Shown in pieces: positions 1 to 64,000 of a stretch of DNA of 64,000 bases. Position 1 is the stretch's first letter. Every line of letters starts with the position of its first letter. Both the position numbers and the translations under genes were made by a program. This stretch comes from Salinispira sp. Its GTDB lineage: Bacteria; Spirochaetota; Spirochaetia; DSM-27196; Salinispiraceae. The stretch covers positions 269,951 through 333,950 of the forward strand of contig CBDDDG010000001.1 of assembly GCA_965226555.1 (NCBI GenBank), written 5' to 3'. The notes beneath the pieces were generated by a model. The model saw only the letters and a program-made list of their open reading frames with translations. It was not told where the DNA came from and searched no databases.

Positions 1-480
1 CAGAACACATTGCTCTATGCCGTCACACACAAAACCGCAGCGGAATTAATTGTCAACCGAGCCGACAGCGAGGCAGAGAATATGGGGCTAACTGCATGGA
101 AAGGCGCTATCGTGCGCAAGCAGGATATTTATACGGCGAAGAATTACCTCAATCACGATGAAATAGACACCCTTAATCGCTTGGTGGTCATCTTTTTGGA
201 AACTGCTGAACTGAGGGCGAAAAACAGAATAGATACTACCATGGAATTTTGGCGACAAAATGCCGACCGGATTATTGAAAATAACGATTTTCAACTATTG
301 CACGGCAAAGGACACATCAGCCATACGCACATGGAGAAACGTGCGCTGGGCGAATATGAAAAATTTGATAAAAGACGCAAAACCTTTGATGCGCAGCAGG
401 CGGATAAATACGATGAAGATGAATTAAAAAAGCTGGAAGCCAAAATTAAAAACAGGGTAGGGATCCGCTCAAAGGTTTAA
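1..480 (+). CDS. RhuM-family (virulence RhuM-like) protein, 5' truncated by window edge
   Basis: Motifs YAVTHKTAAELI..RAD..MGLTAWKG..VRK.D..AKNYL...EI..LNRLV typical of the RhuM C-terminal half. Confidence 0.8.
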   Translation, partial: QNTLLYAVTHKTAAELIVNRADSEAENMGLTAWKGAIVRKQDIYTAKNYLNHDEIDTLNRLVVIFLETAELRAKNRIDTTMEFWRQNADRIIENNDFQLLHGKGHISHTHMEKRALGEYEKFDKRRKTFDAQQADKYDEDELKKLEAKIKNRVGIRSKV

Positions 481-543
481 ATTCCACCCCTGTTCTCGCT
501 CATTCATGGACACAACACCTCCGCCATGTTACAATAGCCCTTT

Positions 544-1185
544 ATGGCATCTGATAATCCATTATCCAATAATGCGCCTCATTCGTCATCCGCCAGTCTT
601 GCCGGAAAATTTCTCATTTCCGAATCCGATCTGCAGGATCCAAACTTTCAGTTCACCGTAATACTCATGATCTACCACGACAGCGACGGCGCGCTGGGCT
701 TTGTGATCAACCGGCCATCCACATCCGGCATGGGCGACATTTTTCCCCAATTTGAAAACCATCCCGCTTCCCGCATTCCAATATTTATAGGAGGTCCTCT
801 TCGGCAGGAATACCTCTTCCTTATTCAGAAAGGATTGGACGCGAACGCGTTCCCTGCGGGCGCGCTCCCCGGGGGTTCGGTCGAAATAACGGGCAATATC
901 TATTTTGTGCCGAATGTGCAGCCGGTTCTTGACTACCTTCACGATTCATGGCCACACCTGCCATATGATGAACGCCCCGAACTGCGTTTCTTTGCCGGGT
1001 ACTCCGGGTGGGATTCCGGTCAGGTGGAAATGGAATTGGCTTCGGAATCTTGGGTCACTCATGAGGCAAGTTCCGAAATTATCTTTAATCCCAATCCTGA
1101 AAATGCTTGGAGAAAAGCCCTTCAGAAAAAGGGCGGTCTCTATTGGATAATGGGAGAAACCGGATCAAAACCTTCCATGAACTGA
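544..1185 (+). CDS. YqgE/AlgH family protein
   Basis: L.DPNF..TVIL...H..DGALGFVINRP, GGP and FFAGYSGW..GQ.E.E....W motifs. Confidence 0.9.
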   Translation: MASDNPLSNNAPHSSSASLAGKFLISESDLQDPNFQFTVILMIYHDSDGALGFVINRPSTSGMGDIFPQFENHPASRIPIFIGGPLRQEYLFLIQKGLDANAFPAGALPGGSVEITGNIYFVPNVQPVLDYLHDSWPHLPYDERPELRFFAGYSGWDSGQVEMELASESWVTHEASSEIIFNPNPENAWRKALQKKGGLYWIMGETGSKPSMN

Positions 1186-1186
1186 G

Positions 1187-2230
1187 ATGAGCCGCATAGT
1201 ATCAACAACAATTACTGCACCAGAAGCAGGAAAGTATCTTATCAATTTCCTCAGTGAACGTTTCACCTATCTTAGCCGTGAAGTGTGGAAAGAAGAAATT
1301 ATTCGGGGGAACATTCTCCTCAACAACACCCCCGCCATCTCCCACAATGAACTCCGCCGCGGCGACACCGTCACCTACCGCCCCGAGCAATTCGAAGAAC
1401 CACCGGTTCCTCTGGGCTACCGCATAATCCACCGTGAAAAAGACTTCATTGTCATTAATAAACCCCCGGGGCTTCCCTGCCACCCGGGCGGGCGATATCG
1501 ATCAAACACCCTGTGGAACCTCCTTCTGCCGGAATTCCCCGAGCTTCATTTTATGAACCGTCTCGATCGGGAAACAAGCGGCATAATTGTTGCGGCGCTC
1601 ACAAAGAGGGGGCAGCAGGTATTCAGAAAAACCGAACAGCTTACGAAGGACTATCTTGTTGTTGTACACGGTTCCTTTCCCGAGGTTCTCGATGCCTCCG
1701 GCTGGATATCGCAGGACAGGAACAGCAAGATTCGCAAGAAACAACGCTTCAGCTCCTCCTATCCCGATAACATACCCGCCAAAGATTCCCGCACCATTCT
1801 CACAGCCCTTACGCGGAACAAAACCTTCACCCTGCTGAAAGCATGCATAAAAACCGGACGAACCCATCAGATTCGCGCAACACTCTCCTGCCTCGGATAC
1901 CCGGTTGCAGGCGATAAACTCTATGGACTGGATGAGGGGCTCTTTCTCCGCCTTGCCAACGGTTCTTTCAGTCAGGATGATGCGCAGAGCCTCCCCATCG
2001 GCCATCAGGCAATTCACAGCGCGCACCTTTCCTTTCCCGGGCCGGACAATTCCTCCTCCACAGGTACACATGCACGGCACATATATGCCGAATTGCCGGA
2101 AGCATTTGCCGCCTTCGTCGGTGAAAATTTCAGCATTGATCTTTCGACCGGCGCAGATATTGCCGAACTTTTCCGGCAGCAATGCCAGCCGTTACCGCCA
2201 AGGCCGCCGGCAGAAGGACTGAATAGGTGA
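1187..2230 (+). CDS. RluA-family pseudouridine synthase
   Basis: INKPPGLPCHP, NRLDRETSG and TGRTHQIR..L..LGYPVAGDKLY motifs. Confidence 0.92.
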   Translation: MSRIVSTTITAPEAGKYLINFLSERFTYLSREVWKEEIIRGNILLNNTPAISHNELRRGDTVTYRPEQFEEPPVPLGYRIIHREKDFIVINKPPGLPCHPGGRYRSNTLWNLLLPEFPELHFMNRLDRETSGIIVAALTKRGQQVFRKTEQLTKDYLVVVHGSFPEVLDASGWISQDRNSKIRKKQRFSSSYPDNIPAKDSRTILTALTRNKTFTLLKACIKTGRTHQIRATLSCLGYPVAGDKLYGLDEGLFLRLANGSFSQDDAQSLPIGHQAIHSAHLSFPGPDNSSSTGTHARHIYAELPEAFAAFVGENFSIDLSTGADIAELFRQQCQPLPPRPPAEGLNR

Positions 2231-2237
2231 AGTTTCT

Positions 2238-2843
2238 ATGAGTGTAAAAGATTACGGAATTGAAATATCAGAACTCCATCTCATATCATCAATGCTCATT
2301 GAGTACCAGCACGAAAGCATCCCGCCGGATTACTGGCATGGATATTTCAGCGCAATCGCCGCCAGCCCAATTATTCTCCCCGAACAATCATGGATGAATG
2401 TAGTATGCAATAACATATCAGCAGAATCCATAAGCGATCTCAAAGACCTCCTGCGGAATCTTCTTCAGGGCATCACCGGAGTTCTTCACGAACGAACATT
2501 TGCTCCCTACTTCCCGGGCGATGCGAATAGTTGGAAAACCTGCGACCCCTCACGCTGGTGCGAGGGCTTCCTCACCGCCAGCAATTTGTGGCCGGAGAAG
2601 CTTCAGCAAAAGGCAGGTGAAGAACTCACCATGCTCACCCTGCCCATTATCGTGTTTCATGATCCCGAGCACTATTTTATTCATCAATCTCCCATCCACG
2701 GCGAGGCGGAATGGGAAAAATTTATGGAGCAGACCTTTCATTTTTTGGTCCCCGGGCTGTATGAACTCATTGATCTCTGGCCGGAAATAATAGATAATGA
2801 TGATTTTGATGATGGCGAGAATGAGAATGATGAACAAATTTGA
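2238..2843 (+). CDS. UPF0149/YecA-like protein
   Basis: HGYFSAIA.SP....W and WCEGFL motifs; acidic tail. Confidence 0.65.
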   Translation: MSVKDYGIEISELHLISSMLIEYQHESIPPDYWHGYFSAIAASPIILPEQSWMNVVCNNISAESISDLKDLLRNLLQGITGVLHERTFAPYFPGDANSWKTCDPSRWCEGFLTASNLWPEKLQQKAGEELTMLTLPIIVFHDPEHYFIHQSPIHGEAEWEKFMEQTFHFLVPGLYELIDLWPEIIDNDDFDDGENENDEQI

Positions 2844-2885
2844 CTTTTTAATAAAAAAAAGCGACAATAATAGTAGAGGTTGTAT

Positions 2886-3527
2886 ATGAAGAAAATAATA
2901 GGTATTATGCTGTATCTATTCATATTAAGCGCCCTTTTTGCAGACGGTAGTAGTGATCAGACTGCAAATAGTCTGGATTTTTCTCAATTTGATTGGATCA
3001 ACGCTGATGCTGAAACCGCATCAAGCTTTCTTAATACTACCAATATCAATGCCCATGATGAGAATGGTTTCACTTACTTAGTTTATGCGTCTGCATATAG
3101 CAAACCTGAGGTTGTTTCTGCATTTCTTGCGAGTGGCGCCGATATAAACCAGCAATCAATGAATGGTTGGACACCACTAGCAATTGCTATTCAATATGAT
3201 AACAGGGACGTTTATCATGAACTTATTGAAATGGACGCTCAGGTTTTTTATTCTCAGTCGATACATGATGCAACACCAAGCATAACCCCTTTAGCAGTAG
3301 CGGTTAATAAAAAAAATTCAGATGCAACAGAACTGTTACTTACTACATGGCTTGGGAATGGCACCTCAAATTTTGAATACCTGAACGAAGATAATATACA
3401 AAATATAAATCTGGAACTCCTGCCAATTGGGGTGTCGGTTAAATTTAAAGAATCCATTTCTATTGCCGATTTTACAACCAACATTACCAATGCTCTCAAA
3501 GAGACAGACGCTCTCACGAATCCATGA
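2886..3527 (+). CDS. Secreted ankyrin-repeat protein
   Basis: Signal peptide MKKIIGIMLYLFILSALFA; GADINQQSMNGWTPLAIA and ITPLAVA ankyrin repeats; AT-rich. Confidence 0.8.
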   Translation: MKKIIGIMLYLFILSALFADGSSDQTANSLDFSQFDWINADAETASSFLNTTNINAHDENGFTYLVYASAYSKPEVVSAFLASGADINQQSMNGWTPLAIAIQYDNRDVYHELIEMDAQVFYSQSIHDATPSITPLAVAVNKKNSDATELLLTTWLGNGTSNFEYLNEDNIQNINLELLPIGVSVKFKESISIADFTTNITNALKETDALTNP

Positions 3528-3551
3528 GAAAGTTTTGCTTGCAAAAATTTC
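3528..3551. repeat. Palindromic mini-element (minimal copy)
   Basis: GAAAGTTTTGCTTGCAAAAATTTC between convergent ORFs; CATGA repeated at 3523-3527 and 3551-3555. Confidence 0.7.
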
Positions 3552-3568
3552 ATGATTGGATAGCTTGC

Positions 3569-3859
3569 TCAAGGCAATGCCAATGGAGGTAAATTGTTAT
3601 TGAATTCATTGAGGATTGCTCCATCAACAGCTGTAATGAAACTATTGTTGTCTCCATTGATGATGTAGGTATTGCCAATCTTTATGTTGTTTTCAATGCT
3701 ATCAATATTTTTTTCGATAATAGCAATATTGCCGTTTATATTGCCAATATTATTTTTTACATTAGTAACATTAAGGTGAAGAGAAATGGTTAATGCTATG
3801 GACAATGTCAAAGTTAAACCAACTGTCACTCTCCCAACTATTTTTATTTTATCTGCCAT
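3569..3859 (-). CDS. Small hypothetical membrane protein
   Basis: ORF MADKIKIV... with one hydrophobic helix and an Asn/Ile-rich coil; no family recognised. Confidence 0.4.
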   Translation of the reverse strand: MADKIKIVGRVTVGLTLTLSIALTISLHLNVTNVKNNIGNINGNIAIIEKNIDSIENNIKIGNTYIINGDNNSFITAVDGAILNEFNNNLPPLALP

Positions 3860-3976
3860 AAAACAGCTCACTATTAATTTTGATCCATACGCCAATTCTC
3901 TGCGCGACAAACAACTACGGTGTCCTACACTATTTCCGATAATTATGATACAGTGAGAAAACCTATCGGAGGTGCC

Positions 3977-4459
3977 ATGGCAATAACATTATTTCATACT
4001 ACTGTCAGAATAACAAAAATCCTTGCAAAATGCAAAAGTTTCTTAACAGGAATTCTCGGTGTTTTTTTACTCTTTGCCTGCCAGACAGTCACGGAAGAGA
4101 TTCCCCCCGATCTCAATAAGCAGATATTCTTCAAGGATGCTCAGGAATTTATGGATTCTCTGAATTGGGATGCTGCCTTAATGTATCTGAATGAATTTAA
4201 ACGCCGCTTTCCCGATGATCGCGCCGATATACTTGCAGCCGATTATCAAATTGCCCTCATATATTATAAACAACAGGCCTATAATAGGGCACTGGAAGGT
4301 TTCAAGGCAATACTGGACATATACACTACCAACAATTCCGGCGATGAATCAGGCGAACTCTATGAATGGGTGAGAGTCCTCAGCGAAAAGCTCATTGAGC
4401 GGATAGAAAACCAGAGCGAATCGGAAGAAACAGAAGAGGCAGAAGAAACAAGCGGATAA
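3977..4459 (+). CDS. TPR/BamD-like lipoprotein
   Basis: GGAGGT RBS before ATG 3977; lipobox LLFAC; TPR-like helices (A.YQIA.IYYK..Y..AL..F..I). Confidence 0.7.
   Translation: MAITLFHTTVRITKILAKCKSFLTGILGVFLLFACQTVTEEIPPDLNKQIFFKDAQEFMDSLNWDAALMYLNEFKRRFPDDRADILAADYQIALIYYKQQAYNRALEGFKAILDIYTTNNSGDESGELYEWVRVLSEKLIERIENQSESEETEEAEETSG
4011..4048. repeat. Palindromic mini-element inserted in-frame in a signal peptide
   Basis: TAACA-aaaatccttgcaaaatgcaaaagtttct-TAACA; direct repeats exactly 33 bp apart. Confidence 0.6.
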
Positions 4460-4533
4460 TTGCGTCAGATGACTGGGTATAGAGGTACCATTATGAACAA
4501 AGATATTGTTGTAAACAGGGGAATATGAGAGAA

Positions 4534-4611
4534 TTTTTCTTATATTCACTATATCGCAGAAGGCGGGGAGGTGGTGCGCTTATGGGTGGATTCGCCATGG
4601 TTGAATTCGCC
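4534..4611 (-). mobile_element. Solo left end of an IS30-family element
   Basis: About 65 bp near-identical to 20074-20137 (IR plus promoter region of the IS30 remnant); IR tip duplicated in tandem. Confidence 0.7.
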
Positions 4612-4664
4612 CAGTTGATATTTCCGATATTGTGGTATATATTTTTATAGAGAGGAGCATTAAA

Positions 4665-6788
4665 ATGATGTATAATTTCAATCCACTACGGAAAGTGGGG
4701 GGCTCCTCCTCTGTGTTAGTTGTCATAAGTCTGGTTCTCGCAGCCGTACTTACCGGATGTCCTGAGCCAGTTCAGGGACCCAGTCCGGGACCCACGGTAA
4801 GCCCGCCGGGCACCATGGCTGCCCCAACCCTTGAAGTGGGGAATACTCAACTAAGGGCTAACTGGACTCCGCCGGAAAATAACGGCGGCAGCGCAATTAC
4901 CGCGTATGAACTTCGCCATAGCGATGACGGCGGGAGCAGCTGGTCGGGATTAGTCGAAATCCCCGCGCCAGCCACAAGCATTGCCATCACGAACCTGACA
5001 AACCTCACCGAATACATCGTACAGGCGCGCGCACGGAACAGCGCGGGCGCAGGCGACTGGTCGGGATCAAGCGATGGAGCAACCCCGAATTCAATAGTTC
5101 CCACGGAGCCGAATAATTTTATGCTTGCAGTGAGTCTGCAAACAATTACCGCAACATGGACTGTGCCGACCGATACTGGCGACAGTGCCATTACTCACTA
5201 TGAACTACAATATCGCGTAGTCGGAACACGCGCGTGGGAATCTGTCATTTCTATTACTGTGAATGCCGACCCCAACCACACCTACACCCACCCCATCCCC
5301 AACCTGACAAAAGGTACCGAGTACGAGGTGCAGGTCTACGCTGTCAATGGTCAGGGCAATGGTAACTCAGCGACTGGCACCGCAACCCCTATTGGGCCTC
5401 CTTACGCACCGAATGCTCCTACGCTCACAGGCGGAAACGCCCGAATCACCGCAACATGGACAGCGCCCGCTGACGGCGGCAGCACCATTACCGAATACCA
5501 TGTGCAGCACAGAACAAGCACCGCCGGCACATGGTCAACGACCGATACAGATAACATCGCCACTATTGACGCTGCTACCACAAGCCACCCCATTACCGGG
5601 CTGACAAGCAGTACCTACCAAGTACGGGTGCGCGCCGTCAACGCGCAAGGTAATGGCGACTGGTCGGTATCTGCCGCCCTAACCCTTCCTGTCAAACCCA
5701 GCGCGCCGAATGCTCCTACGCTCACAGGCGGAAACGCCCGAATCACCGCAACATGGACAGCGCCCGCTGACGGCGGCAGCGCCATTACCGCGTACCATGT
5801 GCAGCACAGAACAAGCGCCGCCGGCACATGGTCAACAACCGATACCGATAACATCGCCACTATTAATGACGGTACCACGAGCTCCACCATTACCGGGCTG
5901 ACAAACGGTACCTCCTACCAAGTACGGGTGCGCGCTGTCAACGCTATCGGCACTGGCGACTGGTCTACATCCGCAACGGGAACAACGAAAATTTCTGCGG
6001 CGCAGACTACTCCCGCGGGTACGGCAGCGACGGTAAACCTTTCGGCTGCCGCTATGACCATTATTACCGATGAGAACCCAAACCCAACCGTTGCTTTGAC
6101 CGTGGTGGAACCGGGCACTCTCGTGGTTAGTGCATCAGGAGACATTACGGTCACCGCCGCAACTGCGCCCGCAGAGGTTACCGTTCCGACAGTTGATTCG
6201 GGTACCGGAGTTGTTACGGTTGCTGCGGATACAACGGCAGGAACATATCTGGTATACGGCACTGAATCTGGAGGCACAGACATACTGTTTGCCGAATATT
6301 TCTCCGTTACCGTGAGTCCAACAACTAACGCTGAACTGGACACAGCGGTAGCTGCGGGAATATCAACCTGGGGCAATACTGCCAATCTCAACTACATTAT
6401 TACCACTGCAGTAACGGATATGACCAATGTTTTCCGGGGTACACTTGAAGCTTCAAACAGGTTCAATGGCGATATCTCGGGCTGGGATGTCAGTAAGGTA
6501 ACAACTATGCACTATATGTTCTATGGAGCAACCGTATTCAATGGCGATATCTCCGGCTGGGATGTCAGTAAGGTAACGAATATGAGCAATATGTTCAATG
6601 GAGCACGCGCATTCAATCAAGATCTTGAGGAGTGGAAGGATCATTGGTCGACTGCTGCAGGGACGCTCAATGCCGCTGGCAAATATACCAAAAACAAAAA
6701 CGAAATGTTTGTGGATTCCGGTTTGGATGCGAATCCGACTGTTGGGGATGATAGCGGGGATCAACCGAATTATCCATCATGGTATTAG
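4665..6788 (+). CDS. Surface lipoprotein: 4 fibronectin type III domains plus BspA/DUF285 repeats
   Basis: GAGGAG RBS; lipobox VLTGC; Fn3 motifs (W.AP..GGS.IT.Y...Y.V.VRAVN..G.G.WS); FNGDISGWDVSKVT.M..MF repeats. Confidence 0.88.
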   Translation: MMYNFNPLRKVGGSSSVLVVISLVLAAVLTGCPEPVQGPSPGPTVSPPGTMAAPTLEVGNTQLRANWTPPENNGGSAITAYELRHSDDGGSSWSGLVEIPAPATSIAITNLTNLTEYIVQARARNSAGAGDWSGSSDGATPNSIVPTEPNNFMLAVSLQTITATWTVPTDTGDSAITHYELQYRVVGTRAWESVISITVNADPNHTYTHPIPNLTKGTEYEVQVYAVNGQGNGNSATGTATPIGPPYAPNAPTLTGGNARITATWTAPADGGSTITEYHVQHRTSTAGTWSTTDTDNIATIDAATTSHPITGLTSSTYQVRVRAVNAQGNGDWSVSAALTLPVKPSAPNAPTLTGGNARITATWTAPADGGSAITAYHVQHRTSAAGTWSTTDTDNIATINDGTTSSTITGLTNGTSYQVRVRAVNAIGTGDWSTSATGTTKISAAQTTPAGTAATVNLSAAAMTIITDENPNPTVALTVVEPGTLVVSASGDITVTAATAPAEVTVPTVDSGTGVVTVAADTTAGTYLVYGTESGGTDILFAEYFSVTVSPTTNAELDTAVAAGISTWGNTANLNYIITTAVTDMTNVFRGTLEASNRFNGDISGWDVSKVTTMHYMFYGATVFNGDISGWDVSKVTNMSNMFNGARAFNQDLEEWKDHWSTAAGTLNAAGKYTKNKNEMFVDSGLDANPTVGDDSGDQPNYPSWY

Positions 6789-6793
6789 GAGCA

Positions 6794-6891
6794 GTTTCAT
6801 AGCCCGCAGCGGCTATTGAAACGCTGCAATTCAACTCAGGCAGGCGCGGATTTTCCCCCGGACGCATGGCGAGCAGGAGGCTTGCGCCTTC
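6794..6891 (+). repeat. Conserved structured 3' element (partial copy of 61566-61710)
   Basis: Near-identical to the sequence after the paralog ending at 61566; begins with hairpin GTTTCATAGCC/GGCTATTGAAAC. Confidence 0.75.
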
Positions 6892-6906
6892 TCCTCTATA
6901 CCCGCA

Positions 6907-7956
6907 TCATATCTCCATTTTCTCATCCAGAAATTCCTTCGGGGCTGCTTCAAAACTTTCTGCAAGAAATTCTTCTGCCTTCATTCCTGCCGGAATGCCT
7001 CTACTGAGTGACTGCTTCCATTTTCGGCTTCCCCGCTCGCCTGCAAACAATTCCAGTACTGGCCAGACAAGGCTCCTGACATTCACCCCTTCCTCTGCCT
7101 GCCGAAGGAGATAGCCAAACCAGGCCTCAATAATCTGCCTTCTGCTGGGCGCGCATAATTCATTGGTGTATCCGTTTGTCAGTTCTCCGTAATATCGGCG
7201 ATCCAGACTGGCAAGCTGCCAAGGGCGCTCATAGGCAATTCGTCCAAGCATAACCCCATCGCAATACTTCAGATGTTCATCAATTTCCTCATAGTTTCGT
7301 ATGCCGCCGTTTATTTCAATATGAAGATATGGATATTCCTCCTTGAGACGGTATACTTCCTCATAGCGGAGGGGGGGAATGTGCCGGTTTTCTTTCGGAC
7401 TGAGACCTTCCAGAATTGCGACACGGGCATGAATTATGTAACGCCGAGCCGGACCATCTTTGATGCGCTTTACGAAGGTGCTCATATCATCGTAGGTTCC
7501 GAGGCTGATATTTTGACCTTCAATACCAATACGATGCTTAATACTCACCGGCCGGCTCCCTGCCCTATGCATGACTTCGAGCACACGCGCAACCCGTTCA
7601 GGATCGGCCATGAGGCAGGCTCCAAAGTTATGCTGCTGTACCCGATCACTCGGGCATCCGACATTGAGGTTATACTCATCATAATCCCAGTCTTCGGCTA
7701 TTCGGATAGCTTCCGCCATTTCATCAGGATTATCTCCGCCAAGCTGAAGAACAAGCGGGCCTTCAACAGGATCAAAATCCAGAATGCGGGCACGATTTCC
7801 ATGAATAATTGCCGCGGGAGTAATCATTTCAGTGTAGAGCAGAACCTGCCTGCTGAGCTGCCGGAGAAACCAGCGAAAATGCCGATGCGTTTTATCCATC
7901 ATGGGAGCAATGGATATTGGAGAATGTATACTCGCCGCAGCATGACAATATTTCAT
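6907..7956 (-). CDS. dusA: tRNA dihydrouridine(20/20a) synthase
   Basis: APMMD.T.RHFR, LQLGG, NLNVGCPS.RVQ...FGACLM and IHAR.AIL.GLSPKENR.IPPL.Y motifs. Confidence 0.95.
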   Translation of the reverse strand: MKYCHAAASIHSPISIAPMMDKTHRHFRWFLRQLSRQVLLYTEMITPAAIIHGNRARILDFDPVEGPLVLQLGGDNPDEMAEAIRIAEDWDYDEYNLNVGCPSDRVQQHNFGACLMADPERVARVLEVMHRAGSRPVSIKHRIGIEGQNISLGTYDDMSTFVKRIKDGPARRYIIHARVAILEGLSPKENRHIPPLRYEEVYRLKEEYPYLHIEINGGIRNYEEIDEHLKYCDGVMLGRIAYERPWQLASLDRRYYGELTNGYTNELCAPSRRQIIEAWFGYLLRQAEEGVNVRSLVWPVLELFAGERGSRKWKQSLSRGIPAGMKAEEFLAESFEAAPKEFLDEKMEI

Positions 7957-9062
7957 GAGCTTCCCAACAGGATCACCCGCTCAATCATTGCGCCGCCGAG
8001 GCATTCATTTCCCTCATAAAACACAGCAAACTGCCCGGGAGCAATGCCCTTGTCGCCTTCCTTCATATGAACGGCAAAGCTCTTGCCAAGCCCGCCGCCG
8101 CTCCCTGAAGGCTTCGCCAAAGGCTGCAGACGGCAGCCAATCATTTTCGGCCCATGCCGGAGCTTCAGCCGAATGTCCTTTTTTCCCAGAGAAGTCGGTT
8201 CTGTTCCGCATATCCAGTTCGGATTAACACAGATAAAGCTCTTATGAAAAGCTGCGTGAATTTCATTCTGATGACTCACATACACGGTATTCTCAGGATC
8301 CTTACCCACTACGTACCAGGGACCTCCGCCGAGGCCGAGTCCCTTTCTCTGACCAATGGTATAAAACCAGGCTCCTTCGTGCTTTCCGAGAACCTTGCCG
8401 CTTTCTTTCTCCACAATTGAACCCTGGCCTGTGCCCAAATAGTGTTTCAGAAATTGCGGATACTTTATATTTCCAAGAAAACACATTCCCTGACTGTCCG
8501 GCCGATCCATATTCGGGAGAGCAAGCTTCCGGGCCAAAGAACGAACCTCATGTTTATGCATGTTTCCCAGTGGAAAAAAAAGGCGGGAGAGTTGTTTCTG
8601 ATTCACATGAGAAAGAAAATAGGTCTGATCCTTAATGGAATCGGGCGCCTGAAAAAGATGGTACCAATTGTCGGGAAAGCGCCGCAGCCCGGCATAGTGT
8701 CCAGTAACCACCTGATCAACATCATCGCCGATCTCCTCAAAGAAGGCTCCGAATTTAATACGCTGATTACAAAAAATATCCGGGCTCGGCGTACGCCCCT
8801 CCCGTAATTCTTCGAGTACATAGGTAACAACGGAATCGTAGTATGCCAACTGAAGCGGCACAATAGCCAATTCAACCCCGATCTGTTCACAGACGGCGCT
8901 GGCGGCGGCAATGTCATCTTCCCATGGGCAATTCCCCAAAAAGCTCGCTTCATCTTCAAGCCATATCTTCAGATAATATGCCCGCACATACTCCCGATTT
9001 TTTACCAGATGCAGCGCAACAGAGCTATCGACTCCTCCTGAAAGAAGAACAGCAGTTTTCAT
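7953..9062 (-). CDS. mnmA: tRNA 2-thiouridine(34) synthase
   Basis: SGGVDSSV, TPSPDIFCN..IKF, TGHYA, KDQTYFL, YTIGQRKGL and PGQFAVFY motifs; start reassigned to MKTAVLL at 9062. Confidence 0.95.
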   Translation of the reverse strand: MKTAVLLSGGVDSSVALHLVKNREYVRAYYLKIWLEDEASFLGNCPWEDDIAAASAVCEQIGVELAIVPLQLAYYDSVVTYVLEELREGRTPSPDIFCNQRIKFGAFFEEIGDDVDQVVTGHYAGLRRFPDNWYHLFQAPDSIKDQTYFLSHVNQKQLSRLFFPLGNMHKHEVRSLARKLALPNMDRPDSQGMCFLGNIKYPQFLKHYLGTGQGSIVEKESGKVLGKHEGAWFYTIGQRKGLGLGGGPWYVVGKDPENTVYVSHQNEIHAAFHKSFICVNPNWICGTEPTSLGKKDIRLKLRHGPKMIGCRLQPLAKPSGSGGGLGKSFAVHMKEGDKGIAPGQFAVFYEGNECLGGAMIERVILLGSS

Positions 9063-9102
9063 ATGCGGGAACTCGCTGGATTCGCGGAACTCGCGGGAAC
9101 TC

Positions 9103-11251
9103 TCAGGAATGCGCCGGAATGTGTATTGTGAGGTGGGTTCCATTGCCGGATTTTGTATAAAACGATAGTTTCCCTCCGAGTGTATGCATAACATTCTGCA
9201 CCATCTTCAGACCCGCCCCCCTGTCTTTTTCATTCGTTGTACTCAGCTGCGGCAGAAAAAGCAGCTTGAGAAGATCATCATGAGTAACTTCACCGGTCAG
9301 GGCTCCGAGTTCACGGGCATGCTGCTCAATGAGGGGAAAATTTATTCCCCGTCCGTCATCGGCAATAATGATTTTATAGCCATCCGGCTGTTTGGAAAAT
9401 ATGATTTCAACCTTTCCATTCTCATTCTTTCCACTGTCTTTTCGCTCCTTGCCGCTCTCAATTCCATGTTCAACAGCATTGCGGATTATCTGGAGAAGCG
9501 CAGAGCGGATATCTGGAAGAACATGCAGATTATGAATGTTTCCCCGAATGGAAAAATCTATCTTCTTATCGAATTTCTTACTGAGATCATGAACAAGGTC
9601 TTCGGCTACCTTCCTGAATTCAATGAGATTATCTGCCGATCTAACAGGATGCATGCCGGAAGGCATGGGCATAAAGCGCTCCATAGTTCTTTCCACATTA
9701 TTCACAATTGCCTCTAATTCCTCACAAAACACTTCCAGTGATCCCGACTGCGGATTAATTGACAATTCATGTTCAATGTTGCGGAGTATTTTTTCAACCT
9801 GCTCAAGCTTCAACTTTTGGGAACGCGCAATAAGGGATCGTATTTCTTCCACGGCTGTTTCAACATTCATCTGTGAATGGGACTGTGAATAGAAAAGGGC
9901 ATGTACTATTTCGCGGCAGGAAATCAGAAATTTTGAAAGACCTGTGCGGTCGCAGGTAAGTACTTTCGCTATAAGCGCACGTTCATCTTCGTTTTTCTTC
10001 CGCTCATGCTCAAATTCCCGACGGATATCGGCGACAACTGTACGATCATTGAATATGACTATTACCTGTGTAACCTGTCCATCCTCTATAATTCTATGAA
10101 ACATACAATCAACAATAATGTTCTTATTCCGTTCTTTTATGAAAATTTTTCTTTCTGTCAGGGGATTCTGTGAATGGAGCAGGCTTTTTTCAGTGTCGGT
10201 TTCAAACGCAATATCCAGAAATTCATCTATTTCCGTATGAAATGTTCCGTTTTCCGGTTCATCGGGATAAAGAAAATCGGAAAGTGATTTTCCGGCGAAT
10301 TCACTCGTTCCGAACAATCTCTCAAGAGATGCCGAAACATTGGAAGTGATCTTTCGATCGGAATTGATAAACAAAATACCGTCATTAACCGCTCTGAGGT
10401 ATTTCTGATTTTCCTTTTCGATTATATCGGCTGTATTCTGCCTGAGAGAGTTCTCCAATCTTTCCCTGAAGATATGCAGTATATTATTGAGTTTATCGGC
10501 AAAGGCGCCGAATTCATCATGTGCCTGTAATTTCACCGAAGGATCTTCGGAACCCTGCGCAACGTTCACAAGCGTCTGTTCCATGGCGCGAAGAGGCCGT
10601 AAAACACTGTAACGGACAAAGATGATAATTATGATAACAAAAATACATCCCGATATCACAAGCACCATTGTAAGGAGGGTAGTTGTTCTGTTTGTCAGCG
10701 CATATAATCTTGCAAACGATTTCTGATAATATACCACTCCGCGGAATGCAATACTGTTTTCATCGCAGTCCCGGCAATTGGCAGTACTGCTTATAGGGAA
10801 AAAATACTCTGACTGCTGTAATTTCAAATTAATTTCAGTCTGAGGAAGCCAGTTCTCAACTGTTTTCCTGAACGCCAGACTGTCATTGAAATGCGGGCGC
10901 TGAAACAGCTTTGGAGGAAGAAGTATCCTGCGTTTCGGAGAGATTCCCAATAGTTCGGTAATTGCTGAATGCGGCAGTACCATCTGTCTGGAAAAGTTGA
11001 AAATTATCGTCTCCATACAGATCCTGGAGATCAAGTAATACCGACAGAGCCAGATCTTCCCGTCCTTCTGCCATCAGCCTCTGGAATACCAATTCAAAAA
11101 TATCATTATGCTGCTCAACAGAAGCCGACATAGAATACAGGAATTCATTTCTTTGACTCTGCGCACTCAACAGAATAACAATAACGCTCATTACCGTAAA
11201 AACGAAAATAACTCCGAGAAGGAGCTTGGGATATAGAGAAAATTTTATCAT
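9103..11251 (-). pseudogene. Membrane sensor kinase (periplasmic sensor, HAMP, PAS-like, CheA-type HATPase) split by a frameshift near 10900-10930
   Basis: ORF 10883-11251 supplies TM1 and the start of the sensor; ORF 9103-11034 supplies TM2, HAMP, IIRNAVEHGIE, DDGRG and GAGL; the two overlap in different frames. Confidence 0.7.
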
Positions 11252-11305
11252 GTTTAACCCTTCCTACTTGCTGAATTATGAAAAACTTTACATTCTCATT
11301 TTATA

Positions 11306-11333
11306 GAAATGTTTTGCAAAATGCAAAACTTTG
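11306..11333. repeat. Palindromic mini-element with 5-bp TSD
   Basis: TTATA-gaaatgttttgcaaaatgcaaaactttg-TTATA. Confidence 0.8.
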
Positions 11334-11345
11334 TTATAATTCAGA

Positions 11346-12599
11346 ATGCGAATTATTGTTTCACATACACAGCTTATATCTTTCAGACTCTTTTCTTTCT
11401 TAACAATAATGGTGCTGTCTGGATGCCGGACAATTGGAACAGACACCACTAATCAATCGCAGTTTATTACTCCCGAACAACTGCCGGAACTTGTTCAAAT
11501 CTCCCTGTATCATCTTCCATTTATTATTGATGACGAGTTAAAATTTTCCATTATAAACAGTAACATCCACGCATTAATTATACAAGATCAAATTGATTCT
11601 GCAATACGGCTTATTGATAATACCGTGGATTTTGTTGACAGTCATTTCACGGGAGCGGGTAAAATTGAAGCATTAATCTCCCTTGCCCGCGGTTATATTG
11701 ATCTCGGTGAGGTATCGGGAAGCCGTTCCCTTATTGAAGAATCTCTCCGGTTATTGTATGAACTGGGAGATATGCAGCAAAGCGAAACGCTTATTCAACA
11801 AATTATTTCGGTATGTTTCATTCTCAATGACGATGGTATTGATTTGTTACAGGAAGTAATTAGAAAAATATATATTATAAAAGATTATGAACTGCGAACC
11901 CGCCTCCTGTTAAATACTGCGCGTCAATATCAGGAAGAATCGGAGGGGAAAAAGGCAGATGTTCTCCTGCAGCAGGCAATTCCCGCCGCGGAATCGATAC
12001 CGGATCCTTTACAGAGAGCGCATGCCTATAGCCTTCTCAGTCTTCGCTTTATGAGCGAAGGTGATGAACGCGCTAGGCTGCATTTTTTCGGAAAAACCAT
12101 TGCCGTGCTTGAGGAACTGCAGGGTTCGGAAAATAACGCGCTGTTTGCAGATATAGCTGTAAACCTTGCTCAGGCAGGTTTCACCGGCCAGGCGCTTACG
12201 CTCAGTACCAGCATGAGTATCTCCCACCATTTTGATGAGCTGTTGGAACTTGCCGTTATCTTTCATCGGCAAAATCAATTATCCGTAGCCGATCAATTAT
12301 TGACCCGTATTACGGAAATTCCAGATACTAGTTCGGCAGCGCCTACTGTTTCAATGCTTCTGAAAATTTCCCGCGCACATTCCGATCGGGGAGAACAACA
12401 AGCTGCGCTGAGCAATAGTGCTGAAACAGCCCTATTGCATGCCCGTCTCGGGAATGTTGAACTCGCTCTGAATCTGCTCGTACAGATGACAAACCCTTAT
12501 ATAAAGGCTATGAGCATTGCATTATTATATGAACAGAGTAATCGCAATGACATTACTTCTGAATTCATCGCTCCGTATATGGACGGACTCAGCCCCTGA
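11346..12599 (+). CDS. Helical-repeat (TPR-like) lipoprotein
   Basis: Lipobox VLSGC; all-helical repeat pattern. Confidence 0.65.
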   Translation: MRIIVSHTQLISFRLFSFLTIMVLSGCRTIGTDTTNQSQFITPEQLPELVQISLYHLPFIIDDELKFSIINSNIHALIIQDQIDSAIRLIDNTVDFVDSHFTGAGKIEALISLARGYIDLGEVSGSRSLIEESLRLLYELGDMQQSETLIQQIISVCFILNDDGIDLLQEVIRKIYIIKDYELRTRLLLNTARQYQEESEGKKADVLLQQAIPAAESIPDPLQRAHAYSLLSLRFMSEGDERARLHFFGKTIAVLEELQGSENNALFADIAVNLAQAGFTGQALTLSTSMSISHHFDELLELAVIFHRQNQLSVADQLLTRITEIPDTSSAAPTVSMLLKISRAHSDRGEQQAALSNSAETALLHARLGNVELALNLLVQMTNPYIKAMSIALLYEQSNRNDITSEFIAPYMDGLSP

Positions 12600-12628
12600 T
12601 TGAATTCGCCAGAAGTTCTGGTTTGTGG

Positions 12629-12657
12629 TTGACAAGATTTCCGAGCACAATTATACT
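12629..12657 (+). promoter_or_regulatory. Sigma70-type promoter
   Basis: TTGACA-17 bp-TATACT upstream of AAGGAGG RBS and ATG 12723. Confidence 0.7.
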
Positions 12658-12722
12658 GCATTATACTTACGAGACCATTGCCGTGCAACGATCTCAGTAT
12701 ATCGAATTAAGGAGGATTTCCA

Positions 12723-14303
12723 ATGAGAAAACTATTTAAATTGCTGTGCAACAATCTCATAATGTTATCTGTCATGCTAACGGTAGTAACTATGTATTCA
12801 TTTGGTGAAGGTAATAGTGATCACGGAGAAATTGTTGTATCCAACAACTCAAAAATTTTCGACATGCTTTCCCTCGGCGCAAGTGATCCTAAAGGAATCT
12901 GGTCTGACGGGACAACAATGTGGGTAGCAGATGTGCAGGATGACAAAATCTATGCCTACAGCATGGCAACGAAGGCTCGGGATGAAACGAAGGATTTTGA
13001 CACGCTGATTGGAGCGGGGAATGATTCCCCTTCTGGAATCTGGTCTGACGGAACAACAATGTGGGTGTCGGATTTTGATTTTGATGAGGATACTAAAATT
13101 TATGCCTACAGCATGGCAACGAAGGATCGGGATGAGACGAAGGATTTTGACACGCTGATTGGAGCGGGGAATGACTACCCTTCCGGAATCTGGTCTGACG
13201 GAACAACAATGTGGGTAGCAGATGAAAAAATCTATGCCTACAATATGGCAACGAAGAATCGGGATGAAGCGAAGGATTTTGACACGCTGATTGGAGCGGG
13301 GAATGATTCCCCTTCTGGAATCTGGTCTGACGGAACAACAATGTGGGTAGCAGATGTGCAGGATGAAAAAATCTATGCCTACAATATGGCAACGAAGGCT
13401 CGGGATGAAACGAAGGATTTTGACACGCTGATTGGAGCGGGGAATGACTACCCTTCTGGAATCTGGTCTGACGGAACAACAATGTGGGTAGCAGATGTGC
13501 AGGATGAAAAAATCTATGCTTATAATATGGAAACAAAAAACCATAATGAACTGCAAAATTTTACAACACTTGATTCTATCGGAAATGATAGTCCGGTAGG
13601 CATCTGGTCGGATGGAGAAACGATGTGGGTATCAGATAATGAGGATGACAAAATTTATGCCTACAGCATGGCAACGAAGGCTCGGGATAATGCGAAGGAT
13701 TTTGATGAACTTTTTCTTGCTGAGTCTGAATCACCTGCGGGAATTTGGTCTGACGGAACAACAATGTGGGTGGCGGTAGACGGCCAAAATTATTCTCATG
13801 AGGAAAACAAGAAAATCTATGCCTACAGCATGGCAACGAAGGCTCGGGATAATGCGGAGGATTTCGACCTGAGCGCTGCAGGGAATGAGAATCCTAAAGG
13901 AATCTGGTCTGACGGAACAACAATGTGGGTGCTCTCCGGCAGTCGATATTCTGATATAAACATTCATGCCTACAATATGAAGACAAAGGCCCGTGAAGAA
14001 GAAAAGGATTTTAACAATTTCTTAATGAATCTTGTTAAGAATGTGTGGCCTTATGGAATCTGGTCTGACGGAGAGACAATGTGGGTGTCCGATTTCTTTG
14101 CGGAAAAAATATTTTCCTACACAATGAAAACAAACAATACGGTAACAAATGATATTGCTCTCAAAGATTTTGATACCTTACTATTTGCTGGAAATGATTC
14201 TCCGCGTGGAATCTGGTCTGACGGAGAGACAATGTGGGTAGCAGATGTGCAAGATAAGAAAATATATGCCTACAATATGGAAACGAAAGAGGTTTATCAA
14301 TGA
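12723..14303 (+). CDS. Secreted protein with 10 GIWSDG repeats (probable beta-propeller blades)
   Basis: Signal peptide, then ten ~46-aa units P.GIWSDG.TMWV.D...KIYAY.M.TK.RD..KDF..L; repeats 1-5 nearly identical in DNA. Confidence 0.85.
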   Translation: MRKLFKLLCNNLIMLSVMLTVVTMYSFGEGNSDHGEIVVSNNSKIFDMLSLGASDPKGIWSDGTTMWVADVQDDKIYAYSMATKARDETKDFDTLIGAGNDSPSGIWSDGTTMWVSDFDFDEDTKIYAYSMATKDRDETKDFDTLIGAGNDYPSGIWSDGTTMWVADEKIYAYNMATKNRDEAKDFDTLIGAGNDSPSGIWSDGTTMWVADVQDEKIYAYNMATKARDETKDFDTLIGAGNDYPSGIWSDGTTMWVADVQDEKIYAYNMETKNHNELQNFTTLDSIGNDSPVGIWSDGETMWVSDNEDDKIYAYSMATKARDNAKDFDELFLAESESPAGIWSDGTTMWVAVDGQNYSHEENKKIYAYSMATKARDNAEDFDLSAAGNENPKGIWSDGTTMWVLSGSRYSDINIHAYNMKTKAREEEKDFNNFLMNLVKNVWPYGIWSDGETMWVSDFFAEKIFSYTMKTNNTVTNDIALKDFDTLLFAGNDSPRGIWSDGETMWVADVQDKKIYAYNMETKEVYQ

Positions 14304-14456
14304 TCTGGATCACGTTGTCAGACAGCGAAGAAATGATCAATTTGCTTAAAGCGCATACGGAGCAAAGCTCGGAGAGGGGCTGACTCCGCCTGCATCGCAG
14401 ACCACATCAGCTTTTGAGCTTCAGCTCTTTGGCAGCGGGCACGGTCGCAGAGTTAA

Positions 14457-15020
14457 TTATTTGTTAACCCGCTCAACATATTCGCCAGTTTCCGTATTTA
14501 CCAGTATTCGTTCATCCTGTTTGATAAAAATGGGAACCTTGACATTCAGACCTGTTTCACAGCGGACCATTTTGGTCGCCCCTCCGACAGTGTCTCCCTT
14601 CAGGGCTTCAGGGGCTTCAACCACGGTAAAGGCCATTTTGGGAGGGAGCTGAATGTCTATAACCTTCTCAGAGAAAAATACAACACGGTATGTATCGCCT
14701 TCCTTAAGGTAGTGTTCCTTATCTTCCATGCCCCTTCTTTCAATGGGGTACTGTTCATAGGTTTCCATATCCATGAAATGATATCCGTCATTATCGGCAT
14801 ACAGAAATTGGGCGCTCTTATCGAAGACATCGGCTTCTTCTACATTGTCATTGGATTTGATAGTTTCGCGCAGAGATGAACCATTTATAAGATTTTTTAG
14901 TTTCACCCGCACAAAGGCGCTTCCCTTTCCCGGATTTATGAATTCACGTTCAACAACCGTATGAGGCGCATTTTTGATTATCAGGCACATTCCTTTGGAG
15001 ATCTGACCGGCTTTTATCAT
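14457..15020 (-). CDS. efp: Elongation factor P
   Basis: PGKGSAFVRVKLKNL, KGDT...TK..ETG and VP.FI..TETGEYVER motifs. Confidence 0.96.
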   Translation of the reverse strand: MIKAGQISKGMCLIIKNAPHTVVEREFINPGKGSAFVRVKLKNLINGSSLRETIKSNDNVEEADVFDKSAQFLYADNDGYHFMDMETYEQYPIERRGMEDKEHYLKEGDTYRVVFFSEKVIDIQLPPKMAFTVVEAPEALKGDTVGGATKMVRCETGLNVKVPIFIKQDERILVNTETGEYVERVNK

Positions 15021-15022
15021 AA

Positions 15023-16156
15023 TCAGCGATCCGCCAACGGCACTACCTGCCGGGGTTCAGGGCCGATATAAATGGCTGTTGGCCGGTAGATACGGTTATC
15101 TTCATACTGTTCAATAATATGCGCAATCCAACCCGAAACTCTGGAAGCCGCAAAAATGGGGGTAAACAATTGCGGCGGAATGCCCAGAAGATCGTACACG
15201 GAGCCGGAGAAAAAATCGACATTTGGATAAATGTCCTTATCATTTTTTTTCATATACTCGCCGGTTGTCCGTTCAATAGTTTTGAGAATGTGGTAGGAAG
15301 TATCATTCTTATTCTTTTCAGAAAGATTGATAAGGAATTCTTCCATGATGGTCGCCCGAGGATCTTTCACCTTGTATACACGGTGTCCCATGCCCATAAT
15401 TTTTTCTCTGGCGGCAAGTTTTGCATGTACCCATGTTTCAGCATTATCACGTGTTCCAATTTCAAGAACCATATTCATGACCCGTTCATTGGCGCCTCCG
15501 TGAAGACTCCCATACAGCGCGCCGATCGCAGCAGACACCGCGCTGCGGCAGGGAGCATTCGTTGATGCAACAACTCGGGCAGTAAATGTTGAAGCATTAA
15601 AATGATGCTCGGCATGCAGGGTAAAACAGGCATCCATAATAGTACCATCGAGCGCGTCAGGCTCTTCGCCATGCAGCATATACAGAAAGTTTGCTCCAAA
15701 GCTGAGGTCTGATCGCGGGGGCACACATTCCTCGCCCTGAGAAATACGGAACCAGGCTGCAATTACCGTTGCAAGCTGAACAATCAGATTGATATGCGCC
15801 GAAGTCTCCGTACCGGAACTGTTCGTGCTGTTTTTGTAGGCATCGAGATAGACAATACAGGCCTGAAGAAGTTCCATGGGATGCCTGTCGCGCGGGAATG
15901 TTCGGATAATATCCAGAACCTCGGGCTGTATATCCCGATGAGCCCGTATTTCAGGAAGAAAACGGTCGTATTCCTTCTGCGTCGGAAGGTCTCCGTTCAG
16001 AAGCAGGTAAATTACTTCTTCAAAACATGTCTTGTGCGCCAGCTCGGAAATTGGATATCCCCGATAGTATAGTTCACCGTTCTGACCATCAATTTTACAG
16101 ATACGACTCTCAGCAACAACGACACCGGCCAGCCCTTTTGAATATTCAATGTTCAT
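15023..16156 (-). CDS. gltA: Citrate synthase
   Basis: HAEH.FNASTF.AR, G.LHGGANE, MGMGHRVYK..DPR and YPNVDFFSG motifs. Confidence 0.92.
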   Translation of the reverse strand: MNIEYSKGLAGVVVAESRICKIDGQNGELYYRGYPISELAHKTCFEEVIYLLLNGDLPTQKEYDRFLPEIRAHRDIQPEVLDIIRTFPRDRHPMELLQACIVYLDAYKNSTNSSGTETSAHINLIVQLATVIAAWFRISQGEECVPPRSDLSFGANFLYMLHGEEPDALDGTIMDACFTLHAEHHFNASTFTARVVASTNAPCRSAVSAAIGALYGSLHGGANERVMNMVLEIGTRDNAETWVHAKLAAREKIMGMGHRVYKVKDPRATIMEEFLINLSEKNKNDTSYHILKTIERTTGEYMKKNDKDIYPNVDFFSGSVYDLLGIPPQLFTPIFAASRVSGWIAHIIEQYEDNRIYRPTAIYIGPEPRQVVPLADR

Positions 16157-16185
16157 GGTCTATATTCCTCCATTTTTATTGTTTT

Positions 16186-17736
16186 TTATCTTTTGAGGCT
16201 GTGAAGGCTTCTGCCATGAACAGCAAGTGCTGCTTCCTTCACCGCCTCTGAAAGGGTTGGATGCGCGTGGACAATACGCGCGATATCTTCACTGGAGCCC
16301 TTCATCTCCATTACAGTAACAATTTCAGAAATCAGATCGCCTGCATCAGGGCCGACAATGTGCGCCCCGAGAATTTTGTCTGTTTTCGGATCAGTCAGAA
16401 TTTTTACAAAGCCGGACTGAACACCCATGGTAAGCGCCCTTCCATTACCCGCGATGTTGAAAACACCCTTTTTATATTCCCGCTTGCTGCTTTTCAGCTG
16501 ATCTTCCGAATATCCAACAGATGCTGCTTCGGGAACGGTATAAACAATTGACGGAATTGCCTCATAATTCAGATGCGCAGGAATACCGTTCATGCGTTCT
16601 ACCGCAACAAGTGCTTCATCTTCGGCCTTATGCGCGAGCTTCAAACCGGGAACAATGTCGCCAATGGCATATACGCCGCTCACATTGGTCTGATAATCGG
16701 CATCAACTGCAATGCTTGTATTATCGTCAGTCAATTTTATTCCCGCTTCCTGAATACCGGCAGACTGTATATCTGCTCGGCGGCCTGCCGCCGCAAGAAG
16801 TTTTTCTGCCCGCAATTCACCGCTTTCAAGGTTCAGGGTAATACCTGTTTTCAACGATTTGAAACCGGTAATGCAGGTGTTAAATATATACTCAATTCCT
16901 AATTGTTTCAATTCCCTCTGTAATACTCGGGAAATTTGACTGTCCCAGCCCGGCAGAATCTGTTTCATCATTTCAATAATGGTTACTTTGGTACCCAACG
17001 ATGCCCATATAAAGGCCATTTCAACGCCAATAGCTCCGGCGCCGACAATAATGAGGCTTTTCGGGATCGTATTGAAGGAAAGAGCGCCTGCCGAACTCAC
17101 AATGTTTTTGCCATCGAAGGGGAGTTCAGAAAGTTCGACCGGAAGACTGCCTGTTGCCAGAAGAACACGCTTCGCGGTAATACTCTCACGTCCCTTTCCG
17201 GCAGGAGCAGAATTCGGCTGGTCGGGAGGGGCTGCGGAAGCAGACGGCGGGGCGGGGGCGGACGGAGGGGCGTCGGCAGTGGATGATGCAGAAGCTGATG
17301 GGCGATAATTCGGAGCGCCGAGAGAGGCAGCCCATGAGGAATGAGGATTTTCATAGATATCGACCCGATGCTCCTTCCCCGGACGAAGAACAGCCGTACC
17401 GTTAAAGCGCTGAATTTTATTTCCCTTTATGAGTCCGGCAACACCGGAAGTAAGTTTTTTTACAATGTCTTCTTTCCGGGACATGAGCTTCTTCAGGTTA
17501 AGAATAGGATTTTCAACCTCAATGCCGTGTTCGGGAAACTCTTTGAGCAGGCGCTGATATGCGCTGCCTGAATAGATAAGTGCCTTCGATGGAATGCAGC
17601 CGATGTTCAGGCAGGTGCCTCCGAGGCTCTCCATTTTTTCTACGAGGGCGGTCTTCATTCCGAGCTGCGCCGCACGGATAGCAGCAACATAGCCTCCCGG
17701 ACCGCCCCCAATTATAATTAAATCAAAATCTGCCAT
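16186..17736 (-). CDS. lpdA: Dihydrolipoamide dehydrogenase (E3) with a ~50-aa Ser/Ala/Pro insertion
   Basis: GGGPGGYVAAIRAAQLG, GGTCLNIGCIPSK and HAHPTLSE motifs. Confidence 0.95.
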   Translation of the reverse strand: MADFDLIIIGGGPGGYVAAIRAAQLGMKTALVEKMESLGGTCLNIGCIPSKALIYSGSAYQRLLKEFPEHGIEVENPILNLKKLMSRKEDIVKKLTSGVAGLIKGNKIQRFNGTAVLRPGKEHRVDIYENPHSSWAASLGAPNYRPSASASSTADAPPSAPAPPSASAAPPDQPNSAPAGKGRESITAKRVLLATGSLPVELSELPFDGKNIVSSAGALSFNTIPKSLIIVGAGAIGVEMAFIWASLGTKVTIIEMMKQILPGWDSQISRVLQRELKQLGIEYIFNTCITGFKSLKTGITLNLESGELRAEKLLAAAGRRADIQSAGIQEAGIKLTDDNTSIAVDADYQTNVSGVYAIGDIVPGLKLAHKAEDEALVAVERMNGIPAHLNYEAIPSIVYTVPEAASVGYSEDQLKSSKREYKKGVFNIAGNGRALTMGVQSGFVKILTDPKTDKILGAHIVGPDAGDLISEIVTVMEMKGSSEDIARIVHAHPTLSEAVKEAALAVHGRSLHSLKR

Positions 17737-17760
17737 ATTCTTTCCTCATGCGGTCTCACG

Positions 17761-19017
17761 CTACAGTTCCAGAAGTAATCGGGCGGGGTCTTCAACCCCA
17801 TCCTTGATCATACGGAGAAAGCCAATGGCTTCCCGTCCATCCAGAATACGATGATCATATGTCAGCGCAAGGTACATCATTGGGCGGATAACAATTTCAC
17901 CGTCCCGAACAACCGGCCGCTCCTGAATGCTGTGCATACCGAGAATGGCTGTCTGGGGCGGGTTCGGAATGGGCGTTGAAAGCATGGAACCGAAAACGCC
18001 TCCGTTTGAAATGGTAAAGGTGCCCCCCATGAGTTCATTCGGCATAATTTTCTTTGCCTGCGCCCGTTTGGCAAAATCGACAATAGCGGTTTCTATGTCT
18101 GCAAAGTTTTTCCGGTCGATATCGCGCAGCACCGGGGTTATAAGCCCCCGTTCGGTAGAAATTGCTACAGAAATATCATAAAAATTGTTATACACAATGT
18201 TTTCGCCATCGACAAAGGCATTCACCGCAGGAAAATGCTGAAGGGCATTCACCGAAGCCTTAAGAAACAGGCTCATATAACCCAGCCGAACTCCGTGAGC
18301 CTTCTCAAATTGTTCTTTGTATTCCCTCCGCATGGTAACGGCAGCCTGCATATCAACTTCATTGAATGTGGTAAGGTGCGCCGCCGCATGCTTGCCCTCA
18401 ACAAGCCGCTCCGCAATGCGCTTTCGAAGCGTAGTCATGGGAACCCGCTTTTGGCGTTCGGCCTGCCCTTCAAGTTCCTTGGGCGATGGGGAGGCTGCGG
18501 GGGAGGAACCGGGCGCAGTGGAGGGGGCGGGCGCCGTGGGAGCAGGGGTGCTTGATGGGGCGGATGTCTGGGGAGATTTCACAAAATTTTGTATGTCTTC
18601 CTTTGTGAGCCGCCCTGAAGGATCGGAGGCGCTAATGTCGGCGAGGTTCAGGTCCAGTTCTTCAACGAGGCGACGCACAGCCGGGCTGAGATCATTCAGG
18701 GTTCTCTGGGGGGCGGGTGGAGCTGGGGGATCGGGAGAGACAGGCGGGGGAGGAGAAGCTGCCGGGGGTGCTTTTGTTTCGCTGCTTTCATTAATGGTGC
18801 CGACTACTGCTCCTATTTCTACCTCGGTACCCTCAGCCGCTACAATGTGAAGTGTTCCGGTTGCTGGAGCCGGTATTTCCATGGTGGCCTTATCTGTTTC
18901 CAGTTCAAACAGATTATCACCTTCATGGACCAGCTCACCTTCTTTTTTTAACCATGTGGTAACAATACCGGAGCTTATTGATTCACCTACATTGGGCACG
19001 GCAACATGTGTCATCAT
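17761..19017 (-). CDS. sucB: 2-oxoglutarate dehydrogenase E2 (dihydrolipoamide succinyltransferase)
   Basis: Lipoyl ETDKA motif; [24 protein letters not shown] and YLALTYDHR motifs. Confidence 0.93.
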
Positions 19018-19159
19018 TTTTCCTCTTCTTTATATATACCAGAAATTTTTGCTTTATGCAAAAGCTCAGGAGCAACAATTTTGTGCGCCTTCTTCCGATC
19101 CCGCACCTTCTCAACTGCGCTCTTTGCCATATCTACCTCCTCAGCCTTCCCTCGCTCAA

Positions 19160-19300
19160 CGAAAGTATATCATATTTCAGGATACGTTTCTATACAATTT
19201 CGACCTGCTGCGGCTGTTCTGTGAGGATACAACGCTTGCCAAGCTGGACATGGAAAAAATCCGCATTGAAACCCCCAGCTACATTTCAGGAAAAAAGAAC
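19160..19300 (+). pseudogene. Possible N-terminal fragment of an Rpn-family protein
   Basis: IFQDTFLYNFDLLRLF...AKLDMEKIRIETPSYIS resembles the Rpn N-terminus at 62437 (LLFQPAIMLQFLQRF..KKLRIEDITIENGTFF); flanked by palindromic elements near 19042 and 19369. Confidence 0.35.
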
Positions 19301-19356
19301 CTTCTCTGCGCTCTCGTTGTCAGCGCCCCTTCCTGTCAGACCCCGACAGGAAGGCT

Positions 19357-19454
19357 CTTTTTATTACTGAAAATTTTGCTCTGCAAAATTTTCCGATGAG
19401 GATTCTCTCATCACAGAAAATTGTGCAGAGCACAATTTTCAGTAGCAAAACTTT
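19357..19454. repeat. Composite palindromic element
   Basis: GAAAATTTTGCTCTGCAAAATTTTC + GATGAGGATTCTCTCATC + GAAAATTGTGCAGAGCACAATTTTC + GCAAAACTTT; reverse-complement relative of 62917-63040. Confidence 0.8.
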
Positions 19455-19702
19455 ATATGTGTTCTCAGAAAAAAAGTGTTGCCCGAACCTTTATTCAAAG
19501 GCTCGGGCAGATGCTGAAAACAACCAATTTAACCGACCCTCGGAAACGACCGGTTGTTCATCTATCACAAATAATGGCTCTCATCATATCGATGATGGTG
19601 GGAACCAGTATGAAAGTGATGTTGAGCTAAGTGTGGTCTATGCGCCCGGTATTCCCGCCACATACTCCCTGCTCAAGGGCAAAATCTCCCTCCATTATTC
19701 TG

Positions 19703-20137
19703 TCAAAACCCCGTCAAAAAATTTGTTGGGGAAGTTCTGGGCGCTCGCTCATTCCTTTCTTGCCAACGATATCGGGGTTTTTCTTGCGATAGGCTCTCCG
19801 GTCGCAGCGTCTCTTCCGTTTCTTTCTCCGGGTCGGCAGCAGAACGCACCACTGACGATCGCTCCCGCGCCTTCCGCTGAGCCTGAATCGCCACATACCG
19901 CCCATGATCATTCCGGTTCAATTCGCGGTAAATGGTCGTATGGCAACACCCAATGACCCGGGCTATCTCCCTGACGGGATATCCTTTTCGTCGATAATAG
20001 GCAATATCCTCATCAATTATCCATATCCAACTGATTATACTGTCTGTGCACCTTTTTGTCCTCCTCGTAGTGGTTTTTTCTTATACTCACTATATCTCAG
20101 AGGGCGGGGAGGTGGTGCACTTATGGTTGAATTCGCC
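19703..20137 (-). mobile_element. IS30-family remnant (left IR plus frameshifted, internally deleted transposase)
   Basis: IR GGCGAATTCAACCATAAGTGCACCACC (20137-20111); GAGGAGG RBS, GTG 20051; HTH DIAYYRRKGYPVREIARVIGCCHTTIYRELNRN..Y.A.QAQRKA; then LPTRRKKRKRR...GMSERPE in another frame; no DDE domain. Confidence 0.85.
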
Positions 20138-20155
20138 TAGTTGTCCACAAGTTCA

Positions 20156-20184
20156 TTGACAAAAACTCTCCGGCAATGTAGCCT
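20156..20184 (+). promoter_or_regulatory. tRNA promoter
   Basis: TTGACA-17 bp-TAGCCT ahead of the tRNA. Confidence 0.55.
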
Positions 20185-20203
20185 TTATTCAGGCTTTTCT
20201 TAA

Positions 20204-20287
20204 GCCCAGGTGGCGGAACTGGTAGACGCGCTAGATTCAGGTTCTAGTGGGGGCAACCCCGTGGAGGTTCAAGTCCTCTTCTGGGCA
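20204..20287 (+). tRNA. tRNA-Leu(CAG)
   Basis: Acceptor stem GCCCAGG/TCTGGGC, anticodon arm CTAGA-TTCAGGT-TCTAG, long variable arm, GGTTCAAGTCC T-arm; CCA not encoded. Confidence 0.96.
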
Positions 20288-20539
20288 ATAAAAATCTTAA
20301 GCTGAAAGAAGGTGCATCTGCCTTTAGGGTTTTTGTGTGTGAAAATATAGAGGACTTGAAACGGAGGCTTCGACCCGACCGAATAGGGAGGGAAAAAAGC
20401 CATGGAAGGCTTTTTAGGAGCCGGAGACGCCCTGTAATTGAGCGACATGGAGGGAGCGAAATGGAAGGGCAAGTCCTCTTCTGGGCAATAAAAATCTTAA
20501 GCTGAAAGAAAGTGCATCTGCCTTTAGGGTTTTTGTGTG
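20270..20539 (+). repeat. tRNA 3'-end direct repeat (70 bp, 200-bp offset) enclosing a ~130-bp element
   Basis: 20270-20339 matches 20470-20539 with 1 mismatch; AGAGGACTTG (20349-20358) is the reverse complement of CAAGTCCTCT (20470-20479). Confidence 0.85.
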
Positions 20540-20671
20540 GAAACATATCCTATCTTTCTGTTGAATGTACCGAATTTCCAGCTGATCAGACATATTTTTC
20601 CCCTTAATGTTACAACTCGTATAGCAATAGAGTTAGAGCATTCGGAGGCAATCAGATAGAACGATAATTCT

Positions 20672-20717
20672 GAGATGAGAGAATCCTCACTGGACAATTT
20701 TGCAGAGCAAAAATTTA
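20672..20717. repeat. Partial palindromic element
   Basis: GATGAGAGAATCCTCACTGGACAATTTTGCAGAGCAAAAATTT, similar to 62997-63040. Confidence 0.7.
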
Positions 20718-20718
20718 T

Positions 20719-20883
20719 CTAGGCTATTGCTGAAGGATTGCAGAGGTTTTTTTTATCTGCTGCTGATCGCGCGCAGTTGAGACAGACAAAATCCGGTTTT
20801 TTTACAATTATGAAAAGCTGATCCATATTGTTCTGGATATCTTCCGGTTTTAATTCACACAATGTCATTGCACTCAGGTCCAT
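20719..20883 (-). CDS. 54-aa four-cysteine small protein (not in the ORF track)
   Basis: AAGGAGG RBS; MDLSAMTLCELKPEDIQNNMDQLFIIVKKPDFVCLNCARSAADKKNLCNPSAIA; upstream TTGCTT-17-TATAAT promoter on the minus strand. Confidence 0.8.
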   Translation of the reverse strand: MDLSAMTLCELKPEDIQNNMDQLFIIVKKPDFVCLNCARSAADKKNLCNPSAIA

Positions 20884-21047
20884 ACGTCCTCCTTGTGAGT
20901 ATTTTTCATAACACTAATTATAGCATGCAAGTGTTTCAGAAGCAAGTAAAAGTATCGGATCACTTGGGATATTGGCGCGCTGCGCTTCGTGTATGCCAGC
21001 ATATTGAGCGCCCAATCATCCTCCGGCAAGTCTGGTAAAAATTATGA

Positions 21048-21084
21048 GATAACTTTTGCATTTTGCAAAACTTTGTGTTAGTAT
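21048..21084 (+). promoter_or_regulatory. sod promoter overlapping a palindromic mini-element
   Basis: Element gataacttttgcattttgcaaaactttg (21048-21075) contains TTGCAT (21056-61), 17 bp from TAGTAT (21079-84). Confidence 0.55.
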
Positions 21085-21108
21085 GGTGAAAAATTTTGAG
21101 GAGCCACT

Positions 21109-21717
21109 ATGTCTTTCAAAACACCAGATTTACCCTATGCCTACAATGCCCTTGAGCCTCACATTGATGAGCGCACCATGCAGGTACACCACGACAAGCA
21201 TCATGTCGGTTATACGACCAAGCTGAACAAGGCGCTTGAAGGAAGCAGGCTTGAAAATACAGGCCTAGAAACCCTTCTCTGCGATCTTTCTTCCGTTCCG
21301 GCAGACATTCGCGGAGCTGTGCGGAATAACGGCGGCGGGCATTATAATCACTGTCTTTTCTGGGAAATTATGTCCCCGAACGGAGGAGGAGAACCCTCAG
21401 GGGAGCTCGCAACTGCCATAACAAAGGCCTTTGGCAGCTTTTCCAAATTCAAAGCTGAGTTCAGCAATGCTGCGGCAACACGCTTCGGAAGCGGCTGGGC
21501 ATGGCTTGCCGTGGATAAGGCCGGCACACTCTCAGTCTGCAGTACCCCAAATCAGGATAATCCTCTCGCTGACGGATTAACCCCAATTCTCGGGCTGGAT
21601 GTGTGGGAACACGCATACTACCTCAAGTATCAAAACCGCCGCCCCGAATATGTCGATTGTTTTTTCAATGTTATCAACTGGGAAAAGGTAGCTGAAAAAT
21701 ACTCAACACTAATCTGA
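21109..21717 (+). CDS. sodA: Superoxide dismutase, Fe/Mn family (Mn-type signature)
   Basis: [23 protein letters not shown] and DVWEHAYY motifs. Confidence 0.93.
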
Positions 21718-21761
21718 CTCTGAAACCGCCATGGTTTCCCGGAATACAGAAGGACTTCCCC

Positions 21762-22988
21762 ATGCTCTCATCCCGTATGAGGGGGAAGCCCCTTGTGTAT
21801 CTGGACAATGCTGCCACATCTCTTACCCCGGAACCGGTCATTGAGAGGATGAACCGCTACTACCGTGAATATGGAGTAAACATTCACCGGGGCATATACG
21901 AATTTAGTGAGCGGGCAACACGTGAGTATGAGCAGGTGCGGGTCGATATTGCCCGTTTTCTGAATAGTCCCGAAGACGCCCACATCATTTTCACCCACGG
22001 CGCCACCGAAAGCGCCAACCTCATTGCATACGGCTGGGGGCGGAAATTTCTGCGCCCCGGCGACATTGTTCTCAGCACCGAATATGAGCACCATTCTACC
22101 CTCGTCCCTTGGCATGCGGTCTGTGAAGCGCAGGGGGCAAAAATGGCATTCATTCCCATTATCAGGGAAAATCTCACCTTTGATCTGGATGCATACTACA
22201 ATCTTCTGAATGAGCGGGTAAAAATCCTTGTTCTCAGCGCCATGTCCAATGTAACCGGATACATGCCGCCTCTCAGGGAAATAATTGCAGCAGCCCATGC
22301 CAACAATACCCTCGTTCTCCTCGATGGAGCGCAGCTTGTGAGCCATCATCCTGTTGACATTCAGGAACTCAATCCCGATTTTCTCTTTTTCTCTGCCCAT
22401 AAAATGCTCGGCCCCACCGGTGTCGGCATTCTTTGGAGCCGAACCTCCCTCATGGATTCCATGGATCCCTTTATGTATGGAGGAAATATGATCCTCAGGG
22501 TACATAAGGATCATTCTACCTATCATCCCCTCCCCCAGAAGTTTGAGGCAGGGACGCCCAACATCGCAGGGGTTCTTGGTGCAGGAGCAGCAATCGAATA
22601 CCTCGAAAGAGTTGGGATGAAGAATATTGAAACATATGAACATCATTTAATTGATAATATCCGCAGACGGATCGCTGATATGGACAGCTCTTTCATTTCC
22701 TACCTTCCCCGAACCGGCACAGCGCAGAATAACGGAGAGCCGGAAGATATGCGGCAGGGCGGCATTTTCAGCTTTAACATCGCGGGCCTTCACAGCCACG
22801 ATATCGGAGCCCTGCTCGATGCCCAAGGCATAGCAGTACGCAGCGGTTTTCACTGCGCCATGCCCCTCATGGACCTACTGGGAGTTCCCGGAACCGTCCG
22901 CGCAAGTTTTTATTTCTATAATACCGAAGCCGACATCGATGCTCTCTTCAGCGGCCTACAGGCAGCCAGAGACATTCTGACCGGATAA
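21762..22988 (+). CDS. sufS: SufS-type cysteine desulfurase
   Basis: YLDNAATS, SAHKMLGPTGVG, FEAGTP and VRSGFHCA motifs; the frame continues upstream with IQKDFP, so the true start may be near 21720. Confidence 0.9.
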   Translation: MLSSRMRGKPLVYLDNAATSLTPEPVIERMNRYYREYGVNIHRGIYEFSERATREYEQVRVDIARFLNSPEDAHIIFTHGATESANLIAYGWGRKFLRPGDIVLSTEYEHHSTLVPWHAVCEAQGAKMAFIPIIRENLTFDLDAYYNLLNERVKILVLSAMSNVTGYMPPLREIIAAAHANNTLVLLDGAQLVSHHPVDIQELNPDFLFFSAHKMLGPTGVGILWSRTSLMDSMDPFMYGGNMILRVHKDHSTYHPLPQKFEAGTPNIAGVLGAGAAIEYLERVGMKNIETYEHHLIDNIRRRIADMDSSFISYLPRTGTAQNNGEPEDMRQGGIFSFNIAGLHSHDIGALLDAQGIAVRSGFHCAMPLMDLLGVPGTVRASFYFYNTEADIDALFSGLQAARDILTG

Positions 22989-23039
22989 GCCAGTCCCCCC
23001 GTCCCCAAAGCCCTGCCCGACAGCCTGCCCGACAACAAA

Positions 23040-23148
23040 TGCACGCGGGGCAACGCGGACGCGCGGGGCAACGCAATGGCGAGCAGGGCAACGCGGCTGC
23101 GCGAAGCAACGCAATGGCGAGCAGGGCAACGCGGCTGCGCGAAGCAGC
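23040..23148. repeat. Intergenic tandem repeats (38 bp x2 plus shorter units)
   Basis: GCAACGCAATGGCGAGCAGGGCAACGCGGCTGCGCGAA repeated in tandem. Confidence 0.8.
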
Positions 23149-23169
23149 CTGAGGATAACGGAGGTTTTC

Positions 23170-23685
23170 ATGGATGATGCAAGCAGGATAATTCTTGATC
23201 ATTACCGGGAACGAAAGTTTCTTACCGAAATGCCTGAACCCCGACTACAGGGCACAAACATAAACCGTGCCTGCGGCGATGAACTAACACTCTATATTCG
23301 CCCCGCCCCCGGCCCAAACAAAACAGCCGACAACGCAAACGCGATTATTGAAGATATTTCATACACCGGACAGGGCTGCTCCATCTGCATCGCCTCAGCC
23401 GATATCCTCTGCCAAGAACTGAAAAACATGAAAATTGAAACCGCCCGCGCCATCGCTGAGCAATTTCTCCGCGCCATTCACAACAGCGCAGCAACAGCCG
23501 AACAGCCCCCGAACACCCCCAGCGCAGCAACAGCCGAACAGCCCCCGAACACCCCCACGGACAGGTTCCCGGGAGACATTCCTGCCCTCCTGAGCCTGCG
23601 CGACTACCCCATACGCCGGAAATGCGCCGTCATGGCCTGGCTCATTTTTTGCGAGTTGATTAATACATATTCCTCTAATTTCTGA
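23170..23685 (+). CDS. sufU: SufU/IscU-like Fe-S scaffold
   Basis: ILDHY, N..CGDE, GQGCSIC.ASA and P.R.KCA..AW motifs; internal 36-bp tandem duplication. Confidence 0.85.
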   Translation: MDDASRIILDHYRERKFLTEMPEPRLQGTNINRACGDELTLYIRPAPGPNKTADNANAIIEDISYTGQGCSICIASADILCQELKNMKIETARAIAEQFLRAIHNSAATAEQPPNTPSAATAEQPPNTPTDRFPGDIPALLSLRDYPIRRKCAVMAWLIFCELINTYSSNF

Positions 23686-23806
23686 TATCATACGTGAAGG
23701 TTTCGGGTACGCTGATACCCATGATCATTTTATGCGCATAACAAATCCTATACAACATAAGAATAATGCACTATAATAATATGTACGACTTTCGGAGGAA
23801 AATCAT

Positions 23807-24868
23807 ATCAAGGCTTTAATTGTTGATGATGACCTGAATTTTATTGAAGGCGTAAACTGCCTTATTCCTTGGGAATCTCTCGGTTTCGATCATATTACAT
23901 CCGTTCAGAATGGATACCAAGCATTACAGTCAATTAAGAAAGATGCTCCGGATCTCCTCCTGACGGATATTAAAATGCCTATCATGAACGGATTAGAATT
24001 ACTGAAGCAGATAAGTGATCAGTATGTGGATATTGAGTTTATACTAATTAGCGCCTACGAAGAATTTGAATATGCCCGGGAAGCTTTAAATTTTGGAGCG
24101 AGACGATACATTCTCAAACCAATAAATCAGGAAAAAATTAATAAACTTATCAATGATATTCGCTCTGCGGGAAGAGAAATTCAAAAACAACTTCATCAAT
24201 ACAGAAACAATATCCTTGAAAATACCAGTGCTGAAATTTTGCGACATGCCCTGAATACTATGGATATGAAATGCATCCGATCCTGTCTGAAGGAATCTAT
24301 TGACAAATTAGAATCGGGACAGGATATCAAACAATATTGTTTTTCAGCTATTTCCTTTTTATTCTCCTATTACCAATCTCAGGGACTGTGGCCGGACAAA
24401 ATTTATCCGGAAGGTAAGCATATATTTTCCAAGTTGTTGCCATGCAAGAATAAAAAAGATATCATACATCTTACTCTGATGAGTGTCGAAAAATTTTTCA
24501 TGGCAATGAATAAAAAAAGCAAGGAGCATATCCCCCAATTAATCAATATCATCAAAAATTTTCTCATGGATCACTACTCCGATCCCGAACTATCGTTACG
24601 GGTAATTGCAGGTAAATTCGGGATATCAGCAACATATCTAAGTACACTCTTTAAAAATGTAACCGGCAGAAACCTGAGTGCATTTCTCATGGATTTGAGA
24701 ATGAAAAGGGCGTGTGATTTACTGGGTGAGACCAATCTCAAATTATTGGATATTTGCCTCCACATTGGTTATCGGAATCCGCATTATTTCGGAAAGGTTT
24801 TTAAACGCACTATGCATATGTCTCCAGCAGAATACAGAACTCTGAGAATGATCGGGCATCAGAAATGA
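23807..24868 (+). CDS. YesN-like response regulator (receiver plus AraC HTH)
   Basis: Frame open from 23807: (I)KALIVDDD...IPWESLGF...NG..AL....PDLLLTDIKMP.MNGLEL; C-terminal AraC signature; GGAGGA RBS precedes an ATC codon. Confidence 0.85.
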   Translation: MKALIVDDDLNFIEGVNCLIPWESLGFDHITSVQNGYQALQSIKKDAPDLLLTDIKMPIMNGLELLKQISDQYVDIEFILISAYEEFEYAREALNFGARRYILKPINQEKINKLINDIRSAGREIQKQLHQYRNNILENTSAEILRHALNTMDMKCIRSCLKESIDKLESGQDIKQYCFSAISFLFSYYQSQGLWPDKIYPEGKHIFSKLLPCKNKKDIIHLTLMSVEKFFMAMNKKSKEHIPQLINIIKNFLMDHYSDPELSLRVIAGKFGISATYLSTLFKNVTGRNLSAFLMDLRMKRACDLLGETNLKLLDICLHIGYRNPHYFGKVFKRTMHMSPAEYRTLRMIGHQK

Positions 24869-26697
24869 TCTTCTCACATCATTTTCAAACACTCCGAAAT
24901 CAGATATTTTTTGTTTTTCTCCTCGCATTTGTTATTCCGTTTATTATTTCTGAATTGTTGTTTTATAAAATTTCCCAGGATATTCTTCTGAATCAAATAA
25001 AAGACAATCTGAAAACGCATGTATATCAAAACACGGCAAGTCTGGAAACATTGATAACACAAATAAACCAGTCTACTGTCTATTTATTCACCGATAAGGC
25101 AATAGTAGACATTCTTTTATCAGACCCCGATGATCTTCTTGATGTTATAAATACTCGGCTAACTCTCAACAATTTATTTTCTCATACCCTGACTCTTCCC
25201 TCGTATTACACATACTCTTCTGCGCAGTTATTCATTAATACGGACCTGCCGTTTTCCAGAAATTTGAGGATATATGACAGCGCTACTCAACCAACATCAC
25301 GGACAGGCATATATCAATCGACGAAGATGACGGATATGGCATGGTTTAAAAAGACCGTACAGGAGAATGGCCGCCTGTATTCTTTCATTGATATTGGGAA
25401 TGTGGATCGCTTGTGTATAGCCCGATCCATAAAAAATATGTACATTGCAAATACACAAGGCAATGCTCACCTCGGGGTAGTTCGCGTTTGTATTGAACAT
25501 TCTGAATTTGACAACTATATTACCTTTGCTGACATAGCTCAGGACACACGGGCAGTTGTGCTTTCAGCGGAAGGAACAGTACTCTACGATAATAGACCGG
25601 ATACCGGTAAAAGTACAGACTTTACCACGGTAATTGATACAGGGAACAGCCGCAAAAATAGTTTTTTCGATTATCATGATTCTTCAGGATCGTGGTTAAC
25701 GAGAATAGATACATTGGACTGGGGCTGGAAACTTGTTTCATTCATTCCCTATGCAAGTATCAATAAGACACTGGCGCCGATCCAGGCTCTCATAGTTGTA
25801 ACAACGCTTTTCGAATGTTTACTTTCATTTATCATAGCCATTTTACTATCTAAAGCAATCTCCAATCCCATAACCTCCCTTGCTGAAACCATGCGCAGAG
25901 TAAAACCACAGGAACGAAGTAATATTCAATTTCATCCTCCATATTGTGATGAAGTCAACGAATTATACAATGCCTTTAATCATCTCCTTGAAAGAACCGA
26001 TCAATTACTTTCTGAGGTTGCGACAAGAAAAGAGATGCAGAAGGTTGCCGAATTAAAAGCCTTGCAGGCTCAGATAAATCCTCATTACATCTACAATACC
26101 CTCGATTCTGTCGGATGGGTGGCGCTGAAGAGAAAGCAGAGCGATATTGCAGACATTGTATCGCTTCTTGCGGACATTATCCGATACAGTATTAAAAATT
26201 ATGGGCAGATGGTTCTGCTGAGCGATGAAATCACGCATATTGAAAATTATATGTCCATACAATCTTTCCGTTTCAGTACAAAAACCACGCTGACATTCGA
26301 CATACCAAAAAAATATTATCGCATTAAAATTCCCAAACTTATTATACAGCAATTAATTGAAAATTCTTTACTGCATGGTTTTACAGGATATGAGGGAAGT
26401 TCCGGGAGAATACACATTTCTCATGAAATACAGGAAACCTTCTTTATTCTGAGAGTGGATGATAATGGAATGGGATGTAATCCCGAAGTTCTGAATGCCT
26501 ATCTCAGGGAAGAAAACGCTGTTCTTATGAATTCTGACGGTATGGGCATAAAAAATGTGCATGAACGACTTCGTTTACGCTTTGGTCCATCATCAGGATT
26601 GATATATGAGCATCGTACTAACGGAGGCACATCGGCAAAGCTCATGATACCACTGGAAAAAATTTTCATTGCTCCTCACAATTCTCACAGAGGATAG
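24865..26697 (+). CDS. YesM-like sensor histidine kinase
   Basis: Two TMs, HAMP, LQAQINPHYIYNTL, ENSLLHG and DNGMG motifs. Confidence 0.9.
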   Translation: MIFSHHFQTLRNQIFFVFLLAFVIPFIISELLFYKISQDILLNQIKDNLKTHVYQNTASLETLITQINQSTVYLFTDKAIVDILLSDPDDLLDVINTRLTLNNLFSHTLTLPSYYTYSSAQLFINTDLPFSRNLRIYDSATQPTSRTGIYQSTKMTDMAWFKKTVQENGRLYSFIDIGNVDRLCIARSIKNMYIANTQGNAHLGVVRVCIEHSEFDNYITFADIAQDTRAVVLSAEGTVLYDNRPDTGKSTDFTTVIDTGNSRKNSFFDYHDSSGSWLTRIDTLDWGWKLVSFIPYASINKTLAPIQALIVVTTLFECLLSFIIAILLSKAISNPITSLAETMRRVKPQERSNIQFHPPYCDEVNELYNAFNHLLERTDQLLSEVATRKEMQKVAELKALQAQINPHYIYNTLDSVGWVALKRKQSDIADIVSLLADIIRYSIKNYGQMVLLSDEITHIENYMSIQSFRFSTKTTLTFDIPKKYYRIKIPKLIIQQLIENSLLHGFTGYEGSSGRIHISHEIQETFFILRVDDNGMGCNPEVLNAYLREENAVLMNSDGMGIKNVHERLRLRFGPSSGLIYEHRTNGGTSAKLMIPLEKIFIAPHNSHRG

Positions 26698-26705
26698 GTA
26701 TAAAC

Positions 26706-27989
26706 ATGTTTGATACACAGGCAGAGAATCTGAAAAACTTTATCAATGCCCGATTTGGTATGTTTGTTCATTACGGATTGTACAGTCTGAAGGGACAGGA
26801 TCCATGGTATCTGAATAAGGAAAAAATTCCATTATGCGAGTATAAAAAGCTGGCAGAACAATTCACTGCGCGGGAATATAATGCGGATAAACTCTGTGCC
26901 GCGGCGCAAAGGGCGGGTATGAAATACATCTGCCTTACAACTATGCATCATGACGGATTCATGCTCTATGACAGCGCGCTCAGTGAATTTAATTCTGTAC
27001 GATATGGCGGCCGTGATCTTGTTCAGGAAACCATAGAGGCAGCAAGGAAGTATGCGCTGCGCATTCATTTATATCATAGCCTGAATCATTGGACAGCGAC
27101 TCCCGACGGAGCAGATGCTCTGGAAAGCGCGGAACACTATGAAACATTCATTACTTTTACTTTCCAGCGGATCAGGGAGTTGCTCACAAAATATAATCCG
27201 ATAGATGTCCTCTGGTATGACGGGTGGTGGCCCTTTAATGCGAAGGGTTGGCAGGCTGAAAAAATGAATGAGATGGTACGGGAAATTCAGCCATGGATTC
27301 TCGTAAATGGGCGCAATGGTCTGGATGGAGACTTTACTACCCCCGAACAGCAGATGAAAGCGCCAAACCCATGGAAGCCATGGGAAGCGTGCATTACTCT
27401 CAATGATAACTGGGCCTATGTCAGAGATGATCTTCAATGGAAATCGCCGTATGCGCTCAGTGCGCTCCTTGTGACGGCCGCCAAAGGTAATGGGAATCTC
27501 CTATTGGGAATTGGACCTGAACCCGATGGCGGTATACCGGAAGAAGCGGAACGCATATTGGAGAGAATTGGGAAATGGTTACACACAAACAGAGAAGCTT
27601 TCTCCAATAATATTGTGTTTGATCTTGGTCTGGAAGAACGGAAAAACAATCTGTCAGATTGGTCTCCGGTGTGTGATTTTACCGCATCGGGAAACACTCT
27701 CTATATTATTGTTACATACTGGCAAAGCAAACGACTTATCATTACCGGACTACAAACTCCCCCGGAAACTATTACCCTCCTTGAAAACGAGCAGGAATAC
27801 CCTTTTGAATATGAAAGTGAAACCGGCAAACTCATTATTAAAAACCTGCCGGAAAACTCCCCGGGATTCCGGCCGATATTCAGGGTAACCTGCCGTAGTC
27901 AACCGGAAATATATGGATGCGGAGGAATGCGGATGCCCACTGTTCCGCACCCCCCCTATGATCCCTGCACATCTGATCTGAATTGGTAA
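26706..27989 (+). CDS. Alpha-L-fucosidase (GH29)
   Basis: RFGMFVHYGLYS, AGMKY..LT..HHDGF, LWYDG and WEACITLN..W.Y motifs. Confidence 0.88.
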   Translation: MFDTQAENLKNFINARFGMFVHYGLYSLKGQDPWYLNKEKIPLCEYKKLAEQFTAREYNADKLCAAAQRAGMKYICLTTMHHDGFMLYDSALSEFNSVRYGGRDLVQETIEAARKYALRIHLYHSLNHWTATPDGADALESAEHYETFITFTFQRIRELLTKYNPIDVLWYDGWWPFNAKGWQAEKMNEMVREIQPWILVNGRNGLDGDFTTPEQQMKAPNPWKPWEACITLNDNWAYVRDDLQWKSPYALSALLVTAAKGNGNLLLGIGPEPDGGIPEEAERILERIGKWLHTNREAFSNNIVFDLGLEERKNNLSDWSPVCDFTASGNTLYIIVTYWQSKRLIITGLQTPPETITLLENEQEYPFEYESETGKLIIKNLPENSPGFRPIFRVTCRSQPEIYGCGGMRMPTVPHPPYDPCTSDLNW

Positions 27990-28118
27990 TACAAAAGTTT
28001 CTAATAGAAATAATTACCCATAATTGAAAGAAATTACCAATAAAAATTGTTATAACTTCTTTATACTATGTGAAAGTTTTCCAAAACAAAAAATTTTCAC
28101 AGTATATGGAGATAGGTA

Positions 28119-29024
28119 ATGAAAATCGCCGGGAATAAAAATAGAGACCTGCTTTTAATGGCCCTTCCGGGTATTTTCTTATTTATCATTTTCAAATATC
28201 TGCCAATGTTTGGAGTCGTTTTAGCGTTCAAACAGTTCAATGTAAGTAAGGGAATTTTCGGGAGCCCTTGGCATGGTCTGGAAAATTTCAAATTTCTCTT
28301 CAGATCAACTGATGCGTGGCTAATAACGAGAAATACTATTGGCTACAATATTATCTTTATTATTCTTGGAATAATTATTCCCGTTTTTATAGCCATAGTG
28401 CTTTCAGAAATTCGCGGTCGGCGAGTTGCAAAGCTTTACCAAACAATTTTTATTATGCCGCATTTCCTGTCATGGGTTGTTGTCAGCTTTATCGCATTCG
28501 CATTTCTTAATGCCGATAAAGGCTTCATTAACAATCTCCTCGGGAACTTTGGTATAGATCCTGTTTCATGGTATACAGAAGCCAAACCTTGGCCGGGAAT
28601 ACTCGTTTTTATACAGGCATGGAAAACCTCCGGGTATACGAGCATTATTTATCTTGCCGCCATTGCCGGAATTGACAGTGAATATTATGAAGCGGCAATG
28701 ATTGATGGCGCCGGCAAACTGGCTCAGGCCTTCAGAATAACCATTCCCTTTCTCATACCCATGATAAGCATACTGACCATTCTGGCTATTGGAAGAATTT
28801 TTTATGCCGATTTTGGCCTGTTCTTTCAGGTTCCCCGGAACTCAGGTCCCCTCTATCCTGTCACACAAGTTATTGATACCTATGTCTACATCGGTCTTCG
28901 TAATTGGGGAAACATTGGAATGGCAGCGGCAACCAATCTGTATCAATCGTTCGTTGGTTTTATTCTTGTTCTCTCATCAAACCTCATTATACGAAAGTTC
29001 AGTAGTGAAAATGCATTGTTTTGA
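28119..29024 (+). CDS. Carbohydrate ABC permease (LplB-like)
   Basis: YLPMFG...AFK, PHFLSWVVV and YEAA.IDGA motifs. Confidence 0.92.
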   Translation: MKIAGNKNRDLLLMALPGIFLFIIFKYLPMFGVVLAFKQFNVSKGIFGSPWHGLENFKFLFRSTDAWLITRNTIGYNIIFIILGIIIPVFIAIVLSEIRGRRVAKLYQTIFIMPHFLSWVVVSFIAFAFLNADKGFINNLLGNFGIDPVSWYTEAKPWPGILVFIQAWKTSGYTSIIYLAAIAGIDSEYYEAAMIDGAGKLAQAFRITIPFLIPMISILTILAIGRIFYADFGLFFQVPRNSGPLYPVTQVIDTYVYIGLRNWGNIGMAAATNLYQSFVGFILVLSSNLIIRKFSSENALF

Positions 29025-29037
29025 AAGGAGATAAACG

Positions 29038-29955
29038 GTGAGAATACACAGTACCTATATGCCAAACCAAATCCCCAAAACATGGAGATTAGTATTTCAT
29101 TCCATTCTGTTAATATTATTTTTGTTATGTATTCTGCCGGTAGTTCTGGTATACATCATCTCCATTACCAGTGAAACTTCCCTGAAAGCACATGGATACA
29201 GTTTTTTCCCTTCTGAGCTTAATCTGCAAGCCTATCAATATTTACTGAGAGATAGTTCTCAAATTCTCAGAAGTTTTGCCGTATCTGTTTCAATTACTCT
29301 ATTGGGTTCAGTTGGTGGTGTGTTGGTAATGTCAATGTATGCCTATACCATTTCCCGCCAATATTTCAAATACAGAATGTTTCTGTCATATTTTGCAGTC
29401 TTCACGATGTTATTCAACGGAGGTATAGTTCCCTCGTATATTATTAATACATCACTGCTCCATCTCAATGATACTCTTTTTATTCTCTTTCTCCCTCTCA
29501 TGATAAATGCCTTCTACATCATCGTCATGCGGACATTTTTTAGACGATCTATTCCCGATGCCGTTATTGAATCTGCCAAACTGGATGGAGCAAATGAATT
29601 TACTATTTTATTTCGCATCGTAATACCCATGGCAAAACCCGCTCTTGCGACAATTGGATTGTTCCTCGTAGTTGAACTCTGGAACGATTGGTTTCATGGA
29701 CTCCTCTACATAACAAAACCGGAACTTACTTCTCTTCAATACCTGCTAATGAAAATTCAGAATACACTTGAATTTCTGAGAAGTAGTACAACAATTTCCG
29801 GATCTGCGCGTGTATTGGAATTATTACAAAACATTCCGACTGAAAGCGGGCGGATGGCGCTGACAGTTTTTGTTATGACGCCAACACTGTTCGCATATCC
29901 GTTTTTTCAGCGATATTTTGTACGGGGACTGACGGTTGGAGCTGTGAAAGGATAA
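29038..29955 (+). CDS. Carbohydrate ABC permease (LplC-like)
   Basis: MLFNGG.VP.Y, ESAKLDGA and YPFFQRYFV.GLT.GAVKG motifs. Confidence 0.92.
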   Translation: MRIHSTYMPNQIPKTWRLVFHSILLILFLLCILPVVLVYIISITSETSLKAHGYSFFPSELNLQAYQYLLRDSSQILRSFAVSVSITLLGSVGGVLVMSMYAYTISRQYFKYRMFLSYFAVFTMLFNGGIVPSYIINTSLLHLNDTLFILFLPLMINAFYIIVMRTFFRRSIPDAVIESAKLDGANEFTILFRIVIPMAKPALATIGLFLVVELWNDWFHGLLYITKPELTSLQYLLMKIQNTLEFLRSSTTISGSARVLELLQNIPTESGRMALTVFVMTPTLFAYPFFQRYFVRGLTVGAVKG

Positions 29956-30017
29956 TTGGAATAAAAATTACACGGCATATGAAAAATCTGCCGGAAAGTA
30001 ATTCAAAGGAGGACAAT

Positions 30018-31535
30018 ATGTCTGAACTACGTAACGTTATCGTGCGTAATTGTTTCAGGATTATAGCAATCCTGATAATGTTGTTAGTGCCATCTGCATT
30101 TATATTTGCAGGTGGTCAGGATGAAGGCGGCAATGAGCCTGTTGAATTGGTCTGGTACCAGTTCGTTGGGAACACTATGCCGGATGAAGATGTGGTATTC
30201 GAGGAGCTGAATAAGTACCTTGCCGAGAAAATCGGGGTTGTTGTAAAACCCTATTTCTTTACTTATGACGATTTCAATTCGAAAATGCCTGTTATTATTT
30301 CTTCCGGTCAGCCATTCGATATTACCTTCACTTCGGGCTGGACAAATCACTATCTTCCGAATGTTTCTAAGGGAGCATTCCTGCCGCTTAATGATCTGCT
30401 AAATACATATGCGGCTGAAACAGAGGAGTATATTCCAGATGCGCTCTGGGACGCGGTGAAAGTACAGGGTGATATCTATGGAGTGCCAATTTATAAAGAG
30501 GTCGGGCATCAATATGGATTTTACATTAACAAAGAATTGGCTGAAAAATACAACATGGATGTGGATCGCATTGAGACCTTCTGGGATATAATTCCATTCC
30601 TTGAAACGATCAAAGCCAATGAACCTGGGGTAATTCCATGGTTTGGTACCGGGGCCTATGAGTCTGCCCTGCCCATGGAACATCTCGCTGGCAGCTGGAC
30701 GCTACCAGGAGCAGCAAATGTTCCGGGACTTGAAGCCTTTGCAAATCAGGGAAAGGTTTTTAACCAGTACGCAACTCCTGAATATCGGGACTTTGTGAAG
30801 AGAGTCCGTGAAATGCATGAGGCAGGGTTGAACCCTTCAAACGTTATTGAAATAGTTACCGATGGCAGCTTACGACAGAATACATGGGCAGCCAATGAGC
30901 TATTCTCAATGATGCTCTGGTATGCGCCGCTTGCCGAACTGAACTTTTCACAATCTACCGGGGTTGAGGCTCTCTGGATTCCTGCCATGCCTCCGGTGTT
31001 TGAATCTACCGATGCATTTGGAGGCTTACATGCCATATCTGCGAATACCCAATATCCTGAAAAGGCAGTAGAGTTTCTGAACCTTCTCACTACCGATCAA
31101 ACAGTAGCAACAATGCTTCGTTACGGAGTTGAGGGTGTTCATTATGAATTGGTTAATGGTCAGGTTGATTCAACTGCAACCGGTTATACATATGATAACC
31201 ATCCCTATTATCAAGGCTTTGGGTGGTTTCTCGGTTCTCCGCTTAATCAGATATGGGATGTTACGCATCCTGCCAATGCAACTGAAGTCTTTCTGGATTA
31301 TAACACAACAACAATTCCTACAACGAATCTGGGATTCGTCTTTGATCCTGAATCTGTACAAAACGAGGTTGCAGCTTTGGAAAATGTACTTGCGGAGTAT
31401 TTAACTGCATTGAATACCGGTAGTGTTGATCCCGATGTCTACTTACCGAGGTTTCTTGATGCGCTGGAAGCCAATGGAGCAGATACTCTTATTGCCGAAG
31501 TTCAGCGTCAGCTTGATGCTTATCATTCCAAATAA
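30018..31535 (+). CDS. Sugar ABC substrate-binding protein
   Basis: AAGGAGG RBS; FAGGQDE signal; LRYGVEGVHY; C-terminal GF.FD...V.NE...G.D..IAEVQRQLD. Confidence 0.88.
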   Translation: MSELRNVIVRNCFRIIAILIMLLVPSAFIFAGGQDEGGNEPVELVWYQFVGNTMPDEDVVFEELNKYLAEKIGVVVKPYFFTYDDFNSKMPVIISSGQPFDITFTSGWTNHYLPNVSKGAFLPLNDLLNTYAAETEEYIPDALWDAVKVQGDIYGVPIYKEVGHQYGFYINKELAEKYNMDVDRIETFWDIIPFLETIKANEPGVIPWFGTGAYESALPMEHLAGSWTLPGAANVPGLEAFANQGKVFNQYATPEYRDFVKRVREMHEAGLNPSNVIEIVTDGSLRQNTWAANELFSMMLWYAPLAELNFSQSTGVEALWIPAMPPVFESTDAFGGLHAISANTQYPEKAVEFLNLLTTDQTVATMLRYGVEGVHYELVNGQVDSTATGYTYDNHPYYQGFGWFLGSPLNQIWDVTHPANATEVFLDYNTTTIPTTNLGFVFDPESVQNEVAALENVLAEYLTALNTGSVDPDVYLPRFLDALEANGADTLIAEVQRQLDAYHSK

Positions 31536-31549
31536 AAATCAAAATATAC

Positions 31550-31587
31550 AAAAGAGAGGGCAGAATACTTTGCCCTCTCTTTTTTTT
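31550..31587 (+). terminator. Rho-independent terminator
   Basis: AGAGAGGGCA-loop-TGCCCTCTCT followed by a T run. Confidence 0.8.
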
Positions 31588-31640
31588 ACATACAAAAATA
31601 TCTTTCAAAAATATCTTTCATGTGTTTCTGAGGAGGAAAT

Positions 31641-33947
31641 GTGGAACACACATTAAAAGAGAAGTGGAAAAAATACCCCTCAGTTACCGAGGCTGCCCCT
31701 GTACATAATGATTGGCTGGTAAGTGATACTTCGCGCAAAGCCGATGTATTTTCCGGTGAAGTACCTGGGGACTTAGTAATGCAAAATGGTCTGGTATCGC
31801 GTACCTTCTCTTTAGCAATGGATGGTATTACAATTGCTTATGACAACATGATGACAAACGAAGCTTTACTTCGCAGCATACGGCCCGCTGCGTCAGTAGT
31901 TCTTAATGGAACGGAATACATAATCGGCCGTGAAATCTACCTGACAGAACAAGCCTACATGCTTCACGACTCAATTACCGATGATGCCGAAACAGAAAAC
32001 GCTTTTCAATTAATCGACTTTGAGGTTGCTGATATTTCCCCCCGTTTTCACTGGAAACGTATCCGCCATAATGAGGGGCGCCCATGGCCTCCGCCCGGAA
32101 AAGAATTACGGATGATATATCAGTCATCCGTATTACAGCAGGTAATTATCACCATTCATTATGAATGTTATGACGGCATACCTCTTTTTAGTAAATGGAT
32201 GACAATACACAATAATTCTTCTAATGAAATACATCTTGACAGGTATGTAAATGAAATTCTTGCTTTGGTAGAATATGAAACAACAAATAAAAATGAGACA
32301 GTGGTAGCAAAGAATTATCCGCATATTCATTTTGAATATGATCTTGACTGCGGGAGTTGCGCCAATTCTGATGGCGGCACTCTGAAGATTTGTCATTGGG
32401 AAAATGATCCTCATTTCAAGACACAGGTGGATTATCACTATTTGAGTAAAAATCTGTACAAAAGTTATCTGGAGCTTGGCCCGGATATTGATGTCAGTCA
32501 CAGAGAGAAAGCAGGGTCAGATACTCATGCCGATTTTACCGGATTTCGTGAATATCAACTTATTCATTCCAGCACCGACAGGCAACGGAGAGGTTTGGCC
32601 CGCTCCCAAATGTACAGAACCATTGCCCCCTGGGTTACTGAAAATCCTTTAATGTTTCATCTCATTTCCAACAAAGCACAGGATGTGGAACGGGCAGTCA
32701 GACAAATGCGGGAAGTTGGCTTTGAAATACTCAATTTTTCTTTTGGCAGTAATTTTAATAACAATGTACTTGAATATAAGATTGAACATTCATATGCCGA
32801 ATTTATGGAAATGCTTAAACAATTCAGGAAACAATACGGTAATGTGCTGGACAATGAGAAAATAGAATATGGCGGATATTCTCTTCTGGCGTCAAGAAGC
32901 ATAAGTGATGAACATGATGTCGTAAATCCTTTTACCGGTAAGACCAGCAGTATCAGCGCTCCGGTTCTCGAAGAGGGCATTGAAGCAATTCAGGAAGTAG
33001 ACGAGACAGTACTGCATATCAAGGGTGCCCCCCGGTTTGGAAATTCTCCGTGCCTTGGATCAGAATGGGGACAGAGGTATTTTGATTCTCTTTATTCCAT
33101 TTTTGAAGAATTAGATCTAAAAACATTCGTTCATGATGGTTCATATCCTGCTGATGTATGCGCCTCTACAAAACATCCTGGTCATAAGGGCATTGGCGAT
33201 TCCATATGGACACAATGGCAAACGATAATTGCTTTCTACACATGGCTTCGCGCCCGCGGTGTGTATGTACGTGTTCCCGATTCATATATGCTAACCGGAG
33301 CAAATCAGACAGGTGTTGGGTACAGAGAGGTAAATTGGAGCTTGCCGCGAAACAGGCAGATAGTACTGGGGCGGCAGAATATATACGATGGAACATGGGA
33401 CAGACCTCCAACAATGTTATGGACATTTTGTCCGCTTACAAAATACCATACAATATCTGAATACCCGAACGAGGCGGCAACCATAGAACCCCTCGCAGAA
33501 CATCTTGATCACTACGAAGCGCATCTTGCGCAGGATCTCGGAAGCGGTGTTCTTGCCGTATTTCGCGGACTGCAGTTATACGATACCGATGAGACAAAAG
33601 CTCTGGTTAAAAAATATGTTGCCTGGTATAAAAAATACAGAGATATACTGACAAGCGATATCGTCCATATCCGCCGTCCTGATGGACGCAATATTGATGG
33701 GTTTTTACATGTTAATTACCGATTACCCATGAGAGGATTAGCGCTATTCTATAACCCATCTTCACATACATTGGAAGAACGTATAAAAATTCCTCTCTAC
33801 TATACGGGACTTTCCGAAAATGTGTACGTATCCGAGAAAGAACGTACATATGAGAAATATATTCTCGACCGAAATTACTGCATTGATATACCGGTATCAA
33901 TAGCAGCGCGCGGTTTTACATGGTACGTGTTTGTGGAAACTGTGTAA
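31641..33947 (+). CDS. Putative glycoside hydrolase (alpha-galactosidase/GH36-like, uncertain)
   Basis: 768 aa, GAGGAGG RBS with GTG start, located in the sugar cluster; SFGS, GGYSLLASR and HDGSYP.D.CAS..HPGH motifs. Confidence 0.55.
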   Translation: MEHTLKEKWKKYPSVTEAAPVHNDWLVSDTSRKADVFSGEVPGDLVMQNGLVSRTFSLAMDGITIAYDNMMTNEALLRSIRPAASVVLNGTEYIIGREIYLTEQAYMLHDSITDDAETENAFQLIDFEVADISPRFHWKRIRHNEGRPWPPPGKELRMIYQSSVLQQVIITIHYECYDGIPLFSKWMTIHNNSSNEIHLDRYVNEILALVEYETTNKNETVVAKNYPHIHFEYDLDCGSCANSDGGTLKICHWENDPHFKTQVDYHYLSKNLYKSYLELGPDIDVSHREKAGSDTHADFTGFREYQLIHSSTDRQRRGLARSQMYRTIAPWVTENPLMFHLISNKAQDVERAVRQMREVGFEILNFSFGSNFNNNVLEYKIEHSYAEFMEMLKQFRKQYGNVLDNEKIEYGGYSLLASRSISDEHDVVNPFTGKTSSISAPVLEEGIEAIQEVDETVLHIKGAPRFGNSPCLGSEWGQRYFDSLYSIFEELDLKTFVHDGSYPADVCASTKHPGHKGIGDSIWTQWQTIIAFYTWLRARGVYVRVPDSYMLTGANQTGVGYREVNWSLPRNRQIVLGRQNIYDGTWDRPPTMLWTFCPLTKYHTISEYPNEAATIEPLAEHLDHYEAHLAQDLGSGVLAVFRGLQLYDTDETKALVKKYVAWYKKYRDILTSDIVHIRRPDGRNIDGFLHVNYRLPMRGLALFYNPSSHTLEERIKIPLYYTGLSENVYVSEKERTYEKYILDRNYCIDIPVSIAARGFTWYVFVETV

Positions 33948-34099
33948 AACGGCAACTTACCTGAAATAATCAACATTAATCTGGATGACAGAACCGCTTC
34001 ATAAATATGCGCGGCAGTTTTGTTTAATGGTTAAGAAATTACCACATTTCAGAAAAAATTACCCCACAATTCTCCAGCACATTCTGTTACACATACAGT

Positions 34100-37000
34100 A
34101 TGTGTTTCAAAAAATCCCATATTATACCAATTATTCTTGTACTGAGCGCAATTTTTATTGCATTGCTTGCCGGATGTCCAATACTGGATATCGATTCGGC
34201 GGCGGAGCCGGTGGCGGTCTCAACCCCTCCGGGCGAAATGGCTGCTCCCAGGCTTGTCCCGGGGGATGGGGAACTCACGGTTCACTGGACGGCGCCTGCC
34301 GATGACGGAGGCAGCCCCATTACCGGATATGAACTACAGTATCGCGAAGTTGCCGGACCGGCAGGAAACTGGATTCCTGAAGCGGACGATCCCGCTCTTA
34401 TTGTTGAAAGTACTGCGACAAGCCACACCATCACGGGCATGACAAACAGCACCGCGTACGAGGTGCGCGCACGCGCCGTGAACGTGATGGGGAAGGGCGA
34501 CTGGTCGGAACCGAGCGAAGGAGGAGCCCCTGTTGACAATCTTCCCATGCAGCCGACCGCGCTTGTGCTCACAGCAGGAGATACGAACATTACCGCAACA
34601 TGGACGGCGCCGACCGATGACGGCGGCAGCCCCATTACCGGATATGAACTACAGTATCGCGAAGTTGCCGACCCGGCGGGAAGCTGGCTGGATTCGAATA
34701 CGACAACGACCATTTCCCCCATTGCCGCGACACGCCACACCATTACGGGGCTGACAAACGGTACCGCGTACGAGGTGCAGGTGTACGCTGTCAATGTCAC
34801 GGGCGGTGGTACCCCGTCGGAAAGTGCCATAGCAACCCCCGCAACACCTCCTGTCGCGCCTGCTGCTCCCAGGCTTGTCCCGGGGAATGGGGAACTCACG
34901 GTTCACTGGACTTCTCCGAACAATGGCGGCAGCCCCATTACCGGGTATGAACTACAGTATCGCGAAGTTGCCAGCCCGGCGGGAAACTGGATTCCTGAAG
35001 CGGACGATCCCGCTATTATTGTTGAAAGTACTGCGACAAGCCACACCATCACGGACCTGAAAAACAGCACCGCGTACGAGGTGCGCGCACGCGCCGTGAA
35101 CGTGATGGGGAAGGGCGAATGGTCGGAACCGAGCGAAGGAGCATCCCCTGTTGGCAATCTTCCCATGCGGCCGACAGCGCTTGTGCTCACAGCAGGAGAT
35201 ACGCAGATTATCGCAGCATGGACGGCTCCGACCGATGACGGCGGCAGCCCTATTACCTATGAACTACAGTATCGCGAAGTTACCAGCCCGGCAGGAAGCT
35301 GGCTGGATTCGAATACGACAACGACCATTTCCTCCATTGCCGCGACAAGCCACACCATTACGGGCCTAACAAACGGTACCGCGTACGAGGTGCAGGTGTA
35401 CGCTGTCAATGTCACGGGCAATAGCACCCCGTCGGAAAGTGCCGCAGCAACCCCCGCAGCACCTCCTCCTGCGCCTGCTGCTCCGACAATTGAAATACGG
35501 AACACGGAACTTGTGGTTCATATATTCCAGTTGAGGATATCAAGCGATGATGGCGAGAGTGCGATCACTGCCTCTCACCTGCGTTATCGCGAGGGCAACA
35601 GCGGAGGCTGGACGGAGATTACCTCCGGCTTCACGAACATATGCAAGGATACGGTCGACGTAGTATGTAGTCATATAATTACCGGACTGACAAACGGCAA
35701 CAGCTATGAAGTACAGGTGCGCTTCGTGAATGCGATGGGTGTGGGCGCGTGGGGCGCATCGGCCACAGCAACCCCCGCAGCACCTCCTTCTGCGCCTGCT
35801 CCTCCCACGCTTGTCGCGGGTGATAGGCAGATTATTGCAACATGGACGGCGCCGACCGAGGACGGCGGCGACTCCATTACCGGGTATGAATTGTTATATT
35901 ATGATTCAAATAATACGTCTGATAGTAGCTTGATAGGGAGCATTGAGGGAATTACCGGCACAAGCCACACCATTACCGGATTGACAAACACCATTGCCTA
36001 CGGTGTAGTAGTGCTTGCCGTAAATAAGGGGGGCAATAGTCCGTGGTCAGCACCTGCTTTTGCAACTCCAGTCGGTCCTCCTTCTGCGCCTGTTCCTATG
36101 CTTGTCGCGGGGGGTGGGAAAATTACCGTAACATGGACGGAGCCGAACAATGGCGGCCGCCGCATTAGCTCGTATCATCTACAGTATAAGCCTAACTCTA
36201 CAAGCAGCTGGGGGAATACGATTGTAATTGGGAGCGCCTCCGCCACCTACGACATTACGGGACTGCGTGAGAGCACGAGGTATGATGTGCGGATGCGCGC
36301 ACGGAACGGTCTGGGTCTGGGTGATTGGTCACAAACTGTTTCGGAGAGTACATTCAGTCCTCCTTCTGCGCCTGCTGCTCCCAGTCTTGTTGCGGGGAAT
36401 GGGGAAATTACCGCAACATGGACGGCGCCGGCCAATGGCGGCACCCCCATTTTCTTGTATCAACTACAGTATAAGCTCTCGGAAAGTAACTGGATGAATG
36501 CTGCTCCTATTATTGAAATTCCAGCGCACAGGTTTCCCATCTACAAGATTACGGGACTGTATGAGGACACCAAGTATGATGTGCGGATTCTCGCACGGAA
36601 CGCTGCGGGTCTGAGTGATTGGTCAGAAGCTGCTTCGGCAACTACACTCCTCGGCAATGGCAATCCCAAGCTGCGAATGGTCGGGTATACCCCGTATCGT
36701 GATTTTGCGTATACTGATTCTACGGATATTACGAAATTTGCACTTGAAGATAATGTATTTGATTATCTGACAGATGCCATTCTTCTTGCTCATACGTATA
36801 TTGATATACTCACACCCGATTCTCAACCAGATGCGCTGGAGGAGTTTAAAGCAGCTGCCGCCGGAAAGAGAGCGCGGTTATGGTACTGCTCGGGGTCATC
36901 ACCCAGCGGCGGCGGACTGGGCAATATCATAAATAATCCAACAAAGCGGGCGGAAAACATCCGGAATGTAGTAGGGTTTATTGTTAATAACGGTTTTTAT

Positions 37001-38143
37001 GGTCTTGATATCGATTGGGAATATCCAGAAGCATATCAATGGTCTGCATATAATACCTATTTGACCGAGTTGAAAGCAGCATTGAATGCGGAGGGGAAAA
37101 AACTCTCAATTGCTACACTTTCTTGGAGTATAGGTTCTGCGCCTGCCTCAGTTGTCGATGCCGTTGATTATGTGAATATTATGGCATACGATACGAGGGG
37201 CCAGGATAGTTTTGGTGAATGGGGTCATGCTACATATGGTGATGCGGTAGATGAGATGAATGCATTCCTTAACAAAGGATTTGCGCGTGAGCAACTAAAC
37301 ATTGCGGTTGCCTTCTATGGACTCCATAGTAAAAAGAACGCCATAGAATTGCCCATGCCATGGTTTTATTTCTGGGATGGAGGTGGAGTAGCATATCGTG
37401 ACATGCGGACACTCTATCCTGATATACCTCCTTCTCAAGATCTTGTAGACGAATTTCATTTTAACAATATTGATCTGATCAAGAGAAAAGCAAATATGGC
37501 AATTAATGAAAATCTGGGAGGACTCATGATCTGGGAAATGGGTGCTGATCTTCCACTACAAGATCCTCGGTCACTTTTCAGGGCGATGGTTGAGATTGCG
37601 GAGCCTACCCGTACATTACCTTCTGCGAGTAAGGTATCTCTCCCCGTTGGCGGCGGATTGAACAGAGATATCTGGCTTGACATTACCGGCGACACCATTG
37701 CCGATTTAACGAATAATTCAAATTATCCTCATAATCCCGATTATCACACTTTTGTGTATGATTTTGTCGCTCCAAAAAATTGGAGAGATAATTACGGCCA
37801 AAGAATATATGGGTATATTACACCACAGGTAACAGGAACCTATACGTTCTGGATTGCTGCTGATAATCAGGCTGCACTGTATTTTGGTTCTTCTCCAAAT
37901 AGCACACAAAAAATTGCCTCCATTCCCGAGTCGGGAGGGACTAATGTAGAGCAATGGGATAAATATAGCTCACAGCAATCAGTGACCCAAAATTTAGTTG
38001 CCGGTACTCGGTATTACGTTGAAGTACTTCACAAGGCAGGCGGGGAAGGTGATCATGTCGCTGTTGCATGGCAAATTTCTGGTGGTGAAAGAAGGGTCAT
38101 AAGACAAAAATATTTAGAATTAAGCCAAGTTATAGCAAACTAA
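34100..38143 (+). CDS. Surface lipoprotein: 8 Fn3 domains, GH18 chitinase-like domain and PA14 domain
   Basis: Lipobox LLAGC; Fn3 repeats; GLDIDWEYP, DYVNIMAYD and LGGLMIWE (GH18); NYGQRIYGYI.P..TG.YTFWIA.D and Y.EVLHK.G.G.DH..VAW (PA14). Confidence 0.88.
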   Translation: MCFKKSHIIPIILVLSAIFIALLAGCPILDIDSAAEPVAVSTPPGEMAAPRLVPGDGELTVHWTAPADDGGSPITGYELQYREVAGPAGNWIPEADDPALIVESTATSHTITGMTNSTAYEVRARAVNVMGKGDWSEPSEGGAPVDNLPMQPTALVLTAGDTNITATWTAPTDDGGSPITGYELQYREVADPAGSWLDSNTTTTISPIAATRHTITGLTNGTAYEVQVYAVNVTGGGTPSESAIATPATPPVAPAAPRLVPGNGELTVHWTSPNNGGSPITGYELQYREVASPAGNWIPEADDPAIIVESTATSHTITDLKNSTAYEVRARAVNVMGKGEWSEPSEGASPVGNLPMRPTALVLTAGDTQIIAAWTAPTDDGGSPITYELQYREVTSPAGSWLDSNTTTTISSIAATSHTITGLTNGTAYEVQVYAVNVTGNSTPSESAAATPAAPPPAPAAPTIEIRNTELVVHIFQLRISSDDGESAITASHLRYREGNSGGWTEITSGFTNICKDTVDVVCSHIITGLTNGNSYEVQVRFVNAMGVGAWGASATATPAAPPSAPAPPTLVAGDRQIIATWTAPTEDGGDSITGYELLYYDSNNTSDSSLIGSIEGITGTSHTITGLTNTIAYGVVVLAVNKGGNSPWSAPAFATPVGPPSAPVPMLVAGGGKITVTWTEPNNGGRRISSYHLQYKPNSTSSWGNTIVIGSASATYDITGLRESTRYDVRMRARNGLGLGDWSQTVSESTFSPPSAPAAPSLVAGNGEITATWTAPANGGTPIFLYQLQYKLSESNWMNAAPIIEIPAHRFPIYKITGLYEDTKYDVRILARNAAGLSDWSEAASATTLLGNGNPKLRMVGYTPYRDFAYTDSTDITKFALEDNVFDYLTDAILLAHTYIDILTPDSQPDALEEFKAAAAGKRARLWYCSGSSPSGGGLGNIINNPTKRAENIRNVVGFIVNNGFYGLDIDWEYPEAYQWSAYNTYLTELKAALNAEGKKLSIATLSWSIGSAPASVVDAVDYVNIMAYDTRGQDSFGEWGHATYGDAVDEMNAFLNKGFAREQLNIAVAFYGLHSKKNAIELPMPWFYFWDGGGVAYRDMRTLYPDIPPSQDLVDEFHFNNIDLIKRKANMAINENLGGLMIWEMGADLPLQDPRSLFRAMVEIAEPTRTLPSASKVSLPVGGGLNRDIWLDITGDTIADLTNNSNYPHNPDYHTFVYDFVAPKNWRDNYGQRIYGYITPQVTGTYTFWIAADNQAALYFGSSPNSTQKIASIPESGGTNVEQWDKYSSQQSVTQNLVAGTRYYVEVLHKAGGEGDHVAVAWQISGGERRVIRQKYLELSQVIAN

Positions 38144-38169
38144 CGAAAAACAGCTGACACCCACCCATG

Positions 38170-38204
38170 AAGCTGCCTCATTACTGTATGAGGCAGCTTT
38201 TTTC
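38170..38204 (+). terminator. Rho-independent terminator
   Basis: AAGCTGCCTCAT-loop-ATGAGGCAGCTT followed by Ts. Confidence 0.85.
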
Positions 38205-38346
38205 TTGTTTCAGTTGTTAAGAAACTACTCCCGCACAATTTTCATAGAATGTGGTATAACAGAATGAGAACACATATGCTCGCCATGCGTCCGGGCAGAG
38301 TGCCAAAAAAAGTGACTGATAAACAGACCTTGAGAGGATACAAGCA

Positions 38347-39306
38347 ATGACAAATAAAAATTTTGTTCTGAGCGATGAACTTCTGGAACAGATACTTTTC
38401 GGCATGGAAAATCAGCACGAAGAGTTTTTTCTGAATATACAGACCATGCAGATAATAGAGGCCAACGAGCTTAGCGGCGAAACCGACGAAACCGACAAAA
38501 CCGACAAAACCGATGAAAATACGGATAATCTCATTATGATCCCCGAATGGCAGCCAGTCGATGGCTACAATCTTATGGAAACCTTTATTATCAACCTTCA
38601 TAATCCGCCGGCAAAAAATGATCTTCACAAAAGTCTGCAGAGGGGAAGGGGAGTTTTTCGCCAATTCAAGATCATACTGAAAAAGTATCCGGAAATTGAA
38701 CGGCGCTGGTTTTCTTTTCGGGAAAAACACATGAAAAAGCGTGTGCGTACATGGTTCAACGAAATTCGGGAAAGCCGGGGGCTTGCCGCGCTGAAAGAGG
38801 AGATACCCGATACCGAAGAACTTGTGCTCAGCGATTTTACGATACGGGAAGTTACTTCAGCCGAAGAACTTCAGCTCATTGCGGAGCGCGACAGGCAGTC
38901 CTTTGAGGAATGCTTTCTCCAGAAGGACGATGCCGACTATTGGTATGGGTTTCGCCGCAATCATCTGCCTGCCCCCCATGATCGGGAGCAGGGGAGCTTT
39001 ACGCTTGGCGCCTACAATCCGGCAGGGAATCTCTGCGCCTTTTTGTGGGCACTGCACGATGAAATATCGCAGCAAAAGCGTATTGCCCACATTATTCAGC
39101 TCTTTGTTGAACCGGAGTTTCGGGGCCTGGGAATAGCCGGAACACTTATCACCTCATACATAAGCTCCTGCGAAAACGAAGGCATCGGCTCCATTGTGCT
39201 TGAGTCATTCTCGCATATTCTGAGAGACCTGCTTACCCGTCACGGTTTTACCCGCTTTACCGGCTTTTACGGCAGGGGCGCTGCCATTGCCCAGCGGTAC
39301 CAATGA
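38347..39306 (+). CDS. UPF0158-like plus GNAT acetyltransferase fusion
   Basis: EQILFGMENQ, GYNLME.FI and GRGVFRQFK motifs; C-terminal LFVEPEFRGLGIA..L. Confidence 0.75.
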   Translation: MTNKNFVLSDELLEQILFGMENQHEEFFLNIQTMQIIEANELSGETDETDKTDKTDENTDNLIMIPEWQPVDGYNLMETFIINLHNPPAKNDLHKSLQRGRGVFRQFKIILKKYPEIERRWFSFREKHMKKRVRTWFNEIRESRGLAALKEEIPDTEELVLSDFTIREVTSAEELQLIAERDRQSFEECFLQKDDADYWYGFRRNHLPAPHDREQGSFTLGAYNPAGNLCAFLWALHDEISQQKRIAHIIQLFVEPEFRGLGIAGTLITSYISSCENEGIGSIVLESFSHILRDLLTRHGFTRFTGFYGRGAAIAQRYQ

Positions 39307-39331
39307 GATCGTTGCCGCCATCATTGCCCTG

Positions 39332-40228
39332 CTATTTCCTTGGGGTAGCAAGCAGGGAACGGCGATGATTATCGGCATCGAAGTGAAGTTCCGCAAGCAG
39401 ATCCATTATGCAGTCGGCAACGTGCTGCTTATAATCCCGGGACTCAGGGAGGAGTGAACGGGCATCCCGACGCCATTTCTTCGCCTCAATTACCGTACCT
39501 GCCTGAAAAATAACACAGTCATTATGGACATAGTCCTCACTCATATCTCCGTTAACATTAATGCGCAGAATGTTTCCGGCAATGGCAATGGGGAGAAAAT
39601 AGTCAAAACCTTTTATATATGAATCAACCTCGGACAGCCCCTGTCGGGTTTCAGGTACGCCCTTGCGGTAACGGGTTCCCGTTGGAAATATCAGTATCAT
39701 TTTTCCAGAATGCTTCTGCCGTATCATTGCGTGCAGCGCCGCACGGTTAATTTCCCGGCTCTTTGTCTGTTCTCTGGTAAAATCTTTGGTGCCGATAAGC
39801 GGGGTAAGGCTTCGGGAAGGATAGATCACAATACGTGTGTACGCTTCAGTGAATGCGCGGACCAAGTCGCTTTCAATGTTGAGCTTCATTCCGGCCATTG
39901 CGATAACATTTGAGGCAATTTCCGGGCTCTTCTTCGCATATTCCAGAATATACAAGAGGTTTGGAAGATCAAAATTACTGTAGTGCTCCATAACAATGAG
40001 ACATGAGCGCCCATTTCGGGAAAGGTTGTACAAGCGCTGAAGTTCGGAAAAATTGACAATGTTACTGAGAGGATGAAGAAGAATCCGAATAATTTCCGTG
40101 TTGATGATCTGCCGATTTTGTATATTGGCTTCCTGAAACACGTTATTTGGATCAATTATACTTTCTTGAATGCTGTTCTGAATGAGGATGTCGGCGACAT
40201 GCCCGTACATTTTTCTGACTGTTTCCAT
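39332..40228 (-). CDS. Glycerol-3-phosphate/1-acylglycerol-3-phosphate acyltransferase
   Basis: EHYSNFD (HxxxxD) and FPTGTRYR motifs. Confidence 0.85.
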   Translation of the reverse strand: METVRKMYGHVADILIQNSIQESIIDPNNVFQEANIQNRQIINTEIIRILLHPLSNIVNFSELQRLYNLSRNGRSCLIVMEHYSNFDLPNLLYILEYAKKSPEIASNVIAMAGMKLNIESDLVRAFTEAYTRIVIYPSRSLTPLIGTKDFTREQTKSREINRAALHAMIRQKHSGKMILIFPTGTRYRKGVPETRQGLSEVDSYIKGFDYFLPIAIAGNILRINVNGDMSEDYVHNDCVIFQAGTVIEAKKWRRDARSLLPESRDYKQHVADCIMDLLAELHFDADNHRRSLLATPRK

Positions 40229-40321
40229 AGATAGAGTAGATACTACCCGACAGACCGTATAACCGCAAGGGCACCATCGCCCTGCCCGCCGCGTTCGCCT
40301 CAGCAGTAAAACTTTATTACA

Positions 40322-41092
40322 TCAGGATCCAACGGAAAAATAGGAATATTCATATCCTTCAATATCGTATGTCCATTGAAGATTAAGCGGATCCTTTATG
40401 CGGCGCCCTTGGTAATAATAATTATAGTGATATTCACCGGGTAAAAGGCGAATCCGTATTTCATACATGCCGGGATCATCAGAATTTTCATTCAGACGGT
40501 ACATAAAAGGATCCCAATTATTAAAATTCCCCGCGAGAAAAATGTTCTCTCCGGAATTTCCCCGATACATAAAATGCACTATTTTCGAATATGAACGGGA
40601 ATCATTAAATATGCGGGGACTGACCGGCAGAATAGTGCGGTTTTCCGATACTTTTGCGGCCGATATTTTCACCCCGCTTATTTTTCGTATTGAAGACGGG
40701 TTGCTCGGGTCTTCAATCCATACCCCGTCCACAATGTACCGATAATATACTGTCGATATATTTTCAGCATTCCCATCTATGGGAAGAATATAGTAATATA
40801 CTCGCGAACTGCGGCCGCCATCTATTGACTCGACAGAATCGACATAGCGCATTTCATGGATCGGAACAAAATTTTCATGTTCGAAGGCAATGCCAACGTA
40901 CCGCGGCTGAAATCGGTTGTGATCTGCCTGTTTTGTCTGGTAGGTAAAAACCATGGAATCGCTCTCCGCGTGGTATACTGGAAGGGAGGCGCCGTCTAAT
41001 CCGGTAATAAGAAGATGGGTGGCGATATTTTGTGAAAAAGAGCAAAAGATGACGAGCGTTAAAAATGCGGATATGAATCCGAGGACTTTCAT
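40322..41092 (-). CDS. Secreted glycogen-binding (CBM48/AMPK-beta-like) domain protein
   Basis: YRYIVDGVWIEDPSN and LAGNFNNWDPF..PG.YHY motifs. Confidence 0.75.
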   Translation of the reverse strand: MKVLGFISAFLTLVIFCSFSQNIATHLLITGLDGASLPVYHAESDSMVFTYQTKQADHNRFQPRYVGIAFEHENFVPIHEMRYVDSVESIDGGRSSRVYYYILPIDGNAENISTVYYRYIVDGVWIEDPSNPSSIRKISGVKISAAKVSENRTILPVSPRIFNDSRSYSKIVHFMYRGNSGENIFLAGNFNNWDPFMYRLNENSDDPGMYEIRIRLLPGEYHYNYYYQGRRIKDPLNLQWTYDIEGYEYSYFSVGS

Positions 41093-41142
41093 AACAGATA
41101 CATCGGAATATACCTCGCTAAGCTTGAGATTTCATTGTTGAT

Positions 41143-41197
41143 GAAAGTTTTGCTACTGAAAGTTTTTCTCTGCAAAATTTTCCTATGCAAAAGTTTC
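41143..41197. repeat. Nested palindromic element with perfect 5-bp TSD
   Basis: TTGAT-gaaagttttgctactgaaagtttttctctgcaaaattttcctatgcaaaagtttc-TTGAT in the divergent intergenic region. Confidence 0.85.
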
Positions 41198-41228
41198 TTG
41201 ATGTCGAAAATAAGAGAATAGTTGCCAT

Positions 41229-43742
41229 ATGCCCAATGCAGATTTTCTTGAACGCTTTGATAAAATTCTCAACACATTCGGTAATAAATACGCAATTGCC
41301 TCAGATCGGGACGAAGATATTGAACCGGTAAAGGCTCCCGATCCAAGCGGAGGAGAAGATAGCCCATCATTTGACGATACGGAAGATATGAAAGATGGGG
41401 CTGGCGATGAAGCGCAACTGGGAATTGATCTTGATCTGGATGATTTTGGTTTTGGAGATATTGATGCCGGCGAGTTGGAGTCCAATGCCATGGATGCCGG
41501 CGATATGGAGTCCAATGCCATGGATGCCGGCGATATGGAGTCCAATGCCATGGATGCCGGCGATAGTGGCGATGGTAAAGAATCGGCGGCATATGAATCG
41601 GTATATGAAATTGATGATGCGGATTTTGCAGCGCTGAAAAAGAATCTTGCCGATTTGCCGCTCAATCTGAGAATTGAAATAGCCGGAGTTATTTCTTCCA
41701 ATAAATATCCGGTTGAAATAATACAAAACCTCATTTCATCGCTGGTACGACAGCTGTCCGCGTATGAACTTGCGCGCAGGCTTAGCAGAATTGTCGGCAA
41801 ACGCATCGTTGTTCCACGGAGCTACGAGAAACAAAGCGGGGTACAGTTCGAGAAAGAACAGGATACCTTTTCCTACAAATTCCGCACGCTAGTATGGCCG
41901 ATCCTTCGCCTTTTCCTTGTGGGAACGGTACTCGTTTCTGTGTTGGGTGTTATAGCGTACTGGTATGTGTATCAGCCACTGCGGGCGCGGAATCTCTATG
42001 TTCAGGGCTTGGAAAGCGTTGAGCTTCAGGAATATGAACGGGCAAATTATCTCTTTGATCAGGCCTATAATATCTGGCCGGCAAATAAACGTTTTTTCGA
42101 CTATGCGCAGGCCTTCAGAGAGGAACGGCAGTTTTCTCTTGCGCGGGAAAAATATGAAACACTTCTTAGCGCAGACATTGACCCTCTCAATAAAAATGGT
42201 ATTCTGGAGTTCGGCAATTTCAGCACCTATGTTCTGAGAGACTACGAAACATCGCTGGAATATCTCGATCGGTTCCTTGCTGATGATCCCTGGGATTATG
42301 AAGTGCTCCTCGGCAGGGGAGATACCTTTCTTGAATGGGGTATGCAGTTTGATACTACCGAAATGAGGGATGAGCTCTTTGAACAGGCGCGTTTCACCTA
42401 CGCCTCCCTCATTGGGGAATATGGAGAAACCGATGAGCTCCTGTTCCGAATGCTCCGCTATTTTATCCTCACCGAAAAGGTTGAAGAAATTCTTGAGCTT
42501 GAAAACTTCTTCCTGAGCGATGCGGATGCCGAACTTGACCTCTACGGTCTCACAATGCTGACAGGATTCCTCCTCGACCTTGCCCAGTCGGGCGCCTATG
42601 GTTCTCCCGGAAGTGCAGATCCGGTGGAAGCATATATTGATGGATTAACACAGGTCAATAGCAGTTCCCGCTTTCTTGATGATGCATTCCGGGTTCTGAA
42701 TATGGCATTGGAGATTAGCAATGAAATCCCCGATCTTCATTATTATCGCGCCCGCTATTCGAGAGAAGTAGATGATCTTCAGGGTGAAATAACAGCGCTG
42801 AAAAATGCCCGCGAACTCTACGAAGAACTTCGCCGAGAGCGCCCGCTGAACCGCGTCGAAATTGCCCAGGAAATTGACACCCATGTCCGTGAAGGAGAAG
42901 TATTTTACCGTCTCGGCGAGCTTCTGAGCGCTGAGAGTAGCTATCGCAGGGCAATTGACCTCTATACGCAGGCTATTGCTGCGCGAAAGGTGCAGCCGGA
43001 ACCGATGTTCGGCAGAGTATATGCGAATTTGGGCGATATCTATTACTTTCATGCCAGCGATTATGAAACTGCGGAGGAGCTCTATATTCTCGCCCGTACA
43101 AACTCCTATGGAAGCATTACCGAATTTCCCGAGCGTTTTCAGGAACGTCAGGAGCTGGCCTACAAATTGGGTTTCATACATCTCTTTCAGGCAAGTTCTC
43201 TGAACCCCGAGGATCGTCAGACTGAAACGAAACGGCAGGATGTGTTAGACAAGGCAATTACTGAATTTAATATAGCCCAAGGGGTTATTCCAACAGCGAA
43301 TCTTAACCTTCTCTATGCCCGGGCAAACACCCAGTACATGCGTCAGAACTATTACGACGCCTCCAGTCTTTACCAAATTTTGTTGGATGAACTTACCACC
43401 GAGAGGGTAAGCATATCGACCTTCCTGCTTGAGGAAGACGATCAGCATACGGCCCTCATAGACTATCAGATTCGTGTGAACAATAATTTGGGAGTAACGT
43501 TCTACCGTCTCTATGAACAGGTCGGGGAATCGGGGCGAAATTTCTTTGCCCAAAGCCAGTTGTTTTTGAGCCGATCCACCGAGTTAGCCGAGAACTTGGC
43601 GCGAGATAACGAAACTGCTGTCCGCGCCGATACACGACCCCTTGCCTATTTGAACCTTGCCCGCATACTTGCGCCGGAATTTATTGGAGATGTTCAGATT
43701 GATCCTGATATCCGAAAAGATCTGAAGTCGGCAACATTTTAG
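41229..43742 (+). CDS. flcA: Periplasmic flagellar collar protein FlcA-like (TM plus TPR)
   Basis: Acidic N-terminus, LPLNLRIEI, single TM and TPR array; neighbours match my recollection of the Borrelia flcA context; 30-bp tandem repeat at 41463-41564. Confidence 0.72.
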   Translation: MPNADFLERFDKILNTFGNKYAIASDRDEDIEPVKAPDPSGGEDSPSFDDTEDMKDGAGDEAQLGIDLDLDDFGFGDIDAGELESNAMDAGDMESNAMDAGDMESNAMDAGDSGDGKESAAYESVYEIDDADFAALKKNLADLPLNLRIEIAGVISSNKYPVEIIQNLISSLVRQLSAYELARRLSRIVGKRIVVPRSYEKQSGVQFEKEQDTFSYKFRTLVWPILRLFLVGTVLVSVLGVIAYWYVYQPLRARNLYVQGLESVELQEYERANYLFDQAYNIWPANKRFFDYAQAFREERQFSLAREKYETLLSADIDPLNKNGILEFGNFSTYVLRDYETSLEYLDRFLADDPWDYEVLLGRGDTFLEWGMQFDTTEMRDELFEQARFTYASLIGEYGETDELLFRMLRYFILTEKVEEILELENFFLSDADAELDLYGLTMLTGFLLDLAQSGAYGSPGSADPVEAYIDGLTQVNSSSRFLDDAFRVLNMALEISNEIPDLHYYRARYSREVDDLQGEITALKNARELYEELRRERPLNRVEIAQEIDTHVREGEVFYRLGELLSAESSYRRAIDLYTQAIAARKVQPEPMFGRVYANLGDIYYFHASDYETAEELYILARTNSYGSITEFPERFQERQELAYKLGFIHLFQASSLNPEDRQTETKRQDVLDKAITEFNIAQGVIPTANLNLLYARANTQYMRQNYYDASSLYQILLDELTTERVSISTFLLEEDDQHTALIDYQIRVNNNLGVTFYRLYEQVGESGRNFFAQSQLFLSRSTELAENLARDNETAVRADTRPLAYLNLARILAPEFIGDVQIDPDIRKDLKSATF

Positions 43743-44839
43743 TCGAACATCCACCCGTAACGATCTTCTATTGCCCCGTATTGGATTCCCTTGAGAGTAT
43801 GGAGTAGTTCCCGAGTGAGTTCGCCCATTTTGCCCCCATTGAATACGGCAGTTTTTCCCTTATGAGTTATGGATTCAAGGAAGCTTACCCCCGCAGCTGT
43901 TCCGGTAACGAACGATTCCTGAGTATCAGACAGAACTTCGTCTATACTTATACGGCGTTCTTCAACTGTTATCCCCACATCCTTCGCCAGCTGCATAATA
44001 CTGCGGCGGTTTATGCCATTCAGGATGCGTTGTTCAAGTTCCGGGGTAACCAGAGTTCCGTTTTTAAGCAGAAAAAAGATATTACAGCTCGAACCTTCTT
44101 CAACATAGCGTTGTTCCCGGTAATCGAGAAAAATAGACTCCATATATCCTTCCGCAATTGCCTGCATTTTGGCGATAATGGGAATAACATAGTTTGCCGT
44201 ACACTTAATCCAGCCGGTTCCCTTATCGGTTGATCGTATCATTTCAGTTGTTATCGCCCTGCTGTTGGCATGAGGATCAAAGTATGATCCAACTGGTGTA
44301 GTAATAATGACCACCGACGGATTATGGCTCAGGTTGAGTCCGATACCGCCTTCTGCCCAGGTGAAGGGACGAATATAGATTGATTCGGCGGACAGAAAGT
44401 TACTGCGCTCCCATTCGGCATTGTATGCTGGTTTGAATCCGAGCTCATTGTTTCGGCGCAGAATTTCTTTTACTGCCCGCAGGAACAATTCTTCGGGAAA
44501 TTCCGGCAGGTGTAATCCTGCCATCGATTCCCGAAAACGTTTCGCATTAAGATCGGGGCGAAAAATCCGTATGCTGCCGTCTTTCTGCGGAAAACCCTTC
44601 AACCCTTCAAAACAGCCCAAGCCGTATTGGCTAGTATAATTAACGAAGGGCATTTCGGGAAAACTATTCCTTCTCTGTCTGAATTGATTCTGGCTGTTTG
44701 CATCCAGACCGGCTTCTTCAGCGGGACTCAGATGAGGCTTTTCAATATATTGTTCTTCCCATGCCTTATTGCCGGCTGCATTACCGGTGAATTGTGCGGT
44801 ATACGTCCATGGATACAATGAAAGTGTAAACCCTGCCAT
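43739..44839 (-). CDS. ilvE: Branched-chain amino acid aminotransferase
   Basis: YGLGCFEGLK, FRPDLNA.R, YIRP, EEGSSCNIF, ILNGINR and GTAA motifs. Confidence 0.9.
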   Translation of the reverse strand: MAGFTLSLYPWTYTAQFTGNAAGNKAWEEQYIEKPHLSPAEEAGLDANSQNQFRQRRNSFPEMPFVNYTSQYGLGCFEGLKGFPQKDGSIRIFRPDLNAKRFRESMAGLHLPEFPEELFLRAVKEILRRNNELGFKPAYNAEWERSNFLSAESIYIRPFTWAEGGIGLNLSHNPSVVIITTPVGSYFDPHANSRAITTEMIRSTDKGTGWIKCTANYVIPIIAKMQAIAEGYMESIFLDYREQRYVEEGSSCNIFFLLKNGTLVTPELEQRILNGINRRSIMQLAKDVGITVEERRISIDEVLSDTQESFVTGTAAGVSFLESITHKGKTAVFNGGKMGELTRELLHTLKGIQYGAIEDRYGWMFD

Positions 44840-44865
44840 TCCCGCTTCCCGCTTTGTAAAAGCTT

Positions 44866-45705
44866 CTATTGCTGCCGGGTAAAGCTCAGGGGATAGCCTA
44901 AGATTTCAAACGTCAGCGGACTTCCACTTCCGTGAAGGATGTAAGCCCGCGATCCCTCAATTTCGAACATGCTTTCTCCGTCACAGTCACTGATTGTAAG
45001 TGAGGCTCCGCTCACCGCGTAAACACAGGTCGTTGTTACCCCCCCTATCGCGAGTGTGAAGGCAGCATCATTGGCGAATGTCAATGTTACCGTTCCGAGT
45101 GACGGGACTTCTGTTGTCCACGTCCCTACTAAGGCAGAGTTTTCCACCGGCTCGGTGGGCGGTTCATTGACGGGCGGATCCTCGGGTGTTGGTTTCTCGG
45201 CGGGCGGTTCATTGACGGGCGGATCCTCGGGTGTTGGTTTCTTGGCGGGCGGCTCCTCGGGCGCCGCATTTGTATTCTGCCGGGTGAGGGTGAAATCAGT
45301 CAAAATAGCAAAGGTGAGGGTATTGTTGGTAATGGTATAAGCAAGTTCGTCTATATTCAATAGTAACAGAACTGTTGATACGTTTCCTCCCTCACAATTA
45401 TCTATCGTAATTGCGCTCCCTGTATCCTCGTAGTCACAGGTAACTTTCACATTCTCAGACGAGTCTGGGAATATGCCGCGGACAAGTACATTGGAGGATG
45501 GTATGGTAGCTGCGGTGAATGTTGCCGTCGTATCGGTGAATGTTAACGTTACCGCTCCCAGTTCATCGAATTCTCCTGTCCAAAGCCCCACTAAGGACGA
45601 ATCAGTATTGGGATTGGGATCTGCCATGGGTTCCGGGTCCATCGGACATCCTGCCAACATAGTCATCGCGACAATAACTATAACAAATTGAATTACTTTT
45701 CTCAT
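44866..45705 (-). CDS. Lipoprotein with two lipocalin-like beta domains and a Pro-rich linker
   Basis: AGGAG RBS, MRKVIQ...LAGC; two SLVG.W...VTLTF...TC.Y...IT...C domains; duplicated KPTPEDPPVNEPP. Confidence 0.75.
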   Translation of the reverse strand: MRKVIQFVIVIVAMTMLAGCPMDPEPMADPNPNTDSSLVGLWTGEFDELGAVTLTFTDTTATFTAATIPSSNVLVRGIFPDSSENVKVTCDYEDTGSAITIDNCEGGNVSTVLLLLNIDELAYTITNNTLTFAILTDFTLTRQNTNAAPEEPPAKKPTPEDPPVNEPPAEKPTPEDPPVNEPPTEPVENSALVGTWTTEVPSLGTVTLTFANDAAFTLAIGGVTTTCVYAVSGASLTISDCDGESMFEIEGSRAYILHGSGSPLTFEILGYPLSFTRQQ

Positions 45706-45833
45706 AAAGGTAATCTCCTGTAAAATTAAGATAAGTGCCTGATCGAACAGGCTCATAGTTACATTATCGCAGTTTTATCAGAACATTGCAAGGGAAATTG
45801 GGAAATAAATTGGGAAATAAAATGAAAATATAG

Positions 45834-45863
45834 TTGACATATCCAATATACATCTGCTATGAT
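45834..45863 (+). promoter_or_regulatory. Sigma70-type promoter
   Basis: TTGACA-18 bp-TATGAT with extended TG. Confidence 0.6.
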
Positions 45864-45937
45864 ATCACAAAACCTAAGAATAAAGGGGCATTATGCCTTC
45901 GTTGAAGGTAAGCCCCATAACTTCAAGGAGGAACTAT

Positions 45938-47359
45938 ATGAAAAGGTTCAGTTTAATATTGATTACCTTGGTGCTTTTCGGCGGAGCATTTGTATCTGCC
46001 CAAGAATATGCGCCAAGCATATCAATAGATGGTAAGGTCGATCTCATATTTGATTTTGATCTCGGCGAGACCGAGCTCAATATTGAAAACGTAATCGAAA
46101 CTAATCTTGTACTCAAATTCGTGCCGGAAGGCGATGCGATGACGATGGAGGGAGATGGTGTATACGGGGAAATTAAGCTCGAAAATTTTGGCATCAGTCT
46201 TGATTCCGATAATATTGAGGAGGTAACGGGAACGTTAATAAGCGGTGGTGATGAAGATACGTACTATTTTCTAAAGGAACCATTGATCAAGGAGCCCAGT
46301 GTTACCGCGAGCATCTATTTGATCGGAAAGATGTTCTACATCACAGTTACCTCTGACGATGTCAAAACCGACTTCACGCCAGCCATTTTTCTAGATGCAA
46401 TTGGCGATGGTGATGATGGTGCCGGCGGTGTCGAAAACCCCCTTCATCCCGCTACTAATGATGACGAACCAACGTTTTTTGATGGTGGTGTAAAAGGAAG
46501 CATTACCGTTGGTACCAACAATGACATTCTTGATGCCTCCCTCATTCTCGGAGATCATGATGCCGATGGCAGCGGGGAGCTCGGGTATGACATTGATGGC
46601 GATGGCATGATTGAAGCAGATGAGGAAGAAGCCAATGCCCTAGACATTCTTCTGAAACTCAGTCTCGATGCCGTTGAAAACCTCACGCTTGAGGCGGGCA
46701 TTGGGCTTAATGCAATTGGGGTAGAAGAAGAGCATGCCCGTGCTCAGGAACAAGCAATTGCCTTTGGAGCGAAGGCAGGTTATAACTTTGCCGCTCTGGG
46801 GATTCCGATTGACTTTAGTGTTTCCTTCGATGGTAAACAACTCTTTGGTGAGGATGCCAAGGGTGAGGATGCCGATTTTGAATCGGAACTTGGTCTGACT
46901 CTTGATCTCGGTCTTTTGGGCGGAGAAATCGGTGTGGCATATGCAACCAATTTTACCAACCATGCTTTTCTTCTGGGAGCAAATACCGGTGAAATTCTTC
47001 CCGTCGTTCTGGATGTCGGGTTTGAACTCGGAGTTATGGAAGAAGATGATCCTGATTACGGTGTTCACGGTTCTTCAGCAGGAACTGACTTGGCCATTAC
47101 CGGAGGTTTTAAGGTTCCGCTTGGTTTCATAGAACCCTATGGAAATGTGAAACTGGCATCCATCGGCACTAATTCCGCTGTGAAAGGCGAAAATGAGGAT
47201 GATGCTTTGAGATTGGCAGGTAAGGTTGGTGTTAAGCTGATAAATGTCATTGAAAATGTCGACTTCGATCTGAATCTTGATGCTGGCTATCACACTCTCA
47301 ATCTTCCTGATGCACCCCTTGATGCAGCCATTAAATTCACAACAACAATTAAATACTAA
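45938..47359 (+). CDS. Msp-like outer-membrane/outer-sheath beta-barrel protein
   Basis: AAGGAGG RBS, signal peptide, amphipathic beta strands, C-terminal FTTTIKY; very acidic. Confidence 0.65.
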   Translation: MKRFSLILITLVLFGGAFVSAQEYAPSISIDGKVDLIFDFDLGETELNIENVIETNLVLKFVPEGDAMTMEGDGVYGEIKLENFGISLDSDNIEEVTGTLISGGDEDTYYFLKEPLIKEPSVTASIYLIGKMFYITVTSDDVKTDFTPAIFLDAIGDGDDGAGGVENPLHPATNDDEPTFFDGGVKGSITVGTNNDILDASLILGDHDADGSGELGYDIDGDGMIEADEEEANALDILLKLSLDAVENLTLEAGIGLNAIGVEEEHARAQEQAIAFGAKAGYNFAALGIPIDFSVSFDGKQLFGEDAKGEDADFESELGLTLDLGLLGGEIGVAYATNFTNHAFLLGANTGEILPVVLDVGFELGVMEEDDPDYGVHGSSAGTDLAITGGFKVPLGFIEPYGNVKLASIGTNSAVKGENEDDALRLAGKVGVKLINVIENVDFDLNLDAGYHTLNLPDAPLDAAIKFTTTIKY

Positions 47360-47390
47360 TGTAGTTGTTTGAAAAAAATTATACATTCTT

Positions 47391-47420
47391 ACGGTCTCCA
47401 GTTTCTGGAGACCGTTTATT
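47391..47420 (+). terminator. Terminator-like hairpin
   Basis: ACGGTCTCCAG-TTT-CTGGAGACCGT then TTATT. Confidence 0.7.
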
Positions 47421-47475
47421 ATTCTTCGCTGATTTTTGATAACATTCACCCAATACAATTTTTCGGGAGCTTCCA

Positions 47476-48204
47476 ATGAAACTACTACAAAAAACAAGGC
47501 GGTTGCTCGCCCTGTTGCTCTGCTGCGCTGTTTTCGCGCTTGGCGCGCAGGAGCAGCCGTCATGGCATTTCGTGCAAATTCCCTTAGCGGCAGATGAAGA
47601 GTTTATTCGGGAAGAAATTGCGCAGTTTATGGAGGACGGGTATTATCCGGTTGGGCTGGAAGTGCAGGGCGGCAATACGCTTTCGCTTCTGGGGCAGCGC
47701 CTTCAGCAGAAGTTGGGGAAGAAACAGCGGGAAAGCAGCGCCCCGCGCAACTTCCGCCTTCAGCAGTTTAGCAACTTTGAAACACTTTCTGCCGAGTTTG
47801 CCAGTCTTCTCAGCGTAGGTTGGGAGCCCGCTGGCCTTGCATTCGCTGGTGAAAGTATGATCGGGCTTTTTCTCGCCGGGTCGGAGCGGCTCACTGCTGG
47901 GAAAATGTTGCCGGTTATCGGGAATACCTTTCTGGAACGTCAGCAAAGCATTAACCGCATGGTCGCGGAGGCCAATGCCGAGGGTCTGGAGCCCTTTGCG
48001 CTTAGCCGCCTGCAGGGGCAGCTCAGAATTGGTTTCGTAACATCGCATCGCTGGGAAAATCCCCGCGGCAATTATATTCTGGATCGCTATGAAAACGATG
48101 GCATTTCATTTGTGGAAGGCATTAATGCTCGCCTCGCCGAGGGGTACCAGATCAGCGGCTATCATTTTCATGAAGGTCAAATCTATATTGGCTTCTATCA
48201 ATAA
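47476..48204 (+). CDS. Secreted hypothetical protein with an internal repeat (..GY.P.G..)
   Basis: Signal peptide; four weakly repeated units. Confidence 0.6.
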   Translation: MKLLQKTRRLLALLLCCAVFALGAQEQPSWHFVQIPLAADEEFIREEIAQFMEDGYYPVGLEVQGGNTLSLLGQRLQQKLGKKQRESSAPRNFRLQQFSNFETLSAEFASLLSVGWEPAGLAFAGESMIGLFLAGSERLTAGKMLPVIGNTFLERQQSINRMVAEANAEGLEPFALSRLQGQLRIGFVTSHRWENPRGNYILDRYENDGISFVEGINARLAEGYQISGYHFHEGQIYIGFYQ

Positions 48205-48369
48205 GCAGATACCAATCAAAAACTTTCAAAAACTTTCAAAAACTTTCAAATATATTCATTCATCATGCTTATTTATCCCGTTATTCTTGTAAGAACAAAA
48301 TATTGGTTAGTTTGATTAGAATGGGGAAAACCCCGTTCGCTATTCCAATATTAAACGTGGAGGTATTGT

Positions 48370-48774
48370 ATGAGTGGAAATCTTAATTCAGTGCTCATTG
48401 ATGGCAATCTAACCCGTGATCCGGAGACAAAAACAACTCCCCGGGGAAGTAAGATCTGTAATTTCGGCCTTGCATCTAATCGTTACTATGAACAGAACGA
48501 TGAGAGAGTGAAGGAAGTCAGCTTTTTTGAGATAGAGAGCTGGTCGCGTCTGGCGGAAGCCTGCGGGAACCATCTCACTAAGGGGCGGGGTGTGCGTGTT
48601 GTCGGCCGCTTGAAGCAGGATCGCTGGGCTGATCCCGAGGGAAATGCCCGCAACAGGGTTAAGATAGTGGCGGAGCACATTATCTTCAAACCCATTATTA
48701 CCAAGCCTGCCGAAGCCGACAATACAATTGAGGAGGGAACACAATACGACCTTGCAGTTGCTGAGAACGAATAA
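48370..48774 (+). CDS. ssb: Single-stranded DNA-binding protein
   Basis: LNSVLI.GNLTRDP and KGRGVRVVGRLKQDRW motifs. Confidence 0.95.
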   Translation: MSGNLNSVLIDGNLTRDPETKTTPRGSKICNFGLASNRYYEQNDERVKEVSFFEIESWSRLAEACGNHLTKGRGVRVVGRLKQDRWADPEGNARNRVKIVAEHIIFKPIITKPAEADNTIEEGTQYDLAVAENE

Positions 48775-48816
48775 CAGCTAATTTTTTGCTTGAATGTATT
48801 CATGCGTAATGGTAGG

Positions 48817-50307
48817 ATGTTCCCTGATATGCAGAATGCACTGGTCAAAATCATAAGCGCAGATACATTCACTCCTCTTTCCCTTGCCCGAAAATTACGG
48901 GCAAGGGTTATTTTGGAATCTTCTACATATTTGAAGGGACGTTCCCGATATTCACTTCTCATGATTGATGAAGCCTTCACCCTTTTTCAGGAGGGCAGGG
49001 AAATGTATCTTCGCTTCGCCGACAGCGGGCAGGCTGGCAATTCGGGGAGGAACAGCGGGCAGGCAGGGGCGCGCCAGGGAATTCACCGGATTAACAGCGC
49101 AGCCCGTGATATTCTGGATGTGCTCAGGTATTTTGCCGATCAGCACAAAGCGATGCATCAGGATTTTCCCTTTCCCGCAGGCGGTATTGGATTCTGTAGT
49201 TTTGAATTTTCCCGTTTTTGCGATTCTATCCGTCTGCCCGAGAAGAATGATGAACTCAATCTTCCCGACGCTGCCTTCATTTTCGGGCATAGTTTTGTTA
49301 TTTTTGACCATTATACCGATCAGTTGTATCTCATCGCAGTACGGTACCGTGAAAAACAGGTTGACCTTGAGGAAACAATCGGGAGTCTCGAAAAACGGAT
49401 AAACGATCTGAATTTTAATTATCTCCAACAGAGAGACACTACCTATGAACTTGAAGAAATAAGCGCGGCAGATCATGAAGATATATATACCTCAATGGTT
49501 ACAACAATTCGGGAAGAAATTATTGCCGGAAATCTTCTTCAGGCAGTACCGAGCCGCCGCCGCCGATTCAGAACCACAATACCGGCGATAGAGGCCTACC
49601 GCACCCTTCGGCAGACTAACCCCTCTCCATATATGTTTTATCTTGATTTTTCTTCTTATCAACTCTTCGGTACGAGTCCTGAAGTGCATCTGCGGGCAAA
49701 AGAAGGCAGGGCATTAATTCGTCCTATTGCCGGAACCAGACGCCGCGGTAAGGATAAAACCGAAGATGCCGCCCTTGAGAAGGAGCTGCTTGGCGATGAG
49801 AAGGAAAAATCCGAACATCTCATGCTTGTTGATCTTGGAAGAAATGATCTGGGACGGGTTTGCAAACCTGCCAGTGTCCGTGTTGCCGAGAGTATGGTTG
49901 TTGAGCGTTATTCACAGGTTATGCACATTGTTAGTCAGGTTGAGGGCGATCTTGAAGAAGGGAAATGCGGTATTGATGCACTTCGCGCCACCTTCCCAGC
50001 CGGCACCGTGAGCGGCGCGCCGAAAATTCGGGCCATTGAAACAGTTCACCGCCTGGAACCGGTGCAGCGCCGTTTTTATGCCGGAATTGTTGCATATGTT
50101 GAACCCGGGGGAGATATGGACAGTTGCATTGTTATCCGCTCAGCCCTCTACAAGGACGGGGTGCTTAACCTGCAGGCCGGCGGCGGCATAGTGTACGACA
50201 GTAAACCGAGCCGGGAACTTGAAGAAACAAATGAAAAAATGGCAGCTCTTCTCCATGCCATTAATATTGTCGGAAGCCGAAGGAGGCCAAATGATCATTC
50301 TCATTGA
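48817..50307 (+). CDS. trpE: Anthranilate synthase component I
   Basis: NPSPYMF, SPE, PIAGTR.RG, EHLMLVDLGRND and PAGTVSGAPK motifs; start uncertain (48790-48829). Confidence 0.93.
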   Translation: MFPDMQNALVKIISADTFTPLSLARKLRARVILESSTYLKGRSRYSLLMIDEAFTLFQEGREMYLRFADSGQAGNSGRNSGQAGARQGIHRINSAARDILDVLRYFADQHKAMHQDFPFPAGGIGFCSFEFSRFCDSIRLPEKNDELNLPDAAFIFGHSFVIFDHYTDQLYLIAVRYREKQVDLEETIGSLEKRINDLNFNYLQQRDTTYELEEISAADHEDIYTSMVTTIREEIIAGNLLQAVPSRRRRFRTTIPAIEAYRTLRQTNPSPYMFYLDFSSYQLFGTSPEVHLRAKEGRALIRPIAGTRRRGKDKTEDAALEKELLGDEKEKSEHLMLVDLGRNDLGRVCKPASVRVAESMVVERYSQVMHIVSQVEGDLEEGKCGIDALRATFPAGTVSGAPKIRAIETVHRLEPVQRRFYAGIVAYVEPGGDMDSCIVIRSALYKDGVLNLQAGGGIVYDSKPSRELEETNEKMAALLHAINIVGSRRRPNDHSH

Positions 50308-51904
50308 TAATTACGATTCCTTTACCCATAATCTTTATCAGTATTTCAGGGAGATCAGCGATGAAGCGGTAGAGGTACTTCGTCACGATGAACTCTCGGT
50401 GTCAGAGATAATGAGCCGCAATCCTGACCGTATTGTCATTGGTCCGGGGCCGGGGCGTCCGGAAAATGCGGGTATCAGTCTTGATCTCATTAAGACCTGC
50501 ACCGGAAAAATTCCTGTGCTGGGGATTTGTTTGGGGCATCAGGTAATTGCGCAGGCCTTTGGCGCTGAAATTGTTCAGTCGAAGCAGATTGTGCATGGTA
50601 AAACGGAAGCAATACTCCATGATGGTAAGGGGCTTTTTCGCTCAATTCCTCAGAACACCCTTTTCACACGTTATCATAGCCTCGTTGTAAGCGAATCGAC
50701 CCTGTTTGATGATTTTGAGATAAGCGCCCGTTCGGTGGATGGTGATATTATGGGGATACGGCATCGGGAATTCTTTCTTGAGGGGGTACAGTTTCATCCT
50801 GAATCCATTGCATCAGAGTACGGCAAACAGATTCTGCGGAATTTTCTTCATTACCGTCGGGAACCCTTCATGCTGCAAACGAGGCTCCAGGATCTCATTG
50901 CCGGAAACAATATGAGTGAGAAAGAAGCCGAAGATTTTATGACTGAGCTTACCGAAGGAAATTTATCCGACATACAAATAGCGGCCTTCCTTACCGCTTT
51001 GAATGCAAAGGGAATTACATCGGAGGAAATTGCCGGCTGCGCTCGGGTTCTCCAGCACAAACGTGTTCCTGTTACCTGTTCCCTGCCTCTGCTTGATACC
51101 TGCGGTACGGGCGGAGATGGTCTCGGCACCTTCAATATCAGCAGTATGGCAGCTCTTGTGAGTTCGGCCTGCGGCGCTTCAGTGGCAAAGCACGGAAATC
51201 GGGCGGTAAGCAGTAAGAGCGGTTCAGCCGATTTCTATCGGGCGCTCGGTCTGGATATTGATCTTAGGCCCGATGAGGCTGAGAAACTTTTGCAGAGAAA
51301 CCATTTTGCCTTTCTCTTTGCCCCTGTCTATCATAATGCAATGAAGTATGCGGCGCCTGCCCGCAAGGATCTCAAAATAAAGACTATTATGAACCTGCTT
51401 GGTCCTCTCGTGAACCCGGCCGGAGCCGAGTATCAAATTATCGGTGTGTACGATGCGGCTCTGGTACCCGTTATGGCTCAGGCTGTACAGATGCTCGGCA
51501 TTACACGCGGGCTGGTCGTTCATGGACGTGATGGAGAAGATGAAATCTCAATAACCGGAACGTCTCTCATTGCTGAGATACAAGAAGATGGGAGTCTGCT
51601 TCAGTATGAGTTTGATCCTGCTGTCCACTCTATCCCCTTGTACAGTCCGCAGGAATTGCTTGGGTCCAATGCTGAAACAAATGCCCGAATGGCTGAAGAG
51701 ATCATTAACGGGGAGGGCAGCGATGCCGTAAGAGATTCAGTCTGCCTTAATGCGGGCGCCGCGCTTTATGTGTATGGACTGGCACCGGATATTGCGCGTG
51801 GTTTCTCAATGAGCAGGGAAGCAATTACCTCCGGAAAACTCCGCAGCAAAATTGAAGATACCATGAGTATTACAAAGGAAATTAAGGCAATTCAGGCAGA
51901 ATAG
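50291..51904 (+). CDS. trpGD: Anthranilate synthase component II / anthranilate phosphoribosyltransferase fusion
   Basis: IDNYDSFT.NL, GICLGHQ and QFHPES, then DTCGTGGDG, KHGNR.VSS.SGSAD and NLLGPL.NP. Confidence 0.93.
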   Translation: MIILIDNYDSFTHNLYQYFREISDEAVEVLRHDELSVSEIMSRNPDRIVIGPGPGRPENAGISLDLIKTCTGKIPVLGICLGHQVIAQAFGAEIVQSKQIVHGKTEAILHDGKGLFRSIPQNTLFTRYHSLVVSESTLFDDFEISARSVDGDIMGIRHREFFLEGVQFHPESIASEYGKQILRNFLHYRREPFMLQTRLQDLIAGNNMSEKEAEDFMTELTEGNLSDIQIAAFLTALNAKGITSEEIAGCARVLQHKRVPVTCSLPLLDTCGTGGDGLGTFNISSMAALVSSACGASVAKHGNRAVSSKSGSADFYRALGLDIDLRPDEAEKLLQRNHFAFLFAPVYHNAMKYAAPARKDLKIKTIMNLLGPLVNPAGAEYQIIGVYDAALVPVMAQAVQMLGITRGLVVHGRDGEDEISITGTSLIAEIQEDGSLLQYEFDPAVHSIPLYSPQELLGSNAETNARMAEEIINGEGSDAVRDSVCLNAGAALYVYGLAPDIARGFSMSREAITSGKLRSKIEDTMSITKEIKAIQAE

Positions 51905-51913
51905 GGGAGAATA

Positions 51914-53455
51914 ATGGGGGGCAATACCAGTTACGGGATTCTTAAGCGTATTACTGAAACGCGGCGGGAACGTATTGCGCGGGAAGGTTTCACGCTTGGT
52001 GCTGATGTTCCGTCTCAGAGAAAAACAGGACAGCCGATTGTTCCCTTTTTTCCGGGTCCCATTTGTGAGATTAAGCGCCGAAGTCCTTCGCGGGGAGTAA
52101 TTTCTGGAAACATAGACCCTGTTGTTCATGCCGGACGGTATCGGGAACAGGGAGTCCGTTCTATTTCTGTGCTTACGGAAGAAAATTTTTTTGACGGTAG
52201 TCTTCAGGATCTCATGAATGTTAAGCGTAGTTTTCCTGATCTGTTTCTGCTGCGAAAAGATTTTCTTCTGGAAGAAGAAGATATTGAGATCAGTTACCGA
52301 GCGGGGGCAGATGCGGTACTTCTCATTGCTGCCATACTCAGTTCGGAAAAGCTTGCTTCTCTGTACACGCTGAGCCGTGAATTGGGACTCAGTGCGCTGG
52401 TGGAAATACATAACAGTACGGAATGTGCTGCTGTGCGCGATGCAGGTATTCAGCCTGAACTCATGGGCATTAATGCGCGGAATCTTGATAATTTTCAGGT
52501 TGATCTTCTGGCGCCCCTCCTTCTGCGGAGAGATATACCCTGGCCCTGCAATGTGGTATTTGAATCGGGCATTTTTGCGCCGGAGCAGGTGGGACTGCTC
52601 ATGGCGCATGGCTTCCATTCGGCGCTGGTGGGTGAGGCCGCCGTGCGGCGACCGGATCTGGCAGGCGAACTGGTACAGTCTTTCAGTACATCATCGCCGC
52701 CCTCCAGATCGCCGTCGCCGCCCGCAGCATCATCAGCATCAAAATCATCGCCGCCCTCCAGATCGCCGTCACCGCCCGCAGCATCATCAGCATCTGGAGT
52801 GGAATTCTGGACGGCAATAATGAATCTGAAGGAAACTGCGGTAAAACGTCCAATAGTCAAAATTTGCGGTATTTGCAACAGTGCCGATGCCCGCAGAGCT
52901 GTTGATCTGGGAGCCGATGTTCTGGGACTTGTTTTTGCCGACAGTCCGAGGCGCGCGCCCATGGCTTTGCTGGATGAGCTTGCCGATGTTAATGTATTGA
53001 AGGTTGCCGTATGTACCGACGCTCCCAACGATGAACTCAGAAATGCCTTCATGAAGGGGCTGATTCACGCTTTTCAGTATCATGGTAATGAGAGCCCCCG
53101 TGAATGTCTTGAACGCGGGCTGCCGTTTTACAAGGCTCTCCGAGTGCGGGAAAAAGCCGACCTGTCCATGATAATGAACTATCCCTCGCCTCGTGTTCTT
53201 GTTGATGCCTGGGATGATCGCCATGCGGGGGGCACGGGCAGGCGCCTGAATTCCAAGCTGGCGCGAGCTGCGGCCGCTCATAAGCCGCTCTGGCTGGCCG
53301 GAGGCCTGAACCCGGAAAATGTGGTTTCGGTCATTCAGGATTTACGACCGGAACTTATAGATGTTTCGAGCGGATTGGAATTGGAGCCCGGGAAAAAAGA
53401 TGAAAAAAAGCTTGTGTCCTTTTTTGAGGAGCTGAAAGATGCAGATATATCATAA
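51914..53455 (+). CDS. trpCF: Indole-3-glycerol phosphate synthase / PRA isomerase fusion
   Basis: EIKRRSPSRG, SVLTE and LRKDF, then VKICGI, GGTG, LAGGL.PEN and DVSSG.E; 54-bp duplicated linker at 52690-52794. Confidence 0.92.
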   Translation: MGGNTSYGILKRITETRRERIAREGFTLGADVPSQRKTGQPIVPFFPGPICEIKRRSPSRGVISGNIDPVVHAGRYREQGVRSISVLTEENFFDGSLQDLMNVKRSFPDLFLLRKDFLLEEEDIEISYRAGADAVLLIAAILSSEKLASLYTLSRELGLSALVEIHNSTECAAVRDAGIQPELMGINARNLDNFQVDLLAPLLLRRDIPWPCNVVFESGIFAPEQVGLLMAHGFHSALVGEAAVRRPDLAGELVQSFSTSSPPSRSPSPPAASSASKSSPPSRSPSPPAASSASGVEFWTAIMNLKETAVKRPIVKICGICNSADARRAVDLGADVLGLVFADSPRRAPMALLDELADVNVLKVAVCTDAPNDELRNAFMKGLIHAFQYHGNESPRECLERGLPFYKALRVREKADLSMIMNYPSPRVLVDAWDDRHAGGTGRRLNSKLARAAAAHKPLWLAGGLNPENVVSVIQDLRPELIDVSSGLELEPGKKDEKKLVSFFEELKDADIS

Positions 53456-55667
53456 TTATTTCGGATCATTTGGCGGCCGTTATGTTGCAGAGGTTCTTCG
53501 CGGCGCTCTTGATGATCTTGAAAGCGCCTATATTGATGCCATGAGCGACAATACCTTTCTGGAAGCATTACAAAAGGAGGGAAGGGAATTTATCGGACGC
53601 CCGACTCCTCTGATATGCGCAGAAAATACCACGGGTGAAATTGGCGGCGCGCGGATATATATTAAACAGGAGGGGCTTGCCGCTACTGGAGCCCATAAGA
53701 TTAATAATGCGCTGGGGCAGGCTCTTCTTGCGAAACGGATGGGAAAAAAACGTATTATTGCTGAAACGGGCGCCGGGCAGCATGGCGTAGCGGTAGCTGC
53801 TGTCTGTGCCAGACTCGGACTTCCCTGCCGGGTGTACATGGGTGAGGTTGACATTGCCCGTCAACATCCAAATGTTTTTTCCATGGAACTGTACGGGGCT
53901 GAGGTAGTACCGGTGAGCAGTGGTACCCGCACTCTCAAGGATGCGGTAAATGAGGCCCTGCGCGATTGGGCGGGGAGCTTTGCCGACACACATTACCTCA
54001 TTGGTTCAGCGCTGGGGCCGAGTCCCTTTCCCGATATGGTCAGGGAGTTTCAATCGGTTATCGGTAAAGAATTACAGGAACAGATGAAGGGTATCGGGGA
54101 GCCGGTTGAAGCCCTCATAGCATGCGTGGGCGGGGGGTCGAATGCGCTGGGCTTTTTTGCTCCCTTCCTTGACGCGGAGCGCCCCCGGCTCATTGGGGTT
54201 GAAGCGGGTGGAAGGGGCAATGCTATAGGCGATCATGCTTCCCGTATGAATGGAAAATCGCGGACAGGAATTGTTCAGGGCTACAAAAGTAAATTTCTCC
54301 TAGATAGTGACGGGCAGGTTCAGCACACACATTCAATATCAGCAGGACTGGACTATCCGGGAATTGGTCCGCAGCTTGCTCGGCTTGAAGAGACAGGAAG
54401 GGTAGAGTTTCATTCTGTTCAGGATGATGAGGCACTTCGGGCTATGCAGATATTTGCGCGAAATGAGGGATTAATTTTTGCGCTGGAATCTGCCCACGCT
54501 GCTGCCTACGCGCTGGATTTTGCTTCTTCCCTGCCTCCTGACCGATCGATCATTGTGAACATGTCCGGCCGGGGAGATAAGGATATTTTCATATCAGCAA
54601 AACACATTCAGCCGGAAGCCTGGGCAGAATTTCTGGAACAGGAGTTCCGAGAGATTCGCTGCAACCCCAGCAGCGCCCCCAGCGCGCGCGCCAACCCCAG
54701 CAGCGCCGCCAGCGCGCACGCCAACCCCAGCAGCGCCCCCAACGCGCACCGCCCGGATACCCGCGCCAACCCCAGCAGCGCCGCCAGCGCGCACCGCCCG
54801 GATACCCGCGCCAACCCCAGCGCCGCCAACGCGCACCGCCCGGATACCCCCAACGCGCACGCCAACCCCAGCAGCGCCGCCAGCGCGCACCCCCGCCCTC
54901 GCGAAACGCTGCTGATGGCTCATATGGTTGCCTTTTTTCCCGACAAAAAGAGGAGTTACCGTATTGCCAAGGCTCTCATTGAGGAGGGAGCCCGATATCT
55001 GGAAATACAGTTCCCATTTTCGGATCCCAGCGCCGATGGCCCGCTCATTGAAAAGGCTTGTCACAGAGCACTCAGCCAAGGGTTTACTATAGAAGGCGGA
55101 TTTGACCTTATTTCCGAATTGATGAACGATTTTCCCCAATTAAAAGAGGGAGACACGGAAATTTTTCTCATGACCTATGCCAATATCGTGTTCACCTATG
55201 GATTACGCCGCTTTGTTGAGCAGGCCCATGCTGTCGGCCTGCGGGGGCTTATTGTTCCTGACATGCCCTTCGACAGCGATGAGGGATTGAAAGATATTGC
55301 CGATGAATACGGATTGCGGATAATTCCCGTTGTTTCCTCCAATACCCGGCAGGATCGCATACGAAAAATTCAGAATATGAAAACCGAGTACATATATTGC
55401 GCGCTGCGTACGGGAATAACAGGCGCGCGCACTGAGCTGGGGGAAGAGCACACGGCATTTCTGGATAGGGTTGCTTCGGGAGGGGCAAAAATCCTTGCGG
55501 GCTTTGGTGTCGTTGACCGTGAGCAGGTACTGGCATTAGCCGATCATGTTCATGCGGTGGTGGCGGGTTCGGTATTTTTCCGCGCGAAGCCCGAAGAAGG
55601 AGATGAGAAGCACTGTGAAATGGTTATTCGAAGCCGTGCGCGCGCATTTCTCGGACATAGCGCTTGA
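53439..55667 (+). CDS. trpBA: Tryptophan synthase beta-alpha fusion joined by a ~80-aa repeat linker
   Basis: TGAHKINN, AETGAGQHG, SISAGLDYPG and SGRGDKD (beta); LEIQFPFSDP.ADGP, IVPDMP and G.TG (alpha); no stop between them. Confidence 0.9.
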   Translation: MQIYHNYFGSFGGRYVAEVLRGALDDLESAYIDAMSDNTFLEALQKEGREFIGRPTPLICAENTTGEIGGARIYIKQEGLAATGAHKINNALGQALLAKRMGKKRIIAETGAGQHGVAVAAVCARLGLPCRVYMGEVDIARQHPNVFSMELYGAEVVPVSSGTRTLKDAVNEALRDWAGSFADTHYLIGSALGPSPFPDMVREFQSVIGKELQEQMKGIGEPVEALIACVGGGSNALGFFAPFLDAERPRLIGVEAGGRGNAIGDHASRMNGKSRTGIVQGYKSKFLLDSDGQVQHTHSISAGLDYPGIGPQLARLEETGRVEFHSVQDDEALRAMQIFARNEGLIFALESAHAAAYALDFASSLPPDRSIIVNMSGRGDKDIFISAKHIQPEAWAEFLEQEFREIRCNPSSAPSARANPSSAASAHANPSSAPNAHRPDTRANPSSAASAHRPDTRANPSAANAHRPDTPNAHANPSSAASAHPRPRETLLMAHMVAFFPDKKRSYRIAKALIEEGARYLEIQFPFSDPSADGPLIEKACHRALSQGFTIEGGFDLISELMNDFPQLKEGDTEIFLMTYANIVFTYGLRRFVEQAHAVGLRGLIVPDMPFDSDEGLKDIADEYGLRIIPVVSSNTRQDRIRKIQNMKTEYIYCALRTGITGARTELGEEHTAFLDRVASGGAKILAGFGVVDREQVLALADHVHAVVAGSVFFRAKPEEGDEKHCEMVIRSRARAFLGHSA

Positions 55668-55711
55668 AAAAATCATCATTACATACTAAAGTTGTAGGCG
55701 TAGAGGTGACT

Positions 55712-56038
55712 ATGGATAATGAAATGGAACTTTCAGAAACCAATTTTCATTCTGAGGTACTCAAATCGAAAATACCGGTCCTTGTAGACTTCTGGGCTGA
55801 GTGGTGTATGCCCTGCCGTATGGTTTCTCCTGTTATTGATGCGCTTGCGATAAAGTATGGGGAGAAGATTAAAGTGAGAAAATTGAATGTTGACGAGCAC
55901 AATAAACTTGCCGTGAAATATGGTATAACCAGTATTCCGGCGCTTATCATATTCAAAAAAGGCAAAATATTCAAACGGCATATAGGGGTTGCGTCCAAGA
56001 AAGTTCTGGATTCCTTCATTACTGAGTCGCTGCAATAG
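55712..56038 (+). CDS. trxA: Thioredoxin
   Basis: VLVDFWAEWCMPC and YGI.SIP motifs. Confidence 0.92.
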   Translation: MDNEMELSETNFHSEVLKSKIPVLVDFWAEWCMPCRMVSPVIDALAIKYGEKIKVRKLNVDEHNKLAVKYGITSIPALIIFKKGKIFKRHIGVASKKVLDSFITESLQ

Positions 56039-56098
56039 CCATGGGAAATACGACGTTGCAATAAAAATGCGACGCTGCAATAAACATGAGAACATCAT

Positions 56099-57175
56099 TT
56101 ATTGCTCATGTACTTCCATTGAGTTTACTGCTCCAAAGCTGCTCTGCCCGGTTGGAACAATGTGCCAATCTTCGGGACTATCCGTATCGGAAAAAAGCTG
56201 ATCGCGGTTGATGCTGCGGGTCGATGTTGATGGCTCGGTGCGGATGCAATCTTCCGGCCGTATCATGTCATATTCGGAAACCCAGCCGCCTGCCTCGAAA
56301 ATCTCCTGCATAACCGTCCACGTATAGGTTGTGCCGAAACTGCCGTACTTGTCATCGGGATCATATGAACGATTACTGTATACTGCGGCATCCATGAGGG
56401 GCGCATTCCCTGCGGGAGTATAATACACACTTACCGCCCCGTTTGTATCACTCAGACCCTGGCCGCCGGTTGCCCAGAAATCGCGCGCGCCCGCAATGGC
56501 CTGCGGTGAAAAGGCCGCGTTCAGCACATCATCGGAGGGCGGGCCGTATTCATCAATCTCCCCTGTCTCCTCACTGCTGCCATCCAGCGATCTGAAATGA
56601 ACAATAATAAAATCGCCCTCATTGACCTCCTGCGAAGCAAGCACAATGCTACTCTTGTACTCCGTTGCCGCGCCGTTATATACGGTAATTCCGCCCAAAT
56701 TCCCCCCCTTTTTAACATAAAATTCAACTTTCTCATAACGGCTCGACGAATTTTCATTAATAAATTCAGAAATAACAAGCTCCGCGCTATTGCCGTTAAA
56801 ACCATAAAAGGGAATGAAAAACCACAATTCATTCGAACTCAGATCCTGAACCACTCCCTCAATAATATATTCCTGCCCCGGGTTATCGGCGCCGCTGATA
56901 TACATATGAAGTACGTTTGCATCTATGCTCATATCATCCAAAGAAAATCCCTCATGAGGAATAAAATTGTCCGACTCCCCCTGTATTTCCTGATCAAAGG
57001 TGAGAATGAGGGTATGTTCATCGGGCTGCATAACCTCAATAAGTTCGGGAGCGCTTATATCACGCATGCTTTGTATTCCTCTGAAAAGGGGAATGCAGGA
57101 AAGCGCAAGGCTCAGGGTGAATATGCCGAAAAGCATTTTGCAGTAGGTTTCATATGTTGTTTGTATATGTTTCAT
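56099..57175 (-). CDS. Hypothetical lipoprotein (lamin-tail-like region)
   Basis: AGGAGG RBS before MKHIQ; lipobox LALSC; LVISE...EKVEFY...GNL.G motif. Confidence 0.65.
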   Translation of the reverse strand: MKHIQTTYETYCKMLFGIFTLSLALSCIPLFRGIQSMRDISAPELIEVMQPDEHTLILTFDQEIQGESDNFIPHEGFSLDDMSIDANVLHMYISGADNPGQEYIIEGVVQDLSSNELWFFIPFYGFNGNSAELVISEFINENSSSRYEKVEFYVKKGGNLGGITVYNGAATEYKSSIVLASQEVNEGDFIIVHFRSLDGSSEETGEIDEYGPPSDDVLNAAFSPQAIAGARDFWATGGQGLSDTNGAVSVYYTPAGNAPLMDAAVYSNRSYDPDDKYGSFGTTYTWTVMQEIFEAGGWVSEYDMIRPEDCIRTEPSTSTRSINRDQLFSDTDSPEDWHIVPTGQSSFGAVNSMEVHEQ

Positions 57176-57305
57176 ATCTTCCTCCTGAAAGCAAGACGGA
57201 GAAAATATCAATGGCGCATGAGATATCATGTAAATTTTGTAAAAAAAGTGACAAAGTTTTGCAAAATCCTCTGTTTCTACTATAATGAAGGGACAGGAAA
57301 GTGTT

Positions 57306-57860
57306 ATGAAGATTTGTGTTGATACACAAGCGCCCGCATATGTTCTTATTCTCTCCCTGTTCACGGCCTCCGCCATGGCACTCGGCGCCCAACTGCCGCA
57401 ATTAACCGATGTTCGGGGCTTTCTGCAACATCGGGAAGGGCCCATCGACAGCTTCATAGAGAACCTTGCGGATATCCCGCATATGCACCCCGAAAGTACC
57501 TTTTTGAATCCTCAGGCGGATCCCGACGGCGCCATTTATCGGGCAGATTACCGTTTTGATGAGTCGGAGCTTATCGTGTATTATTTTGAGAATGATATTG
57601 ACGGCTCATATCCATGGCGGGTGCAGACACAGCTCTGCGCGGGACGAACCCTGGGGCTCCTGACTGATATTGATTATCTCGGAATTATGTTTCAGCAGTC
57701 CGATGCAGACTATTTCGTGCTTGTAAAGGATACCGATATGGATATTTGCTCCTTTATTGATACATTCCTGCCGCTGCAGAACTTTTTCAATAGCGGACGC
57801 AGTTCACTGCCTTCGCCGCGCCCGCCGCAATTTCCGGGCGCCCTCGGAAGGCTGCCGTGA
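57306..57860 (+). CDS. Secreted hypothetical protein
   Basis: Signal-like N-terminus; overlaps the next gene (GTGA); upstream TTGCAA-16-TATAAT. Confidence 0.55.
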   Translation: MKICVDTQAPAYVLILSLFTASAMALGAQLPQLTDVRGFLQHREGPIDSFIENLADIPHMHPESTFLNPQADPDGAIYRADYRFDESELIVYYFENDIDGSYPWRVQTQLCAGRTLGLLTDIDYLGIMFQQSDADYFVLVKDTDMDICSFIDTFLPLQNFFNSGRSSLPSPRPPQFPGALGRLP

Positions 57861-58975
57861 AGATATGTATTGTAAAATTGGGAATGTCCGCGCTCCTCAT
57901 TATACTTCCTCCCGCCGTTCTTCAGGGACAGAACCTCGGCATTTCCACTGCGGACCTGCGCATAGAGCAAAGTATTGAAGGCGGATATTATCTCTATCTC
58001 CGCCAGAAAGATGGGGTAGGATCAGTTCTGCTTACCGAATCGACCGAGGACCCGCAGCGGCAGGTAGCAAGCTATGCGCTGCGAAACCCTGAATATCATC
58101 CTGAGAACAGTAAGGAACTCCGCATTCTGAACGATGAGCTTATTGAAAGCAATGGGCTGTATTTTCTTATTGATTCCACACCACTACCAGATGCGCAGTT
58201 TGGGCGGGCCTTTCGGATATTCATTCCGTATCTTGTTCTCTTTGGATATGAATGGAGCCGTTACGGTGAATTGCAGGTTCTTGATGGAACATATCTCAAC
58301 ATCCGTACCTTTGAGCTGCCCTATGCGGATTACCGCGGCGCATTTCAGGATAATCCCTTTATTATCCGAGTGACCCAGCGACCCTCCGCCGGTCCGCCCG
58401 AGGGTAATTTTATGACAGAAACGGTGGAACGTTTTTCCGAAATTGCCGAAGTTACTGCGGGTAAGGTGCTCTATTCCAGCGGTGAGGAAGACATTCTCCC
58501 CAGAATAGCAGACATTCTGTCTGGGGAACGGGGAAATGAACTTGATCTCGTGTTGGTCATTGACAGTACGCAATCCATGAAAAACGATATGGCAGTTCTC
58601 AGAACGCATCTGGCCCGAACCGTGGCTGAGAACAGCCGGAATTTTAATACCATTCGTGTGGGCGCCGTATATTATCGCGATTATCTGGAAGAATATCTCT
58701 ACCGAATTCATGAATTTGCCCCGGGCACAGAGCATCTTGACGATCTGCTGAACCGCATTCAACCTGCGGGCGGGCGCGACATTCCCGAAGCAGTGAACGA
58801 GGCCCTCCATGCCGCCCTCACTGAGTTTGATTGGCGCGCCGAAAACCGAAAAATTATTCTCATTGGCGATGCTCCTCCGCATCCGCGTCCCCGCGGGAGT
58901 GTTACCGCGGAAATAGTTGAGCAGGAAGCCGCAGCCCGCAATGTCGCTGTGCACGTCATTATACTTCCGCATTAA
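57857..58975 (+). CDS. von Willebrand factor A domain protein
   Basis: DLVLVIDSTQSM, GG.D.PEAV and IILIGDAPPH motifs. Confidence 0.85.
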   Translation: MKICIVKLGMSALLIILPPAVLQGQNLGISTADLRIEQSIEGGYYLYLRQKDGVGSVLLTESTEDPQRQVASYALRNPEYHPENSKELRILNDELIESNGLYFLIDSTPLPDAQFGRAFRIFIPYLVLFGYEWSRYGELQVLDGTYLNIRTFELPYADYRGAFQDNPFIIRVTQRPSAGPPEGNFMTETVERFSEIAEVTAGKVLYSSGEEDILPRIADILSGERGNELDLVLVIDSTQSMKNDMAVLRTHLARTVAENSRNFNTIRVGAVYYRDYLEEYLYRIHEFAPGTEHLDDLLNRIQPAGGRDIPEAVNEALHAALTEFDWRAENRKIILIGDAPPHPRPRGSVTAEIVEQEAAARNVAVHVIILPH

Positions 58976-59276
58976 ACACGGCGCGCATGCAAAATGCAAA
59001 AGATATTTCATAATATGACAAAGTTTTGTCTGCGGTTGCGGCATAACAACAGGATAGCTGTGCCCGCGGTACTGCTGCCGGAAATGAGGGGAATACTGAA
59101 AAAAGATGAAAAAAAGAATGAATTTTAGGGTTTTGAGTATGCAAAGGGTGGAAAATGATGTATTCTGAATACTAGGAACCGATGAATAATTTTTTCTGCG
59201 TGGAAAAAAGACTGCCGGCAGATATAATGGAGTTATTCAAAGGTTTTTAATACTTATTTTAGCATGAGGTAAAATT

Positions 59277-61566
59277 ATGCGAACTACGTTATTGAAAAGT
59301 GGGGGGGGGGGTAACCCTCTTCCTCCTATGTGCAATGTTCATTGCGTTGCTTGTCGGATGTCCAATGCCGGAACCGGAACCAATGCCGGAACCAGTGCCC
59401 ATGGACATGGATACATCTCCCCTAATAGGCGTGTGGACCGCGGATAATGAGTTTCATACCATAGAATTCACCGCGACAACGTTCATAGACCGTGTTTCGG
59501 GTTTGACGTGTGATTACACGGATAACGGAAACTCAATTACGCTCAGTAATTGTATGGGATTCGAAGGAGCGGAAAACCGTAATGGGGCAACGGTAGAGTA
59601 TACCATTGATGGAGATACCTTAACATTGGATGGCACTGCCTATACCCGGCAGAATTCAGATGTACCTGAACCAACCGTGCCGGGCACCATGGACGCCCCA
59701 AGCCTTGAAGCGGGGAATGCTCAACTAACGGTTAACTGGACTCCGCCGGAAGAAACCGGCGATAGTGAAATTACCGCGTATGAACTTCGCCATAGCGATG
59801 ATGGCGGGAGCAGCTGGTCGGAGGACATTACTACAGCCGACGCGCCAGCCCTACGCGCTGACATCACGGGACTGATAAACGGCACCACATACGTCGTACA
59901 GGTGCGCGCACGGAACAGCGCGGGCGCAGGAAACTGGTCGGAATCGAGCGCAGAAGCAACACCTATTGGCGTTTCCCTCGCGCCGAATGGGCTCATGCTT
60001 GCAGTGAGTATGCAAACAATTACCGCAACATGGACTGCGCCGACCGATACTGGCGACAGCCCCATTATTCGCTATGAACTGCAACATCACGAAGTTGGAG
60101 CAAGCGAGTGGGAAGCTACTGTTTCCATTCCTGTGAATGCCGACCCCAACCACACCTACACCCACCCCATCACGGAACTGACAAACGGCATCGAGTACGA
60201 TGTGCGGGTCTACGCTGTCAATACAGAGGGCAATGGTAACCCAGCGACTGGCACCGCAACCCCTATTGGGCCTCCTGCCATGCCGAATGCTCCCACGCTC
60301 ACAGTTGGAGACACCCAGCTCACCGCAACATGGACAGCGCCTAACAACGGCGGCAGCCCCATTACCGGGTATGATGTGCAGTATAGTTCAGACAGCGGAA
60401 GCACTTGGACGCCGGCCTCGGGCAACCCTATCAGTGGTACGAGCTACACCATCCCGAACCTGACGAACGACGGTACCTCCTACGATGTACAGGTACGCGC
60501 CCGCAACACGCTGGGCGATAGCGACTGGTCATTATCCGCAACGAGAACATTGCTGCCGCTTGCGGCACGGGTTCCCTTTGGTACATCAACAACATCCGTC
60601 ATTCTTTCGGCTGATATTGATGACGCCGCTGCCAATGCGGAGAATCCAAGCGTTACTGTGGCTGGGGTTACTTCCGGGACATCGGTTACCCCTCCGACAG
60701 TTGACTCAAGTACCGGAGTTATTACGGTTACCGCAACGACAACGGCAGGAACATACAATGTATCTGTCATAGACGGAACCGATGAGAATACACGGGTTAC
60801 CGAAAAGTTTTATGTTACCGTGAGGCCTCAAGATGAAGATAATAAGTATGCCGATGATGCTGGTAGTGATGCCGCAGAAATTCTTGCCGATCTGAAATTG
60901 AAGGTAAATACGGGGATATCAACCTGGGGCAATACTGCCGATCTCAACTACATTATTACCACGGCAGTAACGAAGATGGTCGATATTTTCAACTTCAGCG
61001 AATTCAATGGCGACATCTCACGCTGGGATGTCAGTTCGGTAACGAATATGAACCAGATGTTCAATGCAGCAAGTGAATTCAATGGCGATATTTCGGAATG
61101 GGATGTCAGCAAGGTAACAAATATGTCCTATATGATCGCTGGAGCAACCAGTTTCAATCGGGATATCTCCGGCTGGGATGTCCGCTCGGTAACGAGTATG
61201 TTCGGTATGTTCACTTCAGCAACTAGTTTCAATCACGATATCTCGGGATGGGATGTCAGTAAGGTAACGAATATGTCCTATATGTTCAGTGGAGCAACCA
61301 GTTTCAATCGGGATATCTCGAGATGGGATGTCAGTAAGGTAACGAATATGTCCTATATGTTTGGTGGAGCAAGCGCATTCAATGTCGATCTTAACGACTG
61401 GGCAGTGGATGCGGATGATAACAACTTGACCACTGGCAGCTGGAACAATGGCAGATATACCGGAACCAAAACAAGTATGTTTGCGGGTTCTGGCTTAGAT
61501 TCGGGTGATACAACGGATCCGGAGACTACTGTGACCCAACCGAATTATCCATCATGGTATTGGTAG
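59277..61566 (+). CDS. Surface lipoprotein: lipocalin-like domain, 3 Fn3 and BspA/DUF285 repeats; frameshifted at a G11 tract as assembled
   Basis: GAGGT RBS and ATG 59277 are out of frame with the main ORF (59299-61566) unless the G tract is 10 or 13; lipobox LLVGC; C-terminus QPNYPSWY shared with 4665-6788. Confidence 0.85.
59301..59311 (+). repeat. Poly-G (G11) tract in signal-peptide coding region
   Basis: AAAAGT-GGGGGGGGGGG-TAACC. Confidence 0.9.
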
Positions 61567-61710
61567 TTTCATAGCCCGCAGGAGCTATTGAAAAATGGCA
61601 ATTCAACTCAGGCAGGCGCGGATTTTCCCCGGACGCATGGCGAGCAGGAGGCGCAAGCCTCCGACCAGCCCCGTGCCTGCCTTTTTTCGATTGCTCGCCC
61701 ATGCGACGGG
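61566..61710 (+). repeat. Conserved structured 3' element (full copy)
   Basis: Shared with 6794-6891; several long complementary segments. Confidence 0.75.
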
Positions 61711-61722
61711 ATCAGGCTAATA

Positions 61723-61847
61723 GAAACTTTTGCATAAAGCAAAAGTTTCCGATCTGGAATGCTTTCTTTGTGCTTAGCATTCTCCTATTTTATAGAAGTT
61801 TTGCTACTGGAAATTGTGCAAGCACAATTTTCCAATGCAAAACTTTG
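61723..61847. mobile_element. Composite palindromic element (125 bp) with TAATA TSD
   Basis: TAATA-gaaacttttgc...gcaaaactttg-TAATA; homologous to 62296-62421 and 63299-63425. Confidence 0.88.
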
Positions 61848-62080
61848 TAATATCCCAAAATAATAGAAACTTTTTGAAAAAATTTCTCATTGTATCATTC
61901 ACCGTTCATATTTACCCCATCTATATAGTATGGGGAAAGATTATATCGATATGGTACACGCTGGAAATATGCTTTCAAGAATGTTCAGATATTCCGGGAT
62001 TTCATCCATTCATACTTCAACAAAAACCTCGCGCTGAGCATTGTTCCCGGGAGCGTGCGTCAATACACCCTATAATACAG

Positions 62081-62106
62081 GGCGAATTCAACCATACGCT
62101 CACCCC
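62081..62106 (+). mobile_element. Solo IS30-like inverted repeat
   Basis: GGCGAATTCAACCATA identical to the IR tip at 20137-20122. Confidence 0.6.
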
Positions 62107-62295
62107 ATTCCTGCCCACTCATCCCTCCTTCCCCCATCCCCGAAAAAAATTCACACATTTTGCAAAATTCTTTCAAAAAACATAGTTAAAAATGACTTTT
62201 TACCCGTCACATATATAGAGGGGAGAATTCACCATGGGACCATGTCGCCATGGGAGCTCCCCTATTCAGAAAGAAACGTTCAGAAAAAACATTCA

Positions 62296-62421
62296 GAAAC
62301 TTTTGCATTGGAAAATTGTGCTTGCACAATTTCCAGTAGCAAAAGTTTCAGATTCGGAATGCTTTGTATGTGCTTAGCATTCTTCTATTTTATAGAAAGT
62401 TTTGCATTTTGCAAAACTTTC
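62296..62421. mobile_element. Composite palindromic element (126 bp)
   Basis: Flanked by ATTCA/GTTCA; reverse-complement homologue of 63299-63425; ends 5 bp before the AGGAGG RBS of the Rpn gene. Confidence 0.88.
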
Positions 62422-62916
62422 GTTCAGGAGGATTGTATGATCGATTTCAAAGAAAAACCCGCCCCCATTCCCTACGACCAAGGCTACCGCTCTCTGCTGT
62501 TCCAACCCGCAATAATGCTCCAATTTCTGCAACGCTTTGTTGGAGGCAGATGGACGAAAAAATTGCGAATCGAGGATATAACCATTGAAAACGGTACCTT
62601 TTTCATTGACCATGCGAAAACACGAATGGCCGACATCGTCTGCAAAATCAGAAGTCGGGATCACACGGGAGATGTTGCTATCTATGTGCTCCTTGAGCAT
62701 CAGTCTGGAGTGGACAAAGACATGCCCCTCCGCATGTCAGAGTACACGAATTTGCTCTATCGGAACATTCACCGCTCCGGCGCAATTCCCGATGACTGCG
62801 AGTTGATATTTCTGCCCATTGTGTTCTATAATGGCACTCGAAAATGGAAGGTGCCGGGGAATGTCAGAGCGCAGAACACGCGGGAATTCCCGCAGTATCT
62901 TGCTCCCTTTCCCTAA

Positions 62917-63040
62917 CAAAGTTTTGCCTTGGAAAATTGTGCAAGCACAATTTTCCAAGGCAAAACTTTCTATATCTTGAAAGAATCAAATATATAGATG
63001 GGAGAATCCTTATTGGAAAATTTTGCGGAGCAAAATTTTC
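62917..63040. mobile_element. Composite palindromic element inside the Rpn gene
   Basis: Nested hairpin caaagttttgccttggaaaattgtgcaagcacaattttccaaggcaaaactttc, spacer, then gaaaattttgcggagcaaaattttc. Confidence 0.85.
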
Positions 63041-63298
63041 GGTACGATCTTATTAACGAGAACGATTATTCTGCGGAGCAGCTGCAGCATCGGGGAAGAA
63101 TGTTTGCGGCTGTTATGTACCTTGATCTATACTCAAAAAATCTGCTGAATACGGATTGGGACATTCAGAAGGTGGAGAAAGCGATAGCAGAAATGCTCAA
63201 TGAGGAATCGCTGGAGCTGATAGAGGAATTTATCGGCGTGGTAGATTCTATGTTCGGAATAGTTATAGATTTAGACACGTTAATGAACAGATTAGAAA

Positions 63299-63425
63299 CA
63301 AAGTTTTGCCAGAGGCAAAACTTTCTATAAAATTGGAGAATGCTATGTACATAGAAAGCATCCTCGATCTGAAACTTTTGCTACTGGAAATTGTGCTCTG
63401 CACAATTTTCCAATGCAAAAGTTTC
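63299..63425. mobile_element. Composite palindromic element inside the Rpn gene, AGAAA TSD
   Basis: AGAAA-caaagttttgc...gcaaaagtttc-AGAAA. Confidence 0.9.
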
Positions 63426-63465
63426 AGAAAGAACAAAAGAACCGAGAGGTAAGGAGGTAGCAAAA

Positions 63466-63798
63466 ATGTTCAGAATGAATGCGGAAACATTCAGAGCGCA
63501 CATTGCAGAAATGGGTCGGCAGGAAGGACTTCAGGCAGGATTGCAGACAGGTCGACAGGAAGGTCGTGAAGAAGGACTTCAGACAGGATTGCAGACAGGT
63601 CGGCAGGAAGGACTTCAGACAGGTCGTGAAGAAGGACTTCAAAAGGGGCTACAGGCAGGCCGCGCGGAGGGGCATATTGAGGAGCGGAGAAAAAACGCCC
63701 GTAGTATGTTTTCCAAAGGATTTTCAGCCCATGACATTCAGGATGTTACCGGGTTGAGCGATGAGGAAATGCGGACATTGCGAAACGGATCGCATTAA
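63466..63798 (+). CDS. Internal small C-terminal Rpn product (RpnS-like), 110 aa
   Basis: AAGGAGGT (63451-58) before in-frame ATG 63466; GRQEGLQT repeats. Confidence 0.65.
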   Translation: MFRMNAETFRAHIAEMGRQEGLQAGLQTGRQEGREEGLQTGLQTGRQEGLQTGREEGLQKGLQAGRAEGHIEERRKNARSMFSKGFSAHDIQDVTGLSDEEMRTLRNGSH

Positions 63799-63875
63799 GT
63801 TGGAACCGCTCGGCCTGCGCGCAGAGCGGATAATATCAACATCTGGATCAACCTCACATACCAGTTCCTTCAGGA

Positions 63876-63983
63876 ATGCTTACGGAGGGTATGTCGATAG
63901 ACTTTATTCATAAGTACACTGAGCTCAGTGAAGATGAAATTCGAGCATTTCAGAAAAACAGCAGGGAAAACGGTAGAGCATAA
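63876..63983 (+). pseudogene. Orphan Rpn-type C-terminal tail
   Basis: MLTEGMSIDFIHKYTELSEDEIRAF parallels MFSKGFSAHDIQDVTGLSDEEMRTL of the upstream gene. Confidence 0.6.
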
Positions 63984-64000
63984 TACGCAGCCGCGCATTT

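Follow-up and report, generated by a model that had tools for sequence, protein, structure and literature searches.

Palindromic copies and a broken Rpn gene in the 64-kb window

The DNA analysed here, a stretch of 64,000 nucleotides from the genome of Salinispira sp. (the window), is dotted with short palindromic elements. A sequence-only reading had listed twelve copies and four half copies; all of them exist where they were placed, although several are more degenerate than the idealised hairpins H1, H2 and H3 from which they were said to be built. The copies at 3528, 41143, 61723, 62296, 62917, 63299 and 19369-19455 are close to the consensus, while those at 4016, 11306, 19042, 20672, 21049 and 28072 are degenerate. 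The features are listed below, with a strand where one is assigned.

3528..3551: 24-bp short unit, directly 3' of the stop codon of an ankyrin-repeat gene; 4-bp duplication
4016..4042: degenerate 27-bp unit; TAACA 5-mer only if the right end is shifted by one base; the related strain spans the site without a gap
11306..11333: 28-bp unit that lies upstream of ORF 11346 and has a perfect TTATA duplication; the related strain has it too
19042..19068: degenerate unit of 27 bp that lacks a duplication, upstream of a minus-strand 2-oxoacid dehydrogenase E2 gene
19369..19455: rearranged long hairpin (H3, spacer hairpin, H2 and outer arm) within a mosaic region that is itself multi-copy; no duplication
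20672..20720: degenerate fragment, second (B-type) spacer plus H3
21049..21075, plus strand: degenerate 27-bp unit and predicted promoter, 33 bp upstream of an Fe/Mn superoxide dismutase gene
28072..28098: 27-bp unit, strongly degenerate, that lies upstream of an ABC permease gene
41143..41197: 55-bp unit with a perfect TTGAT duplication and unique flanks
57252..57262, plus strand: lone arm with a -10-like box downstream
59019..59247, plus strand: MITE arm fused to the final ~220 bp of the partner IS5 (solo right end), no duplication
61723..61847: 125-bp A-type composite (27 + spacer + 54) with a perfect TAATA duplication
61866..61886: degenerate half copy, belonging to the repeated Rpn flank
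62296..62421: A-type composite of 126 bp (54 + spacer + 27) within the 5' leader of the Rpn gene
62437..63798, plus strand: Rpn/YhgA (PF04754) gene, interrupted twice by inserted elements
62917..63040: B-type composite of 124 bp without a clean duplication; it ends the Rpn frame at codon 159
63299..63425: 127-bp A-type composite (27 + spacer + 54) with a perfect AGAAA duplication
63466..63798, plus strand: small frame inside the Rpn gene that has a ribosome-binding site of its own and 4-residue repeats, intact despite both insertions

Distinct 5-mers had been reported to flank individual copies. They are perfect at four of the twelve (11306, 41143, 61723 and 63299) and not at the other eight: the 5-mer at 62296 has one mismatch, its paralogs being perfect, and inspection of the flanks found no duplication at 19042, 19357, 20672, 21048 or 62917.

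The copies at 62296, 62917 and 63299 all sit in or around one broken Rpn gene, a point overlooked in the earlier reading. This gene is one of 48 near-identical copies, and it is a target of the elements rather than a part of them; its small internal frame is likely to encode the RpnS antitoxin. The paralogs of the 61723 site are either empty or hold 54-, 55- or 126-bp forms, those of the 62296 site are empty (with one GTTCA) or hold 54-, 126- or 153-bp forms, and the 63299 site has 16 paralogous empty sites, each with one 5-mer. Also overlooked was that the half copy near 58990 adjoins the right end of the partner IS; this solo IS5 end lies upstream of an fn3/DUF285 gene. Rfam gave no match in window positions 58500-64000, only two sub-threshold miRNA hits.

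Abundance, build and target duplications

The palindromes are real, gene-less mobile elements found at about 500 places in the Salinispira sp. genome. Their arms form ~490 loci (491 counted), amounting to 1.3% of the genome, and a genome-wide count shows its three commonest 11-mers to be element arms. Each element holds at least four arm copies, with an 11-bp arm at either end providing terminal inverted repeats, and the loop is 5 nt long in 161 of 166 arm pairs genome-wide. Lengths peak at 27, 54 and 125-127 bp across the genome, in good agreement with the size classes first read from the window (~24-28, 55 and 124-127 bp), and further classes occur at 98, 153 and 168 bp. The main classes span 27-169 bp and have no coding capacity. 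The elements are mainly intergenic: just 78 of 577 clusters fall inside ORF proxies, in a genome with a coding share of 86%.

The composites (98, 126, 153 and 168 bp) share a plan in which two units, each of 27 or 54 bp, surround a 45-bp spacer. On folding, the 54-mer forms a single long imperfect hairpin, and the composites are strongly hairpin-forming (z = -7 to -11). Every one of the 24 unique A-type composites has one C-type and one G-type outer end, and their internal H1 is G/G in 34 of 34 cases. The placement of H2 in the right unit at 61723 and in the left unit at 62296, as had been claimed, is genuine. The further claim that loops occur in both orientations holds for the 2-nt loop, which flips relative to fixed arms (34 versus 24), but not for the 3-nt loop, seen in one orientation only (n = 26) and judged absent in flipped form from the 30 commonest loop classes.

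Of 179 unique sites genome-wide, 56 are flanked by an exact 5-bp duplication, where shuffles give 2.1; the other 123 lack a perfect one. For elements with unique flanks the exact 5-mer is found at 53 of 147, against 1.6 in 300 shuffles (maximum 7), so that the flanking 5-mers noticed in the window are well beyond chance. Only k = 5 stands out in this set (k = 4, 6 versus 1.1; k = 6, 2 versus 0), and the targets show a T-nnn-A bias. The duplication rate peaks in A-type composites (16 of 24 unique copies); perfect duplications are carried by 13 of 43 unique 27-mers, 16 of 55 unique 54-mers and none of 8 B-type composites.

Empty sites tell the same story. In 16 of 23 paralogous empty sites the gap is exactly one 5-mer, and the 27-mer at C6:2470 has an empty paralog. 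A related strain, only ~2% different around the site, lacks the 27-mer at G000:C10:458632, which has a perfect duplication here: 32 bases are missing at the joint, where 5 letters can be assigned to either side, and the missing bases are the 27-mer and exactly 5 bp (read from sequencing runs X4 and X5 of one study). Reads of that strain did not bridge a second 27-mer, at C10:459078. Duplications, empty paralogs and the related strain together bear out the proposal of a non-autonomous mobile family that duplicates 5 bp of target. The proposal that the elements insert into their own loops is not supported, with no direct 5-mer around the inner hairpin in any of 177 54-bp units (scored in one register) or of 20 inner-only copies.

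A probable IS5-family partner and a proposed origin of the short forms

It had been suggested that an autonomous IS with matching termini be sought, and one was found: a resident IS5-family element of 1,340 bp. Of 12 bases, its ends share 11 with the C-type arm (all 12 at one solo right end); with the G-type arm there are up to 3 mismatches in 11 bases, the terminal base among them. The homology is confined to ~12 terminal bases, the interiors being unrelated by inspection. Seven of its eight two-ended copies carry perfect 5-bp duplications, six of these being T-nnn-A, and it is the sole one of seven measured IS families to make 5-bp duplications (six others, 0 at k = 5). The element is intact, its copies are 99-100% identical to one another, and the frame is open in seven of them, with identical DDE-region motifs. 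Its transposase, P0001, scores 228.3 bits against NF033581 (cut-off 140), has DDE_Tnp_1 and DUF772 domains and is 46% identical to ISAba23 (over 91%); the best protein matches outside the Salinispira sp. genome are ~50%. A relative of P0001, 32% identical and with different ends, was found in 1 of 98 genomes of the order. Copies of the ISAba23 type share the terminal motif, and one of the two plasmid copies read has a 5-bp duplication.

The other IS families were rejected as partners. The ends of the IS481-like, IS30, IS1182, IS3 and IS982 elements, of a second IS5 and of one unclassified element are unlike the arms; the duplications of these other elements are 3, 4, 4, 6-7 and 9 bp, with the IS481-like one unresolved and the second IS5 outside the measured set. 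One further IS end pair had no two-ended copy.

From the similarity of ends, duplication and target, P0001 is likely to move the palindromic elements in trans. Our preferred explanation, which we consider probable, is that these are type II MITEs sharing termini, 5-bp duplication and T-nnn-A bias with the 1,340-bp IS5, that its DDE transposase moves them, and that the 27-bp and many of the 54-bp forms are collapse products. The copies are insertions that duplicate 5 bp. The two outer arms of the composites (98, 126, 153 and 168 bp), each 11-12 bp long, would be the sites at which the IS5 transposase works in trans. Once inserted, a composite folds into hairpins and contains direct repeats, namely its arms, and we propose that slippage or template switching could therefore delete the interior, flip loops and homogenise arms, leaving 54- or 27-bp stumps within the original duplication. 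Finally, some 27-bp copies may become promoters and be kept.

Collapse in place is suggested by five groups of sites that differ in size between the same flanks (27 versus 128/129, 27 versus 54 and 54 versus 125/126 bp), although gene conversion between paralogs could explain the 27 versus 129 variants, which are of B type and lack a duplication. Among 16 duplication-bearing 27-mers, 11 are C/G hybrids, 10 equal the predicted collapse product and 2 equal the internal H1. A minimal mobile unit of ~28 bp, as first inferred, is therefore doubtful: duplication-bearing 27-mers carry the two outer ends of composites rather than the H1 module from inside them, and size varies at the same site. The polarity of 54-mers is non-discriminating, as both hybrid polarities occur among 10 duplication-bearing copies (4 versus 2). 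At C10:458632, a perfect duplication and absence from so similar a strain weigh against collapse, since insertion and collapse would then both need to be recent.

This last case bears on a rival that we regard as unlikely, in which the same enzyme acts but the 27- and 54-bp units transpose alone, as two abutting ends without looping or as an extruded hairpin. It would account for the perfect duplications of the short units, for the 27-mer that is absent, leaving a single 5-mer, from the close strain and for the empty paralog at C6:2470, and a DDE enzyme does excise Paramecium IESs of 26-30 bp, according to PMC3464196. However, the 27-mers do not form a single lineage but show the same variety of ends and loops as the composites, sizes differ in place, and composites have the higher duplication rate. 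The same paper reports a minimum of 64-70 bp for bacterial cut-and-paste elements. A hybrid 27-mer born once by collapse and mobile thereafter would leave much the same picture. That a bacterial DDE enzyme transposes the 27-bp palindrome itself (two abutting IS5 ends plus five bases), far below the 64-70 bp looping limit, and that the palindrome seeds sigma-70 promoters in which the TA of its own duplication starts the -10 box, is rather unlikely.

Distinctly unlikely is a mover that is related to the resident IS5 but lost, or missing from the assembly, and that has ends nearer to the G-type arm. The mismatches of that arm and the limit of the homology to 12 terminal bases fit such a relative, as do an assembly that is 93.5% complete and the degenerate copies at 4016 and 11306, which are older than the split from the related strain. 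Yet the resident IS is intact, has nearly identical copies and duplicates like targets, MITE arms are joined to IS right ends (59019 in the window), and a protein search of the genome found no closer element.

That the hugely expanded Rpn/YhgA nucleases make the insertions is very unlikely. The genome has 140 PF04754 matches, and of the 577 clusters 221 have an Rpn locus within 500 bp, against 21% of random non-ORF positions, a proximity inflated because the paralogs were co-amplified. We reject Rpn as the transposase: the elements break Rpn genes and do not bound them, arm pairs more than 300 bp apart have no excess of duplications (9 of 1,003, ~8 expected), and Zhong et al. (PMC10400941) report neither inverted repeats nor duplications at rpn genes. 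The same count of distant pairs rules against element-bounded gene cargo, as in a composite transposon.

Spread of REP/BIME- or PATE-like elements by an HUH (Y1) enzyme acting on single-stranded hairpins is extremely improbable, despite the strong hairpins of the composites and their modular mosaics. HUH elements are not known to duplicate targets; the elements here do, which largely refutes the mechanism, and B-type composites alone have duplications at 0 of 8. The REP/BIME and RAYT lead of the sequence-only reading also failed in the protein search, with no Y1_Tnp match in the 93.5% complete genome and a control positive in 6 of 14 genomes.

Known relatives and promoter geometry

The H1 pattern has 246 matches in the Salinispira sp. 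genome and none in 7 genomes of the family, nor did a reversed control match. DNA matches to the elements were absent from 30 genomes, and one metagenome scan and one viral scan gave 0. A scan of a genome collection returned at least 18 scattered single matches, none with a 5-bp duplication by eye among the matches listed. Among the papers listed by literature searches there was no description of the MITE family; the MITE lists in the supplements of PMC11602168 could include it.

The resident IS is of the IS5/NF033581 type, whose nearest named member is ISAba23 (Acinetobacter and Moraxella plasmids), by terminal motif, 5-bp duplication and DDE_Tnp_1 plus DUF772; IS1106 of Neisseria is presumably a relative. 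In contrast to such elements the palindromes encode nothing, and have only ~12 terminal bases in common with the resident IS. The type II MITEs (Correia/nemis, QMITE2, MITEAba12, YPAL/RU-2), as described in PMC10969869 and PMC3184786, are likewise short, AT-rich, intergenic and hairpin-forming; they resemble an IS only at the termini, lose their duplications as they age, have truncated REP-like derivatives and provide promoters. The duplication-bearing 27-bp forms are shorter than the 50-500 bp that the review gives. No sequence matches were found to these MITEs, and the family here differs in its two self-complete palindromic units (27 or 54 bp) around a spacer.

Bacillus cereus bcr1 has a fixed target, whereas the target here varies with a T-nnn-A bias and a candidate transposase is identified. 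The likeness to bcr1, by description and not by sequence, lies in size (~155 bp), multi-hairpin fold (a cruciform in bcr1), 5-bp direct repeats at the flanks and strain-variable sites, going by PMC3184786. REP/BIME-RAYT systems and IS200/IS605 PATEs are also modular hairpin mosaics at hundreds of intergenic sites, but the present family is AT-rich, duplicates 5 bp and has no Y1 enzyme detected in its genome. Paramecium internal eliminated sequences (26-30 bp peak) are very short DNA with transposon-like ends and set a DDE precedent at ~27 bp; being eukaryotic, developmentally excised and TA-bounded, they serve as an analogy only.

As read here, the palindromes are a so far undescribed IS5-type MITE family and, as selfish DNA, of an ordinary kind. 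The family is unusually well resolved in one genome, with a partner enzyme, a target rule, empty sites and a size series in place, and its 27, 54, 98 and 126 bp forms with the same ends offer a clean test of the shortest DDE substrate.

Some old copies sit at promoter positions. That the palindromes are immobile DNA serving the host as operators or terminators is barely credible: these positions and the scarcity of clusters inside ORFs would suit it, but empty sites, broken genes and the lack of matches in 7 family genomes refute it for the family. Individual old copies may still have a regulatory role. In the 27-bp unit a -35-like hexamer precedes the TA of the unit's own duplication by 17 bp, and we therefore propose that some copies could become promoters. 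With this geometry the shortest form may offer a way in which selfish DNA turns into host promoters, for instance that of the superoxide dismutase gene, upstream of which the unit at 21049..21075 has a -35-like hexamer 17 bp before a -10-like box. Across the genome, -10 boxes at promoter spacing are enriched at the ends of 27-bp units (42 of 157 versus 30 of 221).

Abundance and anatomy of the elements

The palindromic elements are real and mobile, and form what appears to be an undescribed family of the type II MITE kind. They work like type II MITEs and show every membership feature of that class that could be tested. No published description was found in the literature searched, with ISfinder outside that search. 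MITE-rich genomes are known among spirochaetes (PMC11602168), and a hairpin element of 155 bp that has 5-bp repeats is on record as bcr1 (PMC3184786).

The three commonest 11-mers of the assembly (2.98 Mb, 26 contigs, 93.5% complete; window at G000:C1:269951-333950) are all arms of these elements.

Reference copies of the arms in the window
3528-3538, G-type outer arm, 372 genome occurrences
62296-62306, C-type outer arm, 423 genome occurrences
62311-62321, H2 arm, 395 genome occurrences

Genome-wide, these arms group into 577 clusters of at least two, and the merged element loci number 491, with a total of 37,949 bp. A pattern search for H1 gave 246 matches in this genome and none in seven genomes of the same family, and a 74-bp query matched 0 of 30 relatives. 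On re-reading the window, every copy listed by the sequence-only reading was found, several being more degenerate than its idealised H1, H2 and H3 hairpins. Two clostridial assemblies each carry two similar 27-bp hairpins in shared flanks, without duplication (L059, L066, L069 and L071); these are probably unrelated.

The main composite consists of a unit, a spacer hairpin of about 45 bp and a second unit, each unit being 27 or 54 bp long, and when folded a composite shows three hairpins (z = -7 to -11). The 29 matches to A-type composites, named for their spacer class, represent 24 unique sites. In all of these (24/24) one outer end is C-type and the other G-type.

Unit order in A-type composites
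54+27, 18 of 24 unique sites, duplication in 11
27+54, 3 of 24, duplication in 3
27+27, 2 of 24, duplication in 2
54+54, 1 of 24, duplication in 0

Because the 27+54 and 54+27 orders both occur, H2 lies to the right at 61723 and to the left at 62296, which accounts for a difference remarked on earlier. The proposal that elements insert into their own loops fared less well: none of 177 inner hairpins has a flanking duplication, so these are not nested insertions. The 168-bp composite is a form with an added GC-rich module. A separate GC-rich REP-like module (window 61630-61705, C10:562234, C19:23759) is found in the flanks of Rpn genes and as cargo of 168-bp composites. Neighbouring copies stand tail to head, 5 bp apart, at six of nine such junctions, and at C10:562234-562576 169-bp composites run head to tail with the same 5-mer between each. 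Flipped loops and homogenised arms are seen among copies, and fit the template switching that quasi-palindromes can undergo.

Target duplications and empty sites

We regard it as nearly certain that the elements are insertions with a 5-bp duplication. Of the 147 elements that have unique flanks and an outer arm at either end, 53 carry an exact flanking 5-mer, against 1.6 in shuffles. Across lengths of 1 to 10 bp nothing else stands out in this set except a small 4-bp class (6 against 1.1) and two cases at 6 bp. With a second element definition the count is 56 of 179 unique sites, against 2.1 shuffled.

5-bp duplications by element class (second definition)
A-spacer composites, 19/40
Composites with extra GC-rich cargo, 4/5
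54-mers, 16/55
27-mers, 13/43
B-spacer composites, 0/8
Mixed AB/ABR composites, 1/4
Other elements, 3/24

The target is biased towards T-nnn-A (29 of the 53 duplications). The bias extends to elements without matching 5-mers (32%, against 7% further out), as expected if flanks have been exchanged between insertions or have decayed.

Empty sites were surveyed in 209 site groups in multi-copy genes, 23 of which include an empty paralog. The gap is exactly one 5-mer in 16 of these, 6 bp in four, and 4, 7 and 8 bp in one each. One site group with two A-type copies has flanks that do not match, its net gain being the element and 4 bp. For the insertion at window 63299 there are 16 empty paralogs, each with one 5-mer. 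Furthermore, a 27-mer at C10:458632 is absent from a strain that is about 2% different. The joint comes from two sequencing runs of one other study, each with a single contig at a depth of 4-5, and its flanks measure 114 and 196 letters. It skips 32 bases, with 5 letters that fit either side. This absence may reflect loss by precise excision rather than a site that was never occupied. No gap of this kind appears in the related strain across two degenerate copies, those at 4016 and 11306, so these are older. The duplications, the empty paralogs and the C10 joint bear out the original suggestion of a mobile family with 5-bp target duplications.

The probable partner IS5 element and the likely origin of 27-mers

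The multi-copy genes of the genome include IS481-like, IS30, IS1182, IS3, IS982 and two IS5 elements. The enzyme of one resident IS5 very probably moves the MITEs, judging by how alike the two are in their ends, in the length of the duplication and in target bias.

Partner IS5 element, 1,340 bp; transposase P0001, 349 aa; nearest intact copy at C1:59249, outside the window

Eleven of 12 bases at the ends of this element agree with the C-type arm. The genome holds 10 of its left ends and 18 of its right ends, and one right end matches 12/12. Perfect 5-bp duplications flank seven of eight two-ended copies, and none were found in six other IS families measured in the genome. Seven copies keep an open transposase frame. 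P0001 scores above the NF033581 cut-off and is 46% identical to ISAba23, which has the same terminal motif in both plasmid copies read and a 5-bp duplication at one. An autonomous IS with matching termini, as the sequence-only reading envisaged, is thus resident; its HUH/RAYT lead came to nothing, with no Y1 transposase found in this 93.5% complete assembly.

At window 59019-59247 a MITE arm is joined to the right end of the IS5 element. Further solo right ends lie at C1:218537, C2:84388, C12:84695, C18:18320, C23:24670 and C26:21607. Such ends contain a TATAAT box and sit directly before gene starts, in the window case that of an fn3/DUF285 surface-protein gene, and were possibly co-opted as promoters. 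A 1,250-bp IS481-like element (family of C21:247592) has about 17-20 copies and falls below the NCBIfam cut-off. A multi-copy fragment matching the IS30 left end (window 19860-20140) lies directly upstream of tRNA-Leu(CAG) at 20204-20287.

Different sizes occupy one and the same site (27 and 129, 27 and 128, 27 and 54, 54/55 and 125/126, 54 and 126 bp). These variants are paralogs, to which conversion could contribute. We think it likely that most 27-mers arose by collapse, in which longer composites would shrink in place to 27-bp stumps. Perfect duplications flank 16 of 42 free unique 27-mers. The ends of these 16 are C/G hybrids in 11, G/T in two, C/C in one and G/G in two; the internal H1 of composites is G/G in all 34 unique cases. 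Ten of the 16 are the product predicted for a deletion between the two right-hand composite arms, and two correspond to an internal H1. A 9-bp microhomology that can be read off the sequence accounts for the commonest collapse product. Among the 10 duplication-bearing 54-mers put to the same test both hybrid polarities occur, 4 against 2, which does not tell the readings apart. The hybrid ends and deletion products make a minimal mobile unit of about 28 bp, as first proposed, doubtful. That a 27-mer moves by itself has a precedent in IESs of 26-30 bp on which a DDE enzyme acts, but is unlikely given an in vivo minimum of 64-70 bp for bacterial cut-and-paste elements (both Arnaiz et al., PMC3464196).

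Promoter geometry and Rpn genes

The 27-bp unit has a -35-like hexamer at positions 8-13, so that after a 17-bp spacer a -10 box would start at flank base 4, where the target rule favours TA. With internal and duplicate ends removed, 157 ends remain for 27-bp units and 221 for 54-bp units. TAnnnT begins at this base in 42 of the former and 30 of the latter (p = 0.002), and 5/6 matches to TATAAT number 22 against 9 (p = 0.0009). By crude gene calls, 27-bp ends with the box face a gene start more often (16/41 against 24/115, p = 0.036), and 54-bp ends show no such effect (p = 0.67). The signal is kept in copies with 2-3 mismatches (19/72) and fades with more (4/32, 1/40, 2/87), which suggests that copies that made promoters were retained. 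On this sequence evidence we lean slightly towards a promoter role for a subset of elements; promoters borne by MITEs are already known (PMC10969869).

Three window copies lie in or around one Rpn gene, itself one of 48 near-identical copies, 31 of which have frames of at least 326 residues.

62437-63798 (+), Rpn/YhgA gene, PF04754
63466-63798, internal small frame of this gene

The long nuclease frame is truncated by a MITE in at least nine of the 48 copies (six at residue 254, three at residue 159, including window 62917 and 63299). These insertions lie upstream of where the small internal protein begins, a pattern that would fit if losing the toxin while keeping the antitoxin were tolerated or favoured. 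There are 140 PF04754 matches in the genome, an extreme expansion, and two near-identical Rpn/YhgA families, one with about 48 copies and the other with up to 68, in which the number of a 4-residue repeat varies and leaders are mosaic; PMC10400941 gives 26 copies as a high example. Rpn proteins are described as nucleases (Kingston et al., PMC5350276; Zhong et al., PMC10400941), and by the latter authors also as unlikely transposases, and we treat the genes as targets amplified along with their insertions. The idea that elements bound Rpn genes was rejected, as they break them instead, and so was gene cargo between distant arm pairs, where shared duplications occur only at chance level.

DUF285 repeats are the genome's next commonest 11-mers after the element arms. 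Large fn3, DUF285 and ankyrin protein families with swapped modules, of a kind often found in host-associated bacteria, lie at window 4632-6788, 34100-38143 and 59299-61566.
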